Positions 1 through 64,000 of a stretch of 64,000 bases of DNA are shown here, piece by piece. The position numbers were made by a program, and so were the translations under genes. Within the stretch, counting starts at the first letter, position 1. Every line of letters starts with the position of its first letter. The stretch comes from Vulcanimicrobiota bacterium. Lineage in GTDB: Bacteria > Vulcanimicrobiota > Vulcanimicrobiia > Vulcanimicrobiales > Vulcanimicrobiaceae. The DNA lies in contig OY969579.1 of the NCBI GenBank assembly GCA_963701255.1, forward strand, positions 2,669,702 through 2,733,701. The letters run 5' to 3'. The notes beneath the pieces are model-generated. The model was not told where the DNA came from, made no database searches, and saw only the letters and a list, made by a program, of their open reading frames with translations.

Positions 1-91
1 GCGCCGCCGAAGGTGAAGATGCGATGGCGCAGCAGCGACGGCCGATACGCGCGCTCCGCGAGTGCCGTTGCGGACGGCGGGGGCGGGTTTT

Positions 92-1537
92 TCAGGCGCC
101 GTCCTCGGCGACCATGCAAGGGGCCATCACCGCATCGCTCATCCCGTGGATCAGGCGTTTGTCGGCCGGCGCCACGGTCGCAAGAACGCCGCCGAGCCGC
201 GTTTCGTCGCCGGCCACGAAATAGTAGGGACACAGCCGCACGCGCCCGTCCATCGTCGCGACGGCGTCGCGTTTGCGGTCGAGGTAGGAGACGCTCACGC
301 GCCGGCCCTTATGAAAGCGTTGCAAGATATGCGGCGATGTTTCGAAGGCGGCGACCGCGTTCGCGATTGCATCGTGCCAGCCGTCCTTGGTCAGGTCGTT
401 GGCGATCTTAACGCCGCGCGAACCCCAGGCGAGTTCGCTGAAACCCGAAGGCTTGATGACGTAATCACGCTCGCTCTTGCCCAGCGTCTCCAGTTCGAGC
501 CAATCGCGCACCGGCGAACCGCCGGCCACCAGGCCCGTGATCGAGCCGTGCGGCGGCAGCGGCCGCGAATCCATCACCCAAGTCATTGGGAAGAGGCGCT
601 GCAAGATCGCGAAGGTGTCGCTGCCGAGTTCGCCGAGCCACAGCTTCGCGAGCGCGGGGTGATGGAGCAGCGCGAAGGTGGACTTTTCTTCGAGCTGGGC
701 CTTTGGCGGCGGCGTCATCTTGACCCGGTTGTGGCGGGCCGCATAGAGCATCAGCTCTTGTTTGGGCACGTTGAGCAGATCGAAGAGTTCGAAGTTGCGA
801 TAGAGGATATCGACCTTCGCCTCGCGCCCGTCGGCATGGCGGACGAAGAGCGCCTCTTCGGTGAAAATGATGTCTTGCGGTTCGCAGACGAGCGCCTCGG
901 CGGTGCCGCGTTCGTTCATGCGCTCAGCCAGCCAGCGCAGTTCGTTGCGATAGTCGCCGGATTCGTCGGAGACGACGATCGCGACGGCCGGGCGCTCGAC
1001 CTGCGCCGTCGCCGCCAGCATCGCCGCAAAGCCGTCCGCCATGCCGTCGGTTTCGCCGACGGTATCGAACCCCAGCTCGCAGTACGCCCGCGCCATCGCA
1101 GCGACGAATCCCATCCCGCCCGGAATCGAATCGAGTTCGCTGGCGATGAATCCGCCGCTCTCGGTGAGGATGAGATCGGGGCGAATCACGCGGGGAACGT
1201 CGCTCTTGAAACGATTCTGGCGCGCCAACCGCACGATGAAATCGGGCTTCCCGCGGTCGAGATAGTCGGCGATGAAGTCGGGAGCACTGCCGCGCACGCT
1301 GCGCGCGTAGAGCGCCGAGACCGCGCGATAGAATGCCAGCAGATGCGGTCCCAGTGCCGTGATGCGCTCGACCGTCGCCGGCGCGAGCCGAAACGGTTCC
1401 GGCGAGACCCGCCACGCGATGCTCGGGACTTCGCCCGTTTCGCCCGCGCCCCGGAAGAGATCGCCGGGAAGGTGCTCGATCACATAGCGAGCGCGCTCGG
1501 CGGGCATGAGGTCAGGATCGATCGCCGTACAAGGCAT
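92..1537 (-). CDS. circularly permuted ATP-grasp / glutathionylspermidine-synthase-like protein (family assignment tentative)
   Basis: 481-aa ORF with normal amino-acid composition. The opposite-strand ORF 62..1756 is Arg/Gly/Ala-rich shadow. Segments such as RPDLILTESGGFIASELDSIPGGMGF resemble CP-ATP-grasp proteins from memory; not search-verified. Confidence 0.55.
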   Translation of the reverse strand: MPCTAIDPDLMPAERARYVIEHLPGDLFRGAGETGEVPSIAWRVSPEPFRLAPATVERITALGPHLLAFYRAVSALYARSVRGSAPDFIADYLDRGKPDFIVRLARQNRFKSDVPRVIRPDLILTESGGFIASELDSIPGGMGFVAAMARAYCELGFDTVGETDGMADGFAAMLAATAQVERPAVAIVVSDESGDYRNELRWLAERMNERGTAEALVCEPQDIIFTEEALFVRHADGREAKVDILYRNFELFDLLNVPKQELMLYAARHNRVKMTPPPKAQLEEKSTFALLHHPALAKLWLGELGSDTFAILQRLFPMTWVMDSRPLPPHGSITGLVAGGSPVRDWLELETLGKSERDYVIKPSGFSELAWGSRGVKIANDLTKDGWHDAIANAVAAFETSPHILQRFHKGRRVSVSYLDRKRDAVATMDGRVRLCPYYFVAGDETRLGGVLATVAPADKRLIHGMSDAVMAPCMVAEDGA

Positions 1538-1575
1538 CGCTGCTCAAAACCGCGACCGTGCGATTGGGTTGCGAT

Positions 1576-1956
1576 TCAGTCGACCGGCCGAACGGGGATC
1601 GCGCCGGGTGTGAGCAGACCGCCGGCCATGCGCGTCACGCCGCCGGCGAAGCGCAGTTGCAGGTGCAGCGCGCGCGGGATGCCCAGCGGTGCGAGGTCGA
1701 CATCGTCGCCGGCTCGCGAGACGGCGGCCCCCGGGACGAGTTCGATGCTGACCTGATGGACGACGGACTTGCCGCCTGCGGCGAAGGTCTCGGTCACCCG
1801 AACCGCGCCGGCGCTCACCGGTGCACTGCAGAAGGTCGCATCGACCGCGGCTTCCGGCGTCCCGAAGTGTTGCACGACGCAACCGTTCTGAGCGCCGGCC
1901 GGCAGGGCGGAGGCGGCGCCAGCGAGCGCGACGGCGAAGACGAACGCAAGACGCAT
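1576..1956 (-). CDS. small secreted hypothetical protein
   Basis: Track ORF is 1576..2019. I prefer internal Met22 (start 1956) because MRLAFVFAVALAGAASALPAGA is a classic signal peptide and this avoids overlap with the divergent GNAT gene. No recognisable domain. Confidence 0.5.
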   Translation of the reverse strand: MRLAFVFAVALAGAASALPAGAQNGCVVQHFGTPEAAVDATFCSAPVSAGAVRVTETFAAGGKSVVHQVSIELVPGAAVSRAGDDVDLAPLGIPRALHLQLRFAGGVTRMAGGLLTPGAIPVRPVD

Positions 1957-1963
1957 ACGACTG

Positions 1964-2575
1964 ATGAACGATGACACTCGCTCGATCGTTGCGGTTCGTC
2001 CGATGCGCCGCGACGACATCGATGCGTTCGCGACCTGGGGACACTCGAACGATCCGCTCGACGCTCCCTACGACATCCCGCCGCTGGACCGGTTCGCGGC
2101 CGATTCCCTGTGGCGCTTTCTCTCGAGCGACCCGGCCACGCGGCGTCCCTATGCCGGGCTCATCGACGGCCGGTTTGCGGCGCAGCTCCTGGTGCGAGCG
2201 ACCGGCGAATCCGGGGTCGCCGATATCGGGATCACGCTCGACCCCTCGCTGCGCGGCCGGGGCTTCGGCACCCGTATCCTGCGCTCGCTCGGTCGTGAAC
2301 TCTCCGAGCGGGACGGGGTCGCCCGGCTGACGCTCGAGGTTGCGGCCTATAACCTCCGCGCGCAACGCGCGTATCGTGCGGCGGGTTTCGTTTCACGCGG
2401 GGAACGCTTCGGGCCGCCCGATCCGGGCCTCGACCTCGCGGTCCTGGCGGGCGGACCGGCGGCCGGGCGTCTCGCAGGCCACATCGCGCTCATCGAAGGA
2501 GTCTGGTGCGTCCGGATCATCCGTATGGAACGGGCGCTTGCCGCCGAAGGTCCCACCGAACACCCCTATGCCTGA
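1964..2575 (+). CDS. GNAT family N-acetyltransferase
   Basis: 203-aa ORF with the acetyl-CoA binding signature LRGRGFGTRIL followed by NLRAQRAYRAAGF. The start could alternatively be Met14 (2003). Confidence 0.75.
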   Translation: MNDDTRSIVAVRPMRRDDIDAFATWGHSNDPLDAPYDIPPLDRFAADSLWRFLSSDPATRRPYAGLIDGRFAAQLLVRATGESGVADIGITLDPSLRGRGFGTRILRSLGRELSERDGVARLTLEVAAYNLRAQRAYRAAGFVSRGERFGPPDPGLDLAVLAGGPAAGRLAGHIALIEGVWCVRIIRMERALAAEGPTEHPYA

Positions 2576-3380
2576 TATTCGTCTCATCGCCCTCGACCTC
2601 GACGGCACCCTCCTCGCGCCCGACGAATCCGTCTCCCTGCGCAATCGCCGCGCGATCGCCGACGCGCTCGGCGCCGGGATCCGGGTCGTGCTCGTCACGG
2701 GCCGCGGCCTCGACACGCCGGTTGCGATCTCGCGCGATCTTGGGTTGAACCTGCCGGTGATCTGTTGTCACGGAGCGCTGACCAAAGACTTCGCCGCCAA
2801 CAAGACCTTGGTCCACATCCCCGTGCCGCTGATCTACGCGAAACCGATGGTGGAATACGCGGAGAAGAACCAGCTCGGCATCGCGCTCTATCTCAACGAG
2901 TCGTTTCACCGCCTAACCGGCTCGCCGGTCGTGATGGCCGACATGACCGGGCCGGGCTGGCGCGAAGCGGCCTCGCTGCACGAGTTGCTCGGTGAAGCGC
3001 CGACGTTCATCCGCTTTCTGGGCCAGGAATCGGTGACCGCGATGCTGGCACGTTTCGGCGACCTGCCGCTCAATTTCCGGCTCGAACACTGGGGAGCGTT
3101 CGTCGAGTGCGCCGTGCTGAGCCGCGAGGCGTCCAAGCACGCCGCGCTGGCGCGGTTGTGCGCCGATTTTCAGATTCCGGCCGACAACGTGCTGGCCGTC
3201 GGCGATTCGCGCAACGACGTGCCGATGCTGCGCTGGGCCGGGATCGGCGTGGCGATGGGCAACTCGCTTCCCGAAGTTCGCGAGGCCGTCCGGTACGTCA
3301 CCACGAGCAACGAGCGCGACGGCGTCGCCCTTGCGATCGAACGCTTCGCGTTCCCGCAGCGCCGGACGAAGTCGGCATGA
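2568..3380 (+). CDS. HAD-IIB (Cof-type) sugar phosphatase
   Basis: Internal Met77 of track ORF 2340..3380 gives MPDIRLIALDLDGTLL (HAD motif I DxDGT). C-terminal GDSRNDVPML..GIGVAMGN are HAD motifs III/IV. It overlaps the GNAT stop by 8 nt. Confidence 0.85.
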   Translation: MPDIRLIALDLDGTLLAPDESVSLRNRRAIADALGAGIRVVLVTGRGLDTPVAISRDLGLNLPVICCHGALTKDFAANKTLVHIPVPLIYAKPMVEYAEKNQLGIALYLNESFHRLTGSPVVMADMTGPGWREAASLHELLGEAPTFIRFLGQESVTAMLARFGDLPLNFRLEHWGAFVECAVLSREASKHAALARLCADFQIPADNVLAVGDSRNDVPMLRWAGIGVAMGNSLPEVREAVRYVTTSNERDGVALAIERFAFPQRRTKSA

Positions 3381-3631
3381 ACGGCTCGCCCGCGCCCACC
3401 TATGAAGACCGCTTACGCACGATCCTCGCGGCGCGTGACTGGGAAGGGCTCCGCGAATTCTCGCGGACGCAGAACGAGATCCCCGAGGACGTCTACGTGA
3501 AAGACCGGCACTTCTGGGAAGTGCTCTTGCACAAGCTGACCGTCAACCGGTTCGATCTGCTCGGGCTGCACGACGACTCGCGCGCCTGGCTCAGCGAGCA
3601 CGGGTACACGACCGACCTCGGCGGCTACTGA
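3377..3631 (+). CDS. hypothetical protein (84 aa)
   Basis: Met91 of track ORF 3107..3631. ATGA overlap with the HAD stop and a 1-nt overlap with the moaD start, with non-shadow composition. No recognisable domain. Confidence 0.55.
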   Translation: MNGSPAPTYEDRLRTILAARDWEGLREFSRTQNEIPEDVYVKDRHFWEVLLHKLTVNRFDLLGLHDDSRAWLSEHGYTTDLGGY

Positions 3632-3876
3632 TGCGTGTCCGCGTGGTGACCTTCGCCCGCCTGCGCGAACTCGTCGGCTTCGGCGAGCGCAGCGTGGAGT
3701 GTCCGGCCGGCGCGACGCTCGACGAGTTGTGGCTCCAGCTCGCGACCGGGATCCCCGACCTGCAAGCGCTGCGGGCCTCGACGCGCTTCGCGCGCAACGG
3801 CGCGCTGGCAGCCGGCGGCACGGCGCTGCAGGAGGGGGACGAAGTGGCCCTCTTGCCGCCGGTCGGTGGCGGATGA
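3631..3876 (+). CDS. moaD: molybdopterin synthase sulfur-carrier subunit MoaD
   Basis: 81 aa of ubiquitin-like ThiS/MoaD length, ending in the diagnostic C-terminal GG (..LLPPVGGG). It immediately precedes moaE. Confidence 0.9.
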   Translation: MRVRVVTFARLRELVGFGERSVECPAGATLDELWLQLATGIPDLQALRASTRFARNGALAAGGTALQEGDEVALLPPVGGG

Positions 3877-4301
3877 TCCGCCTGCAACGTGAACCGATCG
3901 TGCTGCAGACGCTGATCGACGCGGTGCGCGACGATGCGCACGGCGCGATCGCGACGTTTCTCGGAGTGACGCGCGCGACGTCGAACGGTGATCCGCGCCC
4001 GGTCGTCGCGCTCGACTACGAGGCCTATCCCGTCATGGCCGAAGCGCAGCTCTCGCAGATCGCGGACGCCGTGCAAAAAAAATTCGGACCGCTGCGCATC
4101 GCGATCGTTCACCGGACCGGAACGGTCGCGCTCGGGGAACCGTCGGTCGCGATCGCGGTCGGAACCCCGCACCGCGCGGCCGCCTTCGCGGCCTGCTCGT
4201 ATGCGATCGATGAACTGAAGAGCCACGTCGAAATCTGGAAGAACGAACGCTACGCCGGCGGCGCGCATGCCTGGCAGGCCAATCGTGAGGCGAGCCCGTG
4301 A
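3873..4301 (+). CDS. moaE: molybdopterin synthase catalytic subunit MoaE
   Basis: Met59 of track ORF 3699..4301, with ATGA overlap with moaD. Segments GAIATFLGVTR, YEAYPVMAE and SVAIAVGTPHR..AF..C.YAID.LK..V.IWK are MoaE-like. Confidence 0.9.
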   Translation: MIRLQREPIVLQTLIDAVRDDAHGAIATFLGVTRATSNGDPRPVVALDYEAYPVMAEAQLSQIADAVQKKFGPLRIAIVHRTGTVALGEPSVAIAVGTPHRAAAFAACSYAIDELKSHVEIWKNERYAGGAHAWQANREASP

Positions 4302-5062
4302 GCGGGCTCGAACTCGCGCGGGTCAACGGACGGCGCAACGAGATCGCGGTGCTGGTCTATCCGCCGCGCCGCGCGCGCGGCATCGGGATCGTCGCCGCCC
4401 ACGGCTACTCCAGCTCGAAGCAGAATCTCGATCTGCTGTGCGCGTTCCTCGCCTCGCACGGGTTCACGGTCTACAGCCTGGATTTGCCCGGCCACAAACT
4501 CGGTGCCAGCGGGGGGACGCTGCGCGCCGTCGACGATCTGACCGACGCGTTCGCGGCCGCGGTGCGGTTCGCGCGCGAGCGCGGCGAGACGACGCTCTAC
4601 GCGCTGGGTCACAGTTTGGGCGCGACGACCGCACTCTACGCGACGGCGGTCGATCCCGGCCTCGCGGGCGTGATCGCGATCGCGACCGGCTACGGCCGGC
4701 CGCAGGCGCTCGAAGCGCTGCGCGGGCGCGGCGTGTTCGATCTGCGCTCGGGGTACGTCGTTGGGCTCTCGCTGCCGGAGATCGTGGCCGAATGGCAACC
4801 GGTGCTCGCGGCGTCGCTGCCGGGCTTGGGCGCGCGGCCCAAGCTCTTCGTGGCCGCCGAACGCGACATGATGGTCAGCCGCGCGAGCGTCGAGGAACTC
4901 GCCGCGCGCGTGCCGCAGCCGGCGACGCTGGTGACGATCCCGAGCGACCACACCTACGCGGGCGAAAACGCGCGCAACGCCGTGCTGACGTTTCTCAACG
5001 CGCTCCATCCCCGCAGCGAGGCCGTGCTCGCCGACCCGGCCGCTGCCGACGCGGCGCTCTAG
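4298..5062 (+). CDS. alpha/beta-fold hydrolase
   Basis: 254 aa with the nucleophile elbow GHSLG and a late Asp/His (IPSDHTY). GTG start in GTGA overlap with the moaE stop. Confidence 0.75.
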   Translation: MSGLELARVNGRRNEIAVLVYPPRRARGIGIVAAHGYSSSKQNLDLLCAFLASHGFTVYSLDLPGHKLGASGGTLRAVDDLTDAFAAAVRFARERGETTLYALGHSLGATTALYATAVDPGLAGVIAIATGYGRPQALEALRGRGVFDLRSGYVVGLSLPEIVAEWQPVLAASLPGLGARPKLFVAAERDMMVSRASVEELAARVPQPATLVTIPSDHTYAGENARNAVLTFLNALHPRSEAVLADPAAADAAL

Positions 5063-5063
5063 C

Positions 5064-6185
5064 GTGGCGACGCTCGCCGGCAGCGCGAACCTGCGCCGCT
5101 ACTCGCGCCATCTGCTCGTCCCCGAAGTCGGGCTCGCCGGACAGGAACGGCTGGCGAACGCGCGCGTTCTGTGCGTCGGCGCGGGCGGGCTGGGTTCGCC
5201 CGTGATCGCCTATTTGGCCGCGGCCGGGATCGGGCGGCTGGGGATCGTCGACGACGACGTGGTCGACCTCACCAACCTGCAGCGCCAGGTCCTCTACGCA
5301 ACCGGCAACGTCGGTTCATCCAAGGCGCACACGGCCGCCGCGCGCGCGCACGCGCTCAACCCGCAGATCGCCGTCGATGCGTTCGCGGTGCGGCTCGACG
5401 AGCACAACGCGCGCGACCTGGTGCGCGCCTACGATGTGATCGTCGATGCGACCGATACGTTCGCTTCGCGCTATCTCGTCAACGACGCGGCCTATCTCGA
5501 AGGGAAGCCCAACGTCTGCGGTTCGATCTTCCGCTTCGACGGCCAGCTCTCGATCTTCGGCGCGAGCGGCGGCCCGTGTTATCGCTGCCTGTATCCCGAG
5601 GCGCCGCCCGCCCATTTGGTCCCGACCTGCGCGGACGGCGGCGTGCTGGGAACCTTGGCCGGGATCGTCGGCACCTGGCAGGCCTCGGAGGTGCTCAAGT
5701 GGGTCCTGGGCATCGGCGAATCGCTCGCCGGCCGGCTGATGCTCGTCGACGCGCGGGATGCGCGCGTGCGCGAAGTGCGCATCGAGCGCGATCCGGCCTG
5801 TGCGCTGTGCGGTGAGGCGCCCACGATTCGCGAACTGCGCGCGTTACCGCAAGACGAACCGCCGCCCACCACGATCCCGCAGGTGGCGGCGGCCGAACTC
5901 GGCGCTTTGCTCGAACGGACCGGCGCGATCGTGCTCGACGTGCGGGAGCCGCACGAGCGCGCGCTCGGTACGCCGGCCGGCGCGCTCGCGATCCCGGCGC
6001 GCGAACTCGAGGGCCGGCTTCACGAACTCGACACGGCGCGCACCTACGTCGTGGCCTGCCGCGTCGGCCGGGTCTCGCGCTGGGCGGCGGAACGTTTGCG
6101 CGACGCGGGTTTCGGCCGCGTCTATCACCTCGACGGCGGCCTCTTGGCCTACGCCGCCTTCAGCGACGCCTTCGACGCATTCTGA
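5064..6185 (+). CDS. moeB: molybdopterin-synthase adenylyltransferase MoeB/MoeZ type with C-terminal rhodanese domain
   Basis: ThiF/MoeB fold with VGAGGLGS nucleotide loop and CxxC pairs (CYRC, CALC). The C-terminal rhodanese has an active-site loop, VACRVGRVS. Confidence 0.9.
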   Translation: MATLAGSANLRRYSRHLLVPEVGLAGQERLANARVLCVGAGGLGSPVIAYLAAAGIGRLGIVDDDVVDLTNLQRQVLYATGNVGSSKAHTAAARAHALNPQIAVDAFAVRLDEHNARDLVRAYDVIVDATDTFASRYLVNDAAYLEGKPNVCGSIFRFDGQLSIFGASGGPCYRCLYPEAPPAHLVPTCADGGVLGTLAGIVGTWQASEVLKWVLGIGESLAGRLMLVDARDARVREVRIERDPACALCGEAPTIRELRALPQDEPPPTTIPQVAAAELGALLERTGAIVLDVREPHERALGTPAGALAIPARELEGRLHELDTARTYVVACRVGRVSRWAAERLRDAGFGRVYHLDGGLLAYAAFSDAFDAF

Positions 6186-6198
6186 GGAACTGAGAATC

Positions 6199-6735
6199 GT
6201 GCTGCACGTACTCCCGACCCGCTTTCCCGAGGCCAAGGTGTTCGTCCCCGACGTATACGCCGACGAGCGCGGGTTCTTCAAGGAAGTCTGGTCGCGCCCC
6301 AAATACGCGGCGGTCTTCGGCGACATCCCGCAGGTTTGGGATCAGGACTCGGTCTCGCGTTCGCGGCGCGGCGTGCTGCGCGGGATGCACTACGATTTCC
6401 GGATGGCGAAACTCGTGCAGTGTCTGGCGGGCGAGATCTTCGACTGTATCGTCGATCTGCGCCGTGAATCGCCGGCCTATCTGCAGTGGGAAGGCTTTCA
6501 CTTGAGCGCCGGCAATCATCGGCAACTGTTCGTTCCGGCCGGCTTCGGCCACGGATTCTTGGCGCTGGCCGACGACGTGGTCGTGCACTATAAGAACAGC
6601 GTGCCGTTCGATGCCGCAAGCGAAGGCGCGGTGAGTTGGCGCAATCCGCGGATCGGGATCGACTGGCCGCTGAACGGCGAAGCGCCGCTGCTCTCCGCGA
6701 AAGATGCCGCGGTACCGCTCGACGCCCTCCCGTGA
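6199..6735 (+). CDS. rmlC: dTDP-4-dehydrorhamnose 3,5-epimerase family (RmlC-like cupin)
   Basis: GTG at 6199 (residue 148 of track ORF 5758..6735), 10 nt after GAGGA. Segments DERGFFKE, GVLRGMHY, VDLRRESP and PAGFGHGF match the RmlC family. The upstream part of the track ORF overlaps moeB in another frame. Confidence 0.8.
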   Translation: MLHVLPTRFPEAKVFVPDVYADERGFFKEVWSRPKYAAVFGDIPQVWDQDSVSRSRRGVLRGMHYDFRMAKLVQCLAGEIFDCIVDLRRESPAYLQWEGFHLSAGNHRQLFVPAGFGHGFLALADDVVVHYKNSVPFDAASEGAVSWRNPRIGIDWPLNGEAPLLSAKDAAVPLDALP

Positions 6736-7580
6736 TCGCGCGGCCGTTCGGCCCGACCGGAGCGAACGTTCCGATCGTCGGCCAGGGGAGCTGGAACATC
6801 CCGACCCGCGGCGCGGCCGCCGACGAGGCCAAACGCGCGCTGCGCGCCGGGATCGAATGCGGCATGGTTCACCTCGATACGGCCGAGATGTACGGCGACG
6901 GCGCCGCGGAGGAGCTGATCGGCGCGGCGATCCGCGGCCTGCCGCGCGAGCGGTTGTTCATCGTCTCGAAGGTGCTGCCGTCCAACGCGAGCTTCGCGGG
7001 GACGATCGCGGCCTGCGACCGATCGCTGGCGCGCTTGGGGATCGAGTATCTCGATTGTTACCTCCTGCACTGGCGCGCGATGACGCCGCTGCGGGAGACG
7101 ATGCGGGCGTTCGAGCTACTCGTCGCCGGCGGGAAGATCCGCGCGCTGGGGGTGAGCAACTTCAACGTCGACGATCTCGAAGAGGCGCGCAACGCGCTCG
7201 AACGCGAACCGCTCGCGTGCAACCAAGTGCTCTACCATCTGAACGAGCGCACGATCGAGGATCACGAGTTGCTCTACGCGCGCCGGCACGACATCGCGAC
7301 GGTCGCCTACACGCCGTTCGGACGCGGCGCGTACGAACGCTCGGCGGGGTATCCGGCGCTCGTCGCGATCGCAAAACGCTGCGGCGCGACGCCGCGGCAA
7401 GTCGTGCTCGCCTTCCTGGCCCGGTTCGCGGATACGTTCGTGATCTCCAAGGCGGCGAGCGCGGCGCACGCACGGGAGAACGCCGCCGCCGGCGATCTGC
7501 AACTCACGGAAGCAAACGTCGCCGCAATCGCGCAGGCGTATCCGGCCGGCCGCCGGCGTGGTGGACTGCCGTCGATCTGA
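6732..7580 (+). CDS. aldo/keto reductase
   Basis: GTG at 6732 in GTGA overlap with the rmlC stop. Segments LDTAEMYG, SKV, LEYLDCYLLHW and GVSNF are AKR signatures. Confidence 0.85.
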   Translation: MIARPFGPTGANVPIVGQGSWNIPTRGAAADEAKRALRAGIECGMVHLDTAEMYGDGAAEELIGAAIRGLPRERLFIVSKVLPSNASFAGTIAACDRSLARLGIEYLDCYLLHWRAMTPLRETMRAFELLVAGGKIRALGVSNFNVDDLEEARNALEREPLACNQVLYHLNERTIEDHELLYARRHDIATVAYTPFGRGAYERSAGYPALVAIAKRCGATPRQVVLAFLARFADTFVISKAASAAHARENAAAGDLQLTEANVAAIAQAYPAGRRRGGLPSI

Positions 7581-8695
7581 GCCTTCGCGAACGGATCATC
7601 GCCGGCGTGCGGGCCGCCGGCGCCGATGCCGTGCGCATCGCCGGCGCGGAACCGCTGGCGCAGACGCGCGCGCAGTTGGAGGCCGCGTATGCGCGCGGGG
7701 ACCTCGCAACCTGGCCGTACGATGCGGCGCACGCCCGGCGGGCAGCCGACCCGGGCTCGATCTTGGCCGCCGCCCGCAGCGTCATCTGCATCGCAGTCGC
7801 CTACGCGACGCCGCCTGCGCGACCGCGCCGCGGACGTGGCCGGGTCGCGTCCTATGCCTGGCCGGCCGATTATCATCGCCGTATGCGCGCGCTCTTGCAA
7901 ACCGTGGCCGAGACGGTTGCGGTGCTCGCCCCGGAGGCGGAGTGTGCGATCGCGTGCGATACGGCGCCGCTGGCCGAACGGGCCTTCGCAGCCCGGGCCG
8001 GCCTAGGCTGGATCGGCAAGCACACCAATCTGATCGCACCGGGACTCGGTTCGTACGTCTTCTTGGGCGAGGTCGTCACGACGCTTGCGCTCGCGCCCGA
8101 TACGCCGCTGCGAACCTCGTGCGGATCCTGTACGCGCTGCGTCGACGTTTGTCCGACGCGAGCGTTGCGCGGCGACTATACGATCGACGCCACCCGCTGC
8201 ATCTCCGATCTCACCCAGCGCACCGGCGTCATCCCGCGGGAGCTGCGCCCATTGCTCGGCGACTGGGTGTGGGGTTGCGATCTCTGCCAGGACGTGTGCC
8301 CGCCGACCCGGCGCGCCGCGCGCGATCGCACGGCCTTCGCGCCGCTCGATGCCCAAGGCGCCGCGCCGGACCTGCAGCAACTCTTGGCGCTGCGCAGCGG
8401 AACGTTCAAGCGCCGGTACGCGCCGACCGCGATGGGCTGGCGCGGCGCCGCCGTGCTGCGCCGCAACGCTGCCGTGGCGCTGGGAAACAACCTCGATCGC
8501 GCCAACGTCGACGCGCTGGCCCGAGCCTTGCGGGAGGACCCGCATCCGGACGTGCGCGCGCACGTGGCGTGGGCGCTGGGGCGCATCGGCTCGCCCAAGG
8601 CGGACGCGGCCTTGCGCGCGGCGCTCGCCGCCGAATCCCAAAGCTTGGTAATTGCTGAGATTTGCGCGGCTTTGGAACTCCGCTCCACCGGGTAG
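7577..8695 (+). CDS. queG: epoxyqueuosine reductase QueG (4Fe-4S, C-terminal HEAT-like repeats)
   Basis: Segments GLGWIGKHTNLI, CGSCTRCVDVCPT and CISDLTQ...WGCDLCQDVCP are present. The start is uncertain: CTG 7577 (a CTGA overlap with the AKR stop, mirroring the other junctions) or GTG 7607. The track ORF start 6704 is an out-of-frame overlap with the AKR gene. Confidence 0.8.
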   Translation: MSLRERIIAGVRAAGADAVRIAGAEPLAQTRAQLEAAYARGDLATWPYDAAHARRAADPGSILAAARSVICIAVAYATPPARPRRGRGRVASYAWPADYHRRMRALLQTVAETVAVLAPEAECAIACDTAPLAERAFAARAGLGWIGKHTNLIAPGLGSYVFLGEVVTTLALAPDTPLRTSCGSCTRCVDVCPTRALRGDYTIDATRCISDLTQRTGVIPRELRPLLGDWVWGCDLCQDVCPPTRRAARDRTAFAPLDAQGAAPDLQQLLALRSGTFKRRYAPTAMGWRGAAVLRRNAAVALGNNLDRANVDALARALREDPHPDVRAHVAWALGRIGSPKADAALRAALAAESQSLVIAEICAALELRSTG

Positions 8696-8700
8696 GCGTT

Positions 8701-9339
8701 ATGGTCCGGATGAGACTTTTGCTCAGCTCCCTGGCCGCACTTTGTGGTGCCGTCTTGCTGCTGGCCGCTTCCGGCGCGCCCGATCAAGACAACGTCTACG
8801 CCCGCATGCAGAAGCTCAACCCCACGCTGAAGTCGTATCAAGCCAACGTTCGCGTGGCGGTCGTGACGCACTCGTTTCCGTTCTTGAGCCCGACGCTGGC
8901 AGGAACCGTGTACTTCAAGTCTCCCGACCGCAGCGCGATCGAATTCAAAACGATTCCGGCGATCGCCAATCAGGTGAAGAAGATCGTCGCGTCGCTCGAA
9001 CCGGCCAGCGAATGGCCGCGCATCTACGACGTAACGCCGGTGAGCGACGACGGAACAACGTCGGCCTTCCGGCTCGTGCGCAAGAAGCATGGCCGGATCG
9101 ATCATGTGGACGTGACGGTCGACGACAAGACGGCGACGGTCACCGGGATGACCTATACGTACAACGACAACGGCGGCTCGATCTCGTTCAAGCAGACCTG
9201 GGACGAGATCGACGGGAATTTCGTGCTCCAGTCGCAGACCGGGAAGGTCGACATCCCGCATTACAACGCCGACGTGACCTCGACGTTCAGCGACTACCAG
9301 CTCAACGTCCCCGTTTCGGACACCGTGTTCGACGCTTAG
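8701..9339 (+). CDS. secreted LolA-like / outer-membrane lipoprotein-sorting fold protein (tentative)
   Basis: Met14 of the track ORF gives MVRMRLLLSSLAALCGAVLLLAASGA, a signal peptide. The beta-rich body resembles LolA/DUF4367-type proteins; the function is not verified. Confidence 0.5.
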   Translation: MVRMRLLLSSLAALCGAVLLLAASGAPDQDNVYARMQKLNPTLKSYQANVRVAVVTHSFPFLSPTLAGTVYFKSPDRSAIEFKTIPAIANQVKKIVASLEPASEWPRIYDVTPVSDDGTTSAFRLVRKKHGRIDHVDVTVDDKTATVTGMTYTYNDNGGSISFKQTWDEIDGNFVLQSQTGKVDIPHYNADVTSTFSDYQLNVPVSDTVFDA

Positions 9340-9384
9340 CAGGCCTGCTAAGGGGGAGGCCGCAGGGATGGCGAAGGGCGGTCG

Positions 9385-10392
9385 ATGATCGATTTACTCG
9401 CGCCGGGCGTGCTGATGGATGCGTTCAAGCGCACCATCACCTACCTGCGTATTTCGGTCACCGATCGATGTAATCTGCGCTGCGTCTACTGCATGCCCGA
9501 AGCGGGTTTGCCGTGGCTGCCCAAGGCTGAGATCCTCCGCTTCGAGGAGATCGAGCAAATCGTCCGGGCCGCGGCGTCGCTGGGCGTACGCAGCCTCCGG
9601 CTCACCGGCGGCGAGCCGCTGGTCCGCCACGATCTCCCCGACCTCGTCGCCCGGCTCGCGGCGATCGAGGGGATCGAGGACATCGCGCTCTCGACCAACG
9701 GGCTGCTGCTGGCCGAGCGAGCCGCGGAGCTGCGCGCGGCCGGGCTGAATCGGGTCAACATCTCGCTCGATACCCTGCGCGAGGACCGCTTTGCGGCGAT
9801 CGCCCGCCGCCCGGGACTCGATCGCGTGCTCGCCGGGATCGCGGCGGCCACCGCCGCGGGTCTGGCACCGGTGAAGCTCAACTGCGTCGTGATGCGCGGA
9901 ACGAACGACGACGAGGTCGCGGACTTCGCCGCGCTCACGCGCGACCATGAGATCTACGTGCGCTTCATCGAAGTCATGCCGGTTACGGACAACGCGGAGT
10001 TGCAACGGGATTCATACATCGCCGCCGGCGAGTTGCTCGAGCGTATCGCGTGCGACGGCGAGCTGCTGCCCGCAGCGGGTCCGGGCGGGAACGGCCCGGC
10101 GCGCTATTACGCCTTCCGCGGCGCGCGCGGCGCGATCGGCGTCATCTCACCGCTCTCGCACGACTATTGCGAAACCTGCAACCGCGTGCGCCTCAGCGCC
10201 GACGGCCACTTGAAACTCTGCCTCTTCGGTGACACGGGCATCGATCTGCGCACGCCGCTGCGCGCCGGTGCGACGCAGTCCGATCTCGCCGCGATCTTCG
10301 AGTCGGCGATGACGATCAAACCCGAGCGCCACCACCTGGACCTCGGCAAACCCGCCAGCGCGATGCGCGCCTTATCGGAAATAGGCGGTTAA
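9385..10392 (+). CDS. moaA: GTP 3',8-cyclase MoaA (radical SAM)
   Basis: CNLRCVYCMP radical-SAM cluster motif, a C-terminal CxxCNRxRLxxDG second cluster (CETCNRVRLSADG) and a terminal GG. Confidence 0.92.
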   Translation: MIDLLAPGVLMDAFKRTITYLRISVTDRCNLRCVYCMPEAGLPWLPKAEILRFEEIEQIVRAAASLGVRSLRLTGGEPLVRHDLPDLVARLAAIEGIEDIALSTNGLLLAERAAELRAAGLNRVNISLDTLREDRFAAIARRPGLDRVLAGIAAATAAGLAPVKLNCVVMRGTNDDEVADFAALTRDHEIYVRFIEVMPVTDNAELQRDSYIAAGELLERIACDGELLPAAGPGGNGPARYYAFRGARGAIGVISPLSHDYCETCNRVRLSADGHLKLCLFGDTGIDLRTPLRAGATQSDLAAIFESAMTIKPERHHLDLGKPASAMRALSEIGG

Positions 10393-10405
10393 GCAGCCTT
10401 CTTCC

Positions 10406-10894
10406 TCAGCCGATTTGTTTGCGGAAGAAGGCCAGCATTTTGGTGGGTTCGGGCATGATGCGAAATTCGGTGAAGCCCCAGGCGCGGGCTTGGATGATGC
10501 CGTGCTCGTTGTTCATCGGGATGCAGAACGTCAGGGTCCGGATGCGTTTCTTTTTCGCCACGACCTGGGCGTCGTTGACCAACTGCTCGAGCAGCGGCGC
10601 CGGGGCACCGGCGCGTGTCCGCAGGGATTCGATCATCGCAACGTCGACGCCGTTGGCGGCTTCGGGGTCGCTGTAGCCCGGCGGAAATTTGAACACGAGC
10701 TGAACGCTCCCGAGCAGGCCGCTTGCGTCCTCGGCGATCAAGATGACTCGCCGCCCGGCTTGCTGCTCGGCGAGCCACTTGGCGATCCGTCCCTCCCAGG
10801 CTTCTCCGGCCGCGGGCGTTCCGGTGAAGACCTTGTCGTGAACCAGCCGTTGCGCATCACGCGGCGTCGCAAATCGGATGAAAATACGGCTCAC
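10406..10894 (-). CDS. GNAT family acetyltransferase
   Basis: 162-aa ORF with normal composition and a GNAT-like core, convergent with moaA. The family call is by eye only. Confidence 0.55.
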   Translation of the reverse strand: MSRIFIRFATPRDAQRLVHDKVFTGTPAAGEAWEGRIAKWLAEQQAGRRVILIAEDASGLLGSVQLVFKFPPGYSDPEAANGVDVAMIESLRTRAGAPAPLLEQLVNDAQVVAKKKRIRTLTFCIPMNNEHGIIQARAWGFTEFRIMPEPTKMLAFFRKQIG

Positions 10895-10938
10895 TGCACA
10901 TATCGCTTAGTTGGAAAGGGGCTCGGCCCCCCTGCCGA

Positions 10939-12405
10939 ATGGGCGGCTATGCGTCCGTCGGCGGCGACTGCGATTCGGTGAGCGAACGGGCCCTCTTTTC
11001 ATTCGGGCGCGACCTGCGTTTGAGCGACCATGCCGGCCTGGCCGCGGCCGGCCGGCTGGGCGACGTCGTGCCGGTGCTGATCGTCGATCCCCTCACGACG
11101 GCGCGGCTGCGCCGTTCGCCGCGCCGGGCGGCATACTACTGCGCCGCGGTGCAGGCGCTCGACGCCGGCTTGCGCGAGCGCGGGAGCGCGCTGCTCGTCC
11201 GGCGCGGTCCCTCCGGGCCGGCGCTGCGCGCTCTGGCACGGGCGCTCGGCGCCCGCGCCGTCGGTTGGAGCGTCGCGCACGATCCCCAGAGCGTGCGCTT
11301 CGAGCGCGACGTGCAGTCGGTTCTGGAGGAGGCCGGAGTGCGGACCCTGCCGACCCACGACGCGACCGTCATCACGCCCGAGGATAGTGCCCTGATCAAC
11401 CAGCGCGGCGAAGCCTACCGCTCGTTCGCCGCCTACGTCCTGCGCTGGCGCCGTCTGGTCCCGGTCGCGCGCGAGCCCGAGGTACCCTTCGCCCGGACCG
11501 AGATCGCGAGCGAAGCGCTCCCCGATCCGGCTGAGTTCGGCGCACCCGTCCACTACGAAGGACCGGCCGGCGAAGCAGCCGCGCAGCATGCGCTGGCGGC
11601 GTTTCTGGACGGTCCGGCGATCCACTACGCCAGCGGCCGCAACATCCCGGGTGCCGACGGGACCTCACACCTTTCGGCGGCACTCTCGTTCGGCACCATC
11701 GCCGGGCGTACGGTGGTGCGCGAAGCCTCCGCGCGCCTCGGCGACCGGTTTCTCCTGGCCGAAGAACGGCTCTCGCTCAAGCTCTTCCTGCGCTCGCTCG
11801 CCCAGCGTGACTTCTTCCTGCAACTCGCCTGGTACACGGAATCGCTCGAAGAGGAACCGCTGCAGGAGAAGATGCGCGGTTTCGCTTTCGCCCGCACCCA
11901 TCCGCTGCTGGACGCTTGGCGCAGCGGCCGCACGGGCTTTCCGCTCGTCGACGCCGGGCTGCGCGAACTGCGTGCGACCGGTTGGATGCACCCGCGCGTG
12001 CGGGCGGTCGCGGCCGCGTTTCTGTGCTTCGATTTGGGCGTCGACTGGCGGGTTGGACGGGATATCTGGGATCAGTGGCTGATCGAAGACTCACCGGCGC
12101 TGGCGACCGGCAACTGGCAATGGATCGCCGGAGTCGGTGCGGACCTGGCGGCGTATCCGCGAATCTATAACCCGCTGCGGGCCGCCCGGCGCTTCGATCC
12201 CAGCGCGACCTACGTGCGGCGCTGGATCCCCGAACTCGCCGCCCAACCGGATCGCGTGATCCTCGATCCGCTCGCCGCCGGCGGCGCGCGCCAACTCGCG
12301 CTGAGCCTCTTCGGTCCGCGCGAGTATCCCGCGCCGATCCTCGATCACGATGCGGCCGCCCGCGCGTTCCTGGAACGCTACGGCCGCGAAGTGCGCGCCG
12401 GTTAA
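10939..12405 (+). CDS. phr: deoxyribodipyrimidine photolyase / cryptochrome family
   Basis: FGRDLRLSDHAGL N-terminus. FAD-binding C-terminus: TGFPLVDAGLRELRATGWMHPRVR, DSPALATGNWQWIAG, YPRIYNP, YVRRWIPEL. An alternative GTG start at 10978 is possible. Confidence 0.9.
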   Translation: MGGYASVGGDCDSVSERALFSFGRDLRLSDHAGLAAAGRLGDVVPVLIVDPLTTARLRRSPRRAAYYCAAVQALDAGLRERGSALLVRRGPSGPALRALARALGARAVGWSVAHDPQSVRFERDVQSVLEEAGVRTLPTHDATVITPEDSALINQRGEAYRSFAAYVLRWRRLVPVAREPEVPFARTEIASEALPDPAEFGAPVHYEGPAGEAAAQHALAAFLDGPAIHYASGRNIPGADGTSHLSAALSFGTIAGRTVVREASARLGDRFLLAEERLSLKLFLRSLAQRDFFLQLAWYTESLEEEPLQEKMRGFAFARTHPLLDAWRSGRTGFPLVDAGLRELRATGWMHPRVRAVAAAFLCFDLGVDWRVGRDIWDQWLIEDSPALATGNWQWIAGVGADLAAYPRIYNPLRAARRFDPSATYVRRWIPELAAQPDRVILDPLAAGGARQLALSLFGPREYPAPILDHDAAARAFLERYGREVRAG

Positions 12406-12977
12406 GCGTTCGTCGTGCGCGACTCGACGTAATCGGAGATGAACGGGACGCGCACGTCCTCGCCTTGCCAGACCTTGAACCCGTACACCACCGAGGCGAC
12501 GAATGCGACCGGGATGACGAAGGGCAGCAGCGGCCAGGCCGACATGCCGATCACCGGGATCGCGGCGATCGCCGAGAGCGCGAACCACATCCCGTAGATG
12601 CCGAAGTTGAAGCCCAACGCCTGCCAGGCTTGTTTGCGCACGAACGGCGAGTGCGAGCCGTCGAAGAGCGCGAGCAATGCCAGCGGCCAGAACGGGTAGC
12701 CGAGCGCGACGAGCGCGCGCGACTCGGGCCGAACGGCGACCGCCGCGTAGGACGGCTGCTGGTACATCGGCGGCGGGGGCGGTTGGGGCGGCGGCGCGCT
12801 CGGGCGCGGCGGAACCCGGCCGGGCAGCTCCTGGGTCCCCGCCGCGGCGTCGATGCGGGCGGCCAGGCGGCAACCGGGGCAGTCGCCGGCTTCGGAGCGG
12901 CAGGTCGCACAGATCGGTTGACCACAGCCGGAGCAGACGGTGATCGACGGTACGGCGTGATGGTAGTAGCAGTCCAC
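12402..12977 (-). CDS. B-box-type zinc-ribbon membrane protein (DUF4870-like C-terminus)
   Basis: N-terminal CxxC..CxxC..CPGC ribbon, a proline-rich linker (PPPQPPPPP), then 3-4 hydrophobic helices. The stop overlaps the photolyase stop (TTAA at 12402-12405). Confidence 0.65.
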   Translation of the reverse strand: MDCYYHHAVPSITVCSGCGQPICATCRSEAGDCPGCRLAARIDAAAGTQELPGRVPPRPSAPPPQPPPPPMYQQPSYAAVAVRPESRALVALGYPFWPLALLALFDGSHSPFVRKQAWQALGFNFGIYGMWFALSAIAAIPVIGMSAWPLLPFVIPVAFVASVVYGFKVWQGEDVRVPFISDYVESRTTNA

Positions 12978-13062
12978 GGTAGCCTCCGGTGAGATGAAAC
13001 TCTGCCTGTGCTACGGTCCGGGATGAGGCGAAGTTTCAGGCTGCGCCGAAGCGGGTGATCGA

Positions 13063-14826
13063 ATGGAACGCGGTTTGGTTTTGCGGCGGCTCCTACGTGA
13101 GGCTCACCCGTACTACAAACGCCTGGCGCTTGCGATGGTCTTGGGCTTCCTGGCCGGCCTCGCACCGCTCGCGCTGCTGCAGGTTCCCAACGTGTTTCCC
13201 CGCGTGCTCGTGTTCAAGCACGCTGCCGGCGGGACCATGGTGCCGGCCGGGATCGACGCCGGCGCGCTGTGGCTCGTGATCGGGATCGTGCTGGTCTCGC
13301 AGATCGGGGGGGCGCTGGCGGGCTACGGACAGAGCTACTTGACCGCCTGGAGCGGGCAGCGCTTGATCGCGACGCTGCGCGCGCGGCTGTTCGACCGCGT
13401 CAACCGCATGCCGCTGCTCGAGTTCGACAAATGGCGGCCCGGAGAATTCATCTCACGCTTTTCGAGCGATCTGGGGATGATGACGGACGCGGTGTCGATC
13501 TCGCTGCCGCAGATGGTGCAAGTAACCGTCACGTTTTTGGGCGCGCTCGCGGCGATGTTCTACATCGATTGGCTGCTCGCCATCGTGCTGCTCGCGTGCG
13601 CCCCGTTCATCTCGATCATCATCGGCCGGTTCAACAAATTGGTGGTCACGAGCACGCGGCGCGCGCAAGAGCGGATCGCGGATCTCTCGAGCAACCTCAC
13701 CGAAGTCTTGCAGAACGAACGGATCGTCAAGGCGTTCCGGCGCGAAGATTACGAGCGCGACCGGTTCGCGGGGGCCAACGAACGGTTTTTCGGCGCGAAC
13801 ATGAAAGTGACGCAATTCAACCAAACGCAGGCTCCGGTGATCGCGAGCGTCGTCTCGATCGCGATCTGCGTGATGGTGGCGATGACCGCGCGCGAGCTTG
13901 CGCTCGGGCGGCTCGATCCCAAAGTCGCGGTCCAGTTCTTCGTCGCGGCGGCGATGATGATCAACCCGATGAACCGCTTCTCGATCTTCCTGGGCGATTT
14001 CTCGCGCGCGCTCGTCGGCGCCGGCCGCGTCTTCGAGATCCTCGACCTGCCCGTCGAGCGCGACGACCCGCCCGGCGCACTGCCGCTGCGTAGCGTGGTC
14101 GGCGACATCCGCTTCGAGCACGTCCGCTTCGCCTATGAGGCAGGCGCTCCGCCGGTACTCGAGGACTTCTCCGCCGAGATGCGCCACGGCGAGACCGTCG
14201 CGCTGGTCGGCCCTTCGGGGGCCGGGAAGTCGACCATCGTCAACCTCGTGCCGCGCTTTTACGAGCCCCAGGGCGGGCGGATCACGGTCGACGGGACGGA
14301 TATCGCGAACGTCCGGTTGGGCGACCTGCGCAACGCGATCGCGATCGTGCCTCAGGAGACGATGCTCTTCAACGGGACGATCGGCGAGAACATCCGCTAC
14401 GGCCGGCTCGACGCGAACGACGCCGAGGTTCGCTCGGCGGCGAAGGAGGCCAATGCCGAAGAGTTCATCGCCGCGCTGCCGGACGGCTACGAGACGATCG
14501 TCGGGGAACGCGGCGTCCGGCTCTCCGGCGGCCAACGCCAGCGCATCGCGATCGCCCGCGCGATCCTGCGCGATCCGCGGATCCTGATCCTCGACGAGGC
14601 CACCAGCTCCCTCGACTCCCATTCCGAGGCCATGATCGAGGACGCCCTCGACCGGATCCTCCCCGGCCGCACGACCCTCATCATCGCCCACCGGCTCTCG
14701 ACGATTCGCCGTGCCAGCCGCATCCTTTATATTGAAGCCGGCAGCGTGCGCGAGATGGGGACCCACGAGACCCTGCTCGCCGCGGGCGGGCCCTACGCCA
14801 CGCTGCACGCGGCGCAGTTCGAGTAG
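13063..14826 (+). CDS. ABC transporter, fused permease/ATPase (MsbA-like exporter)
   Basis: 587 aa. N-terminal 6-TM domain, Walker A GPSGAGKST, signature LSGGQRQR, Walker B ILILDEATS. Confidence 0.9.
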   Translation: MERGLVLRRLLREAHPYYKRLALAMVLGFLAGLAPLALLQVPNVFPRVLVFKHAAGGTMVPAGIDAGALWLVIGIVLVSQIGGALAGYGQSYLTAWSGQRLIATLRARLFDRVNRMPLLEFDKWRPGEFISRFSSDLGMMTDAVSISLPQMVQVTVTFLGALAAMFYIDWLLAIVLLACAPFISIIIGRFNKLVVTSTRRAQERIADLSSNLTEVLQNERIVKAFRREDYERDRFAGANERFFGANMKVTQFNQTQAPVIASVVSIAICVMVAMTARELALGRLDPKVAVQFFVAAAMMINPMNRFSIFLGDFSRALVGAGRVFEILDLPVERDDPPGALPLRSVVGDIRFEHVRFAYEAGAPPVLEDFSAEMRHGETVALVGPSGAGKSTIVNLVPRFYEPQGGRITVDGTDIANVRLGDLRNAIAIVPQETMLFNGTIGENIRYGRLDANDAEVRSAAKEANAEEFIAALPDGYETIVGERGVRLSGGQRQRIAIARAILRDPRILILDEATSSLDSHSEAMIEDALDRILPGRTTLIIAHRLSTIRRASRILYIEAGSVREMGTHETLLAAGGPYATLHAAQFE

Positions 14827-14916
14827 CCTTAGCGGCAGAGGCAACCGGCGCCGGCGCGCATCCGCCGCGACGGCGGGACCTAACGCTTTCGGCCTCGTGA
14901 GCCGAAAGGAGAGGTG

Positions 14917-15351
14917 ATGGCGGATTCAATGATCTCGTTCGGGAGTACCGTACAACTCCTCAAAGACGCGACCCACGGGGCTTCTGAAACGCATAATGCG
15001 ATCGCGAACAACATCGCGAACGTGAGCACCCCGGGTTTCGCGCGTACCGATGTCTCGTTCAAGGCGGCTTTGGCCGCCGAACAAGGCGTGCCGGCCGATC
15101 CCGACCAGCTCGCGCTGAGCACCGATCAGCCCAATCAGATTCCGCTGGGCGGCGACCTTCCGGCGTTGCCCTTCGCGGTAACGAAGTCGGTCGACCATAG
15201 CGAGCAGATGCGGGTCGACGGCTCGAACGTCGACCTCGATCAAGAGATGGCCAAGCTTTCGATCAACTCGGGCTATTCCTCGATGATGCACGAATTGCTG
15301 AGCAATCAATACACGCGCATGCGCCGCGCGATTACGGAGACCAATACCTGA
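14917..15351 (+). CDS. flgB: flagellar basal-body rod protein FlgB
   Basis: ATG 14917 (GTG 14914 also possible) after AAGGAGAGG. Has the rod N-terminal motif NNIANVSTPGF and sits first in a flgB-flgC-fliE order. Confidence 0.88.
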   Translation: MADSMISFGSTVQLLKDATHGASETHNAIANNIANVSTPGFARTDVSFKAALAAEQGVPADPDQLALSTDQPNQIPLGGDLPALPFAVTKSVDHSEQMRVDGSNVDLDQEMAKLSINSGYSSMMHELLSNQYTRMRRAITETNT

Positions 15352-15863
15352 TGGGCATGTACGACTCGATCGAGGTCAGCGCGTCCGGCCTCTCGGCCCA
15401 ACGTCTCGCGATGGACGTTATCGCGAACAACCTCGCCAACGTCAACACGACGCGCACGCCCGAGGGCGGTCCGTTCAAGCGTCAGCTCATCGTGTTCGCG
15501 CAAAAACAAGAAGCGGCTTCGGCCGCCCAAACGACCACTTCGGGTGCGGCTTCGGACACCGCGACTGCCGCGGACGTGACCTCGGGCGATCCGGCCGGAG
15601 ATTTCTTCGGTGCCGATCCCTCGAAGGCGCGGGCCGGCGTGCAAGTCGTCGGCATCACGAACGACAACGGCCCCGATCGCCTGGTCTACGACCCCGGTCA
15701 CCCCGACGCCGACGCGCAGGGCTACGTGCACATGCCCAACGTCGATGTCGTCAAGGAAATGGTCGACATGATGACCGCCCAGCGTGCCTACGAAGCCAAC
15801 GTCACTGCCATCCAAGAGTCGCGCAGCATGGGCACCGCCGCCCAATCGCTGCTGAAAGCCTAG
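15351..15863 (+). CDS. flgC: flagellar basal-body rod protein FlgC
   Basis: SGLSAQR..VIANNLANVNTT N-terminus and YVHMPNV..EMVDMMTAQRAYEAN C-terminus. 1-nt overlap (TGATG) with flgB. Confidence 0.93.
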   Translation: MGMYDSIEVSASGLSAQRLAMDVIANNLANVNTTRTPEGGPFKRQLIVFAQKQEAASAAQTTTSGAASDTATAADVTSGDPAGDFFGADPSKARAGVQVVGITNDNGPDRLVYDPGHPDADAQGYVHMPNVDVVKEMVDMMTAQRAYEANVTAIQESRSMGTAAQSLLKA

Positions 15864-15868
15864 ACACC

Positions 15869-16216
15869 ATGATCGATTTCGCCGGCGCCGTCCGCACCGT
15901 GATCCCCGGGACATTCGTCCCCGACATGGGCCAGGACACGCCCAACATCAGCCCGATCCCGCCGGCCGCGGGCACGAGCGCTACCGACGGCGGTACGACC
16001 TCGTTCAAAGACACGGTCAAGAAAATGCTCAACGACGTGAACGACAAGCTGCAGACCTCGGACCAGCTCGCAACTGACCTTGCGTCCGGTAAGACGAACG
16101 ATGTCGAGAAGGTCGTCACCTCGTCGGAAGAAGCGAACCTCGCTCTGCAGTTCGCGATGGCGATCCGCACCAAAGTGCTCGACGCCTATACCGAAGTCTC
16201 GCGCATGCAGGTCTAG
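15869..16216 (+). CDS. fliE: flagellar hook-basal body complex protein FliE
   Basis: 115 aa. SFKDTVKKMLNDVN..Q...D.LA.DLASGK..D...V......EANLALQFAMAIRTKVLDAYTEVSRMQV is a typical FliE. Confidence 0.9.
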   Translation: MIDFAGAVRTVIPGTFVPDMGQDTPNISPIPPAAGTSATDGGTTSFKDTVKKMLNDVNDKLQTSDQLATDLASGKTNDVEKVVTSSEEANLALQFAMAIRTKVLDAYTEVSRMQV

Positions 16217-16244
16217 CCCCGAACCGCACCAGGCCGTTTCGACC

Positions 16245-16273
16245 AAGGCCCTCACTCGGTGAGGGCCTTTTGT
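16245..16273 (+). terminator. rho-independent terminator after fliE
   Basis: Perfect 11-bp stem AAGGCCCTCAC / GTGAGGGCCTT with a TCG loop followed by TTTGT, anchored to the fliE stop at 16214-16216. Confidence 0.75.
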
Positions 16274-16288
16274 CTGCGGGGGATCGGG

Positions 16289-17146
16289 GTGAGGCTTGGG
16301 AACCTGGGTGGCGTGAGCGATGGCGCGGGGCTCTTGGGCGGGCGGTACCGGCTCGAGGAAACGGTTGGGCACGGCGCGATGGCCGTCGTGTTCCGGGCCT
16401 TCGATACGGTGCTGGAACGGCCGGTCGCGATCAAGTATTTCCAAACCCACTTGATGCACGAGCACCTGCTCGTCGAACGGTTCCGGCGCGAGGCGCTGGC
16501 CGCGGCCCAGATCGTGCACCCCAACGTCGTCGCCATCCACGATATCGGGGCCGGCGAAGCCGGCCGGCCGTTCATGGTCATGGAACTCGTGGAGGGGCCG
16601 AGCCTTGCGGCGCTGCTCAAGGATGGCCCGCTGCCGGACCGGCGGGCGGCGCGCATCGGCGCAGGGGTTGCGCGGGGTCTGGCGGTCGCCCACGCCCACG
16701 GCTTCGTCCATCGCGACGTGAAGCCGGGCAACGTGCTGATCGCGGCCGGCAACGTCGCGAAGCTGACGGATTTCGGCCTGGTCCACTCCTCCGAGGATCC
16801 ACGCCCGAGCGACCTGACCATGTACGGGTCGATGCTCGGGTCGGCCGCCTACGTTGCCCCGGAGCAGGCCCGGTTCGGTTCGGCTTCGCCGGCCTCGGAT
16901 CTCTACGCGCTGGGCTGCACGCTCTACGAGACGGTCGCGGGAGCGCCGCCGTTCCGGGGAACCACCGCCATCGACATGGCCGTTCGGCGTCTCGAAGAAG
17001 CCCCCGAACCGATCCAGCTGCGCGCGCCCGGGATCGAGCCGTCCTTGGCCGCACTCATCATGGAGCTGCTCGTTCGTGACCCCAGCCGGCGGCGCGACGA
17101 CGCTCACGAAGTCGGCGACGAACTGGCCGCGATCGCCGGAGACTAA
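16289..17146 (+). CDS. stand-alone Hanks-type Ser/Thr protein kinase (catalytic domain only)
   Basis: Has the G-loop VGHGAMAVV, VAIK Lys, HRDVKPGN, DFG and YVAPE. No TM, PASTA or sensor domain. The start is probably GTG 16289 or 16313, because the track start 16259 lies inside the fliE terminator stem. Confidence 0.85.
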   Translation: MRLGNLGGVSDGAGLLGGRYRLEETVGHGAMAVVFRAFDTVLERPVAIKYFQTHLMHEHLLVERFRREALAAAQIVHPNVVAIHDIGAGEAGRPFMVMELVEGPSLAALLKDGPLPDRRAARIGAGVARGLAVAHAHGFVHRDVKPGNVLIAAGNVAKLTDFGLVHSSEDPRPSDLTMYGSMLGSAAYVAPEQARFGSASPASDLYALGCTLYETVAGAPPFRGTTAIDMAVRRLEEAPEPIQLRAPGIEPSLAALIMELLVRDPSRRRDDAHEVGDELAAIAGD

Positions 17147-17170
17147 AGTCCAGCCCTTCGGCGCCGAACA
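17144..17170 (+). promoter_or_regulatory. sigma28 (FliA)-type promoter candidate upstream of flgF
   Basis: TAAA(17144-17147)-N15-GCCGAACA(17163-17170), against consensus TAAA-N15-GCCGATAA (6/8 in the -10). The -35 overlaps the kinase TAA stop, 139 nt upstream of the flgF TTG. Confidence 0.5.
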
Positions 17171-17309
17171 ATAGAGTGGATGCGGCTGGACACCCTCGCG
17201 CGGGTGGAGCCGCGGTTCGACCGGATCGATTGATGGTCGGGCACGCTTGTCGCTTCGGTGCATAGCATCGAGTCGCCGGGCACCAAACACCGTGCGGAGG
17301 GTTTTTCAA

Positions 17310-18110
17310 TTGGTCAGAGGGCTTTATACGGCAGCGACCGGGGCACTAGTCGCGCAAGCCAACGTCGACACGATCGCCAATAACTTGGCGAACGCGAGCA
17401 CGTCCGGCTTCAAGCGCACGCTTCTTCAGGTCGAGTCGTATGCGAAAACGGACATCTACCGGAATCAGACCGATCCCGGTAAGCTTCCGAACGCCTACGT
17501 GAACGGCGTCCCCGCACATCAACTGGTCGGTTCGCTCGGCAGCGGTTCGTATGTCTACGACACGCCGGCGCAATTCGATCAAGGTGCGATCCAACAGACG
17601 GGCAACCCGCTGGACCTGGCGCTTTCGGGCGGCGGGTTCTTCACGGTGCGTACTCCTCAGAATCAACTCGCCTATACCCGGGCGGGCAGCTTCGTCGTTG
17701 GAGCCCAGGGCCAACTCACGACCACGCGCGGCGACGCGGTGCTCGATACCCAGGGCAATCCGGTCACGATCAATCCGCAAAACGGAGCGATTCAGATCGA
17801 CAAACAAGGCAACGTCACGCAAGCCGGGTCGCGACTCGCCCAACTCGGGATCACCGAGTTCGGGAACACGACCGCGCTGCGGCCGCAGGGCGACACGAAT
17901 TTCGTCGACACCGGCGCCAATCCGAGCGCCGCGACCGGCACGACCGTAATCCAGGGTGCGCAAGAGGCGAGCAACGCCAACGTCGTGCGCTCGATGGTCG
18001 ATCTCATCTCGAATCAACGCTGGTTCGAGGCCAATATCAAAATGATCCAAACCCAAGACTCGACGATGCAGGCCGCGATTACGACGGTCGGCCACTCGTC
18101 GTCGAACTAG
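17310..18110 (+). CDS. flgF: flagellar basal-body rod protein FlgF
   Basis: TTG 17310, 9 nt after GGAGG (17296-17300). RGLYTAATG...NNLANASTSGFK N-terminus and ISNQRWFEAN C-terminus. It is the first of two FlgF/FlgG paralogs. Confidence 0.85.
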   Translation: MVRGLYTAATGALVAQANVDTIANNLANASTSGFKRTLLQVESYAKTDIYRNQTDPGKLPNAYVNGVPAHQLVGSLGSGSYVYDTPAQFDQGAIQQTGNPLDLALSGGGFFTVRTPQNQLAYTRAGSFVVGAQGQLTTTRGDAVLDTQGNPVTINPQNGAIQIDKQGNVTQAGSRLAQLGITEFGNTTALRPQGDTNFVDTGANPSAATGTTVIQGAQEASNANVVRSMVDLISNQRWFEANIKMIQTQDSTMQAAITTVGHSSSN

Positions 18111-18123
18111 GAGCACTTCGACC

Positions 18124-18909
18124 ATGATGCGAGCCCTTTACACCTCCGCGAGCGGCATGGAGGCGCAGACCTACAACATCGACACGATCTCGAACAACCT
18201 CGCGAACGTCGGCACCACCGGCTTCCGCAAGAATATGGCGCGTTTCCAGGACTTGATCTATCAGCAGTTGAGCGCGCCGGGAACGCCCGTCGGTGCGGCC
18301 GTGGTTCCGGTCGGCCAGCAAGTCGGCTTGGGCGTCGCGGTCGGCTCCTCGGAGAAGATCTTCACGCAAGGCACGCTGCAGCAGACGGACAATCCGCTCG
18401 ATGTCGCAATCCAAGGCGACGGGTTCTTCCAAGTGGCACTGCCTGACGGCACCACCGCCTACACGCGCGACGGCTCGTTCAAGCTCGATGCAACCGGCCA
18501 GATCGTCACCGCCAACGGCTACTTCGTGACGCCGAACATCACGGTTCCCACGAACGCGACGGCCGTGCAGGTCGGCAGCGACGGGACGGTCTCGGCGACC
18601 ATCCCCGGTCAGTCGACGCCGCAAACCCTGGGTCAGATCCAGCTCGTACGATTCGTCAATCCGGCCGGCCTCACGCCGTACGGTCAGAACCTACTCCAGC
18701 AAACCGGCGCGTCGGGCGCACCGACCGTTTCGACACCGGGTCTGAACGGTGCCGGGACGCTCCAAGGCGGCTATACCGAGGCCAGCAACGTCTCGGTGGT
18801 CCAGGAGATCGTCAACATGATCACCGCGCAGCGTGCGTACGAGGCGTCCTCCAAGGGCGTCACCACCGCGAACGAGATGCTGCAAACCGCCGTCAACATG
18901 AAGCAATAA
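18124..18909 (+). CDS. flgG: flagellar distal rod protein FlgG
   Basis: MRALYTSASGMEAQ...ISNNLANVGTTGFR, GDGFFQV and C-terminal NVSVVQEIVNMITAQRAYEA. 261 aa, canonical FlgG. Confidence 0.95.
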   Translation: MMRALYTSASGMEAQTYNIDTISNNLANVGTTGFRKNMARFQDLIYQQLSAPGTPVGAAVVPVGQQVGLGVAVGSSEKIFTQGTLQQTDNPLDVAIQGDGFFQVALPDGTTAYTRDGSFKLDATGQIVTANGYFVTPNITVPTNATAVQVGSDGTVSATIPGQSTPQTLGQIQLVRFVNPAGLTPYGQNLLQQTGASGAPTVSTPGLNGAGTLQGGYTEASNVSVVQEIVNMITAQRAYEASSKGVTTANEMLQTAVNMKQ

Positions 18910-18911
18910 CG

Positions 18912-19622
18912 ATGCGCCGTTTCGTCCCGGCAATCGTTCTGGCGGCACTGGTCGCGACGTTCGCTTCGGCGAACGCGACGGCCCTGCGCGTCCAAACGGT
19001 GCCGGGCGAACGCATCGCCGCGATCGCCGATCGCATCGCCGCCAGTCTGGTGGGCGGAGCGGATCGTACGCTCACGCCCGCCTTCAAGATATTCGATCAA
19101 ACGGTCCCGGCCGGGACGGTGTCGATCCAGACCGGCGCGCCGCAGGTGAACGCGAGCTACGTCGCCGTCCCGCTCACGATCAACGTCGACGGCAAACCGG
19201 CGCGTTCGCTGGTCGCCGGCTATCGGGTAACGACGTACCTCACGACCACCGTCGCGGCGCACGATCTGTTGCCCGGCACGGTGCTCGCGGACGGCGATCT
19301 GGTCATGCAGCGCGTCGCGTATAGCGGCCGGTTAGGGACCGATCGTTCGCTATTGATCGGCCGCCAAATCCATACCACGGTGCCGCACGGAGCTCTGGTT
19401 TATCTCGAGCAGACGACCGCGGTGCAACTCGTCAAGGCCGGTCAACCGGCGATTCTGATCGTTCGCGACGGTCCGGTCTCGCTCTCGGCCGACGTCGTCG
19501 CGCGCACCGGTGGTGCGCTCGGCGAGTCGGTCAGCGTCTGGAATCCCCAGACGCAACGTGCCCTCTCCGGCGTCGTGACCGGTCCCAATATCGTCGAACT
19601 CATTCTCCCGGGGTCAATCTAG
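18912..19622 (+). CDS. flgA: flagellar P-ring assembly chaperone FlgA
   Basis: Signal peptide and a SAF/FlgA-type C-terminus (VKAGQPAILIVRDGPVSLSADVVARTGGALGESVSVWNPQT). Positioned between flgG and flgH. Confidence 0.85.
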   Translation: MRRFVPAIVLAALVATFASANATALRVQTVPGERIAAIADRIAASLVGGADRTLTPAFKIFDQTVPAGTVSIQTGAPQVNASYVAVPLTINVDGKPARSLVAGYRVTTYLTTTVAAHDLLPGTVLADGDLVMQRVAYSGRLGTDRSLLIGRQIHTTVPHGALVYLEQTTAVQLVKAGQPAILIVRDGPVSLSADVVARTGGALGESVSVWNPQTQRALSGVVTGPNIVELILPGSI

Positions 19623-20258
19623 ATGAAGAAGATATCTACGCTCGCCATGAGGCTCGCAGCCGCCGTTTTGGGCGCGACCGTACTGGCGACGGCCGGCCTG
19701 GCCACGGCCGGAACAGCCCTGGCCGACACGCTCTACGTTGCCGCGCCGCCCGCGGCCGCGCCCGGACATCCGCTTCGTTTGGTCAGCGATCACAAGGCCA
19801 GCCAAGTAGGCGATCTGGTCGCGGTCGTGTTCGACTTCAGCACCGCAGCTTCGCGGTCGTATCAATCGTCGACGGCCAAGGGCTACAGCGCGAGCCAAGG
19901 CGGCGGCCAGGGGCTCTTGAGCTTGCCGCTGCTGCGCCTGGGCGGAAGTGCCACCGGGTCGACCGCCTCGAACGCGAGCGACGCCAAGAGCGACGCCAGT
20001 TCGTTCGTTTCGTCGATGATGGCGACGGTCACCAACGTACTTCCGTCGGGTGCGCTGCAACTGGAAGGCGATCAAGAGATCTTCATCAACGGCGAGAAGC
20101 AGAAGCTCCACGTCATCGGCTATGCGCGCCCGGATGACATCGACAGCGCGGACTCGATCGCGTCGACGCGGCTCTCGAACGTCTCGGCGACGTATTCGGG
20201 GAACGATACCAAAGATCATAGGGGCATCCTGCGCAAAGTGCTGGACGTGCTCTTCTGA
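19623..20258 (+). CDS. flgH: flagellar L-ring protein FlgH
   Basis: Signal peptide, then DHKASQVGDLV, VTNVLPSGAL.LEG....INGE and ARPDDI...SI.S..LSN. This implies an outer membrane. Confidence 0.9.
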   Translation: MKKISTLAMRLAAAVLGATVLATAGLATAGTALADTLYVAAPPAAAPGHPLRLVSDHKASQVGDLVAVVFDFSTAASRSYQSSTAKGYSASQGGGQGLLSLPLLRLGGSATGSTASNASDAKSDASSFVSSMMATVTNVLPSGALQLEGDQEIFINGEKQKLHVIGYARPDDIDSADSIASTRLSNVSATYSGNDTKDHRGILRKVLDVLF

Positions 20259-21379
20259 TGAAACGATTTGCTGCTGCGGCCTTCGCCGCGACACTCATCC
20301 TCGGAGCGCTCGCTCCGCTGCGGGCGCAAGGCGTTCTGCTCAAGGACATGGTCCACGTTCAAGGCGTCACCGCCAACCAGCTCATCGGCTACGGCTTGGT
20401 GACGGGTCTGGGCGGGACGGGCGATTCGACTTCGGTCATCTCGACCTCGAAGACGATCCAGAACGTGCTCCAGAATTTCAACCTCTCGACGCTGACATCG
20501 GACTTGCGCACGCGCAACGTCGCCGCGGTCATCGTTACGGCGAAGTTGCCGCCCTTCGCGCACTCGGGCGACAACATCGACATCACGGTGTCATCGATGG
20601 GCGACGCGACGAGTTTGCAGGGCGGGACGCTCATCCTCACCGAGCTCAAAGCGGCCAACAACCTGGTCTACGCGACGGCGCAAGGCCCCGTCTCGGTCGG
20701 CGGGTTCTCGATCAGCGAATCGGGCGCCGGCAACAACTCGATCACGAAGAATTTCACCGCAGCCGGCCGGGTTCCCCAGGGCGGCATCATCGCACGCGAC
20801 ATGATCACCAACATCCAGCAGGACCCCAAGGGGTTCTCGTACGTCCTGACCACGCCGGATTACAAATCGGCGGCCCGCGTCGCCGAGGTCATCAACGGCC
20901 ACTTCGGTTCCGGTACGGCGCATGCGCTCGACGCGGAAACCGTGCGCGTGAATCTCCCCGCGCGGTATACCAACGACCCGGTGGCGTTTCTCGCCGACGC
21001 AAGTGACTTGCGGCTCGATGCGGATCAAGTCGCCAAGGTCGTGATCAACGAACGTACCGGCACGATCGTGTTCGGCGGCGACATCACCCTCGCGCCCGTC
21101 GCGATCGCGCACGGCAATCTCTCGATTACGATCGCGACGAACAATACCGCCGTGCCGGCCAACTCGTTCACGACGAATGCTCCGACCGTCAACCAGCGCA
21201 ACACGACCGTAACCGCGACCGAGGGCGGCCGCAAGTTGATCTACATCAGCGGTGCCGCGACCTTGGGTCAGGTCGTGCGCGCCCTCAACACGATCGGCGT
21301 GTCGCCGCGCGATCTGATCGCGATCGTACAGTCGCTGCGCGAGTCCGGCTCGCTCCAAGCGGATTTGGACATCATCTGA
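20258..21379 (+). CDS. flgI: flagellar P-ring protein FlgI
   Basis: Signal peptide and GYGLVTGLGGTGDS, VSSMGDATSLQGGTL, NERTGTIV and LRESGSLQADL motifs. 1-nt overlap with flgH. Confidence 0.95.
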   Translation: MKRFAAAAFAATLILGALAPLRAQGVLLKDMVHVQGVTANQLIGYGLVTGLGGTGDSTSVISTSKTIQNVLQNFNLSTLTSDLRTRNVAAVIVTAKLPPFAHSGDNIDITVSSMGDATSLQGGTLILTELKAANNLVYATAQGPVSVGGFSISESGAGNNSITKNFTAAGRVPQGGIIARDMITNIQQDPKGFSYVLTTPDYKSAARVAEVINGHFGSGTAHALDAETVRVNLPARYTNDPVAFLADASDLRLDADQVAKVVINERTGTIVFGGDITLAPVAIAHGNLSITIATNNTAVPANSFTTNAPTVNQRNTTVTATEGGRKLIYISGAATLGQVVRALNTIGVSPRDLIAIVQSLRESGSLQADLDII

Positions 21380-21381
21380 CC

Positions 21382-21741
21382 ATGTCGAACATCACGAACA
21401 CGAATGGTACCGCGGCCGCCGCAAAAGCGGCACCGCTCACCTCCGACCAGCAGCAAGCGCTCAAACGCTTGCACGCCGCCGCTCAGCAATTCGAGTCGGT
21501 CTTCGTCGACATGCTCTTCAAGGAGATGCGCAAGAGCGCGCCGCCGGTCTCCCTGACGGGCCAGACCTCGAACGCCGATGCGATGTTCACCGATATGCTG
21601 GACGAAAAGCGCTCGGAAGACATGGCCAAGACCGGTTCCTTCGGCATCGCCAAGATGCTGGAGTCTCAACTCAAGGCCTCCGTGCTCGCCAACCCGCAGG
21701 CAGCGCTCAAGACCCGCAGGCTCGGCGAGGGCGAATTCTGA
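21382..21741 (+). CDS. FlgJ-like rod-binding protein (N-terminal domain only, no muramidase)
   Basis: 119 aa. FESVFVDMLFKEMRKS...MFTDMLDEK..EDMAKTGSFGIAKML matches the rod-binding domain of FlgJ. There is no glucosaminidase or peptidase part. Confidence 0.8.
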   Translation: MSNITNTNGTAAAAKAAPLTSDQQQALKRLHAAAQQFESVFVDMLFKEMRKSAPPVSLTGQTSNADAMFTDMLDEKRSEDMAKTGSFGIAKMLESQLKASVLANPQAALKTRRLGEGEF

Positions 21742-21762
21742 TGCGGAAACGAAACGCTCCGC

Positions 21763-21790
21763 TAAAGTCGGACCCGCGAGGCTCCGACAC
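21763..21790 (+). promoter_or_regulatory. sigma28-type promoter candidate upstream of flgM
   Basis: TAAA(21763-21766)-N16-TCCGACAC(21783-21790). It shares CTAAAGT and the CCGA core with the other two candidates and ends 38 nt before the flgM ATG. Confidence 0.4.
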
Positions 21791-21828
21791 TATTCCTAGC
21801 AAGAGAGCATGGGGGAACGTCGCTAGTT

Positions 21829-22125
21829 ATGATCATCAGCCAGGCCGAGATCGAGTCAGTCGTCTCAGCCTATCGCACGTCGGCGAAGAAGAAGCGGCTG
21901 CGGGTCGACTCGATTGCATTCGATACGGCGGATTCCTACGAGGGAACCGGCGCCACGGCGATGCTCTCTGCCATGTCCAGCGAAGTGATGGCCGAACCGT
22001 TTTATCGCTCCGCGCTGGTCGCGGATCTGAGACGGCGCATCGCCGAGGGACGGTACTACGTCCCGGCCGATCAGATCGTCGAGAAATTGCTCGGGCGGCT
22101 CGTCGCCACGGCGATTCCCGGCTAG
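21829..22125 (+). CDS. flgM: anti-sigma-28 factor FlgM
   Basis: 98 aa. The C-terminal LVADLRRRIAEGRYYVPADQIVEKLL matches the FlgM sigma28-binding helices, and it lies ahead of flgN-flgK-flgL. Confidence 0.8.
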   Translation: MIISQAEIESVVSAYRTSAKKKRLRVDSIAFDTADSYEGTGATAMLSAMSSEVMAEPFYRSALVADLRRRIAEGRYYVPADQIVEKLLGRLVATAIPG

Positions 22126-22183
22126 CAGGTTTCATCAAGGACGAGTCTGCCAATGTGCGGGCCGCCGTTGGAGGACTACGTTG

Positions 22184-22666
22184 ATGGCTACCGATAGCTG
22201 GCGGAACTTCGGCGATAACCTCGTCGCGGAGAACAAGGCGCTCGCCCAGCTCGGCACGGCCACGCTGGAGTTGACGCAGGCACTCGTCGGCGGCAAGCCC
22301 GCCGACATCGAGGCCGCCGACAAGAAAGTCAACGCCTATCGCGTCGTCTTCCTGGTTGCGCACGACCGGCGCATCCAGTTGCAGACCCGCGGTTTCGGCG
22401 ATCTTGAATTGCAGAAGGTCTGCGTGTACGCGCCGGCCGCGATGCGCCGGCCGCTGGTTGCTCTTGTCAAAGACATGGAGATCCGCGGCATCGCGCTCCA
22501 ACTCACCGTTTCCAACAACAAAGCGCTCATTCTCGCCGGGCTCGAGCGCCTGCAACGCACGGTCCGCGTCATCCAAGAGTCGATGACTGAAAAACCCGGT
22601 ACCTATAAACGCCGCGGCATCGTGCCGCCACCCTCGGGAAGTGTTCTCGTGAGCCGCAAAGCATGA
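22184..22666 (+). CDS. flgN: FlgN-like export chaperone for FlgK/FlgL
   Basis: About 160-aa helical protein directly upstream of, and ATGA-coupled to, flgK. The start is ATG 22184 (or TTG 22181). The family call is mostly positional. Confidence 0.65.
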   Translation: MATDSWRNFGDNLVAENKALAQLGTATLELTQALVGGKPADIEAADKKVNAYRVVFLVAHDRRIQLQTRGFGDLELQKVCVYAPAAMRRPLVALVKDMEIRGIALQLTVSNNKALILAGLERLQRTVRVIQESMTEKPGTYKRRGIVPPPSGSVLVSRKA

Positions 22667-24894
22667 GTTTCTTCGCACTCAATATCGCCGGGAACGCACT
22701 CCAAGCGTATACCGAAGCGATGGACGTAACCTCGGACAACATTGCCAACGTGAACACGCCCGGTGCGTCGCGTCAGATCGCACAGATCACGCAGGCGCCG
22801 CCGGTCGCCGGTTCGCCCGGCTATCCCACTAATCTGAGCAATCCGGGAACCCTCGGCGAGGGGGCGCTGGTCAATTCGATCCAGCGCATCCACGAGGACA
22901 GCTTCGATGGACTCTTCCGCGGTGCAACGTCGTCATCGAACTACTATTCGGTGCAGCAGAACCAGCTAACCAACCTCCAAAATCAATTCGGCGAGCCGAA
23001 CAGCGGCGTCAACACGGCCTTTACGACACTGCAGACGTCACTTTCGGATCTGGCGTCGTCACCGACCTCGACCCCCGTACGCTCGAGCGTCATCGCGGCG
23101 GCCCAGGGCTTCGTGAGCGCGCTCAACCAATCCGGCTCGGCGATCCAGAATCAAGAGGCAACCGTCGTTTTGCAAGCGTCGTCGGTCGTCACGCAGGCGA
23201 ACGGCCTCATCGATTCGATCGCGCAGCTCAACGGCGAGATTCGCGCACAAACGGCGGTCGGCAATAACCCGAACACGTATCTCGACCAGCGCGATGGCGA
23301 TATCGACAAGCTCTCGCAATTGGTTTCGGTGACGACCTCGATTCAAGCCAACGGCTCGACGCTCGTGACCGTCAACGGCCAGGCGCTGGTCAACGACACC
23401 AAGTCGTATCATCTAGCGCCGCCGGTGATCGGCACGAACACCGACGGGACGCCCGCGTTCAAGATCGGCTTCGCAAACGATCCCAACACGGCCAACCCGA
23501 ACGCGGTTCCGCTCGGTTCGGGGCAACTCGGCGCGTATGCGGACCTGTATAACAAGAAGTTGATTCCTTACGGCGAGCAGCTTGACAATTTCGCCAACGC
23601 GGCCGCGGGCGAGATCAACCGAATCACCGAGTCCGGCTACGATGAGAACGGCGTTACCGGCACGGCCTTGCTGCAGCCGATCGTGACCACGACCGCAATC
23701 AGTGCCGCCAATATCCAAGTGGGGGTCACGAACCCCTCGCAGATCGTCGCCGGCTTCGTCACGACCGCCGCGATCACGAACTCGGCGTTGCAAGTGAACG
23801 GGTTGAACGCGGCCAACGTCACCACCGACACCGCATCGCAGCTCGACGGCAATCAGACGCTGAGCAATCCCCCTCCGGCGGCCGGCCTAGCGGGTACCTT
23901 GACCGTGACCGTCAACGGCGTGAACCAGACGTTTGCGTACAGCACGAACCCGGCCGTCAATCCGCCGGGAACGCCGCCCGCAACGCCTGGGAACGCGACG
24001 ACGATCGACCAGTTCATCACGAGTTTCAACGGCGCGCAGCTCGGCGTCACGGCATCGTACGACACGGTCGGCCAATCGATCGTCTTTGCCCGCGATCCGA
24101 ACAATACGAGCCTCGCATCGCGAGCGGCGCAACAACAGGCCGGTACGCCGACATCGCCGTCGTTCTCGATCACGGACAGCAACGTTCCGACGGTGCCGGC
24201 CCCCCAGGGCGTCGTTGCGACCTCGCTCTTGCAAGCGGTCGGTGCGACGAACATCGACGGCGTCACCCTCGACTCATCCAACGCCTACGGCCCGAGCGAC
24301 AATAGCGCGGCGAACGCGCTCATCAAGCTCTTCACATTGCCCGTCGGGGTCGGCTCGCTTCAGACGACCATCGGGTCGATCGCATCGGGCACGATCCCGG
24401 GAATCGCCACGATTACGGCACCGGCCGCCAATCCGACGGCCTACGCGACCATCGAGGTCGGCCAGCAATTGACGATCGACGCCGGCTTGCCGACTCAAGA
24501 GAACGTGACGGTCACGGCAATCGACCGGAACACCGGGAGCTTTACGGCAGCCTTCACGCAAGCGCACTTGACGACGCTTCCTCTCCCGCTCCCGCCGGCG
24601 GTTCCCTCGTCGATCACGACCACACCCACCGAAACGCTCGGCGCGGCCTATAGCTCGCTGGTCGGGCTGATGGGGCTCGATCTGTCCACCGCGACGACGG
24701 CTTCAGCGACCCAAACCAACCTCGCAAGCTCGATCGACGCGACGCGCCAGTCGGTCGACGGCATCAATCTCGACGAAGAGACCCAGAATCTGCTCAAGTA
24801 CCAGAACGCCTACGATGCGGCGGCCAAGACGATCAACGTGATCAACACGCTGATTCAAACGGCCCTCACCCTCGGCGGATCGTATTCGGCATAA
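22663..24894 (+). CDS. flgK: flagellar hook-associated protein 1 FlgK (long, 743 aa)
   Basis: The N-terminus SFFALNIAGNALQAY...SDNIANVNTPG and the C-terminus GINLDEETQNLLKYQNAYDAAAK are FlgK hallmarks. The S/T/N-rich central region is very large. Confidence 0.93.
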   Translation: MSFFALNIAGNALQAYTEAMDVTSDNIANVNTPGASRQIAQITQAPPVAGSPGYPTNLSNPGTLGEGALVNSIQRIHEDSFDGLFRGATSSSNYYSVQQNQLTNLQNQFGEPNSGVNTAFTTLQTSLSDLASSPTSTPVRSSVIAAAQGFVSALNQSGSAIQNQEATVVLQASSVVTQANGLIDSIAQLNGEIRAQTAVGNNPNTYLDQRDGDIDKLSQLVSVTTSIQANGSTLVTVNGQALVNDTKSYHLAPPVIGTNTDGTPAFKIGFANDPNTANPNAVPLGSGQLGAYADLYNKKLIPYGEQLDNFANAAAGEINRITESGYDENGVTGTALLQPIVTTTAISAANIQVGVTNPSQIVAGFVTTAAITNSALQVNGLNAANVTTDTASQLDGNQTLSNPPPAAGLAGTLTVTVNGVNQTFAYSTNPAVNPPGTPPATPGNATTIDQFITSFNGAQLGVTASYDTVGQSIVFARDPNNTSLASRAAQQQAGTPTSPSFSITDSNVPTVPAPQGVVATSLLQAVGATNIDGVTLDSSNAYGPSDNSAANALIKLFTLPVGVGSLQTTIGSIASGTIPGIATITAPAANPTAYATIEVGQQLTIDAGLPTQENVTVTAIDRNTGSFTAAFTQAHLTTLPLPLPPAVPSSITTTPTETLGAAYSSLVGLMGLDLSTATTASATQTNLASSIDATRQSVDGINLDEETQNLLKYQNAYDAAAKTINVINTLIQTALTLGGSYSA

Positions 24895-24916
24895 CCGAGA
24901 ATCACGGAGGATTAGC

Positions 24917-26281
24917 ATGCGCATCGCAACATCGACGGTATACGATCAACAGACCGCCTCGATCGACAATCTCGAGGCCCAGTACCAATCGCAGGCCAGC
25001 CAGCTTTCGACGGGCAAGTCGTTCAATGGGCCCGGCGACAATCCAACGATCGTGGGCCAAGATCTCGCCGTGCGCACGACGCTCGCCAACGAGCAGCAGC
25101 AGACGACGAACATCCAGAACGCGACCGCGCAGTTGACGACGACCGACTCCGCCCTCGCGAACCTCACCTCGCTCGTGCAGAGCGCGCGGACGTTGGCCGT
25201 ACAGGGTTCCTCGGACACGCTGTCGCCCCAGGGACGGCAAGCTCTCGGGACCCAGGTCGATCAACTACTGCAGCAAGCCGTCGCCGTAGCGAACACGAAT
25301 TACGGCGGGACCTACATTTTTGCGGGCAGCGCGCAGCCGACGACGGCGCCCGTCACGGCGCAGGGCAACCCGATCAGCGGCGTCACGTTCGCCGGAAACG
25401 AATCGTCGCAAGGACAACTCCTGTACAACGGTCAGAACTTCGCGCTCTCGACGACGCTGCAGCAAGCGTTCAACTACAACGCGGCCGACGGATCGCCCGA
25501 CGTTTTCAGCGTTCTCGCGACCCTGCGCGACACGATGAACACCGGGGATGCGACCGACCAGAGCGCAACGTCCCTCAACAAGGCGAACCAGGTCATTCAG
25601 GGTGCCGGCTCGACGACGCCCTCGACGCTGGGGAACGCGCCGCTCGCGACGCCGCTCACCGCAGATAACAGCGTGCCTGTGCCGCCATCCACCGGGCAAT
25701 ACTCGTTTCAGATCAACAGCACCGACTCGGCCGGCGTACAACACGTCGTGACCTATACGTTCCAGTCGACGGACATCATCGACGGCACGATAACGCCGCC
25801 GGCTACGCAAAGCGTCGTCGGGGCGATCAACGCCAACACCGCTGCAACCGGGATCTCGGCTTCGTTCGATGTGAAGTCGCAGCGCTTGACGCTCACCGGA
25901 GCGAACGGCTCGTCGTTCTATGTTACCGACACGCCCTCACCGGGTGCGACAACGTCTTCGAATTTTGTCGAAGCCTTCGGCTTACAGGGGCAGGCTGACT
26001 ACGCCAGCTCGCTCTCGACGCAGCTCAACAACATCGACAATGTTCTCAACGTCACGCTCAACGCACGGGCGGTCGTCGGTTCGAGAATCGACACGTTGAG
26101 TTCGCTAGGGAATCAAGTCAGTCAAGATTCGACCGATAATACACAAGTACAGTCACAGCTCGAGGACGTCAATGTCGCCTCGGCCACGTCGCAGTTTACG
26201 GCGACGCAAACGGCACTGCAGGCTGCTTTCCAGACGACCACTCGGCTCGAAGGCAAAACGCTCTTCGACTACTTGGCCTAA
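24917..26281 (+). CDS. flgL: flagellar hook-associated protein 3 FlgL
   Basis: MRIATSTVYDQ... N-terminus and a flagellin-like C-terminus (EDVNVASATSQFTATQTALQAAFQTT). 454 aa. Confidence 0.9.
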   Translation: MRIATSTVYDQQTASIDNLEAQYQSQASQLSTGKSFNGPGDNPTIVGQDLAVRTTLANEQQQTTNIQNATAQLTTTDSALANLTSLVQSARTLAVQGSSDTLSPQGRQALGTQVDQLLQQAVAVANTNYGGTYIFAGSAQPTTAPVTAQGNPISGVTFAGNESSQGQLLYNGQNFALSTTLQQAFNYNAADGSPDVFSVLATLRDTMNTGDATDQSATSLNKANQVIQGAGSTTPSTLGNAPLATPLTADNSVPVPPSTGQYSFQINSTDSAGVQHVVTYTFQSTDIIDGTITPPATQSVVGAINANTAATGISASFDVKSQRLTLTGANGSSFYVTDTPSPGATTSSNFVEAFGLQGQADYASSLSTQLNNIDNVLNVTLNARAVVGSRIDTLSSLGNQVSQDSTDNTQVQSQLEDVNVASATSQFTATQTALQAAFQTTTRLEGKTLFDYLA

Positions 26282-26296
26282 GGAATACCAAAGGAG

Positions 26297-26785
26297 ATGC
26301 TCTTGGACGCACGCCAGACCACGACCACGGTCGCGCTACCGAACTTCGGTGAGTGCACGTTTGCCGAGAGCGAGGTCATCAACTTCCCCTGGGGTCTGCC
26401 TGGCTTCGCCGATCTGCACCGCTTTTTGGTGCTCGCGAGCGCGGAACAAGCCGGCTACATCTGGCTGCAGAGCCTCGATGACACCAGCGTCGCCCTGCCG
26501 CTGTGCGATCCGTGGTCGCTCTTCGACGACTATGAAGCACCCCTGCCGCAATATGCCAAGGAGTCGCTCGGGCTCGAGAACCCCGACGACTTCTGTCTGA
26601 TGTGCGTCTGCGTCGTCGCGAAGGGAGCCGTGGAGATGACCATCAACCTGCTGGCACCCGTCGTGATCAACCTCAAGACCCGGGTCGCGCGCCAGGTGAC
26701 CCTCGAGAGCCAGCGCTACTCGCTGCGCACGCCGATCCCGCGCCGGCCCGCCGCCGAGCCTGCCTTAGAGGTCCTCTCGACCTAG
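26297..26785 (+). CDS. fliW: flagellar assembly factor FliW
   Basis: FPWGLPGF.....F.L......Y.WLQS.D....A.P..DPW.....YE and NLLAPVVIN are FliW (DUF180) signatures. Adjacent to csrA. Confidence 0.92.
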
Positions 26786-26825
26786 CCGGGCAAGGACCGG
26801 GGAACTGCCACGGAGGGCGCCCGAC

Positions 26826-27122
26826 ATGCTCGTACTCTCGCGAAAACTCAATCAGGCGATCATGGTGGGCGACAACGTCCGGATCGTCGTCGTGTCGGTT
26901 GACCGCGACCAGGTCAAGTTGGGCATCGATGCCCCCCGCGAGATCCCCGTCCACCGCTCCGAGGTGTACGAGGAGATCCAGCGCGTGAACCGTGCTGCGG
27001 CGGGTCTTCCCGCCGAACCGTCCGCCGCCCCGTCCACGACGGAGGCGGCGCCCGTGCGCCCCGGGCGCTCGGTGAATCCAGCGGCCCTGAGTCCGCGCCG
27101 GCCACCCAAGAAAAAGAGCTAA
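26826..27122 (+). CDS. csrA: carbon storage regulator CsrA with a ~30-aa C-terminal extension
   Basis: [49 protein letters not shown] is canonical CsrA. It is followed by a tail rich in Ala, Pro and Ser that ends in basic residues (PKKKS). Confidence 0.95.
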
Positions 27123-27147
27123 AGTACGGGCCGGTTTGGACCGAAAA
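27120..27147 (+). promoter_or_regulatory. sigma28-type promoter candidate upstream of flagellin
   Basis: TAAA(27120-27123, overlapping the csrA stop)-N16-ACCGAAAA(27140-27147), 6/8 to GCCGATAA. This predicts a leader of about 75-80 nt. Confidence 0.5.
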
Positions 27148-27157
27148 ACCTATGGTA

Positions 27158-27223
27158 GGGCGTCCGGATGACTCCCTCAACGAACTTGGCCATCACACAC
27201 GTGTGTCTACTTTTCATGGAGGA
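27158..27223 (+). promoter_or_regulatory. flagellin 5' leader with two CsrA-type GGA sites and a 12-nt palindrome
   Basis: Hairpin GGGCGTC-CGGAT-GACTCCC (27158-27176) puts GGA in the loop. The palindrome ACACACGTGTGT is at 27195-27206. The SD GGAGGA (27218-27223) contains GGA, 5 nt before ATG 27229. Confidence 0.5.
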
Positions 27224-27228
27224 ACCCA

Positions 27229-28509
27229 ATGGCTTCAGGAATCAGTATCGCGAACAATCTGCTCGCGAACTCCGTCTCACTCAACCTCGATAGAAACCAG
27301 TCGGCCCTGCAGACTGCCGTAACGCGGCTTTCGAGCGGCCTTCGCATCAACACCGCCGCCGACGATCCGTCGGGTCTCGCGATCTCCCAGACCCTGCAAG
27401 CGCAGGTCAACGGGTTCGATCAAGCGACTCAAAACGTCCAGAACGCGAACAACGCGGCTGCCGTCGCGGACGGCGCGCTCGCGACGACCACCGACATCCT
27501 GCAACGCATCCGCTCGCTCGCGGTCGAAGCGTCGTCCGACATCACGTCGAACAACGACAAGACCAACCTGCAGGCGGAAGTCTCGCAGTTGCTCCTCGAA
27601 GTCAACCGCGTTGCGCAAAACACGCAGTTCAACGGCTTGGCGTTGCTCGACGGTTCGCATTCGGGCTTCCAAGCGGAGCAGACCGCTTTCCTCAACGTCA
27701 CCTCGAACGCCGCTCTCGCCACCAACGGCGGCCTGGCAGTCGGTGCGACGAACCCGGGCTTGCTCGTTGCGTCCGCAGTTGCGGGCAGCGCGAGCTTCAA
27801 CACGACCGTCGGCGGCGCGCAAGGCTTCGCAGTCGGTAACACCGGTACGCTCGACGGCACGATCGAACTTCAGGTCATCAACACCGGAACGTCGATCGCG
27901 GTCCAAGAGACGTTCTTCTCCAGCTCCAGCACCGTGACCCCGGTTTCGGTTTCCGCGTCCCTGCTGGCCAACAACACGACCGCGACGACCTTCGACAACG
28001 TCTCGATCACGCTTGGTACCTTCACGACGGCCGATGTCGGCGTGACCTCGTACATCAAGATCAGCCAAAACGTCGCCGCCACCTCGAACGCCAACGATCC
28101 GGCGTTCAACTTCCAGTCCGGTGCCGATGAAGGCTCGACGATTCAAGTCGGCTTCGCGGCCAGCAACACGCAGACGCTGCGTATCTCGAACATCAACCTG
28201 TTGCTCTCGACCGCTTCGTCCCCGTCGCTCGGCGCGGAAGACGCAATCGGTCAGATCGACAACGCGCTGCAAACGCTGCTCACCCAGCGTGCGACCCTCG
28301 GTGCCGTCATGGTCCGTCTCAACGAAGACGCGGACAACGACAACACCGCGGCCGTGAACTTGCAAGCATCGGAATCCTCGATCGCCGACCTCAACGTCGG
28401 TCAGGAGACGACGCAGTTCACCCGGCTCCAGATCCTGGTCCAGGTGGGTACGTCGGTTCTGTCGCAATCGAACTCGAACGCGCAGACGGTTCTGGGTCTC
28501 TTCCGCTAA
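27229..28509 (+). CDS. fliC: flagellin
   Basis: N-terminal LSSGLRINTAADDPSGLAIS and C-terminal QRATLGAVMVRL...TQFTRLQILVQVGTSVLSQSN..AQTVLGLFR. 426 aa with an S/T-rich central domain. Confidence 0.95.
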   Translation: MASGISIANNLLANSVSLNLDRNQSALQTAVTRLSSGLRINTAADDPSGLAISQTLQAQVNGFDQATQNVQNANNAAAVADGALATTTDILQRIRSLAVEASSDITSNNDKTNLQAEVSQLLLEVNRVAQNTQFNGLALLDGSHSGFQAEQTAFLNVTSNAALATNGGLAVGATNPGLLVASAVAGSASFNTTVGGAQGFAVGNTGTLDGTIELQVINTGTSIAVQETFFSSSSTVTPVSVSASLLANNTTATTFDNVSITLGTFTTADVGVTSYIKISQNVAATSNANDPAFNFQSGADEGSTIQVGFAASNTQTLRISNINLLLSTASSPSLGAEDAIGQIDNALQTLLTQRATLGAVMVRLNEDADNDNTAAVNLQASESSIADLNVGQETTQFTRLQILVQVGTSVLSQSNSNAQTVLGLFR

Positions 28510-28530
28510 TCGCGGTAAGCAACCAAGGAA

Positions 28531-28563
28531 GAAGGCCCGCTTCGGCGGGCCTTCTTTCTTTTT
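28531..28563 (+). terminator. rho-independent terminator after flagellin
   Basis: 10-bp stem GAAGGCCCGC / GCGGGCCTTC with a TTCG tetraloop and a TTTCTTTTT tail, 22 nt after the fliC stop. Confidence 0.9.
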
Positions 28564-28586
28564 GCCCGGAAGCCGATACGTCAGAC

Positions 28587-30719
28587 ATGCCCATTCGCGT
28601 CATCTCGCGGCGTCGCGCCGCACCGCAAGCCGTTCCTTCGCGCCAACCGCAGCCCAGCGCTCCCTTGCCGTTCAACTTGCCGGCCCCGCCCGCCGGCGCG
28701 CCTCAACTCCGGCCCGGCGTAAGTCTGTGCATGATCGTGAAGAACGAAGAGCGCTTTCTGCGCGCGTGTCTGGAGAGCGTGCGCGACGCGGTCGACGAGA
28801 TCTGCATCGTCGACACGGGCTCGACCGACGGCACGCGTGCAATCGCGGAGGCCTTCGGCGCGCGGATCGTCGAGCGCCCCTGGCGCAGTGATTTCGCCTG
28901 GGCGCGAAACGAGGCGCTCTCGCTCGCGACGCGGCGCTGGATACTCGTGCTCGACGCCGACGAGACCCTGCGTCCCGAGTCGGTCACGGCGCTGCGAACG
29001 CTCGCGTCGACCCCGGCTGCGAGCGCCGGACTCTGGGTGCGCTGCTTCAACCACGTCGACGATTACAAAGGCACGGGCGCGAGTTCTCACGCGATCGCGC
29101 GCGTGTTCCCGAACGACCCGCGGATTCGGTACCGCAGCCCGATCCACGAGTTCATCACGATCGACGGACTCGATACCGGAATCGAGGCCCGGCACGCCCC
29201 GCTGGCCATCGATCACTACGGCTATCTGAGCGCCATCGTCAAAGAGCGCGGCAAAGCGGAACGAAATGTCGCGATCATCAACGCGGCGATCGAGAGCGAA
29301 CCGGGCAATCCGTTTCACTGGTACAACCTGGGCACGACCGCGCTGATCGAGAAGCGGGGTGAGACGGGCATCATGGCGCTCGAGAAAATGTACGAGCTAG
29401 TCGGCGAAGAGGCGCGCGGCTACGTGCCGAGTGCGCTCTCGTTCCTGGCCGATGCGTACATCGAAAGCCGGGGCGACAGCGAGGGCGCGCTGCGTTATCT
29501 CGAAGAGAGCCTGAAGCGCTCGCCGCGGTTTGCCAACGCGCACTTCGTCAAAGGCAAGGCACTTGCCCACGCGGGCCGGTATGAAGAAGCCATCGCCGCC
29601 TATGAGGAGTCGATCGCCGACGCGCCGTTCAATCGCGCGCAGTTCCTGGTCGATGACGAAATCAGTATTTGGAAGGCGCACTCGGAGATCGGTTCGGCCT
29701 ACGGCCGGATGGGCGACAAGGCGCGCGCGCTCGAATGGTTCGAAAAAGCGCTCGCGAACCGGCCGGGCGTCGCACCGGTGATGTCAAACCGTGCCCGCGC
29801 GCTCGAATCGCTCGGGCGCTTCGACGAAGCCGTTGCGCAATTCCGAACGAACTGGGAAACGTTCGGCGACGACTCCAGCTCGACCGAGTACGTGAATATT
29901 CTCCTGCGCGGCAATCGCTATGACGACGCTCTGGCCGTGGTCGACGAGGCGGTAGAGCGCGTTTCACCGCGCCACGCGGCGCTCTTGCTGATGACCGCTG
30001 CAGCGATCGCGGATCGCGCCGGTCAACCGGCGCGCGCGAACGCCTACGCGCTGACGGCGCTCGAGCGGGCACCGGGTGCGGCACCCGTGCTGGACGCGGC
30101 CGAGACCTATTTCCGGTCGCGTGGCGACGACGCCGCCATCGCCGCGCTCCGCGCTGCGGAACTGAACGCGCCGCTGGAGCTGCTCGAGGACTTCGCCCGG
30201 CGCTCGTCGCGCCACCTCAACGACGGCCGGTACGCCGAGGCCCTGGCGATCGCGGCCGCCGGCCGCAGCCGCTTCGGAGACGACTCGCGCCTGCTCTATG
30301 ACGCGGCGGCGGCGACCGTCGCCATGGGCGACCGAGCCCAAGCGTTGGCGCTCCTCGAACTGGTGGACGCGAGCGACTCCGGGGTGCTCGGGCGCGCCCG
30401 GTTCCTGCGGGCGGTCATCTGCGGCGATCTCGGGCGATACGATGAAGCCCTGACCGCCATCGATCTCGTGCTGGACGGGAATCCGCACCAAGTCGATGCC
30501 GTGTTAGCAAAAGGTAAATTTTTGCTCGCAGCCGGTCGCAATGCCGCGGCCGAGGCGGCCCTCCGCTCGGCGTTCGAGGTGACGCGCGATGGCCGGATTG
30601 CGGTCGATTTGGCCTCGTTGCTGCTCTCGGCCGGCCGGCTGGCCGAGGCCCAGACGGTCGCCGAAGCGGCGCTGGCTCCGGGCGCGGAGGCTCAAGTCGG
30701 GGTTCCGTTAGGCCGATAA
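28587..30719 (+). CDS. GT2 glycosyltransferase fused to C-terminal TPR repeats
   Basis: The GT-A core is LCMIVKNEERFL..CLESV...VDEICIVDTGSTDGT...WILVLDADE, followed by about 450 aa of TPR-like repeats. The first 45 aa are Pro-rich, so the start is uncertain (Met49 = 28731 is possible). Confidence 0.85.
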   Translation: MPIRVISRRRAAPQAVPSRQPQPSAPLPFNLPAPPAGAPQLRPGVSLCMIVKNEERFLRACLESVRDAVDEICIVDTGSTDGTRAIAEAFGARIVERPWRSDFAWARNEALSLATRRWILVLDADETLRPESVTALRTLASTPAASAGLWVRCFNHVDDYKGTGASSHAIARVFPNDPRIRYRSPIHEFITIDGLDTGIEARHAPLAIDHYGYLSAIVKERGKAERNVAIINAAIESEPGNPFHWYNLGTTALIEKRGETGIMALEKMYELVGEEARGYVPSALSFLADAYIESRGDSEGALRYLEESLKRSPRFANAHFVKGKALAHAGRYEEAIAAYEESIADAPFNRAQFLVDDEISIWKAHSEIGSAYGRMGDKARALEWFEKALANRPGVAPVMSNRARALESLGRFDEAVAQFRTNWETFGDDSSSTEYVNILLRGNRYDDALAVVDEAVERVSPRHAALLLMTAAAIADRAGQPARANAYALTALERAPGAAPVLDAAETYFRSRGDDAAIAALRAAELNAPLELLEDFARRSSRHLNDGRYAEALAIAAAGRSRFGDDSRLLYDAAAATVAMGDRAQALALLELVDASDSGVLGRARFLRAVICGDLGRYDEALTAIDLVLDGNPHQVDAVLAKGKFLLAAGRNAAAEAALRSAFEVTRDGRIAVDLASLLLSAGRLAEAQTVAEAALAPGAEAQVGVPLGR

Positions 30720-30748
30720 ATTGTAAAGCAAGGGAGGCGCAAACAAAC

Positions 30749-31132
30749 ATGGACGTGGCACTTTCGCAGACCGCTCCGAGCGGTTCAACGACGGATCCGG
30801 GCTCAGCCCAATATACGGCACCGGCGAGCACCCTCGCAGCGTCGTCGGCGAGTCCGGCTGCGCAGCCGGCGAGCACGCCGTCGAGCGACGCCAAAGGCCA
30901 ACTGCCGGCGGGACCGCTGCAGCCGTTTACCGGCGCCGTGTTGACCGTATTCGCCGGTCAGAATGTCGAAGTTTGTTTCCGGGTTGCCCACGATCCGAAC
31001 GAGATCGTGATCGTCTACCGCAACGCACAGACCGGCGAAATCATCAACCAGGTGCCGTCCGAATCGATTCTGCGCCTTGCCGAGTTCTTCCAGAGCCAAG
31101 CCATCGGCGCGCTCTTGGACAAAGGAGCATAA
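30749..31132 (+). CDS. flaG: FlaG family flagellar protein
   Basis: 127 aa. The C-terminal VCFRVAHDPNEIVIVYRNAQTGEIINQVPSESILRLAEF matches the FlaG pattern, and it lies upstream of fliD. Confidence 0.8.
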   Translation: MDVALSQTAPSGSTTDPGSAQYTAPASTLAASSASPAAQPASTPSSDAKGQLPAGPLQPFTGAVLTVFAGQNVEVCFRVAHDPNEIVIVYRNAQTGEIINQVPSESILRLAEFFQSQAIGALLDKGA

Positions 31133-31133
31133 C

Positions 31134-33212
31134 TTGTCCGGTTTGAGTTCGGCCACCACTTCCACGGGTGCCAGTTCCGCCTCGAGTACCGCCCTCCCAG
31201 GCAACAATACCGCGCCGATCTCGTTCCCGGGCATCGCCTCGGGGATCGACTACAACTCGATCATCCAGAAGTTGACGAGTCTGACGCTCTTGCCCGCCCA
31301 ACAGGCGCAGACGCAGATCACCTCGCTCAATGCAAAAAACTCGGAAATGATCAAGGTCAGCAGCTATCTGAGCAGCGTGCAAAACACGCTCTCAGCGCTC
31401 TCCGATCCGGCGACCTTCGAGGCATTTGCCGCCACGTCGAGCAACTCGTCGGTGTTGACCGGTACGACCGATACGAACTCGGCCGGTGCTGCCGGCACGT
31501 ACATCATCGACGGGACGCAACTTGCGACGGCGACCGCCGTGACGGGTGCCGTGAGTTCGGCGGTCGGACACAGCCTTGCCGACGTCGTTCCCGGTACGGG
31601 CGGCAAGACCGGCGACCAAGTCCCGCTGGTCGCTTCGTTTACGGCGATCGGGCCGACCAACGGGAGCGGCACGACACAAGGGACGATCACGGTCGACGGC
31701 GTGCAAGTCGCCTACAACGTCAGCTCGCAATCGCTCCAGACGATCCTCTCGAATATCACCGCGGCCGTCGCCTCCGTCGACCCGGGATTCAGCGCATCGT
31801 TCAATGCTGCAACCGACGTGGTCACGTTCGCCAGTATCGACGCGCCGATCTCGGTCGGCTCGCAATCCGACACCGGCAATTTGGCGCAAGTCCTCAAACT
31901 CGACGTTGCCCAAGTCACTAATACGCCGGTGAGCGGAACGGTGACCAGTGCCGGCCCCATCGGCGGCCTCAGCCTATCGGCTGATTTCTCCAGTACGAAC
32001 GGCGCGAACCTCATAACGCCGGTCAGCGGCGGCTCCGGTTCGTTCTTCACGATCAACGGCGTGAAGATCACGATCGATCCGACCTCGCAGAACCTTCAAG
32101 ACGTGATCAAGGCGATCAACCAGTCCAGCGCCGGCGTCGTCGCGAGCTACAATGGGATTACCAATCAAGTCACGTTGACGAACACCGCGACCGGCCCGCA
32201 GTCGATCGTGATCGGCTCTGCGAGCGACACGAGCAACTTCCTCAAGGCCGTGGGTTTGGAGGGCGCTGGAGCGACCACCACGATCGGCCAACAGGCGTAC
32301 GTGAAGGTTCAACAGCCCAACGGAACGGATCAAACATACTATTCGAGTTCGGATAATATCGCGAATGCCGTCCCCGGTATCACGCTCACCATCTCCGGTA
32401 ATTCGCCGACCGGAACGCAGACGACGCTCACCGTGTCGCAAGATCCGCAACCCGCGCTCAATGCCATCAATGCTTTCGTATCGGCCTACAACGCGGCGAT
32501 CAACGAGATCAACACCGCGTCGGCTCCGCCGGTCGTGCAGCAGACGAGTGTCAATACGACTTCATCGGCGGTGACCGCTACCAGTTCCAAGCTCGCCAGT
32601 GGCGGTCCGCTCTACAACGACCTCGTCGTCGAAGAGATGAAGAACCAACTGATCAGCTTGGTCTCCAACATCGTTCCGACGGGAAGCTCGTCGTACAACT
32701 CGCTCTCCTCGATCGGCCTGTCGCTCGATTCGACCCACAGCGTTCTGGCCGCGTCGGGGTCGACGAACAGCGCGACGTCATCGAGCGATTCGAGCGACAC
32801 CTCGAGCAGCGGTCCGATCGCGCTGCAGACCCAAGACGGAACATCCGGTTCGCTCCAAGCGCTCGACGTAGCCAAGTTTACCGCGGCGTTCGCCGCGAAT
32901 CCGACTGCCGTGTCTTCGCTCTTCAATTCCGCCGGCGGCCTCGTGTATCAGCTCGGCTCGTACCTGACGAGCACGACCGGACTGCCGACGCAATCGACGA
33001 CCGGACTGATCGGGTCGATACCACCAATCTCGCTGATTCAGACCGACGAGAACCAGGTCTCGACCCAGATCACGTCGCTTCAAGACTACATCACGACGAT
33101 CGACAACGAAGCAAACATGCAAGCCGATCTCTTACGCGCACAGTATACGGCAAGCGAGACGCTGATCGCCGGATACCAGTCGCTCCAAACCTATGTCTCG
33201 CAGTTGAGCTAA
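31134..33212 (+). CDS. fliD: flagellar filament cap protein FliD (long, 692 aa)
   Basis: TTG 31134 (residue 20 of track ORF 31077), 6 nt after AAAGGAG. Segments GIASGIDYNSIIQKL and C-terminal YTASETLIAGYQSLQTYVSQL are present, with long S/T-rich inserts. Confidence 0.9.
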   Translation: MSGLSSATTSTGASSASSTALPGNNTAPISFPGIASGIDYNSIIQKLTSLTLLPAQQAQTQITSLNAKNSEMIKVSSYLSSVQNTLSALSDPATFEAFAATSSNSSVLTGTTDTNSAGAAGTYIIDGTQLATATAVTGAVSSAVGHSLADVVPGTGGKTGDQVPLVASFTAIGPTNGSGTTQGTITVDGVQVAYNVSSQSLQTILSNITAAVASVDPGFSASFNAATDVVTFASIDAPISVGSQSDTGNLAQVLKLDVAQVTNTPVSGTVTSAGPIGGLSLSADFSSTNGANLITPVSGGSGSFFTINGVKITIDPTSQNLQDVIKAINQSSAGVVASYNGITNQVTLTNTATGPQSIVIGSASDTSNFLKAVGLEGAGATTTIGQQAYVKVQQPNGTDQTYYSSSDNIANAVPGITLTISGNSPTGTQTTLTVSQDPQPALNAINAFVSAYNAAINEINTASAPPVVQQTSVNTTSSAVTATSSKLASGGPLYNDLVVEEMKNQLISLVSNIVPTGSSSYNSLSSIGLSLDSTHSVLAASGSTNSATSSSDSSDTSSSGPIALQTQDGTSGSLQALDVAKFTAAFAANPTAVSSLFNSAGGLVYQLGSYLTSTTGLPTQSTTGLIGSIPPISLIQTDENQVSTQITSLQDYITTIDNEANMQADLLRAQYTASETLIAGYQSLQTYVSQLS

Positions 33213-33236
33213 AGCCCGAAACGTCTAGGGGAATCT

Positions 33237-33677
33237 GTGTCCACTTCGGCTGACTTCAAATATCTCGAAACCAAGATCATGACGGCGTCGAAGGAAGAGC
33301 TTACCCTCATCACCTTTGACTTCTTGATCCTCTCCGCGACCAAGGCGCTCGACAAGCTGCACAACGCGCCGCGCGATATCCAGGGGATCCACGATGAATT
33401 GCGGCGCGCGCAGCGCGCGATCGCGGTCCTCATGGGATCGCTGAACTTCGAGATCGGAGGAGAGCTCGCGCTCAACCTCTTCCGCGTCTACGAGTTCTGG
33501 CATCGCCAACTGGTGCTCGCGAATCTGCAAAAGGATTCCGAGCGCGTCGAACGGCTGCTCCCGTTCTTCAAAGAGTACCGCTATACATGGGCCGAAGCGC
33601 AGCGCTGCTTCCGGGCCGAACAGGTAAGCTCGGGGCAATCCGCCACGGCGAGCGGTTCGTTCGTCGCCGTCGGCTGA
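33237..33677 (+). CDS. fliS: flagellin-specific chaperone FliS
   Basis: GTG start. Segments TASKEELTLITFDFLI, I..L...LNFE.GGELA.NLF.VYEF are FliS four-helix signatures. Confidence 0.88.
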   Translation: MSTSADFKYLETKIMTASKEELTLITFDFLILSATKALDKLHNAPRDIQGIHDELRRAQRAIAVLMGSLNFEIGGELALNLFRVYEFWHRQLVLANLQKDSERVERLLPFFKEYRYTWAEAQRCFRAEQVSSGQSATASGSFVAVG

Positions 33678-33678
33678 G

Positions 33679-34050
33679 ATGGATCCCGCGCGCGAGATCG
33701 TCTTGCTCGTCAACGAACTGGAGCGGCTGCTGGTCGCGGCGGAGGACATCCTGGTCGAACGCGACTGGCCGGCCCTCGAACGCTCGGTGGCCGATCAACG
33801 GCGCGTGATGCACGCGCTCGAGAAGGCGATCTCGGCCACCGATGGTTCGCGGCCGGACGCATTCGACAACGAGTTGCGCATGCGGATCACCCGCAGCGAC
33901 CAGCGGCGTGCCGACCAGCTACGCCGGCTCGAGGCCTTCCGCGACGCGCTCGCCTCACGCCTGGGTGTGATGGCGCGGGCCAAAGCGATGCGCCGTGCCG
34001 CTCGGCCGATCGGCGGACCGGTCCCCGCGCTCATCAACTCGCTGCGCTAG
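33679..34050 (+). CDS. FliT/FlgN-like helical protein (hypothetical flagellar chaperone)
   Basis: 123-aa all-helical, charged ORF 1 nt after fliS. The assignment is positional only. Confidence 0.45.
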   Translation: MDPAREIVLLVNELERLLVAAEDILVERDWPALERSVADQRRVMHALEKAISATDGSRPDAFDNELRMRITRSDQRRADQLRRLEAFRDALASRLGVMARAKAMRRAARPIGGPVPALINSLR

Positions 34051-34060
34051 CGATCGCGCT

Positions 34061-34831
34061 TTAGTCGACGATCACGTAATCGAGCACGGCTCGCTCGTGG
34101 CGCTCGTGCGCGCGCGGTCCGTTTTCGTCGAACGGCACGAGCGCGTAGCGCGGACCGGGCTGCGCGACCAACATCCGTTCGTGGGCGGTCTCGGCGGGCG
34201 ATTCCCAGCGCACGGGCTCGACGACGCCGCGGTCGCGGTCGAAGTGCCCGCACCGTACCCCCGCGTGCAGCGCGACGCCGAATCCGGCCCGCCGGATGCG
34301 CTCGCAGAAGAGATAGTCTTCGTTACAGACGCGAACGCGAGCGGCACCCTCTTCGATATAGATTTGGGTCGCGAAGTAGGGGCGAGCGAGCGCCCGCAGA
34401 ACTGAGGTCCGCAGCAGAACGCAGCCAAACCCGACGGCATCGACCGGAACGATGCGATCGGTGAAGCCGGGGACGCTTCCCCCCGTCGTGTCGGCGGAGG
34501 ACCAGCGGGACGCGGCCATCGGCCGGATCCCGTCGCGCGAGTAGTAGAGCGCGCCGACGACGGCGAGCGACGGATCGAGCACCAGGGCGTCGCAAAGCGT
34601 CGTGAGTGCGTCCGGCGCAAAGGTCATATCGTCGTCGATCATCGCCAGGAAATCTGCTTGCACCGCGAGCGCCCGGCGCACGGCGAGTTCGCGCTGGGCC
34701 GGGATGAAGTTTCCGCTGACGACGTAACGGTCGAAGTCGGTGACCTCGGGCGGAAGCGTCAGCTTCGCGAGCGCGCTCAAGAACGGCTGCGTCGGCCGGC
34801 CGCCGTTGGGGAGCGCGAGCAAGAGCTTCAA
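34061..34831 (-). CDS. GT2-like glycosyltransferase (256 aa)
   Basis: TTG start in TTGA overlap with the upstream gene. Segments FLAMIDDDMTF (DxD), GFGCVLLR and EDYLFCERIRRAGF are typical of GT-A family 2. Confidence 0.75.
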   Translation of the reverse strand: MKLLLALPNGGRPTQPFLSALAKLTLPPEVTDFDRYVVSGNFIPAQRELAVRRALAVQADFLAMIDDDMTFAPDALTTLCDALVLDPSLAVVGALYYSRDGIRPMAASRWSSADTTGGSVPGFTDRIVPVDAVGFGCVLLRTSVLRALARPYFATQIYIEEGAARVRVCNEDYLFCERIRRAGFGVALHAGVRCGHFDRDRGVVEPVRWESPAETAHERMLVAQPGPRYALVPFDENGPRAHERHERAVLDYVIVD

Positions 34832-36339
34832 CCGAGTGCTCCCTCGAGGGCGGCGAGCACGGCCTTGGCCGCCGTGTCGAGTTCGGGATCGCTCTCGCGA
34901 AAGAGCGACACACTGCGCGCCAGCTTCGCGCGCAAGAAGATGCGGCTGATCGCAGCACCCGCTTGCGCGGCGTACGACGCGAGGGCGGCGGCGAGCTGCC
35001 CGCGCGCCTCCGCATCCGCCAGCGCCGCATCGCCCGGGGCCAGCCCGACGAAGAACTGCGCCGCACGCAAGAACGGGTGCGCGGATTCGTTGGCGAGCGT
35101 CCGGCCGATGAAGGCGATCTCGGCGGGCCGGAAGGCGCGCACGAGCGTCACCGCGCCGGCCGGGGCCGGCGTCAACTCGAACCGTCCGCTGCGCTCGGGG
35201 ATCTCCGGGGGGAACGGCGGCAGCGCGGCCGCGACGTTTTCCGGGATGATGGTCTTGCCGAGCCGGGAGGTGATCAGGGCTTTGGAGAGCAGCCGCTCTT
35301 GGGCGGCCAGAAAGGCCCCGATCGCGGCGGCATCGCCCTGGGCGTCGAGCGGATCGCGGGTGGCCAGGGCGTTGAGGACGAGATAGTGGGCGATCATCCC
35401 CGAGCGGCGTTCGCCGGTGAACAGCGCAGCGAGCGAGCCGTGGCGCTTGCGGTCGAGCGTGACCTGCAAGACGAACCCGCCGTGCGCCGTGCCCACCGGG
35501 CCCCGCGGGGCCGGCTCGGGCTCAGGCTCGGCTTGCGGAGCCGGTTGGAGCGCCGCGCGGATGGGCGGCGCCGGGAGCGCGGTCGTGCGGGGCGGCGCCG
35601 GCGGCAGCGTCAGCGGCGGGGGTGGTGCCGGCGGCGGTGGCGCCGGTGCAGGCGGCAGCACCGGTTCGTAGTGCTCGGCCGCCTGCGCGAAGGCTGGACC
35701 GGTGCCGGGCACTTCAGCCGGCGGCTCGAGCGCTTCTTCCTCGGTGTCGAGTTCGTAGAACGGGCGCTCCGGCTGGGCGAAGGCTTCCAGCGAGCGTTTG
35801 GCGCCCCGGGTGAGGCGCAGCGCGCGCGGACCGGCGATCCCGGCCCCGGCGTCCGCCTGCAGATAGGGGGCCAGCGTGATATCGTCGAGCCCGAGGTCGA
35901 CCGCGAAGCGCAAGACGACCGTCCGCCGTTCGCCGGGTCCCAACGCGGCCAGCGGCACACCCGCCTCGAGCAGCGCTTCGGCCACCTCGTCGTCGCGCTC
36001 CGCGTCGTTGATGCGCAGCGAGCCGGACGCTAGGCGCAAGCCTCGTGGGAGCGGGAGGATCGCCCGGAGGCCCGCCACGGGCTCGGTGCCGTCGTTCATG
36101 ATCGCCAGGCTCACGGTGACGACGGCACCGGGAATCAGACCGCTGCGCGGTTGCGCATCGAGCGTCGCCGTGAGCAGCGGGCCGCGCTCAACCGGGGTCT
36201 CCTCGATCGGCGCACCATGCGGCAGGTCCACGCTCGCCTGGCGCTGCCAGCCGAACCGCGGCGCCGGGGCGCCGATGCGCACGCGCTGCAAGTCCACCAG
36301 GCGCATATCGGCGCTCCGCTCGAAACGGTCGTCGTTCAT
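34828..36339 (-). CDS. hypothetical protein: DUF11/CARDB-like Ig-fold N-domain, proline-rich linker, helical C-domain
   Basis: 503 aa with no signal peptide. VVTVSLAIMNDGTEPVAGLRAILPLPRGL..RRTVVLRF resembles a conserved-repeat Ig fold. The linker is PPAPAPPPPAPPPPLTLPPAPP. ATGA coupling to the ATPase gene. Confidence 0.6.
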   Translation of the reverse strand: MNDDRFERSADMRLVDLQRVRIGAPAPRFGWQRQASVDLPHGAPIEETPVERGPLLTATLDAQPRSGLIPGAVVTVSLAIMNDGTEPVAGLRAILPLPRGLRLASGSLRINDAERDDEVAEALLEAGVPLAALGPGERRTVVLRFAVDLGLDDITLAPYLQADAGAGIAGPRALRLTRGAKRSLEAFAQPERPFYELDTEEEALEPPAEVPGTGPAFAQAAEHYEPVLPPAPAPPPPAPPPPLTLPPAPPRTTALPAPPIRAALQPAPQAEPEPEPAPRGPVGTAHGGFVLQVTLDRKRHGSLAALFTGERRSGMIAHYLVLNALATRDPLDAQGDAAAIGAFLAAQERLLSKALITSRLGKTIIPENVAAALPPFPPEIPERSGRFELTPAPAGAVTLVRAFRPAEIAFIGRTLANESAHPFLRAAQFFVGLAPGDAALADAEARGQLAAALASYAAQAGAAISRIFLRAKLARSVSLFRESDPELDTAAKAVLAALEGALG

Positions 36340-37310
36340 ATGCGGCGGGTGAAGAAGCGGGCGAGCAGCGATGGTCGCGAACCGCTTTCCGCGCCGGGCT
36401 CCGGACGCTGCGGCACGGGTTGGGGAGCCGGCCGCGCAGCCGGCGCGGCACGCTGCGCCGGGGCCGTCAGAGCGGCGGCGGCGGCCGGGACCGCCAGGCC
36501 GCGCGCGCGGAGCGCCGCCACGACGTGATCGACGTTGACGATCTCCGCGCTGCGATCGGCCGCCTCGCCCATCGCGCCGCGCACGACGTTCGCCAGCCGG
36601 CGCGGCAGCCCGCCCCCCGCGGCGACCACGGCTTCGAGTGCGTCGGAGGTGAAGATGCGCGCCGCCGGCGGCTTGCCGGCTTGCTCCAGCCGGTACTCGA
36701 TGAGCGCGGCCGCCGCACCCGGATCGAGCCGTTCGAGGTGCAGAAAGCGATCGACGCGATCGGCGAGATTCTCGCGCGCCAGGATGCGCGCCTCGAGTTC
36801 GGGCTGTCCGAAGAGCACGAGGTTGAGCAGTTTGCGCTGCGGGATTTGGAAATTGAGCAAGAGCCGCAAGGTTTCAAGCCCGTCGTCGCTGAGGTTTTGC
36901 GCTTCATCGATGAGCAGGACCAGCGACTTTTCTTCGAGGACGGCCGTGTCGAAGAAGAAATTCTTGATCGCGTTCTTCAATGCGGCGCTCGAACGCGGCG
37001 GCAAGCCCAGGCCGAAGACGCGACCGATCGCCAGCAAGAACTCGACGTCACTTGCGAACGTCGGGTCGAGGATTTTCCCGATCACGACGTTTTCGTCGCG
37101 CAAGAGCGACCCTTCGATATAGCCGGAGAGCAACGTCTTCCCGGTCCCGGGTGAACCGATGACGACCGTCAAGCCGCGCGACTCGGCGATCCCGGAGAGT
37201 ATGACCAGGGCGTCGCGGCGCAGTGCCGGCAACTCACAGTAAAACTGCGGATCGGCCGTGTCGAGAAATGGATCGCGTTGAAGCCCGAAGTGCTGGTAGT
37301 ACCGGCGCAT
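36336..37310 (-). CDS. ExeA/GspA-like AAA ATPase (AAA_22 type)
   Basis: N-terminal YYQHFGL..DPF, Walker A GSPGTGKT, Walker B LLIDEAQNL, and LLLNFQ....LLNLVLFGQPEL, typical of the ExeA family. The C-terminal tail is Pro/Ala-rich with no PG-binding domain. Confidence 0.8.
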   Translation of the reverse strand: MRRYYQHFGLQRDPFLDTADPQFYCELPALRRDALVILSGIAESRGLTVVIGSPGTGKTLLSGYIEGSLLRDENVVIGKILDPTFASDVEFLLAIGRVFGLGLPPRSSAALKNAIKNFFFDTAVLEEKSLVLLIDEAQNLSDDGLETLRLLLNFQIPQRKLLNLVLFGQPELEARILARENLADRVDRFLHLERLDPGAAAALIEYRLEQAGKPPAARIFTSDALEAVVAAGGGLPRRLANVVRGAMGEAADRSAEIVNVDHVVAALRARGLAVPAAAAALTAPAQRAAPAARPAPQPVPQRPEPGAESGSRPSLLARFFTRRI

Positions 37311-37353
37311 TATCGACGGGGTTTCCCCGTAGGGCGCGAAACTCTTACGGGGC

Positions 37354-39945
37354 GTGGATTATTCGATCGTCATCCCCGTTTTCAATCGAGCGGATTTGAC
37401 ACGTCAGTGCCTGGCAGCGCTGCTCCCGGCACTCGCGAACGCCGGAAACGGCGAGGTAATCGTCGTCGACAACGGTTCCGAACCCGACACGGCTGCCGTT
37501 TTGGCCGATTTCCCCTGGGTTCGCGTGATTCGAAACGACCGCAACCTCGGCTTCGCCGCAGCGTGCAACCAAGGGGCACGTGCGGCGAGCGCACGCATCG
37601 TGATCCACCTCAACAACGACACGGTCGCGCCGGGAGCATGGGTCGAATCGCTGCTCGCCCACTTCGCCGATCCCGGCGTCGGCGTCGCCGGCGCGAAGCT
37701 GCTTTTCGGGAACGGCACGATCCAGCACGCCGGCGTCGCCATCGGGGGTGCTCGTTTCGGACCCGAGGGGATCGGCCCGTTCCATATCCTCGCGCAGGCC
37801 CCGGGGGATGCTCCGGCAGCCAACCGGACGCGCGACTTCGCCGCGGTTACGGGCGCGTGTCTCGCGACGCCGCGCGCACTCTTCCTGGAACTGGGCGGCT
37901 TCGATGAATGCTACTGGAACGGCTACGAAGACGTGGACTACTGCTTCAAAGTCGGTGCGCGCGGCTTGCGCGTGGTCTACGAGCCGGCGGCGTGGTTGTA
38001 CCATCTCGAATCACAATCCGGGGTGCAGCGCAAGCGCCGGTTGATGCATAATCTGCGCGAACTCGGGGCCCGCTGGGGCGAGCGTATCCTGCCCGACACC
38101 AACCGACTCTGCGGCCTGACGGGTCTCGTGCTCCGGGAGCGTTCGGTGCGCGGCGTGGTCGCGTACGCCGCGCATCCGCTCCCGCCCGCAAGCGTGCTCG
38201 TACACGGACCCGCTCCGCCGGATGCCGCCGCCTTCGCCGCCCGCTTACGCGGCGGCTCGGTCGTTCCTGAGGCGATCGTGTGGGCGGCCGACGGTCCGGC
38301 CCCGGCGGGCTGCGAGCCGGCCGCCGATTGGTTGGGGGCGGCGCGTTCGCTCACCGAGATCCGTGCCGAGCGGTACGTCGTCTTCATCGACACGCGCAGC
38401 GTTCTGGAGGCCGAGTGGCTGGCGGGTCTGATCGACGGGGTCGAATTCGGCGACAACGTCGCGGCTGCGGCGATCGGCGAGCCAGGCCCGGTGGCGCCGT
38501 ATGCCTTGAACGCGCGCGCGACCATCGTCGCGCTGCGGCGCGTCCCGCAAGACATACGCATCGAAGCGGCCGCATCGTGCGATGATGCGCTCGCCGGTTT
38601 CACACAAGCGCTGGTCGCGCGCGGCCGCGCGCTGCGCTTGGACCCCCGCCCCGGCCGCGTCGAGGCGACCATCGCACCCGACGCAGCGCGCCTGGAAGTA
38701 CTCTCGATGCCGCTCGAGGGCGGCGCCACGCTCGCGTCGATCGTGATGCTGAGTTGGAACGCGCCCGAGTACACGGAGATCGCGATGCGCTCGATTCGGG
38801 CGAATACGCGGCCGGGTACCTACGAGGTCATCATCGTCGACAACGGCTCGGATGACGACACGATCGCGCGCCTCAAGAAGCTGACCGGCGTTCGCATCCT
38901 CTACAACCGGCGCAACTTGGGCTTCGCGCGCGGCTGCAACCAGGGGATCGCAGCGGCCCGCGGTTCGCACATCGTGCTGCTGAAGAACAACGTCTTCGTA
39001 ACGGACGGCTGGCTGGACCGCTTGCTCGAGGCGCAGCGCTTCAACCCCTGCGCCGGGGTCACGGCGCCGCGCTCGAACAACGTCGCGGGCTCTCAGCGCC
39101 TGGACTCTTCGCCCTACTCCAACGAAACCGAATTGGCCGCGTTCGCGCTGCGGCGCGCGCGTGATTGGCATCGGCGCAACTACCACACCGATCGCGCGAT
39201 CGGTTTCTGCCTGTGCATCGACCGGCGCGTGATCGACGAAATCGGCGGTATCGACGAGCGCTACGGCGTGGGCAATTTCGAGGACGATGATTTTTGCGTG
39301 CGCGTGCGGGCCGCGGGCTACGAGATCCTGGTTTGCGAAGACGTGCTGGTCCATCACTTCGGGAGCATGAGCTTCAAGGCGAACAATGTCGACCATCGCG
39401 ATCGGATGGAGCGCAACTGGGCCGTGTTCGCGCAGCGCTGGGATCTCCCGCGCGCATATCCCGTCAACGGCTACGATGCCACCCCGGCGATCGAGCGCGG
39501 CTTCGATCGCGCGCGGGATTACGTCGCATTGCCGGACGAGCGCGAAGGCGGCGCGACCCGTTTGGGGGTGAAAGGGTTAACCCTCGTCGCGATCGTCGAA
39601 CGGGAAGCGGACTGGACCGCGATCGGAGCGGTCGCGAACAACTACCTGCGCGCCCTGCGAGCCGGCGACAACGTCGTCTTGGCGATCGCCGCGCGCGGCG
39701 AACCGGACGCCGCGACGATCGCTGGGCGCCTGCGGAAGACGCTTGAGAAGTACGGCCTGGAGCCCGCCGCGGCGGCCGGCGTCATCGTCGAAGACGTCGC
39801 CGATCTGGGCGGCTGGCTCGCGCACTTCGGAACGCGGCGAGTTGCCGTGCGCGCGCACCCGGAACTGCGCGGCATGCGCGAACTCGCCGAGCGCAGTCCC
39901 AGCGCCCTTGCGCGACTCGTGCGGAGCGAACATGCGGGTTCGTGA
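37354..39945 (+). CDS. dual-domain GT2 glycosyltransferase (copy 1, 863 aa)
   Basis: GTG start. Two GT-A cores: YSIVIPVFNR...VVDNGS...NLGFAAACNQG...HLNNDT, and SIVMLSWNA...IVDNGSDDDT...NLGFARGCNQG...LLKNNVFV. The second core lacks the Asp seen in copy 2. Confidence 0.88.
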   Translation: MDYSIVIPVFNRADLTRQCLAALLPALANAGNGEVIVVDNGSEPDTAAVLADFPWVRVIRNDRNLGFAAACNQGARAASARIVIHLNNDTVAPGAWVESLLAHFADPGVGVAGAKLLFGNGTIQHAGVAIGGARFGPEGIGPFHILAQAPGDAPAANRTRDFAAVTGACLATPRALFLELGGFDECYWNGYEDVDYCFKVGARGLRVVYEPAAWLYHLESQSGVQRKRRLMHNLRELGARWGERILPDTNRLCGLTGLVLRERSVRGVVAYAAHPLPPASVLVHGPAPPDAAAFAARLRGGSVVPEAIVWAADGPAPAGCEPAADWLGAARSLTEIRAERYVVFIDTRSVLEAEWLAGLIDGVEFGDNVAAAAIGEPGPVAPYALNARATIVALRRVPQDIRIEAAASCDDALAGFTQALVARGRALRLDPRPGRVEATIAPDAARLEVLSMPLEGGATLASIVMLSWNAPEYTEIAMRSIRANTRPGTYEVIIVDNGSDDDTIARLKKLTGVRILYNRRNLGFARGCNQGIAAARGSHIVLLKNNVFVTDGWLDRLLEAQRFNPCAGVTAPRSNNVAGSQRLDSSPYSNETELAAFALRRARDWHRRNYHTDRAIGFCLCIDRRVIDEIGGIDERYGVGNFEDDDFCVRVRAAGYEILVCEDVLVHHFGSMSFKANNVDHRDRMERNWAVFAQRWDLPRAYPVNGYDATPAIERGFDRARDYVALPDEREGGATRLGVKGLTLVAIVEREADWTAIGAVANNYLRALRAGDNVVLAIAARGEPDAATIAGRLRKTLEKYGLEPAAAAGVIVEDVADLGGWLAHFGTRRVAVRAHPELRGMRELAERSPSALARLVRSEHAGS

Positions 39946-41923
39946 CGACTTCTCATGGCTGGGTCCGGCGCTCGGGGCCGGGCGATTCGCCCAACTGCGT
40001 GCCGCAGATCTGGCCGTTGCCCGGTTCGAACCCGTCTTCCGCGACAAGCGCGGCGTCGGCGTGCTCGATCTCACGTTTGCACACGCCGGCGAGGCGTTCG
40101 CGCTTTGTGCGCTGTTGGTCGATCTCGTCGCGCTTTGGACCCTCGAAGCACCGCCGCTCGTGTGGCCCGCGACGCTCGCCGCAGGGCTCGATCCCGATTT
40201 TGCCGAGGCCGTAGAAGCGCGCGTCTATCCGTGGTTGCGCACGCTCGTGCGGGGCGTCGCCTCGCCCGGCGAGCGTCTGCGCAGCTACGGCGACGAGGCG
40301 GCGTTCGAGCGGGCACGCGCGGCGGGCTGGGTCGGCGCTATCCCCTGCGGGGCCGCGATCGTCGCGATGGCGCCGTTCGCCTACGCGCGCCGCTTCGCGC
40401 GCGATGCGCAGGTTTCGATCGCGGCCCGGCACGGCGCGCTGGCCGCCGCGCTGCTGCGCGACCGCGCGCGCGCGGTGCGGCTCGTCGCCGGCGCCTCGGC
40501 GCCGGAGGTGGCGTGGTACGGCGTCGCCGACTTGCTCGCCCCGTCGGCCGCGGTCGCCGCGGCCGACGTAGCGATCGTCGACCGCGCAGCCGCGGGACTT
40601 GGGGCCGCGACGATCGTCGCACTCGACGACGTGCCCGACGGCGGCCGGACGATCGACGTGCCGCAACCGGTGCCGCTCGACAACGGCTTTACCTTCGACG
40701 CCGCCGACGCGCCGGTGGTGCGCACGTTCGGCGTGTGGGCGCGACCGGCCGCGTCGCGTGCGCCCGCGCCGGCCGTCCCCGTCGCGCGCCGCGCGCAAGC
40801 GGATGGTCTGATCGGATTCGTGCTGCGTTCCGACGCGGGCTATGCGCCCGACGCGGACACGGACGAACTGCGCGTCCTGCGCGAGCTACTCGAAATCGAA
40901 GGACTGCGCAGCTTCGTGACGACCGATCCGCGCGATCCGCAACTCGGGCAAGCCGATCTGGTGCACGTCTTTGCCGCCTACGACGACCGGCATCTCGGGG
41001 CGGCGGCCGAGAGCGCGCTGCGCGGGCGCAAGCCGCTGGTCATCAGCCTCGAACCCCTCGCCGCCTACGCGAACTGGCAAGAAGACGCCTTGCTCATCGC
41101 CGTACAGATCGGGCTCGACCGCGTCGAGCGAGCGTTCTTCTTCGAGAACTATGCCGAGCGCCGCATCATCGTGAGGGGAACGCCGTTGCTCCCCGATGCC
41201 GCGCAGGTCCAGCAGCGGCGTGAGGAATTTCTCGTGAGCGCGCGCGCGGCGAGCGCCGTCATCACGGCCGCGTGTGACGAACCGGCGCTGCTCGGCCGCG
41301 AATTCGGCCTGCCGCCGGACGGCTTGATCGCGGGCGCGATCGCGCTGGGCGGCGAGCCGGACGGCGGCGACGTGGTGAGCGCGCTCGTGCCGCCGGGTCC
41401 GTTCGTGCTCATGCACGCGCCGCTCGTGCGGCGTTCGCATCTCTTGCTGGTGCTCACCGCACTCGCCCCGCTGGACATCGACGTCGTCGTCGCCGGCGAA
41501 CCGGCCGATGTCGACACCGCGATCTCCCTGCGCGCGGGCGCGGGGCGGGAGGTTCTCTTCCTGACCGAGCCGGCGCCGGCGGTGCTTGCCGGGCTCTATG
41601 CGCGCGCCGCCGTTTACGTGGAGCCCTCGCTGCGCTCGCGCTCTCCGGCACGGCTCGCGCGCGCGGTTCGTGCCGGTGCGTTACCGCTGGTTGCGCGCGA
41701 TGGACCGCTCGCTCGTTTGGTCCCGCCGGAACTCACCTTTTCGATCAGCGACCCGGCCGAGATCGCGGCGGCGATCGGGGGTGCGCTCGCTCGCCCCGAT
41801 CGGGTCGAACGCGCCCGGATGCTTGCCGCGGCGCTCGGCGGACTCAGCGATCCCGGACGCGCGCGCGACGCAGCGCTTGCCGCCTATGCGCGTGCGGCGG
41901 CTCGATCCGCGCCGGCATCCTGA
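39932..41923 (+). CDS. hypothetical protein with GT-B (GT4-like) C-terminal half (copy 1, 663 aa)
   Basis: Met64 of track ORF 39743, overlapping the upstream stop by 14 nt. The C-terminal PFVLMHAP..RRSHLL...VVAGE...LYARAAVYVEPS...RLARAVRAGALPLVA resembles a GT-B nucleotide-sugar binding half. Confidence 0.65.
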   Translation: MRVRDDFSWLGPALGAGRFAQLRAADLAVARFEPVFRDKRGVGVLDLTFAHAGEAFALCALLVDLVALWTLEAPPLVWPATLAAGLDPDFAEAVEARVYPWLRTLVRGVASPGERLRSYGDEAAFERARAAGWVGAIPCGAAIVAMAPFAYARRFARDAQVSIAARHGALAAALLRDRARAVRLVAGASAPEVAWYGVADLLAPSAAVAAADVAIVDRAAAGLGAATIVALDDVPDGGRTIDVPQPVPLDNGFTFDAADAPVVRTFGVWARPAASRAPAPAVPVARRAQADGLIGFVLRSDAGYAPDADTDELRVLRELLEIEGLRSFVTTDPRDPQLGQADLVHVFAAYDDRHLGAAAESALRGRKPLVISLEPLAAYANWQEDALLIAVQIGLDRVERAFFFENYAERRIIVRGTPLLPDAAQVQQRREEFLVSARAASAVITAACDEPALLGREFGLPPDGLIAGAIALGGEPDGGDVVSALVPPGPFVLMHAPLVRRSHLLLVLTALAPLDIDVVVAGEPADVDTAISLRAGAGREVLFLTEPAPAVLAGLYARAAVYVEPSLRSRSPARLARAVRAGALPLVARDGPLARLVPPELTFSISDPAEIAAAIGGALARPDRVERARMLAAALGGLSDPGRARDAALAAYARAAARSAPAS

Positions 41924-41965
41924 CGAACACAAAATAATCTGACCCGATCGCCCGAAGCATAGTCT

Positions 41966-44614
41966 ATGGAGTACTCGATCATCATCCCGGTGTTCAACCG
42001 GGAGGATCTCACCCGGAATTGCCTCGCGGCACTGTTGCCGACCGTCGCCGAGGCGGGTACGGGTGAAGTCATCGTGATCGACAACGGTTCGGCGGCGGCG
42101 ACGGCGGACGTCCTGGCCGCGTTTCCCTGGGTCCGGGTCATCCGCAACGAGCAGAACCTCGGCTTCGCGGCGGCCTGCAACCAGGGCGCACGGGCGGCCT
42201 CGGGCCGCTTCCTCGTGCACCTCAACAACGACACGATCCCGCTCGCCGGCTGGCTCGCGCGGCTGCTCGCGGTCGCGCGCGAGCCGGGTGTCGGCGTGAC
42301 CGGCGCGCGCCTGCTCTACGCGAACAACCGCATCCAGCACGCGGGCGTGCTGCTCTTCCCCGCCCGCTTCGGTCCCGAGGGCGCGGGCCCGTTCCATTTC
42401 TTGATGGGCCGCCCGGCGGACACGCCCGCGGCCCTCATTCGAACGGATTACGAAGCCGTGACCGGCGCGTGTCTGGTGACGCCGCGCGAACTCTACCTCG
42501 AACTGGGCGGCTTCGACGAATCGTTTTGGAACGGCTACGAAGACGTCGACTACTGTTTTTCCGTGCGCGCCCGCGGGCTGCGCGTGGTCTACGAACCGGC
42601 CGCCGTGCTCTATCATCTCGAGTCGCAGTCGGGCGTTCAGCGCAAGCGGCGTTTGGTGCACAACGTTCGCGAACTCGCCGCGCGCTGGGGCACGAAGATC
42701 CAGCCCGACCACAATCGCCTCTGCGGCCGCACCGGATACATCCGGCGCGAAGCGTTTCGCGGTTTCAATCGCACGTTCGTCCCGCTTTCGAACCCCGCCG
42801 TCACGGTGCTCGTTCACGGCGACGCGCCGGACGACGCGGCCGCGTTCGCGGCGCGCCTGCGTGAGAGCTCACCGGCCCCCGAGACGATCGTCTGGGCCGC
42901 GGGCGGACCGGCACCGGCCGGTACCCAGGCCGCCGATGGTTCGCCGGTCGCGCTGGCGCGCGCGCTGACCGAGTCGAGAGCCGATCGCTACGTCGCGTTC
43001 ATCGATACGCGCACGGTGCTCGAACCACAGTGGCTGGGCGAGTTGATCGATTCGGCCGAGTTCTCGCAAGACGTTTGCGCGGCGACCGTCGTACCGCCCG
43101 AAGAACGCGCGGCAACGACCACGCCGCTGGGCGCCGATGCGCGCTGCACGCTGGTCGCGACGCGGCAGTGGCCGCAGGACGTTCGCATCGATCCGGCCGC
43201 GACCTCGCTCGATGCGGCGCTGGTCGATTGGACCACCCGTGCGGTCGCGCTGGGACGGGCGGTGCGCGCCGTGCCGCGCCGGATCGCCGACATCGGGCCG
43301 CCGCTCCCCGGCGAACACGAAATCTTGCGCCGGGCCGATCCCGTGCGGCTCGAAGAACTCTGCCGCACGCCGTCTTCGCTCGGCCCGGTGTTCGCCTCGA
43401 TCGTCATGCTGAGTTGGAACGCGGCGCAGTATACGAAACTCGCGGTCGAGTCGATTCGCGCCTCGGCGAGCGCTGTGCCCTACGAGATCATCATCGTCGA
43501 CAACGGCTCCGACGAGCCGACGCGCGCGATGCTCGCCGAACTGACGGACGTACGGGTCATCTACAACGACCGTAATCTCGGCTTCGCGCGCGGCTGCAAT
43601 CAAGGCATCGCAGCCGCCGGTGGGACGCACGTCGTCCTGCTCAACAACGACATCTTGGTCAACGACGGCTGGCTCGACCGGCTGATCGACGTGCACCGCC
43701 GCGATCCACTCGTCGGCGTCTCCGCGCCGCGCAGCAACAGCGTCGCCGGCGATCAACAGATCTCCGACTTCTCGTATACCGACCGCGAGGGCATGCTCGC
43801 CTACGCGGCTCGCCGCGCGAAGACCTGGCGCGGCATCCACTACCGGACGGACCGGGCGATCGGGTTCTGTTTGTGCATCGCGCGCCGCGTGATCGACGAA
43901 GTCGGCGGGATCGACGAGCGCTACGGCGCCGGCAACTTCGAGGACGACGACTTCTCGATCCGGGTGCGGGCGGCCGGATACGAGATCGCCGTCTGCGAGG
44001 ACGTGTTCATCCATCACTTCGGCAGCGCGACCTTCAAGGCCAACAATCTCGACTATGCCGCATCGATGCAGAAAAACTGGGCGATCTTCGCGGCGCGCTG
44101 GGGATTTCCGCAAGCGTATCCGGTGAACGGGTATCAAGCCGAGCCCGCCATCCGGCGCGGGTTCGTGCGTGCGCAGCACTATGTCGCGTTGCCCGTCACG
44201 GCGCAGCCGGTGCAAGCGGCGCCGCCACCCGGCAAGACGTACGGTGTCGCACTGCTCGCGATCGTGGACGGTGAAGCGGCCTGGGGCCGGATCGGTCCGA
44301 TCGTGACGAACTACGCCCGCGCGCTCGCGCTCGGGGACGACACGGTGCTCGCGCTGGCTGCACTCGAACCGATGGATGCCAACACGCTGGCGGCGCGGGT
44401 CGAACGCGCGCTGAGGAAAGCCGGCATCGCGCCTCAGGATGCGCCGGACATCGAGATCGCCGACGTGTCGGACATTGCCGATTGGCGCTCGGGCGTCTGT
44501 GCCGGGCGCACGATCGCGGTCGAGCGGGACCTGCGTTTGATCGGTTGCGACCTGCTCGACGATCGCAGCCCCAGCGGCCTGCGGCGCCTGCTGCGTACGC
44601 CGGCGGCGGTGTAA
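41966..44614 (+). CDS. dual-domain GT2 glycosyltransferase (copy 2, 882 aa)
   Basis: Collinear paralog of 37354..39945 (by eye, well over half of N-terminal residues are identical). Both GT-A cores retain NND (HLNNDT, LLNNDILV). Confidence 0.88.
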   Translation: MEYSIIIPVFNREDLTRNCLAALLPTVAEAGTGEVIVIDNGSAAATADVLAAFPWVRVIRNEQNLGFAAACNQGARAASGRFLVHLNNDTIPLAGWLARLLAVAREPGVGVTGARLLYANNRIQHAGVLLFPARFGPEGAGPFHFLMGRPADTPAALIRTDYEAVTGACLVTPRELYLELGGFDESFWNGYEDVDYCFSVRARGLRVVYEPAAVLYHLESQSGVQRKRRLVHNVRELAARWGTKIQPDHNRLCGRTGYIRREAFRGFNRTFVPLSNPAVTVLVHGDAPDDAAAFAARLRESSPAPETIVWAAGGPAPAGTQAADGSPVALARALTESRADRYVAFIDTRTVLEPQWLGELIDSAEFSQDVCAATVVPPEERAATTTPLGADARCTLVATRQWPQDVRIDPAATSLDAALVDWTTRAVALGRAVRAVPRRIADIGPPLPGEHEILRRADPVRLEELCRTPSSLGPVFASIVMLSWNAAQYTKLAVESIRASASAVPYEIIIVDNGSDEPTRAMLAELTDVRVIYNDRNLGFARGCNQGIAAAGGTHVVLLNNDILVNDGWLDRLIDVHRRDPLVGVSAPRSNSVAGDQQISDFSYTDREGMLAYAARRAKTWRGIHYRTDRAIGFCLCIARRVIDEVGGIDERYGAGNFEDDDFSIRVRAAGYEIAVCEDVFIHHFGSATFKANNLDYAASMQKNWAIFAARWGFPQAYPVNGYQAEPAIRRGFVRAQHYVALPVTAQPVQAAPPPGKTYGVALLAIVDGEAAWGRIGPIVTNYARALALGDDTVLALAALEPMDANTLAARVERALRKAGIAPQDAPDIEIADVSDIADWRSGVCAGRTIAVERDLRLIGCDLLDDRSPSGLRRLLRTPAAV

Positions 44615-46611
44615 TGAAGACGACCCGGTACTTTCCCGAGTTCGGGCTGTGGCGCGATCCAGCCCTGCTGCGCGCGCTGGTGACGCCGGCGACGCTGCTC
44701 AGCGCCCGCTACGAACCGGTCTTGCGCGATCTGATCGGATACGGTTCCCTCGATTTGACGTTCGGCGCCGGCGAGGCCCTGTGCACGGTCGCAAACGTGT
44801 TGATCGATCCGGTGCCGCTCTCGGTGCGCACCTCCCAATCGCTGGTGTGGCCGGCGTTCGTCGTCGCCATCATCGAGGAAGACATCCTCGAGGCGATCGA
44901 GGCGACGGTCTTGCCGTGGCTGCGCATGCTCGCACGCGGCCGCGCGCTTGCGAGCGAGGAGATTCGCCACTACGGCGACCCGGCGCCGTTCGAGCACGCG
45001 CGCGCGCTCGGACTCTTCGGAGCGGCACCGTTCGCCCACAGCCTGCCGCGGCTGGCTCCGCTGGTCTACGCGGCGCGCTTCGCCGCGGGCGCGCGTGTCT
45101 ACATCGCCGCGCACGACACGGCGACGGCCGTCGCGGTGATCCGTCCGCACGCTGCCGCGATCGCTGAACGGCCGCAAACGGGCGCCGACGCGGCGTTCGC
45201 GCGGCGCTGGTTCGCGCTGCCGGAGCCCGCCGGCGACGCCGGGCCGTACGATCTGGTCATCGCCGAGCAGGCGGAGGATGTTCTCCCGGGTGCACGCACC
45301 ACGATCGTGCTGCACGGCGGCGAGTCGCTGCCGGGCGCGCGCACGGTCCTGGTCCCCGAGCCGGTTCCGCTCGACGTGCTCTTCACTTTTGATGCGGCCG
45401 ATGCGCCGGCCGTCGCGTCGTTCGCGGTCATCGCACATCCGCTAGCGGCCGTGCGTCCCCGGCGCGTCGTGGACGCGCCGGTAGCGGGCGGCGGTTCGGC
45501 CGGTTCGATCGTCTTTGCGTTGCGCGACGACGCGCGCTTCGCACCCGACGCGGACACCGATGCGATCGACGCCTTCGCCGAATGGCTGCGTGCCGAAGGT
45601 CTCCGGGTCGCAGTCGCGGCCGGGCCGGCGGATCCGGCGCTCGCGGGCGCCGATCTCGTACACATCTTCGGCGCGTTCGGCGACCCTCACGTGCGAGCAT
45701 ACGCGGATTCGGCGGCGGCCGCCGCCGTGCCGTTCGTGCTTTCGTGCGAACCGTTCTCGGAGCTGACGATCTGGATGGAAGACACGCTGCCGACCGCGAT
45801 TCGGGCACCGCTCGACGACCTGGGACTCGACTACTACTTGAGCAAATTCGAGCAGCGGGCGCTGATCATCGACGGTCTGGTCCCCGAGGCATCGCCCGAA
45901 CAGCTCGCCGCGATCGACCAGCGCTTTCTCCCCGCGGCAGTTGCTGCCGCCGGGATCATCGTCTCGAGCAACACCGATCGCGCGCGCGTTCGCGAACGGT
46001 TTCCCGCGTTGCCCGAGGCGGCGTTCACCGTCGCTGCGCTGCCGGCCGGGGCCGAGCCGGCCGAGGACGATATCGCGGCGATCGTTCCCGATCGCCCGTT
46101 CGTGCTCGTCCATGCGCCGATCATCCGGCGCAGCAACCTGTTGTTCGCGCTCTGGCCGCTGGCGCGCGCGGGGATCTTCACGGTCATCGCGGGCGAGGTC
46201 GTCGACGTCAACCTGCTCACGCAATTGCGCCGCATCGGCGGCGAGTCCACGCTCATCCTAACCGATCCCGCCCCCGGCGTCGTCGCCGCGCTCTACCGGC
46301 GCGCGGCCGTGTGGCTCGACGCGAGCGCGCGTCCGGCCGGCACGGCACGGCTGATGCGCGCCGCGCAGTGCGGCGCGCTGCCGGTCGTCGCCCGCACGTC
46401 GCCGTTGGCCGAGCTGACCGCACACGATGCGCCCGTCTTCGAGTTCCCGCTCTTCGACTCGCTCGCCGGCGCCGTGCGCAGCGCGTTCGCGTGTTCCGAT
46501 GCGCCGGCCCGCGCGCGACGGATCGCCGAACGCCAGGCAGCGGCGTACGAACCCGGCGCGGCGTTTCGCGCCGTGGTCGCGCTGTATGCGGGTGTGGGAG
46601 CGCGTGCCTGA
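44614..46611 (+). CDS. hypothetical protein with GT-B-like C-terminal half (copy 2, 665 aa)
   Basis: Met45 of track ORF 44482, 1-nt overlap (TAATG). It is a collinear but more diverged paralog of 39932..41923 (shared blocks FTFDAADAP, FAPDADTD, ADLVHIFGA, PFVLVHAP..RRSNLL). Confidence 0.65.
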   Translation: MKTTRYFPEFGLWRDPALLRALVTPATLLSARYEPVLRDLIGYGSLDLTFGAGEALCTVANVLIDPVPLSVRTSQSLVWPAFVVAIIEEDILEAIEATVLPWLRMLARGRALASEEIRHYGDPAPFEHARALGLFGAAPFAHSLPRLAPLVYAARFAAGARVYIAAHDTATAVAVIRPHAAAIAERPQTGADAAFARRWFALPEPAGDAGPYDLVIAEQAEDVLPGARTTIVLHGGESLPGARTVLVPEPVPLDVLFTFDAADAPAVASFAVIAHPLAAVRPRRVVDAPVAGGGSAGSIVFALRDDARFAPDADTDAIDAFAEWLRAEGLRVAVAAGPADPALAGADLVHIFGAFGDPHVRAYADSAAAAAVPFVLSCEPFSELTIWMEDTLPTAIRAPLDDLGLDYYLSKFEQRALIIDGLVPEASPEQLAAIDQRFLPAAVAAAGIIVSSNTDRARVRERFPALPEAAFTVAALPAGAEPAEDDIAAIVPDRPFVLVHAPIIRRSNLLFALWPLARAGIFTVIAGEVVDVNLLTQLRRIGGESTLILTDPAPGVVAALYRRAAVWLDASARPAGTARLMRAAQCGALPVVARTSPLAELTAHDAPVFEFPLFDSLAGAVRSAFACSDAPARARRIAERQAAAYEPGAAFRAVVALYAGVGARA

Positions 46612-46613
46612 TC

Positions 46614-47369
46614 GTGGCTCTGCAAACACTCACCCTGATCGTGATCGTCGGTCCGTCCGCGGACGGGTTGCGCGTGACCCTGGACGGGATCGCGGCGACG
46701 GTCACGCAGGTTCCGTATCAAGTACTCGTGGCCGGCAACGGGACGGCCCTCGACCAGTCGGTGTTGGCGGGCCTGCCTTTCACGGCGACGATCGTGCAAA
46801 GTCCGGCGCAGGTTGCGCCGGGGGCCTTCCTCAACGCCGTATTGGCGCATGCGAAGGGCGACGTCGTCAGCTTCTTGCCGGCCGGCGTTCGGCCCGAGCC
46901 CTGGTGGACGGTGGGGGTCTTCGAGTTGCTCGAACGTGCGGACGTCGGTGCGGTCGCGCCGCGCATCGTCGATGAATCGGGCGAGCAAATCGTCGGCACC
47001 GGGATCGTCGCGTTTGACGGCGTGCTCGTTCCGCGGCTGGCCGGATTGGCGCGCGATGCGATGGGAGCGCTCGAGCCGAGCGCGCTCTTTTTCGCGCCGT
47101 CGACGGGGTTATCGGTCAAGCGCGAAGCGTTCGACCGGATCGGCGTCTTCGACGCAGGCTTCGAGCGGACGCTCTTCGATCTCGACTGGACGTTGCGGGC
47201 GCGCACGAGCGCGCTGGCGATCGTCTACCGGCCGGACGTGACGATGCGCAGCGACCGGCCGATCGGCATCGGACCCGCCGCGCACACGACCGCGGACGCG
47301 CGGCGCTTTCTCGACCGTTGGCAAGCGGCCTTCGGCACGGCACTCGATGCGCAGCGGTTCGTGCCGTGA
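46614..47369 (+). CDS. GT2-like protein with degenerate DxD region (251 aa)
   Basis: GTG 46614 (residue 345 of track ORF 45582), 2 nt after the upstream stop. It has a GT-A-like layout (LIVIVGPS..., GDVVSFLPAGV where LDxD is expected, GLSVKREAFDRIGVFD). Confidence 0.6.
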   Translation: MALQTLTLIVIVGPSADGLRVTLDGIAATVTQVPYQVLVAGNGTALDQSVLAGLPFTATIVQSPAQVAPGAFLNAVLAHAKGDVVSFLPAGVRPEPWWTVGVFELLERADVGAVAPRIVDESGEQIVGTGIVAFDGVLVPRLAGLARDAMGALEPSALFFAPSTGLSVKREAFDRIGVFDAGFERTLFDLDWTLRARTSALAIVYRPDVTMRSDRPIGIGPAAHTTADARRFLDRWQAAFGTALDAQRFVP

Positions 47370-48514
47370 AGATCGCCGTCTTCGACGATTTCGTCCCGCA
47401 CCTGGATCTGGGCGCAGGCTTGCCGCGCGCGAACGCGCTGGTCAACGAACTCGCGCAGCGCTGCGAACGCGTCGCGTACTTTGCGATGCATGGACCGGCC
47501 GGTGAAACGACGCCCGAGCAGTGGTACCGGGATATCGACCGGCGCGTCGAGATTTCGATCCCGCCGCTGCCCTACGATTGGACGCCGACCTTCGAGGGCT
47601 TGCGGGCCGGCGGCTTCGACGTGCTCTGGATCAGCCGTCCACCGAATATGCGCACGCTGCTCGCGAGCCTGATCGCGCGGCCCGATCTGCGCGCGGCGTT
47701 CACGATCGTCTACGATGCCGAAGCCCTCTACGCTCCGCGCAGCGTTCAACTACGCCGGCTCGAAGGCCGGCCCGTGCCGCCGGAGATCGAACGCGGCTGG
47801 CTCGAAGAAGAGTTCTTCCTGGCGCGCCAGGCGGATCTGGTCGTTTCGGTGAGTCCCGGTGAGGCGCACGCGCTGCGTGAGGGGACCCAGCGCGAGGCCT
47901 TCGTGCTGGGCTTCACCTCGCTCCCCGATCCGACACCCGCGAGCTTCGCCCAGCGCCGTGACTTCGGCTTCGTCGGTCCGCTGCGCCGGGTGTCGCCGAA
48001 CGAAGATTCGCTCCTGTGGTACGGCGCGAACGTGCTGCACGAGGTTGCCGCGCGCACGCAAGCGCGGCTGCGCGTCGCCGGTGCGCTCGATTCGCGCTTG
48101 TTTGCGATCTACGCGGGTCCGCAGGTCGAGCTGCTGGGAAAACTCGACGATCTGCGGCCGTTCTTCAACGCGATGCGCGTGTTCATCGCGCCGACGCGTT
48201 TCGCCGCCGGCTTGCCGCAAAAGCTCATCGACGCGGCGAGCGCCGGCGTGCCGATCGTCGCGACCTCGTTGCTTGCCGAGGAACTCGGCTGGACGCACCG
48301 CACCGAACTGCTCGTGGCCGACGATGCCGCCGCGTTCGCGGACGCGTGCGTGGCACTCTACACGGACGCGGACCTCTGGCAGCAGCTCCGCGAGACGGCC
48401 TGCCGCCGGATCGCGCAAGCCTACGGAACGGGTTGCTTCGCGCGGGAACTCGACGTGGTCCTGGGCGCGCTCATGGCTCGTCCGCCGCGCTGTACGGAAC
48501 CGGCTCGAACGTAA
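47366..48514 (+). CDS. GT4-family (GT-B) glycosyltransferase
   Basis: GTG 47366 in GTGA overlap. The C-terminal FVGPL...N.DSLLW......VELLGK.DDLRPFF...RVFIAPTRFAAGLPQKLIDAASAGVPIVAT is the GT1/GT4 donor-binding motif. Confidence 0.8.
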   Translation: MKIAVFDDFVPHLDLGAGLPRANALVNELAQRCERVAYFAMHGPAGETTPEQWYRDIDRRVEISIPPLPYDWTPTFEGLRAGGFDVLWISRPPNMRTLLASLIARPDLRAAFTIVYDAEALYAPRSVQLRRLEGRPVPPEIERGWLEEEFFLARQADLVVSVSPGEAHALREGTQREAFVLGFTSLPDPTPASFAQRRDFGFVGPLRRVSPNEDSLLWYGANVLHEVAARTQARLRVAGALDSRLFAIYAGPQVELLGKLDDLRPFFNAMRVFIAPTRFAAGLPQKLIDAASAGVPIVATSLLAEELGWTHRTELLVADDAAAFADACVALYTDADLWQQLRETACRRIAQAYGTGCFARELDVVLGALMARPPRCTEPART

Positions 48515-50960
48515 CCGCCGGCACGGGAAACCAGAGCGGCGTCGCGCTTCCGCCGGCTTGGTGTTGCGCGAACCGTTCGCGCCAATAGACGCGCGATTTC
48601 TCGACCCAGGGCTGACCCTCGATCGGATGCGTTCGATAGAGCAGTTCCAAGGTCCCCAGCGTCTCGTCGCCGCGCGCGGAGCTGTACTGGGTCTTGTCGG
48701 CCCGTCGATACGTTTGCACGATCGTCGGCCGGTTCACATAGATAAGCTCGCCCTGCTGCATGAAACGCATTGCGAGTTCGTAGTCGGCCATCGCGCCGAG
48801 CGCCTCGTTCCAATTGCCCGTCGCGGCCAGGTCGGCGCGCCGGATCAGCATCGCCGGCGTCGCGACCGCGTTCATCGAGTACATCGAACCGACTTCGGCC
48901 GGCCGGTCGTTCTCCAGACTGTAACCCATGATGTCGTAGCCACCTTTTCCGTCGGCGAGCAGGTCTACCGCGAGCATCCCGCCGTGCGCGAAGACGGCTC
49001 CCGTGCGCTCGAGCGCGCCGACGCAACTGCCGATGTGCTCGGGCAGGTAGGCGTCGTCGTCGGCCAGGTAGGCGATGTATTCTCCGCGCGCATCGCGCGT
49101 GCCGAGATTCAGCCCTGGATTGACGCCGAGATTCTCTTCCGAGTTCAGCACGCGTGCGCCCGGGACGGCCTCGACGATGTCATCGACCAGCACCCCTCCG
49201 TTGCGTACGACGATGATCTCGATGTTGCGATAGCGCTGGGCCGCGACCGACTCGAGCGCCCGTCGCAAGAAATTGCGCCGGTTGCGTGTCAACAGCACGA
49301 CCGACACGAGCGGTCCGTCGAGCGCGATCTCGTCGAGGTAGGCGCTCATGCGATGCGCGAGCGCAGCGGGGCCGATGCGCCGCGGAGAGAGCGGCCCCAG
49401 CGTGTACTTCTCGACGCCGACGGCGGCGGCGACCGAGAGATGATCCCACGGATCGTAGACGCCGATGCGGTCGAGCCACTCGTCGGCCCCGCTCGTCGAT
49501 GCGACGACCAACGGTATTCCCAAGCGCGCGAGCGCGAGCGCGGCGGCGGGCGATTCGGGATCACCATCGACGCACAGCAGCGCGCGGCCGAGCGCCTCGG
49601 CGGCCCCGGAGAGCTGCACGACGCTGACGTTTGCGCCGGGAAGGGTGCCGCCGGCGCAGACGACGATGACCGGGCGCCGTTCGTAGTGCAAACCCATCAG
49701 CACGACGGTGAGATCGTCGAGTTGCAGGTCCGGCGCCCAAACGACGATTGCGTCGCGATGCTGCGCCGCAACGATCGTCGCCGGGACGCGCTCGTCCCGC
49801 GGCGGATCGATCGTCACCGCCGGCAGCAGAAAACCCAGCGCCACCTGGACGCGCTCGATCTCGCGTAGCGATCGTACGCGCAAGCACGCGCGCTCCTTGA
49901 CCGCCTGCGCGACCGTCTGACGGTCCATCGTCGCCGCCGGCGCGAGTTGCGCGCAGCCGCCCGTGATCCGATCGAACGGTTCGCGGCGCAGATCGTACGA
50001 CGCGGCGAGATTCCAGGCCGTGCGGCCGAGTTGCCGCGCCGTCGCCGCCCGCCCATCGAGCGGAACGATGAACGGAACGGCGCCGGCGGCCGGTTCGCGG
50101 GGGCGTGCCGGGGCGTCGTTCCAGCCGGCCTCGATCGCGGCCCGCAGCGATCCCAGATTGACGGGATCGAAGGCGCGCAAACCGTCCAGCTCTTCGAGCG
50201 CGCCGTTGGTGAACGCAACCGCAACCGCATGGCCGCGGGCGGCAAACGTAACGGCGGGGCCGCCGTCATACGCGTCGACGACGATGACCAGCCGCGCGCG
50301 AGCCAAGAGGTCGGATGCCCCGGCGAGCGGCGCGAACGTGACACCCAAACCGTCGAGCTGCCCGGCGCGGCAGATGACTGCCGCCGGCCGCTTCGCGAGT
50401 ACCAGGGCGACGGTTTCGAGCGCCAGCGACCGCGCGTCGAGGTGCGGCGCCCAGACCACCACGAGGTCGCGCGTGGTCCCCGCCGCTGCGGGCGGAATCC
50501 AACTCGCCGGGCCGCCGAGCACACTCACGCGCTGATACGAGATCGCGGGCAGCAGTTCGCGCAGGCGGCGCAGTTCCCCGAAGGAGCGTAGCAGCAGCGC
50601 GTCCGAGGCCAACAGGAAATCGCGCAGCACGCGCAGCTCGGAACCGCGCTGCAGCTCCGGCGTGGCGCTAATGATCTCCGGTCGCAGCGATTCGGCGGCG
50701 AGTGCGTCGAGCGCCGCGATCTGCTCGTCGAGCGTGCCGCTTGCGAAGACGCCGAGCGCGCGGCGGCGGACGTAGTCCGCGCGCAGATCGGCGAGCATCG
50801 GGGAACCGAAAAATGTCCCACCGGCCAGGCGCTCGTCGGCGGCCGCGCGCAATGCGCCGGCGAAATTGCCCTCGTCGGCGACGATGGCGCCGGCACCGGG
50901 CGGGAGCGACGCCGACCAGAGGCGAGCACGCTCGCCGAAGACACGTATTCCGGTAGGCAT
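48471..50960 (-). CDS. large multidomain glycosyltransferase (829 aa): two repeated Rossmann-like modules plus a C-terminal GT2 domain
   Basis: The GT-A core is VSVVLLTRNRRNFLRRALESV..QRY.NIEIIVV.NGG...YIAYLADDD. There is an internal repeat (LVVVWAPHLDARSL.. vs AIVVWAPDLQLDDL..). The opposite + ORF 47859..49868 is Arg/Asp-rich shadow. Confidence 0.8.
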   Translation of the reverse strand: MPTGIRVFGERARLWSASLPPGAGAIVADEGNFAGALRAAADERLAGGTFFGSPMLADLRADYVRRRALGVFASGTLDEQIAALDALAAESLRPEIISATPELQRGSELRVLRDFLLASDALLLRSFGELRRLRELLPAISYQRVSVLGGPASWIPPAAAGTTRDLVVVWAPHLDARSLALETVALVLAKRPAAVICRAGQLDGLGVTFAPLAGASDLLARARLVIVVDAYDGGPAVTFAARGHAVAVAFTNGALEELDGLRAFDPVNLGSLRAAIEAGWNDAPARPREPAAGAVPFIVPLDGRAATARQLGRTAWNLAASYDLRREPFDRITGGCAQLAPAATMDRQTVAQAVKERACLRVRSLREIERVQVALGFLLPAVTIDPPRDERVPATIVAAQHRDAIVVWAPDLQLDDLTVVLMGLHYERRPVIVVCAGGTLPGANVSVVQLSGAAEALGRALLCVDGDPESPAAALALARLGIPLVVASTSGADEWLDRIGVYDPWDHLSVAAAVGVEKYTLGPLSPRRIGPAALAHRMSAYLDEIALDGPLVSVVLLTRNRRNFLRRALESVAAQRYRNIEIIVVRNGGVLVDDIVEAVPGARVLNSEENLGVNPGLNLGTRDARGEYIAYLADDDAYLPEHIGSCVGALERTGAVFAHGGMLAVDLLADGKGGYDIMGYSLENDRPAEVGSMYSMNAVATPAMLIRRADLAATGNWNEALGAMADYELAMRFMQQGELIYVNRPTIVQTYRRADKTQYSSARGDETLGTLELLYRTHPIEGQPWVEKSRVYWRERFAQHQAGGSATPLWFPVPAVTFEPVPYSAADEP

Positions 50961-51020
50961 GGGTCGGAGATACGCAGCCGCCGATACGGCCCCCCTGCAA
51001 GCAGGCGCTTCAATTAAGGT

Positions 51021-51617
51021 TTGTTACCACAGCGGTCGAATCTGATTGATGTGGATGCCATCGACAGCTATCTCGACGAGGTCACGGCTGCAATACGCGC
51101 GATCTCGCGTTCCGACGTGCGCGCCGTGGTCGACGCGCTCGAAGCGGTCTGGGCAGCCGGTGCGACCACCTATGTGATCGGCAACGGCGGCAGCGCCTCG
51201 ACGGCCTCCCACATGATGAACGATCTCTCCAAATTCACGATCGTGACGGGGAAGCGCCGGTTCCGGGCCGTTGCCCTGACCGATAACGTGCCGCTGCTGA
51301 CCGCGGTCGGCAACGATCTCGACTACGCCGAAATTTTCGTCGAGCCGTTGCGCAATCTCGGCCGGCGCGGGGACGCGCTCATCGCGATCTCCGGCTCGGG
51401 CAACTCTCCCAACGTCGTGCGTGCCGTCGAGTACGCGCGCGCGACGGGGATGACGACGATCGGCCTGTGCGGTTCGCCCGGTGGCAAACTCGCGGCGCTG
51501 GCCGACTTGCGCATCATCGTCCCCGCCGACCGCATCGGGCAACAAGAAGACGGACACCTCATCCTCAATCACGCGATCGCGACGGCGTTGCGCGAACGCA
51601 TCGATCGCGCAGCCTAG
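51021..51617 (+). CDS. gmhA: SIS-domain sedoheptulose-7-phosphate isomerase GmhA-like
   Basis: GNGGSASTASHMMNDL, AISGSGNSPNV and GLCGSPGGKL are GmhA/SIS motifs. The TTG start at 51021 is uncertain. Confidence 0.8.
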   Translation: MLPQRSNLIDVDAIDSYLDEVTAAIRAISRSDVRAVVDALEAVWAAGATTYVIGNGGSASTASHMMNDLSKFTIVTGKRRFRAVALTDNVPLLTAVGNDLDYAEIFVEPLRNLGRRGDALIAISGSGNSPNVVRAVEYARATGMTTIGLCGSPGGKLAALADLRIIVPADRIGQQEDGHLILNHAIATALRERIDRAA

Positions 51618-51618
51618 A

Positions 51619-52626
51619 ATGAAGCGCGCGGTCGTCACGGGTGCCGCCGGTTTCATCGGGAGCCATCTGGTCGACCGCTTGATCGGTGCGGGCGTCGAGG
51701 TCGACGCGATCGATAACCTCTCGACCGGACGGCGGGCGAACCTCGCGCAGCATGCCGGGAATCCGGCGCTGCGCTTCCACGAAGCCGATATCAACGACGG
51801 CGCTGCCCTCGCGACGATCTTTCCCGGCGCCGAGGCGATCTTTCATCTTGCCGGCCTGGCCGACATCGTGCCCTCGATCGAACGGCCCGCCGACTACTAC
51901 CAGGCGAACGTCACGGGAACGTTCACGGTCATGCAGGCCGCGCGTGCGGCGAACGTCCCACGGGTCGTCTACGCGGCGTCCTCGTCGTGCTACGGGATCC
52001 CCGACCGCTTTCCGACGCCGGAGACGGCCGAGGTGCGGCCGCAGTACCCATATGCGCTCACCAAGTACCTGGGCGAGTGCATCGTGATGCACTGGGGTGC
52101 GGTCTACGGGATCGCGACCTCGGCGCTGCGGCTCTTCAACGTCTACGGGCCGCGTTCGCGCACGTCCGGAACGTACGGCGCGGTGTTCGGTGTGTTTTTG
52201 GCGCAGAAACTCGCGCACAAGCCTTATACGGTCGTCGGTGACGGGACGCAGACGCGCGACTTCACCTACGTGACCAACGTCGCGGACGCGTTCGTGCAGA
52301 CGGCTCGAGCACCGCTGGGCGGCGAGATCATGAACGTCGGATCGGGCAACACCTACAGCATCAACCGGCTCGTCGAATTGCTCGGCGGCGAGGTCACCTA
52401 CATCCCGAAACGTCCGGGCGAGCCCGACAAGACGTTCGCCGACGTGGCGAAGATCGAACGGCTGCTGGGCTGGCGCGCGCGCGTCCCGTTCGAACGAGGC
52501 GTCGCGACGATGCTCGAGCACATCGATGCCTGGCGTGACGCGCCGGTCTGGGAGCCGGGCTCGATCGCTCGCGCCACCAGCGATTGGTTCACCTATCTCG
52601 GGCGCGAAGCGGAGGTCAAACGATGA
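51619..52626 (+). CDS. NAD-dependent epimerase/dehydratase (extended SDR)
   Basis: Met47 of track ORF 51481. Has VTGAAGFIGSHL, a YxxxK (YALTKY) and the length typical of UDP-sugar 4-epimerases or NDP-sugar 4,6-dehydratases. Confidence 0.85.
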   Translation: MKRAVVTGAAGFIGSHLVDRLIGAGVEVDAIDNLSTGRRANLAQHAGNPALRFHEADINDGAALATIFPGAEAIFHLAGLADIVPSIERPADYYQANVTGTFTVMQAARAANVPRVVYAASSSCYGIPDRFPTPETAEVRPQYPYALTKYLGECIVMHWGAVYGIATSALRLFNVYGPRSRTSGTYGAVFGVFLAQKLAHKPYTVVGDGTQTRDFTYVTNVADAFVQTARAPLGGEIMNVGSGNTYSINRLVELLGGEVTYIPKRPGEPDKTFADVAKIERLLGWRARVPFERGVATMLEHIDAWRDAPVWEPGSIARATSDWFTYLGREAEVKR

Positions 52627-53630
52627 GCACGGTATTCGTCCCGGGCGGCGCGGGCTATGTCGGCGCGGTCCTGGTGCCCAAACTCCTGGCCCGCGGCCAC
52701 CACGTGCGCGTGCTCGATACGTATGCCTACGGGCACGAGCCGCTCGCGCCGTTCGCGGGGGCCGCAAACCTCACTCAGATCGAGGGCGACATGCGCGATC
52801 TGGATCTGGTCCGGCGCAGCCTGGCGGGCTGCGATGCCGTGGTGCACCTGGCATGCATCTCCAACGACCCGTCGTTCGAGCTGGATCCTGCGCTTGGAAA
52901 ATCCGTCAACTACGATTGTTTCGCGCCGCTGGTCACGGCGGCCAAGCGCGCCGGCGTGCGGCGCTTCATCTATGCTTCCTCGAGCAGCGTCTACGGTCTG
53001 AGCCCCGCGGCCGACGTGCGTGAAGACCATCCGCTCATGCCGTTGACGGACTACAGCAAGTACAAGGCGCTGTGCGAGCCGATCGTGCTGGCCGAGCAGA
53101 GCGCGGATTTCACCGCCGTCGTCATCCGTCCGGCGACGGTGTGCGGGTACTCGCCGCGCATGCGCTTCGATCTGAGCGTCAACATCCTGACCAACCACGC
53201 CGTCAACCGGCGCAAGATCCTCGTGTTTGGCGGCGTGCAGACGCGGCCCAACATCCACATCGAAGACATCACCGACCTGTACACCGATCTGCTCGACGAG
53301 CGCGACGAGTTGATCGCCGGCGAGATCTTCAACGCCGGCTTCCAGAATCGCTCGATCGCGGATTTGGCGGAGATCGTCCGCTCGGTCGTGACGCACGAAT
53401 TCCCGGGCGGCGCACCGATCGCGATCGAGACGCAGCCGACCGACGACCTGCGCTCCTATCACGTCAACTCCGAGAAGATCGACCGGGTCCTCGGATTCCG
53501 GCCGCGTCACACGATCGAAGACGCCGTGCGCGATCTGTGCCGCTCGTTCCGCGCCGGCCGCTTCCCGAACAGTCTCGAAGACCGGCGCTACTTCAACGTC
53601 AAGTTGATGAAGGAGACGGCACTCGCGTAA
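52623..53630 (+). CDS. NAD-dependent epimerase/dehydratase (second extended SDR)
   Basis: Met14 of the track ORF, ATGA overlap. Has VPGGAGYVGAVL and a YSKYK catalytic YxxxK. Confidence 0.85.
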   Translation: MSTVFVPGGAGYVGAVLVPKLLARGHHVRVLDTYAYGHEPLAPFAGAANLTQIEGDMRDLDLVRRSLAGCDAVVHLACISNDPSFELDPALGKSVNYDCFAPLVTAAKRAGVRRFIYASSSSVYGLSPAADVREDHPLMPLTDYSKYKALCEPIVLAEQSADFTAVVIRPATVCGYSPRMRFDLSVNILTNHAVNRRKILVFGGVQTRPNIHIEDITDLYTDLLDERDELIAGEIFNAGFQNRSIADLAEIVRSVVTHEFPGGAPIAIETQPTDDLRSYHVNSEKIDRVLGFRPRHTIEDAVRDLCRSFRAGRFPNSLEDRRYFNVKLMKETALA

Positions 53631-54090
53631 GCGCCTGCACGAACGGGTCGTCCGCGGGGAGCGGGTTCCCGTCCTTCTCGATGCGGCCGCCGAGCGGAGC
53701 GTGCTCGAGCGCGAACGCGATCGCAATCGTATCCTCGAAGCGCGGAAGGTCCGCCGCGCTGCGCAGGACGGTCTCTTCGAGCGCGGCGTGCAGCGTGCAC
53801 CCCGCTGCGAGGACGCGCTCGTAGACGGCCAGCCGCTGCTCGCGTTTCTCGGGCAGCATGAACATGCTGAAGAAGATGATCCCCCCGAGCTTGGGGAGTT
53901 CGTCGAGCAGCGTCGCCAGGATCATGTACGAACCGCGCATGGCGTACTCAGTGAGGCTGAGCTTGAACGCGAGACCGTTGCGCTGCGCGTAGGTCCGCAC
54001 GACAAGGTTCTGCACGCGTTGCGGATACAACGTCCCGCGCACCGGCCGGCTCGCGATGTAGCCGCGAAAGCCGTCCCGTTCTTCAGACAT
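53599..54090 (-). CDS. small conserved carbohydrate-cluster protein (possibly the LIC12192-type 'sporadic carbohydrate cluster' family)
   Basis: 163 aa. FRGYIASRPVRG...PQRVQNLVVRTYAQRNG is recalled as that TIGRFAMs-type family. It pairs with the adjacent 2OG oxygenase; not search-verified. Confidence 0.4.
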   Translation of the reverse strand: MSEERDGFRGYIASRPVRGTLYPQRVQNLVVRTYAQRNGLAFKLSLTEYAMRGSYMILATLLDELPKLGGIIFFSMFMLPEKREQRLAVYERVLAAGCTLHAALEETVLRSAADLPRFEDTIAIAFALEHAPLGGRIEKDGNPLPADDPFVQALTRVPSPSST

Positions 54091-54886
54091 CGAAACCGCC
54101 CGGCAAGCGGTAGTTCATCCCGATCCGGGAGGCGGCGCGCAGCGTGATCGGCTCGAAGAAGTCGCCGAGCGCTTTGTCCGAGTACGGCGTGAAGAGGCCC
54201 TTGAAGCGCAGGTTCATCGACCAGCGAGCCGTCGACTCGGCGTTGACCCGGTTGCCGTGCATCAACGTGTGCGTGAAGAGCAGCACATTTCCATAGGGGA
54301 TCTCGAGCCAATGCAATTCGCGTTCGACGGCGCGGAAGAACCCCTCCGTGCCGGCTGCGGCGAACTCGTGCAGGCGGTCGCGCCAGCGTGCGTCGGCTTC
54401 AGGCGGCAAGAGGAACATGCTCTTGGAGCGATAGCAGTCGACCAACGGGATCCACAAAACGACCTCGAACGGCGAATCCTCCGACCAGACGTCGGAGTGC
54501 AGCGGCAAGAGCGAGCCCTCGTCGCCGGGCAACTGGATCGAGAGACCGACCCCGCGTTGCATCGCGAGTTCGTTCCCCACCAGCGATTCGAGCAGCGGCC
54601 GCCCGCACGCGAAGTAGGCTTCACGAAACCACGGCTGCGCCAGCAACTGCTCGATCAGATGCAGCCGCAACCCGTTGAGCCGGGCGGGTTCGACGTGATC
54701 CCCGATGGTATCGAGAAAGCGCTGCGGATCGTCACCGGCCGGCAGTTCGAGCCAGGCCGCGGTCTGCGCGACGAGCGTGTCGCGGATGCGGTCGAGCGCC
54801 GTGCGATCGATCGCCGGCGCGATGATATAGCCGTCGCGCAGGAAGGCCCGTTCGAGGTCACGTTCGGCGGCGGTCGAAAAGCTCAC
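54083..54886 (-). CDS. 2OG-Fe(II) oxygenase (PhyH-like), carbohydrate-cluster type
   Basis: 267 aa. There is an HxD at LPLHSDVW and a distal His at HTLMHGN, then R..MNLRF. 8-nt overlap with the downstream small gene. Confidence 0.65.
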   Translation of the reverse strand: MSFSTAAERDLERAFLRDGYIIAPAIDRTALDRIRDTLVAQTAAWLELPAGDDPQRFLDTIGDHVEPARLNGLRLHLIEQLLAQPWFREAYFACGRPLLESLVGNELAMQRGVGLSIQLPGDEGSLLPLHSDVWSEDSPFEVVLWIPLVDCYRSKSMFLLPPEADARWRDRLHEFAAAGTEGFFRAVERELHWLEIPYGNVLLFTHTLMHGNRVNAESTARWSMNLRFKGLFTPYSDKALGDFFEPITLRAASRIGMNYRLPGGFDV

Positions 54887-54925
54887 CGCAAATCACTACG
54901 AAAGGTACCGCTAATTCCCTACAGG

Positions 54926-55528
54926 CTGCGGATCGGGATCGACTTCGACAACACGATCGTCGACTACGACGCGCTGTTCGTCCGAACCGCGCGCGAGCGC
55001 GGGCTGATCGGGCCCGGCGTCGCGGGTGGAAAGCAAGGGGTGCGCGATGCGATTCGCTCCGGAAGCGGCGGCGAGGCAGCCTGGATGCTGTTGCAGGCCG
55101 ACGTTTATGGCGCACTCATCGAAGGCGCGCCGGCTTTTGCCGGCGTCCATGACTTCGTGCGGACCGCTCGTGCGCAGGGCGCCGAACTGTTCGTCGTGAG
55201 CCACAAGACGCCGTACGCGGCGGCTCGGCCGGCGGGCGTGCAGTTGCACGATGCCGCGCGCGCCTGGCTCGCAGCGAGCGGCCTGGTAGGCCCCGATGCG
55301 CTCGCAGCCGGCGACATCTATTTCGAGCCGACGCGCGAACGGAAGATCGCGCGCTTGCGGTCGCTGGGCGTGGGCCTGGCGATCGACGATCTGCGCGACG
55401 TCTTCGAGCACCCGGATTTCCCGCCCGAGGTCGAGCGCTGGCTGTTCGATCCGCACGGCGGCGCGACGGCAGGTCCGTGGCGCGTCTTCCCGAGTTGGGA
55501 TGCGATGCGCGCGGCCTTGCACCGATGA
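54926..55528 (+). CDS. HAD-superfamily phosphatase (GmhB-like role possible)
   Basis: HAD motif I IGIDFDNTIVDY and a later SHKT and IDDL. No ATG, GTG or TTG is available upstream, so the start is proposed at CTG 54926 (ATT 54914 is an alternative). The N-terminal part of the track ORF is antisense shadow. Confidence 0.65.
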   Translation: MRIGIDFDNTIVDYDALFVRTARERGLIGPGVAGGKQGVRDAIRSGSGGEAAWMLLQADVYGALIEGAPAFAGVHDFVRTARAQGAELFVVSHKTPYAAARPAGVQLHDAARAWLAASGLVGPDALAAGDIYFEPTRERKIARLRSLGVGLAIDDLRDVFEHPDFPPEVERWLFDPHGGATAGPWRVFPSWDAMRAALHR

Positions 55529-56508
55529 GCGACCATGCGGCGATCGCCCGGCTTGCCGAACGGCTGGCCGGCGTGCCGGTGAGCGGCGTCCGTAACGCGC
55601 GCGGCGGCGGGAACAACGAAGTCTTCCGGATCGATACCGCGCGCGGTCCGTTCGCGCTCAAACGCTATCCGCAGCCCGATCCGCGCGACCGGTTGGGTCA
55701 CGAATACGAAAGTTTGACGTTCCTGCACGAGCGCGGTGAAACGGCCGTCGCGGCGCCGCTGGCGGTCGACCGGGCGGCCGCGGTCGCACTCTACGAGTGG
55801 ATCGACGGTGAGCCCGTGCGCCCGGACGTTGCCGCGGTCGATGCGATGCTGGGGCTGGCCGCGCGCCTGCATGCCGCCGGACGCGATCCTGCTGCGGCCC
55901 GGCTGCCGCCCGCGACGGAGGCCGTCCGGCAGGCGGCGGATCTGAGCGCGCAGATCGTGCTGCGGCTCGAGCGTCTCGAGGTGGTCGCCGTCCACGAGCC
56001 CGAACTTGCGATCTTCCTCGGCGAGCGTTTCGGGCCGCTGTGGGAGCGGCTGCGGCCCGCGCCGGGAGCCGTGACGCAGCCGGGTATCCCGACGCTCTCG
56101 GCGTCGGACTTCGGGACCCACAACATGCTGCGGCGACCGGACGGTCGCTTCGCCTTCATCGACTTCGAGTATTTCGGCTGGGACGATCCCGTCAAGCTCG
56201 TGTGCGACGTGATTTGGCATCCCGCGATGGCTCTCGAACGCTTGCTTGCGCGTCAATTCTTGGACGGCGCGGCCGATATATACCACGATGACCCTTTGTA
56301 TCCGGACCGCTTGCGAGAGTGGTTTCCGCTCTTCGGACTACGCTGGGCGTTGATCGTGCTGAACGAATTCGTGCCCGAACTCTGGGAGCGGCGCCGCCGG
56401 GCCGGAGCAGCTCTTCCGTGGTCGCAAGTCAAGACGCAGCAACTCGCCAAAGCGCAAGCCTTGGTGACCCGTGCCGCGCTGGGAATGGAACCTGTGTGGA
56501 CGTCGTAA
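55525..56508 (+). CDS. aminoglycoside/choline-kinase-family phosphotransferase (APH-like)
   Basis: Met17 of the track ORF, ATGA overlap. Has an early FALKRY Lys region and the catalytic block SDFGTHNMLRRPDGRFAFIDFEYFGWDDP. Confidence 0.75.
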   Translation: MSDHAAIARLAERLAGVPVSGVRNARGGGNNEVFRIDTARGPFALKRYPQPDPRDRLGHEYESLTFLHERGETAVAAPLAVDRAAAVALYEWIDGEPVRPDVAAVDAMLGLAARLHAAGRDPAAARLPPATEAVRQAADLSAQIVLRLERLEVVAVHEPELAIFLGERFGPLWERLRPAPGAVTQPGIPTLSASDFGTHNMLRRPDGRFAFIDFEYFGWDDPVKLVCDVIWHPAMALERLLARQFLDGAADIYHDDPLYPDRLREWFPLFGLRWALIVLNEFVPELWERRRRAGAALPWSQVKTQQLAKAQALVTRAALGMEPVWTS

Positions 56509-57326
56509 CCCGAGCGCTCGACGAGCGCTCGATCGCCCTGCGTGAATCGATCGTGGATGCGCTCGTCGGCGGCCGCCGCGGCCATGTCGGCGCGTCGTTT
56601 TCGCTGGTCGAGATCTTGCGCGTGCTCTACGACAACGTCATGCGTTACCGGCCGCACGAACCGCACTGGGACGACCGCGACCGTTTCATCTTGAGCAAAG
56701 GTCACGGTTGTCTGGCGCTTTACGCGCTGCTGGCCGACAAGGGCTTCTTTCCGGCCGCGGAACTTGCGCTGCAATGCACCCCCGGCGCGCTGCTGGGCGG
56801 TCATCCCGAGACACGCATCCCCGGCGTCGAAGCTTCGACCGGGGCGCTCGGCCACGGGCTCTCGATCGGCGTCGGCATCGCGCTCGCGACGCGCATGGCC
56901 AAACGCTCGAGCCGCGTGTTCGTCGTGACGGGCGACGGGGAACTCGACGAAGGCTCGGTTTGGGAAGCGGCCCTGAGCGCGGCAAAGCACAAGCTCGACG
57001 GGTTGACCCTGATCGTCGACTACAACAAACTCCAATCGTACGGGCGGGTGAGCGACGTGCTGCCGCTCGAACCGCTCGGCGAAAAGTTCGCCGCGTTCGG
57101 ATTCTCCGTCGTCGAAGTCGATGGGCACGACGTCGCGGCGTTGCGAGCCGTGCTGGGTGACCTGCCGCGCGAGAGCGGCAAACCTACGGCCGTGATCGCG
57201 CATACCGTCAAGGGCAAGGGCGTGCCGGTCGCGGAGCACAACCCGCTCTGGCACCACAAGGCGAGCTTCGATGCCGCGAGCGGTGCCGAGCTGCGTGCCG
57301 CGTTGCGCGAGATTTCACATGCGTAA
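56496..57326 (+). CDS. transketolase, N-terminal (TPP-binding) subunit
   Basis: GTG 56496. GGHVGASFS, ILSKGHG, TGALGHGLSIGVG and VVTGDGELDEGSVWEA are transketolase PP-domain motifs. 276 aa, the split form. Confidence 0.88.
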   Translation: MDVVTRALDERSIALRESIVDALVGGRRGHVGASFSLVEILRVLYDNVMRYRPHEPHWDDRDRFILSKGHGCLALYALLADKGFFPAAELALQCTPGALLGGHPETRIPGVEASTGALGHGLSIGVGIALATRMAKRSSRVFVVTGDGELDEGSVWEAALSAAKHKLDGLTLIVDYNKLQSYGRVSDVLPLEPLGEKFAAFGFSVVEVDGHDVAALRAVLGDLPRESGKPTAVIAHTVKGKGVPVAEHNPLWHHKASFDAASGAELRAALREISHA

Positions 57327-58257
57327 GGCGGCGATCAACGCGGTCTACGCGCTTGCCAAGCGCGATCCGCGCGTCGTGTTCATCGGCTCGGATCTGGGCG
57401 CCGGTGTGCTCGACGAGATGCGCACGTCCATGCCGGAACGATTCTTCATGGAAGGCGTCTCCGAGGCGCACGTGATCGGCATGGCCGCGGGTCTGGGGAT
57501 GAACGGCTACGTGCCTTACATCAACACGATCGCGACCTTCCTGACGCGCCGCTGCTACGAACAGATCGCGATCGATCTGTGCTTGCACGACATTCCGGCG
57601 CGCTTGATCGCGAGCGGAGCCGGCACGGTCTATGCGCCGCTGGGCCCGACGCACATGGCGGTCGAGGACATCGCGATTCTGCGCGCATTGCCGAACATGG
57701 CGATCGTGGCGCCGGTCGACGCCGCTGAGATGACGCGCCTGATGGATGCCTCGCTCGACTGGCCCGGCCCGCTGTATATCCGTGTCGCCAAAGGCGGCGA
57801 CCCGGTCGTCTCGCGCCCCGATCTGCCGTTTGCGATCGGCAAGGCGATCCGGCTGCGCGAACCCGGCGAGGTCCTCTTCGTCTCGACCGGGATCGCAACG
57901 ACCCGGGCCTTGGCGGCCGCCGAACGGCTCGCGCAAGCCGGCGTAACCGGCGGCGTGTTGCACATGCATACCATCAAGCCGCTCGACGTAGCGGAGTTGC
58001 TGGCCGCCGCCGGCGATGCCGAACTCGTCGTGACGGTCGAAGAACATACCCGCATCGGCGGGCTCGGCAGCGCGGTTGCCGAGACGTTCGCCGACGAAGG
58101 GATCGCGCAGCCGCTGTTGCGCCTGGGTTTGCCGGACGCGTTCTCGCACGACTACGGCAATCAAGACCACGTCCTGAACCTGGCCGGACTCTCACCGGCA
58201 GCGATCGCGGCCGGCGTGCTGGCTCGCCTCGCGCGGCGTCCCGTGGGGGTTCGCTGA
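57319..58257 (+). CDS. transketolase, C-terminal (pyrimidine-binding) subunit
   Basis: Met17 of the track ORF, 8-nt overlap. Has RFFMEGVSEAHVIGMAAGL, GPTHMAVEDIAILRALPNM and EEHT.IGGLGSAV. Confidence 0.88.
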   Translation: MRKAAINAVYALAKRDPRVVFIGSDLGAGVLDEMRTSMPERFFMEGVSEAHVIGMAAGLGMNGYVPYINTIATFLTRRCYEQIAIDLCLHDIPARLIASGAGTVYAPLGPTHMAVEDIAILRALPNMAIVAPVDAAEMTRLMDASLDWPGPLYIRVAKGGDPVVSRPDLPFAIGKAIRLREPGEVLFVSTGIATTRALAAAERLAQAGVTGGVLHMHTIKPLDVAELLAAAGDAELVVTVEEHTRIGGLGSAVAETFADEGIAQPLLRLGLPDAFSHDYGNQDHVLNLAGLSPAAIAAGVLARLARRPVGVR

Positions 58258-58258
58258 G

Positions 58259-58921
58259 ATGCGCGTCGATCTGATCGGCTCGATGCACGCCGCTACCAAG
58301 CGCGACTACGTCGCGCGCGTTGTCGATTTCGACAAGGCCGCGTGTGCCGAAGTCGCCGGGCGTTTCGCGGCCGACTACTGGGACGGCGAACGGCAATACG
58401 GCTACGGCGGCTATCGCTACGACGGGCGTTGGGCGCCCTTCGCCAAGCAACTCGTCGCGCGCTACGGGCTGCGCGCGGGGCACCGCGTGCTCAACGTCGG
58501 CTGCGGAAAAGGCTTCTTGCTCCATGAACTGCTGGCCGCCGTGCCGGGCCTCGAGGTCGCCGGAATCGACGTCTCGAGCTACGCGCTCGAGCACGCCACG
58601 GACGAGGTCCGGCCATACCTCACGCTCGGCGACGCCGCGCGGCTCCCGTATGCGGACGGAGCCTTCGACCTCGTGATCTCGCTCGCGACGCTTCACAATT
58701 TGCCCTTGCCGGAGCTGTGGGCGGCGATCGCCGAGATCGAGCGCGTCGGCAGCGGTTCGGCGAAATACCTGATGGTCGAATCCTACCGCGACGAACGCGA
58801 GAAGGCGAACCTGCTGTATTGGCAGTTGACCTGCAAGAGTTTCTACTCCGTCTCGGACTGGGAGTGGTTGTATCACCGCATCGGCTATCGCGGCGACTAC
58901 GACTTCATTTTTTTCACATGA
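58259..58921 (+). CDS. class I SAM-dependent methyltransferase
   Basis: Motif I VLNVGCGKGFLL, then a post-I acidic residue and FDLVISLATLHN. Confidence 0.8.
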   Translation: MRVDLIGSMHAATKRDYVARVVDFDKAACAEVAGRFAADYWDGERQYGYGGYRYDGRWAPFAKQLVARYGLRAGHRVLNVGCGKGFLLHELLAAVPGLEVAGIDVSSYALEHATDEVRPYLTLGDAARLPYADGAFDLVISLATLHNLPLPELWAAIAEIERVGSGSAKYLMVESYRDEREKANLLYWQLTCKSFYSVSDWEWLYHRIGYRGDYDFIFFT

Positions 58922-60456
58922 TGCAAACAGGGGCACCGGAACTCGTCAAGATACTCGAGCTCGCCGATCTCGGGGTTCGCATCGCGGCCGAACGCGCGGC
59001 GGGCAAGCGCATCGTGCACGCGCACGGCGTGTTCGACCTGCTCCATCCGGGGCATATCCGCCATCTGGCCGAGGCGAAGAGTCTGGGCGACCTCCTGGTC
59101 GTTACCTTGACCGAGGACAAGCACGTCAACAAGGGGCCGAACCGGCCGGCGTTCCCGGAGGCGCTGCGGGCCGAATCGATTGCGGCGCTGGCCTCGGTCG
59201 ACTTCGTCGCGATCAACCGCAGTGCGTCCGCGATCCCCGCGATCGATCTGCTCCAGCCGCACGTGTACGTCAAGGGATCCGAGTACAAACACGCGGCCGA
59301 CGATCTGACCGGCAAGATAACGGATGAAGAAGCGGCCGTTCGCGCGCACGGCGGTTCCATCGCCTTCACCGAAGACGTCGTATTCAGCTCGTCGGCATTG
59401 CTGAATCAGTATCTGCCGTCCTATCCGCCGGACGTGCAGCAATATCTGCGCGATATCCGGGAACGCTACACGGCCCGCGACGTGATCGATTATCTCGACC
59501 TGCTCGGCGAGATGCGCGTCATGGTCGTGGGTGAGACGATTCTCGACGAATACGTCTACTGCGACCAGATGGGGAAATCGGCCAAGGACCCCGTCCTCGC
59601 GATGCGCCACAAGTCCACCGAGATGTACGCGGGCGGCGTGCTCGCCGCGGCCAACCACCTGGCGGACTTCTGCAAGTCGGTCGAGGTCGTGACCTATCTC
59701 GGCGCCGTCGACGGCCAGGAGAAATTCGTCCGCGAACACCTCAAACCCAAAGTTCGCTTGAGTCCGATCTACAAGGCCGACAGCCCGACGATCGTCAAGC
59801 GCCGGTACGTCGAGGCGACGTTGCTCACCAAGATGTTCGAGGTCTACGTCATCAACGACGACGAACTCGACGCCGAGCACGAGGCGGACCTGTGCGCCTT
59901 GCTCGACATTCGCCTGCCCGGAACCGATGCGGTCATCGTCGCCGACTTCGGCCACGGGCTCCTGACGCCGGCCACGAAAGTGCTGCTCGCCGAGCGGGCC
60001 AAGTTTCTCGCAGTCAACACGCAGATCAACGCGGCCAATATCCGTTTCCATGCGATCTCGAGTTATCCGCGCGCCGACTACGTCTGCATCAACGAAGGCG
60101 AGTTGCGCCTGGACGCACGCAGCCGCTACGGCAAGATCGGCGATCTGGTCGCCGGTCTCTCGAAGAAGGTCGATTGCAGCCGCTTCCTCGTGACGCGCGG
60201 CAAGTCCGGGGTCAGCTACTTCGACGGTGACGCGCAGGCCGAGTCGCCGTCGCTCACCACCAACATCGTCGATCGCATCGGCTCCGGCGACGCCGTGCTC
60301 GCCATCACTTCGGCGTGCGTCGCGGCCGGAATGCCCGCCGACCTCGTCGCCTTCGTCGCCAACGTCATCGGCGCGCAGAAAGTCCAGATCATGGGGAACA
60401 AGGACTCCGTCGGCCGCGTGGCCACGCTCAAATTCATCGAGGCACTCCTGAAATGA
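58918..60456 (+). CDS. bifunctional nucleotidyltransferase (cytidylyltransferase fold) plus PfkB-family sugar kinase; HldE-like with swapped domain order
   Basis: Met68 of the track ORF, ATGA overlap. N-terminal HGVFDLLHPGHIRHL (HxGH) and a C-terminal PfkB anion hole VDRIGSGDA. Confidence 0.8.
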   Translation: MMQTGAPELVKILELADLGVRIAAERAAGKRIVHAHGVFDLLHPGHIRHLAEAKSLGDLLVVTLTEDKHVNKGPNRPAFPEALRAESIAALASVDFVAINRSASAIPAIDLLQPHVYVKGSEYKHAADDLTGKITDEEAAVRAHGGSIAFTEDVVFSSSALLNQYLPSYPPDVQQYLRDIRERYTARDVIDYLDLLGEMRVMVVGETILDEYVYCDQMGKSAKDPVLAMRHKSTEMYAGGVLAAANHLADFCKSVEVVTYLGAVDGQEKFVREHLKPKVRLSPIYKADSPTIVKRRYVEATLLTKMFEVYVINDDELDAEHEADLCALLDIRLPGTDAVIVADFGHGLLTPATKVLLAERAKFLAVNTQINAANIRFHAISSYPRADYVCINEGELRLDARSRYGKIGDLVAGLSKKVDCSRFLVTRGKSGVSYFDGDAQAESPSLTTNIVDRIGSGDAVLAITSACVAAGMPADLVAFVANVIGAQKVQIMGNKDSVGRVATLKFIEALLK

Positions 60457-61136
60457 CCACCGCCCGCACGATCGGACCGGAATTCCAAGATCATCTCGAC
60501 GGCCTGGCCGGCGCGGGACCCGTCGAACTCGGGCCCTCCGCGAGCCATCTCTGGCGCACCGATCCGCGGCGCATGCCGATCGTCCTCGCACGCTACAAGT
60601 TCGTGGCGAAGATGCTGGCCGGGAAGCAACGCGCGCTCGAAGTCGGCTGCGGCGACGGTTTTCAGATGCGCGTCGTGCTGCAAGCGGTCGAATCGGTTCA
60701 CGGCGTCGACTACGATCCGAGCTTCATCGATTGGGCCGTGAGCCACGCGGCCAAGGAGAAGCTCAACGCGACGTTCTCGGTGTGCGATGTGATCGCCACG
60801 CCGCCGCCGGGGCGCTACGACGCGGCCTACTCGCTGGACGTCATCGAACACATCCCGCTCGAACACGAAGCGGCGTTCCTGGGGAACATCGCGAGCGTCT
60901 TGCCGGCCGACGGCGTCTGCATCGTCGGCACGCCGAACATCACGGCCGGTGCCTACGCCTCCAAGTGGAGCAAGGCCGGCCACATCAACCTCAAGTCGGC
61001 GGACACGCTGCGCGCGGCGATGGCCCAGCATTTCAGCAACGTCTTTTTGTTCTCGATGAACGACGAGGTCGTGCACACCGGGTTCGCGCCGATGTCCCAC
61101 TACCTGCTCGCCATGGGAGTCGGCGTCCGCCGCTGA
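60453..61136 (+). CDS. class I SAM-dependent methyltransferase
   Basis: Met47 of the track ORF, ATGA overlap. Has ALEVGCGDGF motif I and YDAAYSLDVIEHI. Confidence 0.8.
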   Translation: MTTARTIGPEFQDHLDGLAGAGPVELGPSASHLWRTDPRRMPIVLARYKFVAKMLAGKQRALEVGCGDGFQMRVVLQAVESVHGVDYDPSFIDWAVSHAAKEKLNATFSVCDVIATPPPGRYDAAYSLDVIEHIPLEHEAAFLGNIASVLPADGVCIVGTPNITAGAYASKWSKAGHINLKSADTLRAAMAQHFSNVFLFSMNDEVVHTGFAPMSHYLLAMGVGVRR

Positions 61137-61140
61137 GATC

Positions 61141-61917
61141 GTGGACCTGGGACTACGCGGCAAGACCGCGCTCGTGACGGCCGGGAGCCGCGGCATCGGC
61201 CGCGCCTGTGCGCTTGCGCTGGCGGCCGAAGGCGTGCGGGTCGCGGTGTGCGCGCGCACGGCCGCGGATGTCGCAAACGTCCTGGAGGAACTGGGCGGTG
61301 AGGCCGCGGGTCATCGCGGTTTCGTCTGCGATCTGCTCGAGAGCGATGCACCCGTGCGGCTCGCACGTCAGGTGGTAGAGCAATTCCAAGCTCTCGATAT
61401 CGTGGTGCACAACTTGGGCGGAACCCTCTCCGTGCGCGGGATCGACGTCCCCATCGCCGATTGGCGGCGCGTCTTCCGTGCGAATTTCGAGGTTGCCGTT
61501 GAGATCAACGGCGTCGTGCTCCCCGCGATGCTCGAACGCAAGAGCGGGCGCATCATCGCAATCTCGTCGCTCGCCGGCGACGAACACCAAGGTGCGCTCC
61601 CCTACGCGGCGGCCAAGGCCGCGCTCAACGCCTACATCCGCGGGCTCGGGCGCGAGTTGGCCAAGAGCGGCGTCGTCGTTTCCGCCGTATCGCCCGGTAC
61701 CGTGCTCACCGAAAACGGCGTCTGGGATATTCGCCGGCGCACCGACCCCGAATCGGTCGAGAAGTACATCGCGGAGAAGCTCCCGGCCGGTGCGTTCCAG
61801 CGCCCCGAGCGCATCGCGGACATCGTCGCCTTTCTCGCTTCGGAGCGAGCAACCGAATTCACCGGATCCGTCCTGGCCGCCGACGGCGGCCAGGGCCGGA
61901 GCTTCGTCGCCCCATGA
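61141..61917 (+). CDS. classical SDR oxidoreductase
   Basis: GTG start. Has TAGSRGIG (TGxxxGIG), NNLG-like HNLGG, and S...YAAAK catalytic residues. Confidence 0.85.
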   Translation: MDLGLRGKTALVTAGSRGIGRACALALAAEGVRVAVCARTAADVANVLEELGGEAAGHRGFVCDLLESDAPVRLARQVVEQFQALDIVVHNLGGTLSVRGIDVPIADWRRVFRANFEVAVEINGVVLPAMLERKSGRIIAISSLAGDEHQGALPYAAAKAALNAYIRGLGRELAKSGVVVSAVSPGTVLTENGVWDIRRRTDPESVEKYIAEKLPAGAFQRPERIADIVAFLASERATEFTGSVLAADGGQGRSFVAP

Positions 61918-61963
61918 AGCCCGATCGACGTTTCACAACCGGGCAGCCCCAGAAAGCTCAGCC

Positions 61964-63007
61964 ATGACTCCCGAAGAGTTCAAAGCACAAGTCCTCCAGT
62001 TGTTCTTCCAAGACATCCACAAGCTCGAGCAGAACAACTATTCTCCGGAACGTTTCAGCTATGACGGGGTCGACCGGTCCGCGCTCTTCGACGTTACGAA
62101 GCACGCCGCGTACCTCGACTGGTTCATCCAGCAGTACCGCAACGTGTTCGACGGGTGCGTGCGACTTGCCGACCAGGAGTCACGCAACCTGTACGTCGAT
62201 GTCCTCCGTTACAAGCTCGTCGGGCATCTCCACAAGCGGATCAATACCCCGGTCGCCGCAATGGGCGAAGAGACGGCCAGGTTGCTCGAAGCTTTTCCCG
62301 GGACGGAGTCTTCGATCGAGACCAGCGGAATGTTCGGCAAACTCCGTCACTATGACGGCTATTGGAAGGACGTCCACTATACGGTCGACACGTTGAAGAA
62401 TGCGCTGACGAGCACGCTGGTCTACCGGCAATATTACTTCGAGCGCAACGGGGTGAGCATCCAGCCCGAAGCCGGCGACTTCCTCATCGAGGGCGGAGCG
62501 TGCACCGGGGATACGGCTGCCGTGTTCTCACGTTCGGTCGGACCGGGCGGTCGAGTCTACGCATTCGATCCGGTTCAGGACCACATCGACGTGTGCCGAG
62601 CGAATTTCTCCCGGCCCGGCTACGAGAACGTCGACATCCTCCCCTACGGGTTGGGGGACCGGACGATCGAATGCGCACCGATCCGGCTCGACACGTACTC
62701 ACCGGGCTTTCGCTCGGCCGCCCATGCGGTACCCTTGGCGAAAATCGATGACTTCGTCGCGAACGGCCGTATCGAGCGAATCGACTTCATCAAACTCGAT
62801 ATCGAAGGCTCGGAGATGGCCGCCCTGCGCGGTGCCGAGCAATCGATTCGGAGGTTTCGTCCGAAGCTCGCCATCTCGGTCTATCACAATCCGAACGACT
62901 ATTTCGAGATCGCTCAGTACATCGACTCGCTCGGACTGGGATACAAGCTCTACCTCGACCACTACACGATCTGGGATGAAGAGACCGTGCTCTACGCGCG
63001 CGCATGA
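61964..63007 (+). CDS. FkbM-family methyltransferase
   Basis: Met163 of track ORF 61478. GDFLIEGGACTGDT, IDFIKLDIEGSEMAAL and KLAISVYH are FkbM signatures. Confidence 0.8.
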   Translation: MTPEEFKAQVLQLFFQDIHKLEQNNYSPERFSYDGVDRSALFDVTKHAAYLDWFIQQYRNVFDGCVRLADQESRNLYVDVLRYKLVGHLHKRINTPVAAMGEETARLLEAFPGTESSIETSGMFGKLRHYDGYWKDVHYTVDTLKNALTSTLVYRQYYFERNGVSIQPEAGDFLIEGGACTGDTAAVFSRSVGPGGRVYAFDPVQDHIDVCRANFSRPGYENVDILPYGLGDRTIECAPIRLDTYSPGFRSAAHAVPLAKIDDFVANGRIERIDFIKLDIEGSEMAALRGAEQSIRRFRPKLAISVYHNPNDYFEIAQYIDSLGLGYKLYLDHYTIWDEETVLYARA

Positions 63008-64000
63008 CCATGAACTCGAAGCGTACGCTGATCGTCCTGATCCATTGCGGTCATCCCAACGACTACGAGGTGGCCAAGCCCAAGCGGCGGTCGCTCGCTG
63101 AATTCGGCTTTTCGATGGTCGATCTCTCGATCAACGATCCGGGCGTCGTGGGCAAGCTCAACGCGCTGTTGACCGAACGCCGCTCCGAGATATTTTGCTT
63201 TCTCAGCGATAACTACTACGGGGCCGGGATCCGCGCGGGCGAGCAGCTCCTGCACCGGCTGACCGGGATTCCGATCGTCTTCTTTCTGCACGATCATCCG
63301 CTCTATTTCTTAGGCCATCAGTCCCCGGCGCTCGAAGGCGGCATCGTGTTCGCACCGGGTCCAGACTTGCTCGACTTCGTCGCCAAGTATTATCCCGCCG
63401 ACACCCTCGGTGTCGTCAACAGTGCCTTTTCGCTGCCGCCGTATGCGCTGGGGGAACCGCGCTACGAGGAGTTCGTCTCCCGCAAGAACATGTTGCTGTG
63501 CCCGATGAATCTCGCGGTCGGAGGATTGACCCTCGACGGTCTCTGGCGGCAACTCAAAGAGCTGCCGTCCGTGCGGCGTGACTTTGCGCTGCGGCTGACC
63601 GAGACGGCGTTGACCGACTGCCTCACGCCCTTGCACGTCCATGCGGAGGCGCTGGCCCGGGCCGCCGGCCCGGGGCGTAACGAACTCGTGCTCTCCGACC
63701 AATTGCTGGTACTCAATTTCATCAAGGCCTGGCGCCGCAACGCGATGGTCCGGGAACTGATCGACCTGCCGATCTTGGTCAGCAGCGAATATGTACCGGC
63801 GGATCTGGAACTCAAGTATCCCCAGAAGTTCACGCTCTTTACGATGGAACAGACGACGCCGCTCTATCCCCAGTACCGATTCGTGCTCAACTCGTTTCCG
63901 CTGCTGACTTCTGCGCTGCACGAGCGCGTCATCAACGGCCTCTACGGGAATTCCGTGCTCGTCACCGACCCCAACGTGACCATGACGGAACACTTCGCCG
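63004..64000 (+). CDS. hypothetical protein, 3'-truncated by window end (not in ORF track)
   Basis: My own translation from ATG 63004 (ATGA overlap with the FkbM stop) reads MTMNSKRTLIVLIHCGHPNDYEV... with no stop up to 64000. It has G/C-rich third positions and normal composition. The listed - ORF 63310..63993 is its shadow. Confidence 0.7.
   Translation, partial: MTMNSKRTLIVLIHCGHPNDYEVAKPKRRSLAEFGFSMVDLSINDPGVVGKLNALLTERRSEIFCFLSDNYYGAGIRAGEQLLHRLTGIPIVFFLHDHPLYFLGHQSPALEGGIVFAPGPDLLDFVAKYYPADTLGVVNSAFSLPPYALGEPRYEEFVSRKNMLLCPMNLAVGGLTLDGLWRQLKELPSVRRDFALRLTETALTDCLTPLHVHAEALARAAGPGRNELVLSDQLLVLNFIKAWRRNAMVRELIDLPILVSSEYVPADLELKYPQKFTLFTMEQTTPLYPQYRFVLNSFPLLTSALHERVINGLYGNSVLVTDPNVTMTEHFA

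Follow-up and report, generated by a model that had tools for sequence, protein, structure and literature searches.

Among described Hanks-type Ser/Thr kinases such as PknB and PknA of Mycobacterium tuberculosis, PknB is the best sequence match of the kinase reported here (E 6e-54, query 8-272 against PknB 7-274) and also its best fold match (TM 0.88/0.92, rmsd 1.9 Å, 36% identity). Both proteins are RD kinases with an activation-loop threonine, whereas the juxtamembrane linker, the membrane helix and the PASTA sensor of PknB have no counterpart in the present kinase. PrkD (YbdM) of Bacillus subtilis, a small cytosolic protein with little beyond the bare catalytic domain, is similar in this respect. 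The activity of soluble kinases of the PrkD type presumably depends on how much of them is made or on other kinases, not on a ligand-binding domain, and PrkD, unlike the kinase described here, is not known to be linked to flagellar genes. In Sulfolobus, the Hanks-type kinases ArnC, ArnD and ArnS are genetically linked to the archaellum and act on its regulators (PMC5300886). If a flagellar reading of our locus is right, these three kinases would be the nearest functional analogy, and an analogy alone, since they belong to the archaeal domain and to the archaellum rather than the flagellum, and their substrates ArnA and ArnB are FHA and vWA proteins, partners that were not found near the kinase gene. 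We found no report in the literature of a Hanks-type kinase within a bacterial flagellar cluster.

Here, we analysed a 64,000-nucleotide stretch of DNA (the window, to which all positions refer) from a Vulcanimicrobiota bacterium whose genome is a single 3.33-Mb contig. The gene order is flgB (14914), flgC (15351), fliE (15869-16216), the kinase gene, flgF (17310-18110), flgG, flgA, flgH, flgI, the gene for a rod-binding protein, and flgM, in agreement with the initial annotation, which had placed a kinase between fliE and flgF. Based on the observations described below, we somewhat favour the reading that the gene is a transcription unit of its own and encodes a lineage-specific soluble kinase of single origin, with a role beyond flagellar assembly alone. 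The features of the locus, all on the forward strand, are as follows.

15869-16216, +: fliE, which closes the flgB-flgC-fliE unit and precedes the kinase gene (Pfam FliE, E 2.2e-23)
16245-16275, +: terminator-like hairpin after fliE (stem 16245-16255 / 16259-16269, loop TCG, then TTTTGTCT)
16259 and 16289, +: alternative upstream start codons of the kinase gene, both GTG
16298-16312, +: G-rich/WA box GGGAACCT and 7-nt spacer before the kinase start, from a start-anchored comparison
16313-17146, +: gene for a kinase-domain-only Hanks-type Ser/Thr kinase (277 aa; Pfam Pkinase)
17144-17170, +: sigma28-type flgF promoter (TAAA 17144-17147, N15, GCCGAACA 17163-17170), kept in 23 of 23 related loci
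17171-17309, +: structured flgF leader (hairpin 1 at about 17182-17213; hairpin 2 at about 17214-17244, with conserved loop GATCGATTGA)
17310-18110, +: flgF, which opens the flgF-flgG-flgA-flgH-flgI-flgJ unit (Pfam Flg_bb_rod, LlgE_F_G_D1 and Flg_bbr_C)

The longest open reading frame of the kinase gene occupies 16259-17146 (+) and encodes 295 amino acids, and its codon-position GC of 0.76/0.48/0.86 is a typical coding signal for this genome. The first GTG (16259) falls within the 3' arm of the post-fliE hairpin, and GTG 16289 gives a protein of 285 aa, the length stated in the initial annotation. When we compared the frame with its orthologs, whose N-termini read M-x4-LLGGRYRL, the matching start in this genome was GTG 16313, and the two upstream starts were set aside in favour of the resulting 277-aa protein. 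The Pfam Pkinase match covers residues 30-278 of the 295-aa frame (E 3.7e-43, 148 bits against a cut-off of 31.7), and the Pfam search found no second domain. In the translation, the VAIK, HRDVKPGN, DFG and APE motifs are all intact, and the glycine-rich loop is GHGAMAVV. An alignment of 55 kinase sequences showed that K41, E60, H133, R134, D135, K137, N140, D153, F154, G155, P183 and E184 are invariant, K41 and E60 being the VAIK lysine and the alpha-C glutamate that define Hanks-type kinases, and that T169 in the activation loop is nearly invariant (at least 90%). The AF2 model (pLDDT 91.1, pTM 0.90) matches the M. tuberculosis PknB kinase domain in Foldseek with a TM of 0.88, and the model, this match and the Pkinase domain agree on a bilobal protein kinase fold.

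The protein terminates straight after the catalytic domain and carries no membrane segment, sensor or docking domain. With the intact motifs and Pkinase as the only domain, this upholds its initial description as a complete, sensor-less Hanks kinase domain. The gene product is predicted from its sequence to be an active cytoplasmic Hanks-type Ser/Thr kinase that consists of the catalytic domain alone. As an RD kinase whose activation-loop threonine is conserved, it probably becomes active through auto- or trans-phosphorylation, and since sensor and docking domains are missing as well, control through protein amount or another kinase is likely, rather than ligand sensing. An identity as a PknB/Stk1 PASTA receptor kinase was rejected, as the score with the NCBIfam model PknB_PASTA (NF033483) is 299.7, below the cut-off of 450, and the model is matched only at profile positions 4-268 of 563.

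A few damaged copies exist among the relatives, namely a frameshift in the Velthaea MAG L052 and an in-frame TAG in G352, and they would fit an artefact, either a PknB-like kinase cut short by misassembly or a pseudogene in decay. However, the genome is one uninterrupted contig, the motifs are intact under purifying selection, the databases contain more than 100 orthologs, 250-361 aa long, with the same kinase-only build, and the kinases of this slot form a clade apart from the ~700-aa PknB-like kinases of the phylum itself. A truncated PknB or an assembly error is effectively refuted by the kinase-only orthologs, the invariant motifs and the separate clade, and we give the artefact as a whole a negligible probability.

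Upstream of the gene, the hairpin proposed after fliE could be verified and is terminator-like. It has an 11-bp perfect stem followed by TTTTGT, and the 96-nt segment that spans it (16205-16300) folds with -54 kcal/mol (z = -4.46), with none of 200 shuffles as stable. A simple terminator scan did not call this hairpin because its T-run is short, and an Rfam scan of 14700-18000 gave no match. Comparable hairpins and T-runs are present in some orthologous gaps (G351, G330, G326 and G360), and a strong hairpin after fliE is absent from the same-genus contig L140.

By contrast, the initial statement that the kinase gene has no room for a promoter of its own did not hold, for two reasons. First, in a start-anchored comparison of 18 loci, the orthologs carry GGGG-TAYACT 7 nt before the kinase ATG, a leaderless spacing, and when same-genus contigs were compared the upstream box was conserved there as well. 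Second, the kinase gene is inverted and divergent from flgF in three species (G347, G349 and G321), so that it must have its own promoter in those species. Genome-wide, TANNNT shows a peak 6-7 nt before start codons, with about 30 leaderless-type promoters. The GGGAACCT box of the window appears, from its sequence, to be a degenerate version of the leaderless -10 box that the orthologs carry, with a putative promoter function; the box is weak here, and the final T of the hexamer is not conserved in many orthologs. A generic promoter scan found no sigma70 promoter, and no sigma28 box was found upstream of the kinase gene, where the conserved box looks sigma70-like and leaderless. We infer that the kinase gene is its own transcription unit, which in Vulcanimicrobium species would give a leaderless mRNA from the -10 box 7 nt before the ATG, while in this genome, with its degenerate box, read-through past the fliE hairpin may contribute.

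At the other end of the gene, the stop codon TAA (17144-17146) doubles as the -35 element of the flgF promoter, and in at least eight orthologs the kinase stop is likewise the TAA of that promoter box. The sigma28 pattern by itself is not significant, either in the window (one match, with 0.76 expected) or genome-wide (13 matches, fewer than in mononucleotide shuffles). The promoter is supported because of conservation and clustering in the flagellar region: the box upstream of flgF is found in every one of the 23 related loci with or without the kinase, and CTAAAGT...CCGA recurs ahead of flgM (21762) and fliC (27119). In addition, the genome encodes a FliA/WhiG-type sigma factor. These results confirm a sigma28-type promoter on the rod-gene operon, together with the earlier observation that the kinase stop overlaps its -35 element. 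Furthermore, the analysis newly uncovered a conserved structured flgF leader RNA, in which compensatory changes occur at 10 of 15 predicted pairs among 21 sequences and which matches no Rfam family. The flgF start (TTG 17310), chosen by alignment with orthologs beginning MVRGLYTAA, is directly preceded by the Shine-Dalgarno sequence GGAGGG.

No terminator was found between the kinase gene and flgF, and kinase transcripts should for this reason extend into the flgF leader. The gene might in principle act mainly in cis, with the protein being secondary: its promoter or fliE read-through would supply the flgF leader and operon with transcripts that do not depend on sigma28, or would disturb the overlapping -35 element. 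The terminator-free interval, the recurrent overlap of stop codon and -35 box, and contig L140 with no strong hairpin after fliE are consistent with such a role. On the contrary, the protein is under purifying selection with invariant catalytic residues, the inverted copies are unable to feed flgF, and aflagellate relatives keep the kinase despite having no flgF, and we regard a mainly cis role as very improbable.

When we surveyed the family, the kinase was present in 47 of 348 Vulcanimicrobiaceae genomes and on many metagenome contigs, in all cases as a kinase-only protein. Orthologs of fliE occur in 155 of the 348 genomes, so that many flagellated members are without the kinase, and its presence does not track flagella by co-gain or co-loss. 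Among the carriers, linkage to flagellar genes is conserved: in 39 of the 47 the gene follows fliE at a distance of at most about 170 bp, and it directly adjoins flgF in every flagellated carrier whose downstream DNA was compared. The synteny check in relatives that the initial annotation had called for showed the kinase in this slot in the same genus, in Vulcanimicrobium, in the Velthaea-like group and in two further genera. Its adjacency to flgF survives the inversion in the three species named above and, on the upstream side, an insertion (G350) and an IS110 rearrangement (L142-145). The initial annotation had also considered that the kinase might be missing from this position in close relatives, or might group with housekeeping PknB-like kinases that had lost other domains through assembly error. 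The former applies in part, as the kinase is absent from remoter relatives whose flagellar locus is the same; the latter does not, as the kinase belongs to its own clade and all of its orthologs are kinase-only.

The fliE-flgF gap is an insertion hot spot, which in other genera contains a PMT_2 glycosyltransferase gene, an AhpD-like gene, a RES-Xre pair, a GT2 gene, or nothing. A non-flagellar ABC transporter gene next to flgB shows a synteny as stable as that of the kinase, or wider. In the phylogeny, a branch supported at 100/99 has the slot kinases on one side. The closest kinases outside the phylum, the ~400-aa Solirubrobacter-type kinases of Actinomycetota (45-50% identity over the kinase domain), form a separate clade, occur in a housekeeping non-flagellar context and, unlike the slot kinases, contain a Pro-rich linker and end in a membrane helix. 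The dN/dS values of the kinase by NG86 are 0.17-0.18 against congeners and 0.08-0.35 across all pairs compared, with dS near saturation in the deeper pairs. We suggest that the gene would have been inserted once, in the ancestor of one Vulcanimicrobiaceae (Eremiobacterota) subclade, into the insertion-prone gap that separates the flgB-flgC-fliE unit from the sigma28-type flgF promoter, and would afterwards have been inherited vertically under purifying selection. With its 3' end packed against the flgF promoter, the kinase-flgF junction would offer little space for further insertions.

A variable island of this kind might also harbour a kinase that acts against phages by abortive infection, as the PD-T4-6 and Stk2 systems do, which are likewise single-gene kinases. 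The PADLOC PD-T4-6 models are matched by the protein over the full length of the models (E 3e-83), and the gap of relatives also takes the RES-Xre toxin-antitoxin pair and IS elements. However, the housekeeping PknB-like domain of the same genome, used as a control, matches these models more strongly (E 6e-106), which indicates that the match is generic to Hanks-type domains, and the PD-T4-6/Stk2 identity was rejected. Vertical inheritance at one fixed locus in 47 species with dN/dS of 0.1-0.3 is also unlike defence islands and their patchy gene turnover. Based on these results, we consider an anti-phage function highly unlikely.

The cultured species Vulcanimicrobium alpinum is aflagellate (PMC9758169). 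In its genome (G024), as in a second one (G361), FliE, flagellin and flagellar FlhA are absent, and purifying selection on the kinase nevertheless holds in both species, with all catalytic residues kept and dN/dS of 0.19-0.23. The ortholog in V. alpinum WC8-2 is WPS_15390. For the aflagellate pair, the dN/dS values of FlgM (0.49) and FliW (0.42) look relaxed compared with that of the kinase (0.19), and in G361 both FlgM and FliW look degraded, FliW with internal deletions. The kinase gene still adjoins flgM-fliW-csrA in these species, FliA is retained elsewhere in the genome, and the ABC transporter of the flgB side is retained as well. Since species without flagella keep the kinase intact, flagellar assembly is not its sole function, and since relatives that have lost their flagella have it too, a role in flagellar control is a possibility. 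With its position beside flgM-fliW-csrA and the retained FliA, the kinase looks more like a member of a motility regulatory module than like a pure passenger.

These observations bear on whether the kinase is a dedicated motility regulator, which would phosphorylate the sigma28/FlgM or FliW-CsrA checkpoint, or the export or rod machinery, and so couple flagellar genes to a cellular signal. The slot upstream of the flgF promoter is kept in at least four genus-level groups at 50-60% protein identity, the adjacency to flgF outlasts inversion and upstream rearrangements, and after loss of the structural genes the survivors at the locus are the kinase, flgM, fliW and csrA. Moreover, the nearest outgroup kinases, the membrane-anchored Solirubrobacter type, have no flagellar context, and in Archaea a motility organelle is known to be controlled by Hanks-type kinases (PMC5300886). 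However, the ABC transporter gene next to flgB is equally or more widely syntenic and is also kept in aflagellates, so the synteny of the kinase weighs little. Flagellated relatives with an otherwise identical locus manage without the kinase, and in the aflagellates it is FlgM and FliW that are relaxed, not the kinase. When we compared FlgM, FliW and CsrA of lineages that have the kinase with those of lineages that lack it, no Ser/Thr pattern was diagnostic of its presence, with FlgM available from one kinase-less genome only. A dedicated motility regulator is, in our judgement, a possibility to be held with some doubt.

The initial annotation had proposed phospho-regulation of flagellar assembly or of FlgM/CsrA-type checkpoints. 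This proposal is hypothetical, and it is weakened by the kinase-less relatives, the insertion hot spot, the equally syntenic ABC transporter gene and the retention in aflagellates. In its most specific form, the kinase would be a Ser/Thr phospho-switch on a late-flagellar checkpoint (sigma28/FlgM or FliW-CsrA), and the module of kinase, FliA, FlgM, FliW and CsrA would have been kept and re-used in aflagellate V. alpinum, where pilus-based phototaxis or the second type III export apparatus are candidate programmes. We rate this form as rather unlikely; if true, it would give bacteria their first equivalent of the Arn kinase network of Archaea. Taken broadly, a flagellar or motility role of any kind is plausible, although only tentatively so, as is one in regulating motility or lifestyle. 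The reading that we prefer remains that of a soluble kinase in its own transcription unit, which arose once in this lineage and whose role goes beyond flagellar assembly. Against it count the weak box of the window, the place beside flgM-fliW-csrA that the kinase keeps in aflagellates, and the search of its neighbourhood, which found no substrate, phosphatase or FHA partner, the only FHA genes of the genome being at 152 kb and 1.77 Mb.

Ser/Thr phosphorylation as an input to bacterial flagellar gene control is barely documented. If the flagellar link is real, it could be tested in this clade with a minimal one-domain kinase and only a few candidate substrates. If it is not, the locus warns that conserved gene order by itself, even when it spans genera and rearrangements, is no proof of function in this family, as a tightly packed gene-promoter junction beside an insertion hot spot can keep its adjacency for mechanical reasons.

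The longest open frame for the kinase spans 16259-17146 on the forward strand (295 aa), and its codon-position GC (0.76/0.48/0.86) is in line with that of the adjoining genes. The genome is closed, measures 3.33 Mb and belongs to the same family as Vulcanimicrobium alpinum WC8-2. The genes around the kinase are arranged in the following order.

DUF4870 gene, reverse strand
ABC transporter gene
flgB
flgC
15869-16216, fliE
16313-17146, forward strand, Hanks-type Ser/Thr kinase
17310-18110, flgF
flgG
flgA
flgH
flgI
rod-binding protein gene
flgM
flgN
flgK
flgL
fliW
csrA
flagellin gene
GT2-TPR gene
fliD
fliS

The first possible start, GTG 16259, falls within the 3' arm of a perfect 11-bp hairpin located 3' of fliE, in which 16245-16255 pairs with 16259-16269 and is followed by TTTTGT. 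When orthologs were compared, their N-termini read M-x4-LLGGRYRL, and the counterpart in the window is GTG 16313, which gives a protein of 277 aa. The stop codon at 17144-17146 (TAA) also belongs to the element TAAA, N15, GCCGAACA (17144-17170). The initial annotation described a complete kinase between fliE and flgF, and the VAIK, HRDVKPGN, DFG and APE motifs were indeed all read in the translation.

Pfam assigned residues 30-278 of the 295-aa frame to Pkinase (E 3.7e-43) and no further domain. In an alignment of 55 homologs, K41, E60, HRD133-135, K137, N140, DFG153-155 and PE183-184 are invariant, and T169 in the activation loop is nearly so. The kinase domain of Mycobacterium tuberculosis PknB aligns over the whole protein (E 6e-54), and the AlphaFold2 model (pLDDT 91.1, pTM 0.90) superposes on PknB with a TM score of 0.88 and an rmsd of 1.9 Å. 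Unlike PknB, however, the window protein has neither a membrane helix nor PASTA repeats, and its score with the PASTA-kinase model (299.7) is below the cut-off of 450. Since only the catalytic domain is present, the product is predicted to be a sensor-less, soluble kinase of the RD type. A defence-kinase reading, suggested by strong matches to the PADLOC PD-T4-6 models, was discarded, because these models give a higher score to the housekeeping PknB-like domain.

Variation was observed among the orthologs. Those of Vulcanimicrobium (e.g. P0012, P0021, P0047) carry a Pro-rich C-terminal tail of 40-60 aa with a conserved short motif, (I/V)P-x-PN-x-x-x-LP, which may be a docking motif; the tail is missing from the window's kinase and from orthologs of its genus. 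The Velthaea-like orthologs P0013, P0043 and P0083 have lost about 19 C-lobe residues, corresponding to 211-229 of the window protein, while retaining all catalytic motifs. Damaged copies were found with a frameshift (MAG L052) and with an in-frame TAG (genome G352).

Among 40 sampled relatives, a close homolog occurs only in V. alpinum WC8-2 (3,508,363 bp; 55% identity, annotated WPS_15390), and the best matches in the others are PknB-like kinases of about 700 aa with 37-45% identity. With a threshold of E <= 1e-60, the short kinase was detected in 47 of 348 family genomes. These are the window's own genome, almost every species in Vulcanimicrobium, and single genomes from three further genera. 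Roughly one hundred orthologs in a metagenome protein collection are likewise kinase-only and 250-361 aa long, with 76-81% identity for those from the window's genus. In the tree, the slot kinases group together on one side of a branch (support 100/99), separate from the PknB-like kinases of the phylum (100/100) and from the Solirubrobacter-type kinases (100/99), which differ in being membrane-anchored, in forming their own clade and in having a non-flagellar gene context. Because kinase-only orthologs are numerous and form a clade of their own, the gene did not arise through misassembly and is not a shortened PknB.

We then compared the slot among relatives. When kinase coordinates were combined with those of fliE, fliE was located at most about 170 bp upstream on the same strand in 39 of the 47 carriers, and inspection of loci revealed the order flgB-flgC-fliE-kinase-flgF-flgG in Vulcanimicrobium, a Candidatus Velthaea MAG, genus g73, a contig of the window's genus and a Velthaea-like group. 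The upstream side is disturbed in several loci: a GT2 gene is inserted between fliE and the kinase in genome G350, a RES-Xre toxin-antitoxin pair lies upstream of the kinase in G333, and in the same-genus contigs L142-145 an IS110 transposase and an unknown gene replace fliE while kinase-flgF is retained. In three genomes (G347, G349, G321) the kinase gene is inverted within the fliE-flgF slot, where it and flgF point away from each other. As all these cases keep the flgF neighbour, kinase-flgF is the stable junction and fliE-kinase the variable side.

A plausible though less likely alternative is that the kinase is a dedicated motility regulator. It adjoins flgF in every flagellated carrier whose downstream DNA was examined, despite only 50-60% protein identity, and its closest relatives outside Eremiobacterota show no flagellar linkage. 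However, the synteny comparison cuts both ways: the slot is shared among genera, but flagellated relatives with the same locus lack the kinase. In such relatives, the fliE-flgF gap is 160-550 bp in G016, G018, G013, G027 and G028, contains a PMT_2 (ArnT-like) glycosyltransferase gene in G007, G005 and G020, and is occupied by an AhpD-like gene in G009 and by an unknown gene in G011. Gap loci of relatives with and without the kinase (L036-L040, L135, L136, L142) mark this gap as a hot spot for insertions. ISL3 was also observed in the gap locus of V. alpinum. Moreover, the ABC transporter beside flgB, which has no evident flagellar role, keeps its place equally well throughout the family and also in the sister family, so retained neighbourhoods are the norm in this lineage. 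Finally, in eight or more orthologs the stop codon of the kinase shares bases with the -35 box of the flgF promoter, and since this overlap leaves no neutral insertion site, the packed junction may by itself preserve the adjacency.

The sigma28-type box before flgF (CTAAAGT, spacer, GCCGA) is kept in all 23 loci compared, whether or not they carry the kinase. A box of this type precedes flgM (21762) and fliC (27119) as well as flgF (17143), and CTAAAGT...CCGA has four sites in the whole genome, three of them within this 10-kb region. It is unusual for an operon of rod genes to have a sigma28-type promoter. Since the box stands before flgF and the kinase sits upstream, the kinase is not driven by this promoter. 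The hairpin 3' of fliE is more stable than expected (z = -4.5; 0 of 200 shuffles equally stable); terminator-like hairpins with T-runs occur in some orthologous loci and not others, and none was found in the same-genus contig L140. Although the initial annotation left no room for an own promoter, a start-codon-anchored comparison of 18 orthologous loci revealed a conserved box, which in several species of Vulcanimicrobium reads GGGG-TACACT or GGGG-TATACT and stands 7 nt upstream of the ATG. The box is weaker in the window's genus (GGGAATAGG, GGGAAGAAG), including the window itself (GGGAACCT), and no Shine-Dalgarno sequence precedes the kinase start. In this genome, TANNNT hexamers 6 nt before start codons are in excess (25 versus about 7 in the background), and about 30 genes have leaderless-type promoters with TANNNT at 6-7 nt, several with clear -35 boxes. 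From these sequence patterns, leaderless mRNAs seem to be a regular minority mode beside Shine-Dalgarno initiation in this phylum. The leaderless spacing, the genome-wide excess and the inverted copies together indicate that an own promoter does fit. Since the hexamer varies at its final T and the box in the window is a poor one, transcripts reading through the fliE hairpin may also contribute.

Throughout the family, the flgF 5' leader (17171-17309) is itself conserved, both in loci that have the kinase and in those that lack it. It contains two hairpins, the second with a conserved loop GAYCGATTGA and clear compensatory changes, with covariation in 10 of 15 predicted pairs (21 sequences). 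GGA motifs occur in hairpin 1 and within the Shine-Dalgarno sequence. There was no Rfam match, and the leader may represent a novel cis-regulatory RNA or a target of the CsrA type.

Two carriers, V. alpinum (G024) and G361, lack FliE, flagellin and flagellar-type FlhA in their genomes, and neither flagella nor a flagellin gene is reported in the species description of V. alpinum (PMC9758169). They are mutually nearest on the ABC tree (88% identity, support 91/83), which makes a single, common flagellar loss likely. Both retain ABC-kinase-flgM-fliW-csrA and a FliA/WhiG-type sigma factor. That the locus survivors of these deletions are FlgM, FliW, CsrA and the kinase, with FliA kept elsewhere, would fit a motility regulator; retention of the kinase without flagella weakens a flagellar role. 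Between these two genomes, the dN/dS of the kinase domain is 0.19, inside the flagellated range of 0.08-0.30, and that of FlgM, FliW and CsrA is 0.49, 0.42 and 0.05, respectively, all values being rough with dS near saturation. FlgM and FliW thus diverge fast between V. alpinum (L041) and G361 (L047/L138) and CsrA is highly conserved; with internal deletions in its FliW, G361 looks to have degraded FlgM and FliW. Based on the retention and dN/dS of the kinase, it behaves as a gene with its own function rather than as a flagellar component. Purifying selection on the protein, the inverted copies and the aflagellate carriers all contradict a role exerted solely in cis.

Outside the window (C1:1796040-1808465), the genome has another, compact gene cluster for a type III export apparatus. 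It encodes a FliI/SctN-like ATPase, an SLT-like lytic transglycosylase, a second FHIPEP protein and FliN-, FliP-, FliQ-, FliR- and FlhB-like proteins, names other than FHIPEP being assigned by reading translations; rod and hook genes are absent from it. Of the FHIPEP types, the two aflagellate genomes retain only this second one.

Hanks-type kinases control the archaellum network of Sulfolobus (PMC5300886), a precedent for motility control, and our literature search for such a kinase inside a bacterial flagellar cluster found no published case. Based on these observations, we lean modestly towards a lineage-specific, soluble Hanks-type kinase, predicted to be active, whose gene would have been inserted once into the hot spot between two flagellar operons, then inherited vertically and expressed as its own unit. 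The original observation is confirmed and extended, and the interpretation in the initial annotation is only partly supported. The kinase belongs to a known family and occupies a new and conserved gene context.

What the first reader, a model, noticed from the sequence alone, without database searches (positions are those of the whole stretch)
28587..64000. Flagellum-linked ~35 kb glycosylation island with no nonulosonic-acid genes and no visible export machinery
Right after the flagellin terminator comes a GT2-TPR gene co-transcribed with flaG-fliD-fliS. After the fliT-like gene the window is filled to its end with at least 11 GT-like domains and a nucleotide-sugar pathway. None of these proteins looks like an integral membrane protein to me. 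I see no Wzx/Wzy, no ABC or OPX/PCP exporter, and no WbaP/WecA-type priming transferase. That favours cytoplasmic protein (flagellin or axial protein) glycosylation over EPS or LPS synthesis. Characterised flagellin glycosylation systems that I know rely on pseudaminic/legionaminic acid genes plus Maf/FlmG, or on small rhamnose/viosamine islands. No PseB/PseC/NeuB-like genes are visible here, and the island is far larger. Flagellin, FlgK, FlgL and FliD all have S/T-rich expansions that could be acceptors.
Basis: partly seen in the sequence, partly recalled or inferred. Interest (0 to 1): 0.78.

Follow-up and report, generated by a model that had tools for sequence, protein, structure and literature searches.

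The report
Flagellin glycosylation island of an Eremiobacterota bacterium
This is most likely a roughly 46 kb gene island next to the flagellin gene of an uncultured soil bacterium (Candidatus Velthaea) that decorates flagellar proteins with unusual sugars inside the cell; its core enzymes are conserved beside the flagellar genes across the phylum and include a previously unrecognised glycosyltransferase family.

Summary
A strong terminator follows the flagellin gene. Then come a GT2-TPR gene, flaG-fliD-fliS and a fliT-like gene, then glycosyltransferases and sugar-pathway genes. The island does not stop at 64 kb. On the parent contig it runs to about 74.9 kb (about 46 kb in total) and ends at a two-component system and the rpsB-tsf-pyrH-frr-uppS-cdsA housekeeping block. 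I found no integral membrane protein, flippase, polymerase, ABC/OPX/PCP exporter, priming transferase, NeuB-type synthase or Maf anywhere in it.

The catalytic domain of the GT2-TPR protein is homologous to Listeria GmaR, a known flagellin O-GlcNAc transferase (E 3e-35). Two 'unknown' proteins of about 670 aa are divergent GT-B glycosyltransferases. That brings the count to about 13 GT domains.

In 48 related Eremiobacterota loci, the core sits beside fliD/fliS in 41-47 of them. The core is GT2-TPR, a double-GT2 protein, the new GT-B, and a triad of a small GT-A, a DUF11-like protein and an AAA_22 ATPase. The sugar-pathway genes are not shared between loci.

My reading is a cytoplasmic flagellar O-glycosylation system, a new variant of a known kind. 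Its glycan probably contains a methylated heptose-type sugar and an acylated amino-deoxyhexose. The acceptor and the glycan are inferred, not shown.

The parts
27229..28509 (+). Flagellin (426 aa), the presumed acceptor
   Evidence: Flagellin_N and Flagellin_C. A terminator hairpin follows at about 28525-28563.
28587..30719 (+). GT2 + TPR protein (710 aa), GmaR-like. Candidate initiating flagellin O-glycosyltransferase.
   Evidence: Pfam GT2 (residues 46-162) plus many TPR families. PDB phmmer: GmaR 22ao_A, E 3e-35, DADE motif aligned; SunS E 1e-16. Present in 43 of 48 related loci.
30749..34050 (+). flaG, fliD, fliS and a fliT/FlgN-like gene, tightly spaced behind the GT2-TPR gene
   Evidence: Pfam. 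Gaps of 29, 10, 24 and 1 bp.
34061..34831 (-). Small GT-A (256 aa, MIDDDM motif), first gene of the conserved triad
   Evidence: Pfam Glyco_tranf_2_3, E 2e-6. 55-56% identical in two related loci (L005, L006). Found in at least 90 species genomes, nearly all labelled Eremiobacterota.
34828..36339 (-). 503-aa protein: DUF11-like Ig-fold domain, proline-rich linker, C-terminal domain with no match among the Foldseek hits. Function unknown.
   Evidence: No Pfam or NCBIfam hit. About 103 cluster representatives; residues 50-150 match DUF11 repeats. AF2 pLDDT 82; Foldseek hits fall only on the beta-sandwich.
36336..37310 (-). AAA_22 (ExeA/MshM-like) ATPase, third gene of the triad
   Evidence: Pfam AAA_22, E 1e-20. 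TIGR03015 scores 134 bits, far below its cutoff of 324. Present in 47 of 48 related loci.
37354..39945 (+). Double GT2 protein (863 aa), copy 1
   Evidence: Two GT2 domains. Weak PDB sequence hits to chondroitin polymerase K4CP and ppGalNAc-T2. 58% identical to copy 2.
39908..41923 (+). Novel GT-B glycosyltransferase with an extra N-terminal domain (671 aa), copy 1
   Evidence: No Pfam, NCBIfam or PDB sequence hit. Only 37 homologues among 5.8 billion proteins. AF2 pLDDT 91.8; Foldseek matches MshA, GlgM, BshA, PglA and PimA at E down to 4e-12.
41966..44614 (+). Double GT2 protein (882 aa), copy 2
44614..46611 (+). Novel GT-B (665 aa), copy 2
   Evidence: 42% identical to copy 1
46614..48514 (+). 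GT2-like protein (251 aa) and GT4 protein (382 aa)
   Evidence: NCBIfam MftF-like, E 1e-12. Pfam Glyco_trans_1_4, E 2e-20.
48471..50960 (-). 829-aa protein with a C-terminal GT2 domain. The N-terminal 550 aa are unassigned.
   Evidence: No PDB sequence hit for the N-terminal part.
51051..53630 (+). GmhA-like phosphoheptose isomerase and two SDR dehydratase/epimerase-type enzymes
   Evidence: All scores are below the equivalog cutoffs.
53599..54886 (-). 'Sporadic carbohydrate cluster' pair: an LIC12192-family protein and a 2OG-Fe(II) oxygenase
   Evidence: TIGR04323 (134 bits, cutoff 55) and TIGR04324 (281 bits, cutoff 150)
55525..63007 (+). APH-type kinase, split transketolase, HldE-like nucleotidyltransferase+kinase (domains in swapped order), two SAM methyltransferases, an SDR and an FkbM methyltransferase
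63004..64000 (+). Start of a 405-aa GT1-like gene. The island continues off the window to equivalent position 74,939 with methyltransferases, a GNAT, a 317-aa unknown and an amino-acid adenylation enzyme, followed on the opposite strand by a VioB/NeuD-type acyltransferase, an SDR, an ACP, WbqC, a DesI-like aminotransferase, a 265-aa unknown and a methyltransferase.
   Evidence: L001 and L088; 14 mismatches in 12,860 overlapping bases

Best explanation
This is a flagellar protein O-glycosylation island of a Candidatus Velthaea (Eremiobacterota) bacterium.

Proposed mechanism (inferred). Soluble enzymes in the cytoplasm make unusual nucleotide sugars. One is a heptose-type sugar built from a transketolase, GmhA-like and HldE-like branch and then methylated or oxidised. 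The other is a 4-amino-4,6-dideoxyhexose that is N-acylated or aminoacylated through an adenylation enzyme, an ACP and a VioB-type transferase. The GmaR-like GT2-TPR enzyme, encoded directly after flagellin, uses its TPR region to bind unfolded flagellin (possibly other axial proteins too) and attaches the first sugar to Ser/Thr. The conserved double-GT2 proteins, the new GT-B proteins and the strain-specific GTs then extend the glycan. The modified protein finally leaves through the flagellar type III export channel.

Shown: gene content, homologies, synteny and the absence of export genes.
Inferred: the acceptor, the order of the steps and the sugar identities.
Unassigned: the triad of small GT-A, DUF11-like protein and AAA_22 ATPase is part of the conserved core, but I cannot give it a role.
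For: - GmaR homology. The GT2 domain matches GmaR at E 3e-35 over about 200 residues with the DxD region aligned, and matches SunS at E 1e-16. TPR repeats follow the GT2 domain, as in GmaR (GmaR function and architecture from PMC9638930).
- Position. The gene lies between the flagellin terminator and flaG-fliD-fliS, with gaps of 10-29 bp.
- Synteny. Among 48 related loci with full flanks: fliS 45, fliD 44, GT2-TPR 43, double GT2 41, new GT-B 42, AAA_22 47. The commonest order is GT2TPR-dGT2-GTB-(flaG)-fliD-fliS, with flagellin just upstream where the flank reaches it, facing the divergent triad.
- Variable cargo. The sugar-pathway genes occur in only 0-8 of 83 loci. This is the usual pattern of a conserved transferase core with variable sugar genes.
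- No membrane or export proteins over 46 kb up to a housekeeping boundary, nor in 1.41 Mb of related loci apart from TauE permeases in PAPS/sulfotransferase blocks.
- The 671- and 665-aa proteins are soluble GT-B enzymes.
- Precedents. Sequential cytoplasmic O-glycosylation of flagellin, with glycans of up to 11 sugars, is established in Pseudomonas (PMC3958885). Heptose and sulfonated peptidylamido glycans are known on C. difficile flagellin (PMC4441256, PMC5207245).
Against: - There is no biochemical evidence. No member of the phylum with flagella has been cultured, and the only isolate lacks flagellin (PMC9758169).
- Peripheral GTs of ABC-dependent O-antigen pathways also lack transmembrane segments, and wecA-type initiators are often encoded elsewhere. 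Absence of these genes from the island is therefore suggestive, not conclusive.
- An MsbA/PglK-type ABC half-transporter lies 13.7 kb upstream of the island.
- All heptose-pathway matches are below the curated cutoffs, and no GmhB phosphatase was found.
- In 3 of 48 loci the small GT-A gene lies away from fliS/fliD; in two of these the full triad is present.
- About 13 GT domains is many for a glycan that must pass through the flagellar export channel.
Confidence: 0.7

Rival explanations
1. The region from 34 to 75 kb is a cell-surface polysaccharide cluster (O-antigen, capsule or EPS) that merely abuts the flagellar late operon. Its initiating transferase and exporter would be encoded elsewhere. 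Only the GT2-TPR gene would act on flagellin.
For: - Multi-domain soluble GT2 proteins resemble polymerising GTs: K4CP is the best PDB sequence hit for the double GT2.
- The GT4 and the AAA_22 ATPase have weak, sub-threshold similarity to PEP-CTERM/XrtA system families.
- An MsbA/PglK-like ABC exporter is present in the window.
- wecA is commonly unlinked to such clusters (my own knowledge).
Against: - In most related loci the double GT2 and the new GT-B sit inside the flagellin-flaG interval, and the triad is adjacent to fliS/fliT in 45 of 48.
- No exporter, chain-length regulator or ligase occurs in 46 kb here or in 1.41 Mb of related loci.
- The PEP-CTERM matches are far below cutoff (134 vs 324 bits; 68 vs 317 bits).
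- The MsbA-like gene is separated from the island by about 12 kb of flagellar genes.
Confidence: 0.15
2. The system glycosylates mainly other targets: other flagellar axial proteins (FliD, FlgK, FlgL), or many cellular proteins in a general cytoplasmic O-glycosylation system. Flagellin would be only one substrate, or not a substrate.
For: - FliD, FlgK and FlgL are as rich in Ser/Thr as flagellin.
- TPR domains can recognise many clients, and OGT is among the TPR hits.
- The triad occurs away from the flagellar genes in a few loci.
Against: - The nearest characterised homologue, GmaR, is specific for flagellin (PMC9638930).
- The gene sits immediately after flagellin in the related loci whose flanks reach that far.
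Confidence: 0.1
3. The GT2-TPR protein is mainly a regulator, like GmaR acting as an anti-repressor. The island GTs would be unrelated to flagella and would make a soluble or secondary-metabolite glycoconjugate.
For: - GmaR is bifunctional (PMC9638930).
- The island contains an adenylation enzyme, an ACP, several methyltransferases and an oxygenase, which are reminiscent of natural-product tailoring.
Against: - No aglycone scaffold genes (PKS or NRPS modules) are present.
- The DxD motif of the GT2 domain is conserved.
- The GTs are syntenic with flagellar genes across the phylum.
Confidence: 0.05

Closest known systems
Listeria monocytogenes GmaR (flagellin O-GlcNAc transferase and MogR anti-repressor)
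   Same: The GT2 catalytic domains are homologous (E 3e-35, DxD region aligned). TPR repeats follow the GT2 domain. The size is similar (637 vs about 700 aa). The gene lies in the flagellar locus (PMC9638930).
   Different: I did not look for MogR or examine the anti-repressor domain. Here the gene is accompanied by about 12 further GT domains and by sugar pathways, so an oligosaccharide is expected rather than a single GlcNAc. The host is diderm (FlgI P-ring present).
Pseudomonas flagellin glycosylation islands (P. aeruginosa a-type, 14 genes; P. syringae fgt1/fgt2 plus the viosamine island)
   Same: They contain no nonulosonic-acid genes and lie next to the flagellin/fliD/fliS genes. Sugars are added sequentially in the cytoplasm, giving glycans of up to 11 sugars. 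They also carry an aminotransferase, a VioB-type acyltransferase, an ACP and a reductase set for an N-acylated 4-amino-4,6-dideoxyhexose (PMC3958885, PMC3927599).
   Different: Homology between the transferases was not tested because I had no sequences to hand. The present island is about three times larger, adds a heptose-type branch, and has its own conserved core (new GT-B and AAA_22 triad).
Geobacillus and Campylobacter flagellin glycosylation islands
   Same: They are large insertions between the flagellin and flaG genes (13.4-30.4 kb and 11-23 genes in Geobacillus, PMC5109656), with strain-variable sugar genes.
   Different: Those islands centre on nonulosonic acids (Pse, Leg, Neu) and, in Campylobacter, on Maf transferases (my own knowledge). 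Neither is present here.
Clostridioides difficile type B flagellin modification
   Same: It gives a precedent for heptose, methylation, sulfonation and peptidyl/aminoacyl decoration of flagellin glycans (PMC4441256, PMC5207245). That parallels the GmhA/HldE-like genes, the methyltransferases and the adenylation enzyme here, and the PAPS/sulfotransferase genes in related loci.
   Different: The phyla are unrelated. Gene-level homology was not tested.
Two-GT-A-domain glycan polymerases (K4CP chondroitin polymerase type)
   Same: The 863- and 882-aa proteins have two GT2 domains in one soluble chain, and K4CP is the best PDB sequence hit.
   Different: The similarity is weak (E 2e-8, one domain only). 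Polymerase activity is speculation.

Membership tests
GmaR-type flagellin glycosyltransferase (GT2 + TPR) | GT2 catalytic domain homologous to GmaR, with the DxD motif | tested here: met
   phmmer against PDB: 22ao_A GmaR, E 3e-35, residues 40-238 vs 6-202; 'DADE' aligned
GmaR-type flagellin glycosyltransferase (GT2 + TPR) | TPR domain C-terminal to the GT domain | tested here: met
   Pfam TPR families over residues 235-680 or so. GmaR architecture from PMC9638930.
GmaR-type flagellin glycosylthe transferase (GT2 + TPR) | Transfers a sugar to Ser/Thr of flagellin | not testable with these tools
   Needs mass spectrometry or an enzyme assay
GmaR-type flagellin glycosyltransferase (GT2 + TPR) | C-terminal anti-repressor domain that binds MogR | not tested
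   I did not search for MogR or align the C-terminal regions
Nonulosonic-acid / Maf flagellin glycosylation systems | NeuB/PseI/LegI-type synthase and a CMP-sugar synthetase | tested here: not met
   No such Pfam family in any of the approximately 43 island proteins (precomputed Pfam). PseB, PseC and LegB matches are far below cutoff.
Nonulosonic-acid / Maf flagellin glycosylation systems | Maf (MAF_flag10) transferase | tested here: not met
   Absent from all Pfam results
Wzx/Wzy- or ABC-dependent surface polysaccharide gene cluster | Polytopic flippase/polymerase, or a Wzm/Wzt ABC-2 exporter, within the cluster | tested here: not met
   Hydropathy and Pfam over 28.6-74.9 kb found none. In 83 related loci only TauE permeases were found. 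The MsbA-like exporter at 13135-14826 lies outside the island.
Wzx/Wzy- or ABC-dependent surface polysaccharide gene cluster | Polyprenyl-phosphate priming transferase (WbaP/WecA) and OPX/PCP proteins | tested here: not met
   No such family in the island. The rest of the genome was not searched.
ADP/GDP-heptose pathway (GmhA, HldE/HddA-HddC, GmhB) | Isomerase, kinase, phosphatase and nucleotidyltransferase, all present and scoring as equivalogs | tested here: inconclusive
   GmhA models score 109-113 bits against cutoffs of 209-320. HldE scores 149 against 521, with the domain order swapped. No GmhB was found.
XrtA/PEP-CTERM EPS system | TIGR03015 ATPase above its cutoff, together with an exosortase | tested here: not met
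   134 bits against a cutoff of 324.5. No exosortase in the island.
GT-B (GT4-like) glycosyltransferases, for the 671/665-aa family | Two-Rossmann GT-B fold | tested here: met
   AF2 pLDDT 91.8, pTM 0.92. Foldseek matches to MshA, GlgM, HepE, BshA, PglA and PimA at E 4e-12 to 1e-9. Sequence-based family membership is not met: no Pfam or NCBIfam hit.

The most novel reading that the evidence does not exclude
The phylum-wide core would be a distinct type of flagellin glycosylation machine. It comprises a GmaR-like initiator, a bifunctional two-GT-A enzyme, a previously unrecognised GT-B family with an extra conserved N-terminal domain, and a triad of small GT-A, DUF11-like protein and AAA_22 ATPase. 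In this reading it builds a repeating or polymeric glycan on flagellin in the cytoplasm, and the ATPase triad couples modification to chaperoning or to hand-over to the flagellar export gate.
Probability: 0.15. Interest if true: 0.8.

Novelty: new variant of a known kind. Interest (0 to 1): 0.52.

Why it matters
Flagellin glycosylation is known mostly from pathogens and a few model bacteria. This would be the first description for Eremiobacterota, an abundant and almost uncultured soil and peat phylum whose flagella have never been observed.

The locus gives a defined, conserved gene set that could be tested heterologously: the GmaR-like GT, the double GT2 and the new GT-B. It assigns a fold and a likely activity to an orphan protein family with only 37 homologues among 5.8 billion proteins. 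It also flags a conserved ATPase-containing triad of unknown role beside fliS/fliT.

The variable cargo (heptose-type, aminoacylated and, in relatives, sulfated sugars) suggests strong diversifying pressure on the flagellar surface in these bacteria, for example from phages or predators.

Tried and rejected
- GC3 filtering alone gave a poor gene map. I replaced it with a self-trained codon-usage caller.
- The consensus terminator scan missed the flagellin terminator. Folding the region found it.
- Sequence searches of PDB gave nothing for the 671-aa protein, the 503-aa protein and the N-terminal 550 aa of the 829-aa protein. NCBIfam gave nothing for the 503-, 671-, 665-, 405-, 265- and 383-aa proteins.
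The 256-aa GT-A alignment worked instead.
I worked around this with a homology search for the WbqC protein.
- I considered a PEP-CTERM/XrtA EPS system because of the AAA_22 ATPase, and rejected it on score and on the absence of an exosortase.
- I considered that the 7-TM proteins in related loci might be Wzm-type exporters, and rejected this: they are TauE/SafE permeases in PAPS/sulfotransferase blocks.
- Foldseek did not resolve the C-terminal domain of the 503-aa protein. I did not analyse the extra N-terminal domain of the new GT-B separately.
- A literature search for flagellar genes in Eremiobacterota/Baltobacterales found nothing.

Full report
**Gene map.** The window is about 67% G+C, so raw ORF lists are noisy. 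A self-trained codon-usage caller gave a consistent map, which I annotated with Pfam and NCBIfam.
- Positions 1-13 kb hold unrelated housekeeping genes.
- An MsbA-like ABC exporter is at 13135-14826 (494 bits against a cutoff of 602).
- A Ser/Thr kinase follows, then flagellar rod, ring and hook-associated genes: flgF/G, flgI, flgK, flgL, fliW, csrA, and flagellin at 27229-28509.

**Checking the observation.** A strong hairpin with a U-tract follows the flagellin stop codon (dG -42.3 kcal/mol, z -3.7), although the consensus scan missed it. The next gene (28587-30719) encodes GT2 plus TPR repeats. It is followed at gaps of 29, 10, 24 and 1 bp by flaG, fliD, fliS and a fliT/FlgN-like gene.

Downstream, GT domains are detectable by sequence in the genes at 34061, 37354 (two domains), 41966 (two), 46614, 47366, 48471 and 63004. 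The gene pairs 863/882 aa and 671/665 aa form a tandemly duplicated two-gene module, 58% and 42% identical.

A Kyte-Doolittle scan finds no convincing membrane protein in the island, while the ABC exporter and a sensor kinase score as positive controls. No Wzx/Wzy, Wzm/Wzt, OPX/PCP, WbaP/WecA, NeuB/PseI or Maf family appears. The S/T-richness of the axial proteins (22-29%) was not compared with other flagellar proteins, and I do not count it as evidence.

**Extending the island.** An exact-protein look-up placed the window on a 397 kb ENA contig and on NCBI MAG GCA_049690615.1. L001 differs from the window at 14 of 12,860 overlapping bases. A protein from the extension is named 'Candidatus Velthaea sp.' by NCBI.

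Walking further shows that the island continues with:
- a GT1-like gene, methyltransferases, a GNAT and a 317-aa unknown;
- an amino-acid adenylation enzyme (TIGR01733, 364 bits against a cutoff of 317);
- on the opposite strand, a NeuD/PglB/VioB-type acyltransferase, an SDR, an ACP, WbqC, a DesI-like aminotransferase, a 265-aa unknown and a methyltransferase.

It ends at window-equivalent 74,939. Beyond that lie a two-component system, a pentapeptide-repeat protein and rpsB-tsf-pyrH-frr-uppS-cdsA. The island is thus about 46 kb.

**What the key proteins are.**
- *GT2-TPR.* Its GT2 domain is homologous to the solved GT domain of Listeria GmaR (E 3e-35, residues 40-238 against 6-202, DADE motif aligned) and more weakly to the peptide S-glycosyltransferase SunS. 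GmaR is a GT-TPR protein that O-GlcNAcylates flagellin (PMC9638930).
- *The 671-aa 'unknown'.* It has no Pfam, NCBIfam or PDB sequence match and only 37 homologues among 5.8 billion proteins, all from metagenomes or MAGs. An AlphaFold model built on that alignment is confident (pLDDT 91.8, pTM 0.92). It matches retaining GT-B enzymes (MshA, GlgM, HepE, BshA, PglA, PimA; E down to 4e-12). An additional N-terminal region carries most of the invariant residues.
- *The double-GT2 proteins.* They weakly resemble the two-domain chondroitin polymerase and ppGalNAc-transferases.
- *The 503-aa protein.* It has a DUF11-like Ig-fold domain, a proline-rich linker and a confident C-terminal domain that none of the Foldseek hits covered.
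- *Its neighbour.* This is an AAA_22 ATPase that scores far below the PEP-CTERM ATPase cutoff.

**Comparative evidence.** Three distant homologues of the new GT-B all lie in flagellar late operons. A scan of one genome per GTDB species with the conserved 256-aa GT-A found at least 90 loci, nearly all labelled Eremiobacterota, Vulcanimicrobiota or WPS-2.

I ran tblastn with all window proteins against 83 loci. In the 48 loci with full 10 kb flanks the counts were: fliS 45, fliD 44, GT2-TPR 43, AAA_22 47, double GT2 41 and new GT-B 42. The commonest order is GT2TPR-dGT2-GTB-(flaG)-fliD-fliS-(fliT), with flagellin just upstream where the flank reaches it, facing the divergent triad of GT-A, DUF11-like protein and AAA_22. 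In this window, and in L006 and L009, the dGT2+GT-B module lies beyond the triad, and here it is duplicated.

The sugar-pathway genes from 46.6 to 75 kb occur in only 0-8 of 83 loci. A scan of all 1.41 Mb for ORFs with four or more hydrophobic segments found real candidates in only one class. These are TauE/SafE permeases inside CysD-CysNC-sulfotransferase blocks, which are not polysaccharide exporters. In three loci the small GT-A gene lies away from fliS/fliD; two of these keep the full triad.

**Interpretation.** The best-supported reading is a cytoplasmic flagellar O-glycosylation system with a conserved transferase core and strain-variable sugar cargo. It works like the Pseudomonas and Listeria systems and lacks nonulosonic acids.

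The cargo here probably has two parts. The first is a heptose-type sugar from a split transketolase, a GmhA-like isomerase and an HldE-like bifunctional enzyme with swapped domains. All of these score below the curated cutoffs and no GmhB was found. This sugar would be tailored by SDRs, a 2OG oxygenase and several methyltransferases. The second is an N-acylated or aminoacylated 4-amino-4,6-dideoxyhexose.

Heptose, methyl, sulfonate and peptidylamido decorations have precedents on C. difficile flagellin (PMC4441256, PMC5207245). Glycans of up to 11 sugars are known on P. aeruginosa flagellin (PMC3958885). Large islands between flagellin and flaG are known in Geobacillus (13.4-30.4 kb, PMC5109656).

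**Limits.** There is no direct evidence that flagellin is modified, and the only cultured member of the phylum has no flagellin (PMC9758169). Soluble GTs and an absent exporter do not strictly exclude a lipid-linked pathway completed by genes elsewhere, and I could not search the rest of the genome. The role of the AAA_22 triad and of the GT-B N-terminal domain remains unknown.

**Verdict.** This is a new variant of a known kind, of moderate interest. What is new is the conserved core, including an orphan GT-B family and an ATPase triad, and the fact that it comes from an unstudied phylum. The size of the island and its lack of nonulosonic-acid genes are not in themselves new.

Noticed in passing
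L014:2833-7217 (also L017, L034, L045, L047, L066, L067, L070, L071, L080, near position 4-5 kb): In at least 10 related Eremiobacterota loci the variable region next to the AAA_22 triad carries CysD, CysN/APS kinase, a TauE/SafE permease and a weak sulfotransferase match. That predicts sulfated flagellar glycans in those species.
   Followed up: partly
window 34061-37310 (- strand): A divergent triad (256-aa GT-A, 503-aa DUF11-like/proline-rich protein with an unmatched C-terminal domain, AAA_22 ATPase) lies next to fliS/fliT in 45 of 48 related loci. Its role is unknown.
   Followed up: partly
window 37354-46611: The double-GT2 + GT-B module is tandemly duplicated (58% and 42% identity) and lies beyond the triad. 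In most relatives a single copy sits between the GT2-TPR gene and flaG.
   Followed up: yes
window 26297-27122: fliW and csrA lie between flgL and flagellin. This suggests FliW-CsrA partner-switch control of flagellin translation, as in Bacillus and Campylobacter (my own knowledge).
   Followed up: no
window 13135-17146: An MsbA-like ABC half-transporter (weaker match to PglK) and a Ser/Thr protein kinase sit directly upstream of the flagellar rod genes. I did not check whether this linkage is conserved.
   Followed up: partly
L001:16560-18116 and 19548-19787 (window-equivalent about 67.7-69.3 kb and 70.7-70.9 kb): An amino-acid adenylation (DltA-like) enzyme above its curated cutoff, together with a free-standing ACP, lies inside the island. 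This suggests an aminoacyl or peptidyl decoration on a sugar.
   Followed up: partly
window 53599-54886 (- strand): A pair from Haft's 'sporadic carbohydrate cluster' (TIGR04323 LIC12192 family and TIGR04324 2OG-Fe(II) oxygenase), both above cutoff, is embedded in the sugar pathway. Their chemistry is unknown.
   Followed up: no
window 28587 vs 28731; 39908 vs about 40510: Public gene calls shorten two core proteins. P0038 (662 aa) starts inside the first beta-strand of the GT2 domain as judged from the GmaR alignment. P0001 (471 aa) lacks about 200 N-terminal residues that are conserved in homologues.
   Followed up: yes
L010, L012, L082: In three related genomes the small GT-A gene is not within 10 kb of fliS/fliD. 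In L010 and L012 the full triad is present and lies near SDR sugar-pathway genes; L082 has only the GT-A. The L010 contig also carries a GT2-TPR homologue elsewhere (P0109).
   Followed up: partly
L088:4042-6620 (window-equivalent 75.1-77.6 kb): The island's downstream boundary is a sensor kinase/response regulator pair and a pentapeptide-repeat protein. After these comes the conserved rpsB-tsf-pyrH-frr-uppS-cdsA block.
   Followed up: yes

What the first reader, a model, noticed from the sequence alone, without database searches (positions are those of the whole stretch)
34061..37310. Divergent three-gene operon: ExeA-like AAA ATPase, DUF11-like/proline-rich protein, GT2
The three minus-strand genes are translationally coupled (ATGA at 36336-36339, TTGA at 28-31 of 348xx). 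They are an ExeA/GspA-type AAA ATPase lacking the usual peptidoglycan-binding tail, a 503-aa protein (no signal peptide) with an Ig-like DUF11/CARDB-type domain, a long PPAP linker and a helical C-domain, and a small GT2. ExeA-like ATPases are known from type II secretion (secretin assembly) and from PEP-CTERM exopolysaccharide loci. A cytoplasmic-looking version wedged between fliS/fliT and a GT island is not a combination I recognise. It could be a substrate-handling or assembly module for the glycosylation machinery, or an independent system.
Basis: partly seen in the sequence, partly recalled or inferred. Interest (0 to 1): 0.7.

Follow-up and report, generated by a model that had tools for sequence, protein, structure and literature searches.

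The report
ATPase–adaptor–glycosyltransferase trio beside flagellar genes
Three tightly coupled genes (a secretion-type ATPase without its usual membrane and cell-wall parts, a new two-domain protein, and a small sugar-transferring enzyme) sit at one fixed place beside the flagellar genes in nearly all related loci examined from the mostly uncultured phylum Eremiobacterota, and probably help attach sugars to flagellar proteins, although this has not been tested in a lab.

Summary
Three minus-strand ORFs (324, 503 and 256 aa) lie exactly at 34061-37310 and overlap by ATGA and TTGA.

- A is an ExeA/GspA-type AAA_22 ATPase. It has no TM segment and no peptidoglycan-binding domain. It ends in a conserved amphipathic basic tail that resembles the MinD membrane-targeting helix.
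- B is a new family: N-terminal helix, DUF11-like Ig domain, conserved ERPFYE motif, variable proline-rich spacer, and a confidently modelled alpha/beta C-domain with no detectable structural relative.
- C is a minimal GT-A glycosyltransferase with DxD and ED motifs and a conserved His.

The trio keeps its order and coupling in 13 further non-redundant loci, nearly all labelled Eremiobacterota/Vulcanimicrobiota. In 12 of them it is convergent with flaG-fliD-fliS plus a FlgN/FliT-like ORF. On the other side lie variable, wholly cytoplasmic sugar-nucleotide and GT islands. One MAG fuses A and B into one ORF and lacks flagellar neighbours.

Best reading (confidence about 0.4): a membrane-tethered module in which the ATPase and the adaptor assist the bare GT in cytoplasmic protein glycosylation of the flagellin type. 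It is not a T2SS, PEP-CTERM or MSHA component. I found no description of such a trio. I rate it a new variant of a known kind, of moderate interest.

The parts
36336..37310 (-). Gene A: ExeA/GspA-family AAA_22 P-loop ATPase, 324 aa, with no TM segment and no PG-binding domain.
   Evidence: Pfam AAA_22 1.3e-20. NCBIfam TIGR03015 at 133.6 bits, below the 324.5 cut-off. 54-77 % identity over more than 120 clusters. Walker A, Walker B and RR residues are invariant. Maximum KD19 is 1.56, so there is no TM segment. The nearest solved relatives are MuB (3.6e-4) and TnsC (0.016).
37233..37289 (-). A residues 8-26: N-terminal motif FGLxRDPFLDTxDPxFYxE.
   Evidence: Invariant columns L10 R12 D13 P14 F15 L16 D17 T18 D20 P21 F23 E26 in 16 sequences. 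This stretch falls inside the TIGR03015 alignment, which starts at residue 4.
37134..37157 (-). A residues 52-59: Walker A motif GSPGTGKT.
   Evidence: G52 G55 G57 K58 T59 are invariant.
36894..36917 (-). A residues 132-139: Walker B motif LIDEAQN.
   Evidence: D135 E136 A137 Q138 N139 are invariant.
36378..36497 (-). A residues ~272-311: Pro/Ala-rich spacer of variable length.
   Evidence: This block of alignment A2 is poorly aligned and varies in length.
36339..36377 (-). A residues 312-324: conserved amphipathic basic C-terminal tail (SLLARFFTRRI; family consensus FFxRLFARR). Putative membrane-targeting helix.
   Evidence: An aromatic/hydrophobic-basic tail is present in all 16 aligned homologues; the FFxRLFARR-type form is seen in 14. 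The hydrophobic moment is 0.59-0.77, against a protein mean of 0.34, and ranks 8th of 316 nine-residue windows. The resemblance to the MinD MTS is from my own knowledge.
34828..36339 (-). Gene B: 503-aa two-module protein of a new family; proposed adaptor.
   Evidence: 36 word-index hits, nearly all labelled Eremiobacterota, at 26-72 % identity. Roughly 60-80 full-length representative clusters of 458-743 aa. No Pfam or PDB sequence match. AF2 model with mean pLDDT 80.8.
36274..36312 (-). B residues 10-22: conserved N-terminal helix (SADMRLxELQR).
   Evidence: A10 D11 R13 L14 R19 are at least 90 % conserved. Helix 10-22 in the model. This helix is internal in the L009 A-B fusion.
35812..36177 (-). 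B residues 55-176: Ig-like beta-sandwich of the DUF11/NEW3 (CARDB-like) type.
   Evidence: pLDDT above 90. Foldseek gives only Ig-like hits in PDB and BFVD, including a DUF11 protein. Family members hit DUF11 and NPCBM_assoc. The family profile hits multi-repeat giant proteins.
35746..35769 (-). B residues 191-198: conserved short motif ERPFYExD.
   Evidence: P193 F194 E196 are invariant; R192 and Y195 are at least 90 % conserved.
35500..35727 (-). B residues ~205-280: Pro-rich spacer, variable in length and composition.
   Evidence: Alignment columns 250-470 are mostly gaps, and the spacer accounts for the family length range of 458-743 aa. pLDDT is about 40-60 in this stretch.
34831..35496 (-). 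B residues 282-503: alpha/beta C-terminal domain with no detectable relative.
   Evidence: pLDDT 91-98. It is the best-conserved part of B. No C-domain match appears among the top PDB or BFVD Foldseek hits, nor with the profile against PDB sequences.
34061..34831 (-). Gene C: 256-aa minimal GT-A glycosyltransferase (GT2-like). It is a catalytic domain only.
   Evidence: Pfam PF13641 at 28.5 bits against a cut-off of 27. 430 homologues of nearly fixed length (mostly 256 aa), at 52-73 % identity. AF2 pLDDT 94.9. Foldseek finds GT-A enzymes (STIV A197 3e-11, Mimivirus R699, COLGALT1, LH3, ppGalNAc-T2).
34628..34636 (-). C residues 66-68: DDD (DxD metal/nucleotide-sugar motif).
   Evidence: D66 D67 D68 are invariant in 28 sequences. 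E171, D172 and H196 are also invariant.
37311..37353 (.). 43-nt divergent intergenic region between A and the first dual-GT2 gene of the island. It presumably holds or adjoins the promoters.
   Evidence: A CTAAG-like box lies about 40 nt upstream of A in 6 of 11 loci and resembles the -35 half of the local flagellin sigma-28-type promoters, but the -10 half is poor. The hairpin in this region is not significant (z = -0.27).
33679..34050 (+). Context: 123-aa ORF in the FliT position after flaG-fliD-fliS (faintly FlgN-like). It is convergent with C, and the two stop codons are 10 nt apart.
   Evidence: FlgN E = 0.0058, below the cut-off. A similar ORF is found by tblastn in 8 of 11 loci, at 38-54 % identity, and an ORF of similar size is called at that position in the others.

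Best explanation
The trio is a conserved, lineage-specific accessory module of the cytoplasmic glycosylation machinery that decorates flagellar proteins.

C is a bare GT-A catalytic domain with no acceptor-recognition domain of its own. B is its adaptor or specificity factor. In B, a conserved N-terminal module (helix, Ig-like domain, ERPFYE motif) and a conserved C-terminal alpha/beta domain are joined by a freely varying spacer, and they connect the enzyme to the ATPase and/or to the acceptor protein. A is an ExeA-family AAA+ P-loop ATPase. Like its nearest solved relatives MuB and TnsC, it would act as an ATP-dependent oligomeric 'matchmaker' rather than a motor. It would be held at the inner face of the cytoplasmic membrane by a C-terminal amphipathic helix on a flexible Pro/Ala spacer, and so would concentrate the B-C complex where flagellar substrates queue for export.

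Because A and C stay 50-75 % identical while the neighbouring sugar pathways change completely between loci, C probably transfers a common sugar or acts on a constant acceptor. The variable glycosyltransferases would build the lineage-specific glycan.

Shown here: gene structure, families and folds, cytoplasmic prediction, tail amphipathicity, synteny, and one A-B fusion. Inferred: complex formation, membrane binding, the acceptor, and the role of ATP.
For: 1. Synteny. In 12 of 13 further non-redundant loci, with B identity down to 26 %, A-B-C lies convergent with a FlgN/FliT-like ORF, fliS and fliD.
2. Neighbours. The other flank always holds sugar-nucleotide and GT genes, but of different chemistry in different loci: heptose-type in the window, Pse/Leg-type NeuB and CMP-transferase in L011, dTDP-sugar, aminotransferase and methyltransferase genes in L004, L007 and L012, and PAPS synthesis plus a sulfotransferase in L014/L015. 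In L013 and L009, A lies directly downstream of, and co-directional with, GT or sugar-modifying genes.
3. Cytoplasmic island. About 20 island proteins, including the trio, show no TM protein, flippase, polymerase or exporter, whereas a control ABC transporter shows 4 TM segments. This is the signature of cytoplasmic protein O-glycosylation and not of EPS or LPS synthesis.
4. C looks catalytically competent. D66-D68, E171, D172 and H196 are invariant, and the GT-A model has pLDDT 94.9. Several of its closest structural neighbours are protein glycosyltransferases (COLGALT1, LH3, POMGNT1, ppGalNAc-T2). The 256 residues are all catalytic domain.
5. A looks catalytically competent (Walker A, Walker B and RR invariant) and carries a conserved amphipathic tail.
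6. A and B are one in-frame 888-aa ORF in L009, and no alternative frame there encodes a canonical tail. This is a Rosetta-stone hint of physical coupling, and it makes the N-terminus of B internal.
7. Translational coupling is conserved (and most gene tables of the related loci).
8. Precedent. Flagellin glycosyltransferases either carry their own acceptor-binding TPR domain or need a separately encoded specificity factor (GlfM with Maf-2) (bioRxiv 10.1101/2023.12.03.569772; FlmG, PMC7591256).
Against: No experiment or expression data exist. Complex formation could not be modelled, because no multimer tool was available.

A GT2-TPR protein next to fliC is conserved in these loci and is the more obvious direct flagellin transferase, so the acceptor of C is uncertain.

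No known flagellin glycosylation system uses an ATPase.

In L009 the trio has no flagellar neighbour within 9 kb downstream; chaperone-usher genes lie there instead. Linkage to the flagellum is therefore not obligatory.

The structural similarity of C to protein glycosyltransferases is only generic GT-A (TM about 0.5).

A sigma-28-type promoter upstream of A could not be established.

The A-B fusion rests on a single MAG contig.
Confidence: 0.4

Rival explanations
1. The trio is a glycosylation or modification module whose target is not flagellin. Candidate targets are another cytoplasmic or exported protein, such as pilins, a surface protein, FliD or the hook, or a small molecule. It would sit in the island only because it shares nucleotide-sugar supply. 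A and B would still act as scaffold and adaptor for C.
For: In L009 the trio is next to sugar-modifying genes and a chaperone-usher pilus cluster, with no fliS or fliD nearby. The conserved GT2-TPR gene beside fliC already provides a candidate flagellin transferase. C stays conserved while the island chemistry varies.
Against: 12 of 13 loci keep the trio within 0-25 nt (about 115 nt in L014) of the flagellar chaperone operon, across B identities down to 26 %. Such tight linkage is rarely kept without a functional tie. No alternative acceptor gene is co-conserved.
Confidence: 0.2
2. The trio is a flagellar assembly or regulatory factor in which sugar transfer is secondary. For example, it could be a checkpoint or localisation device at the export gate, or a bifunctional GT/regulator like Listeria GmaR. 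The membrane-tethered ATPase would sense or organise export substrates or their chaperones.
For: The trio is fixed in a convergent position against fliS and the FlgN/FliT-like chaperone gene, with little or no spacer: 10 nt in the window and overlapping in L005. The ATPase is the most conserved of the three proteins. FlgM, FliW and CsrA regulation is present in the locus. The GmaR precedent is from my own knowledge.
Against: There is no DNA-binding or known regulatory domain. C retains all catalytic residues. L009 has no flagellar neighbours. A is operon-linked to GT or sugar genes in L013 and L009.
Confidence: 0.15
3. The pair A-B is an ExeA/ExeB-like envelope-assembly factor. As GspA-GspB help the T2SS secretin through peptidoglycan, A-B would help the flagellar P/L rings, or another outer-membrane structure, to assemble.
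For: A belongs to the ExeA/GspA/MshM/TIGR03015 group. ExeA works with a partner, ExeB, that has a proline-rich linker and a C-terminal domain (PMC4098917 abstract; the linker is from my own knowledge). The organism is diderm, with FlgH and FlgI.
Against: Neither A nor B has a signal peptide, a TM segment or a PG-binding domain, so neither can reach the periplasm. B does not match the GspB family. No secretin or T2SS gene was found in the Pfam-annotated parts of the window or in the flanks of the related loci (and the gene tables). The hypothesis leaves the coupled GT unexplained.
Confidence: 0.05
4. B is itself a flagellar type III export substrate or a surface-exposed flagellar component. DUF11 domains and Pro-rich spacers are typical of surface proteins. 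C would glycosylate B, and A would act as its chaperone or loader.
For: The DUF11-type Ig domain is otherwise seen in giant multi-repeat proteins, which are typically surface proteins (own knowledge). B evolves fast and has a variable spacer. Its N-terminal ~50 residues are partly disordered. The gene lies in a flagellar late-gene neighbourhood.
Against: The N-terminal helix is strongly conserved, unlike export signals. It becomes internal in the L009 A-B fusion. No Ser or Thr is invariant in B. AAA_22 ATPases are not unfoldases or export chaperones (family knowledge).
Confidence: 0.05

Closest known systems
ExeA/GspA (with ExeB/GspB), the type II secretion secretin-assembly factor
   Same: Both have the same ATPase family (AAA_22 P-loop domain with the N-terminal FGL..PF-type motif). 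Both work with a co-encoded partner that has a proline-rich linker and a folded C-terminal domain. The ATPase is anchored at the inner membrane.
   Different: The trio has no TM helix, no periplasmic peptidoglycan-binding domain, no GspB homology and no secretin or T2SS genes. Anchoring would be through an amphipathic tail. A glycosyltransferase is translationally coupled. The context is flagellar and glycosylation-related.
XrtA/PEP-CTERM system-associated ATPase (TIGR03015) and MshM of the MSHA pilus: TM-less ExeA-like ATPases
   Same: TIGR03015 is the best family-model match (8.5e-39 over residues 4-243). Both are soluble, roughly 270-320-aa ExeA-like ATPases. TIGR03015 members sit in polysaccharide-related loci. 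The function of the family is unknown.
   Different: The score of 133.6 bits is far below the 324.5-bit cut-off. No exosortase, PEP-CTERM or pilus genes are nearby. The trio has its own conserved C-terminal tail and its own B and C partners.
Tripartite flagellin glycosylation (Maf-2 + GlfM + flagellin), as opposed to bipartite TPR-bearing transferases (Maf-1, FlmG, GmaR)
   Same: The logic is the same: a catalytic transferase that lacks an acceptor-binding domain relies on a small cis-encoded specificity factor. Both are located in a flagellin glycosylation island, and both are cytoplasmic.
   Different: C is GT-A, not Maf. B is a 503-aa protein with an Ig domain and an alpha/beta domain, not a four-helix bundle. 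There is an additional ATPase. Nothing has been shown biochemically.
MuB/TnsC-type AAA+ target 'matchmakers'
   Same: These are the nearest solved sequence relatives of A (3.6e-4 and 0.016). They suggest ATP-dependent oligomerisation that recruits an enzyme to its target.
   Different: The similarity is very distant and limited to the P-loop core. Those proteins bind DNA and act in transposition. Nothing suggests that A binds DNA.
MinD-type C-terminal membrane-targeting sequence
   Same: Both have a short basic amphipathic helix at the extreme C-terminus of a P-loop ATPase (compare KGFLKRLFGG in E. coli MinD with FFxRLFARR here).
   Different: The ATPase family is unrelated. Here the helix follows a 30-50-residue Pro/Ala spacer. 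Membrane binding has not been tested.

Membership tests
ExeA/GspA (T2SS assembly ATPase) | AAA_22 P-loop ATPase domain with intact Walker A and Walker B motifs and the N-terminal ExeA-type motif | tested here: met
   PF13401 at 1.3e-20. The TIGR03015 alignment starts at residue 4. GxxGxGKT, DEAQ and the N-terminal FGLxRDPF residues are invariant.
ExeA/GspA (T2SS assembly ATPase) | Transmembrane segment followed by a periplasmic peptidoglycan-binding domain (PF01471) | tested here: not met
   There is no such Pfam hit. Maximum KD19 is 1.56, so there is no TM segment. The protein ends at residue 324.
ExeA/GspA (T2SS assembly ATPase) | Co-encoded GspB/ExeB partner and a T2SS/secretin neighbourhood | tested here: not met
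   B has no Pfam hit. No secretin or Gsp genes were found in the Pfam-annotated parts of the window or in the flanks of the related loci.
XrtA/PEP-CTERM-associated ATPase (TIGR03015) | Score at or above the curated cut-off of 324.5 bits | tested here: not met
   133.6 bits.
XrtA/PEP-CTERM-associated ATPase (TIGR03015) | Exosortase/PEP-CTERM/EPS-export gene neighbourhood | tested here: not met
   The neighbours are flagellar genes and cytoplasmic sugar/GT genes. No membrane exporter is present.
MshM (MSHA pilus ATPase) | Location in an msh type IV pilus operon with MshN and the other msh genes | tested here: not met
   No pilus genes lie near the trio in 13 of 14 loci. L009 has chaperone-usher genes, not type IV pilus genes. 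'MshM' appears only as an automatic JGI name.
DUF11 / TIGR01451 repeat (CARDB-like Ig domains) | Domain score above the curated threshold | tested here: inconclusive
   For the window protein, TIGR01451 gives E = 0.083 and 12.9 bits against a cut-off of 24, and there is no Pfam hit. Of 24 family members, 8 hit PF01345 (best 1.3e-4) and 9 hit PF10633. The family profile hits multi-repeat proteins strongly. The fold is an Ig-like beta-sandwich.
GT2 / GT-A glycosyltransferases | Family model at or above the cut-off | tested here: met
   PF13641 at 28.5 bits against a cut-off of 27, which is marginal. PF00535 at 20.4 bits is below its cut-off of 23.3.
GT2 / GT-A glycosyltransferases | GT-A Rossmann-like fold with a DxD motif and a catalytic acidic residue | tested here: met
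   The AF2 model has pLDDT 94.9. 314 PDB matches have E <= 1e-3, and nearly all of the top 50 are GT-A enzymes. DDD66-68, E171/D172 and H196 are invariant. Enzymatic activity cannot be tested here.
Tripartite flagellin glycosylation system (Maf-2/GlfM) | Maf-type transferase and a four-helix-bundle GlfM | tested here: not met
   No Maf domain was found in the trio or in the Pfam-scanned island proteins. B is an Ig domain plus an alpha/beta domain. The analogy is in logic only.
Flagellin glycosylation island component (functional class) | Adjacent to flagellin and late flagellar genes and to cytoplasmic nucleotide-sugar/GT genes, with no polysaccharide export genes | tested here: met
   and 12 of 13 related loci.
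Flagellin glycosylation island component (functional class) | Loss of the gene alters the flagellin glycan or motility | not testable with these tools
   This needs genetics or reconstitution. The only cultured member found in the literature search, Vulcanimicrobium alpinus, lacks flagella (PMC9758169).
MinD-like membrane-targeting sequence | C-terminal amphipathic helix that binds membrane | tested here: inconclusive
   The tail is amphipathic and conserved. Membrane binding was not tested.

The most novel reading that the evidence does not exclude
A TM-less ExeA-family AAA+ ATPase acts as an ATP-dependent, membrane-tethered matchmaker. Through a dedicated Ig-domain adaptor, it couples a minimal glycosyltransferase to substrates waiting at the flagellar export gate. 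This would be the first energy-dependent step described in bacterial cytoplasmic protein O-glycosylation. It would also be the first mechanistic role for the soluble ExeA/MshM/PEP-CTERM-type ATPases that recur in glycan and pilus loci with no known function.
Probability: 0.2. Interest if true: 0.7.

Novelty: new variant of a known kind. Interest (0 to 1): 0.5.

Why it matters
Soluble ExeA-like ATPases (MshM, the PEP-CTERM-associated ATPase) are widespread but functionally obscure. Here one of them is locked to a defined enzyme and a defined adaptor in a defined cellular context, with one natural ATPase-adaptor fusion. That makes it a tractable entry point into what this ATPase family does.

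For flagellar biology, the trio would add an ATPase-assisted, adaptor-dependent branch to the known bipartite and tripartite flagellin glycosylation schemes.

For Eremiobacterota, it marks a conserved, phylum-typical addition to the flagellar locus, next to unusually large and variable glycosylation islands (heptose, nonulosonic-acid, dTDP-sugar and sulfated variants).

The B C-terminal domain is a confidently predicted fold with no detectable relative.

The impact is limited for now. The lineage is almost entirely uncultured and all functional statements are inferences.

Tried and rejected
- Sequence searches against solved structures. A gave only weak MuB, TnsC and Clp P-loop hits. C gave none. 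The B profile hit only a designed protein.
- Foldseek with the B model against PDB and BFVD. Only the generic Ig-like domain matched, and nothing matched the C-domain.
- Defence-system check with PADLOC. Only trivial P-loop matches appeared, so this was rejected.
- Paralogues of A, B or C within the window. None found. A 14-residue resemblance between the N-terminus of A and the N-terminus of the 709-aa unknown protein is probably chance, because its paralogue lacks it.
- Sigma-28 promoter upstream of A. The strict pattern matches only the fliC promoter in the window. A CTAAG box recurs upstream of A in 6 of 11 loci, but I derived it after the fact and its -10 half is poor. Inconclusive.
- Hairpins in the 43-nt divergent intergenic region. 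These are no better than shuffled sequence (z = -0.27).
- Apparent extra A-B fusions among the representative hits (P0241, P0219, P0260). Their upstream parts are Arg-rich out-of-frame translations of the ATPase gene and are gene-calling artefacts. Rejected; only L009 is a genuine in-frame fusion.
- The genome-contig scan returned only 3 loci, because a single peptide pattern was used. It therefore says nothing about absence elsewhere.
- Literature searches for ExeA-like ATPases in flagellar or glycosylation contexts, and for TIGR03015, returned nothing relevant.
- The FliK-like ruler idea for B (variable Pro-rich linker plus a C-terminal alpha/beta domain). Rejected: there is no Flg_hook/FliK match, the N-terminal helix is conserved, B is coupled to cytoplasmic enzymes, and its N-terminus is internal in the fusion.

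Full report

Yes. The ORF list gives three minus-strand ORFs at exactly the reported coordinates:
- A: 36336..37310, 324 aa, ATG start.
- B: 34828..36339, 503 aa, ATG start.
- C: 34061..34831, 256 aa, TTG start.

The junctions read directly are ATGA at 36336-36339 and TTGA at 34828-34831. C is preceded by a GAGGGAG Shine-Dalgarno-like box. GC3 is 0.82-0.87 in the three frames. Each protein has numerous homologues, so these are genes and not chance ORFs of a 68 % GC sequence.

- On the + strand lie flgG-flgA-flgH-flgI, a rod-binding ORF, flgM, flgN, flgK, flgL, fliW, csrA, fliC, a GT2-TPR gene, flaG, fliD, fliS and a 123-aa ORF.
- That last ORF ends 10 nt from the stop codon of C.
- 43 nt upstream of A, on the + strand, an island starts. 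It holds two dual-GT2 genes, each followed by a ~665-aa unknown protein, then GT4 and GT2 genes and a nucleotide-sugar pathway of the heptose type.

Source names attached to the homologues place the window in Eremiobacterota (= Vulcanimicrobiota): Ca. Velthaea, Baltobacteraceae and Elarobacter.

**2. The three proteins**

*A.* A matches Pfam AAA_22 (1.3e-20). Its best NCBIfam match is the XrtA/PEP-CTERM-associated ExeA-like ATPase TIGR03015 (8.5e-39, residues 4-243), but at 133.6 bits against a cut-off of 324.5. It has no peptidoglycan-binding domain and no hydrophobic segment.
- In 16 homologues, the N-terminal motif FGLxRDPFLDTxDPxFYxE, Walker A (GxxGxGKT), Walker B (DEAQN) and a PRR motif are invariant. 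The protein therefore looks like an active ATPase.
- After the ATPase domain comes a Pro/Ala-rich spacer of variable length. The protein ends in a conserved basic-aromatic tail, SLLARFFTRRI in the window and FFxRLFARR as consensus.
- The hydrophobic moment of this tail is 0.59-0.77, against a protein-wide mean of 0.34. From my own knowledge it resembles the MinD membrane-targeting sequence (KGFLKRLFGG).
- I therefore infer peripheral membrane attachment in place of the TM helix of ExeA.
- The nearest solved relatives by sequence are only MuB and TnsC.

*B.* B has no Pfam hit of its own. The AF2 model, built from a 24-sequence alignment, has mean pLDDT 80.8. It shows five parts:
- A short conserved helix (residues 10-22, SADMRLxELQR).
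- A beta-sandwich at residues 55-176 (pLDDT > 90).
- An invariant motif, ERPFYExD, at 191-198.
- A disordered proline-rich spacer (~205-280).
- An alpha/beta domain at 282-503 (pLDDT 91-98).

The beta-sandwich is of the DUF11/NEW3 type. Eight of 24 family members hit PF01345 and nine hit PF10633. The family profile also matches giant proteins, with up to 41 matched stretches per protein, over exactly this region. Foldseek finds only Ig-like domains, in both PDB and BFVD.

Nothing matches the C-domain. The spacer differs completely in length and composition between homologues, and family lengths run from 458 to 743 aa.

*C.* C is a complete GT-A domain and nothing else.
- The model has pLDDT 94.9.
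- The best structural matches are the minimal GT-A enzyme A197 of STIV (3e-11), Mimivirus R699, and the protein glycosyltransferases COLGALT1, LH3, POMGNT1 and ppGalNAc-T2. TM-scores are near 0.5, so the similarity is generic.
- DDD66-68, YYSRD, GFGC, E171/D172 and H196 are invariant in 28 sequences, and the length is almost always 256 aa.

None of the three proteins has a signal peptide or TM segment.

**3. Conservation and context**

I examined 13 further non-redundant loci: L001, L003, L004, L005, L007 to L015.
- All hold A, B and C in the same order (L010 holds only the 3' part of B, then C), usually with 4-nt overlaps.
- In 12 of them the trio is convergent with a FlgN/FliT-like small ORF, fliS and fliD. 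The spacers run from overlapping (L005) to about 25 nt, with about 115 nt in L014.
- Identity to the window proteins is 52-71 % for A, 49-62 % for C and only 29-50 % for B (down to 26 % in L004). For comparison, FliS is 50-69 % and FliD 42-54 %.
- In the word-index searches, A, B and C hits repeatedly share contig lengths (403724, 285005, 140401, 99154, 36794, 24807, 24392 and others). This indicates co-occurrence on many more contigs (inference).

The opposite flank is always sugar-related, but the chemistry changes from locus to locus:
- Heptose-type genes (SIS, an HldE-like kinase/nucleotidyltransferase, a transketolase, methyltransferases) in the window.
- NeuB, a CMP-transferase and a DegT aminotransferase (Pse/Leg-type) in L011.
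- dTDP-sugar isomerase, aminotransferase and methyltransferase genes in L004, L007 and L012.
- PAPS synthesis and a sulfotransferase in L014 and L015.

In L013 and L009, A lies directly downstream of, and co-directional with, a GT4 gene or sugar-modifying genes.

The window's island has no TM protein, flippase or exporter among about 20 proteins, whereas a control ABC transporter scores four TM segments. This is the pattern of cytoplasmic protein O-glycosylation, not of EPS or LPS synthesis.

Two loci are informative exceptions.
- In L009 (a Vulcanimicrobiota MAG), A and B form one in-frame ORF of 888 aa that still hits AAA_22. No alternative frame encodes a canonical A tail with a stop codon. 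C follows with a 4-nt overlap. There is no fliS or fliD within 9 kb downstream; chaperone-usher genes lie there instead.
- In L011, B is split into ORFs of 152 and 355 aa.

The fusion is a Rosetta-stone hint that A and B act together, and it puts the N-terminus of B inside a polypeptide. It also shows that flagellar adjacency is the rule but not an absolute requirement.

**4. How it most likely works**

- Shown: a competent-looking ATPase with an amphipathic tail; a two-module protein with a free spacer; a competent-looking bare GT-A; obligatory co-occurrence and translational coupling; flagellar and cytoplasmic-glycosylation context; one A-B fusion.
- Inferred: A oligomerises with ATP at the membrane, by family analogy with MuB/TnsC-type matchmakers and ExeA multimers. 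B bridges A, C and/or the acceptor. C transfers a common sugar to a flagellar export substrate, and the variable GTs of the island build the rest.

The logic has a precedent. Flagellin transferases either carry an acceptor-binding TPR domain (FlmG, Maf-1) or depend on a small cis-encoded specificity factor (GlfM with Maf-2) (PMC7591256; bioRxiv 10.1101/2023.12.03.569772). C lacks any such domain, so B is the natural candidate.

I put this at about 0.4. The main weakness is that a GT2-TPR gene next to fliC is also conserved and is the obvious direct flagellin transferase. The acceptor of C is therefore open, and no ATPase is known in any flagellin glycosylation system.

The rivals, with approximate confidence:
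- A glycosylation module with a non-flagellin target (0.2; supported by L009).
- A primarily assembly or regulatory factor at the export gate (0.15).
- An ExeAB-like envelope-assembly factor (0.05; contradicted by the lack of any periplasmic part).
- B as an exported flagellar component (0.05; contradicted by its conserved N-helix, which is internal in the fusion).

**5. Comparison with known systems**

A is a member of the broad ExeA-like ATPase group. It fails the defining features of each named family:
- ExeA/GspA: no TM segment plus PG-binding domain, no GspB partner, no secretin context.
- TIGR03015: score well below the cut-off, and no PEP-CTERM context.
- MshM: no msh operon.

B is a new family with a DUF11-like domain and an orphan C-domain. 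C is a divergent GT2/GT-A enzyme.

My literature searches returned no paper on such a trio or on ExeA-like ATPases in flagellar or glycosylation loci. The cultured Eremiobacterota member found in that search, Vulcanimicrobium alpinus, lacks flagella (PMC9758169).

**6. Verdict**

This is a real, strongly conserved, lineage-restricted three-gene module. It combines known kinds of parts in an arrangement I did not find described, so I rate it a new variant of a known kind. Interest is about 0.5.
- In its favour: it offers a concrete, testable handle on the enigmatic soluble ExeA-like ATPases, and a possible ATPase-assisted branch of flagellar glycosylation.
- Against: all functional statements are inferences, in an essentially uncultured phylum.

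Noticed in passing
window 37354-39945 + 39932-41923 and 41966-44614 + 44614-46611: There are two tandem pairs of a dual-GT2 protein (863 and 882 aa) followed by a ~665-aa protein with no Pfam family. The two unknown proteins are paralogues (42 % identity over 667 aa) with a faint GT-B signal at the C-terminus (E about 0.02). The same pair (dual GT2 plus a 620-700-aa unknown) recurs in most of the related loci, sometimes on the flagellin side of fliD. It is a second conserved unknown of these islands.
   Followed up: partly
window 27120-27228 (upstream of fliC); L001, L003 and L013 flagellin upstream regions: Flagellin genes carry a sigma-28-type promoter, CTAAAG-N14/15-(G/A)CCGA(T/A)A. In four of the five genes the 5'UTR ends in CATGGAGGAA just before the start codon, which looks like CsrA binding sites over the Shine-Dalgarno sequence. 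fliW and csrA lie directly upstream (26297-27122), and flgM and flgN are present. The regulatory layout is Bacillus-like, in a diderm that has FlgH and FlgI.
   Followed up: partly
window 34050-34061; L005 13195-13198: The FlgN/FliT-like ORF and gene C converge with only 10 nt between their stop codons and no terminator-like hairpin. In L005 the two genes overlap by 4 nt. Convergent transcription must collide or read through, so antisense interference between the late flagellar operon and the trio is possible.
   Followed up: no
L009 7028-9694 and 11705-15168: A Vulcanimicrobiota MAG has A and B fused into one 888-aa ORF, with Walker B changed to DEAHN and no canonical Pro/Ala spacer. There the trio lies next to a chaperone-usher pilus cluster (Usher, PapD_N) instead of flagellar genes.
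   Followed up: partly
L011 8495-10004 and 806-7398: In this 2.18-Mb contig, B is split into two overlapping ORFs of 152 and 355 aa. This is either a frameshift or a genuine split into an N-module and a C-module. The divergent neighbours are nonulosonic-acid (Pse/Leg-type) genes: NeuB, CTP_transf_3, DegT and a PseB-like dehydratase.
   Followed up: partly
L014 4508-7904; L015 409-7940: In two loci the genes divergent from the trio encode sulfate activation (CysD-like PAPS_reduct, CysN/C GTP_EFTU+APS_kinase, TauE), and L015 also has a sulfotransferase. This suggests sulfated flagellar glycans in some Eremiobacterota. The source labels of these proteins (Verrucomicrobiae, Acidoferrales) conflict with the Eremiobacterota-type synteny.
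   Followed up: no
window 51021-61917: A cytoplasmic nucleotide-sugar pathway closes the island. It holds a SIS (GmhA-like) isomerase, two epimerases/dehydratases, an APH-type kinase, a split-transketolase-like protein, a PfkB+cytidylyltransferase (HldE-like) bifunctional enzyme, two methyltransferases and an SDR. This is probably a modified, methylated heptose donor.
   Followed up: no
window 44614-44700 (N-terminus of the 665-aa unknown) versus 37262-37304 (N-terminus of A): The unknown protein starts MKTTRYFPEFGLWRDP..., which resembles the ATPase N-terminus MRRYYQHFGLQRDPF (9 of 14 identical, E = 0.14). Its paralogue at 39932 lacks the motif, so this is probably chance, but it touches the hallmark ExeA-type motif.
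   Followed up: partly
L007 13211-14254: One locus has a fourth co-directional gene (347 aa, no Pfam hit) inserted between C and the FlgN/FliT-like ORF.
   Followed up: no
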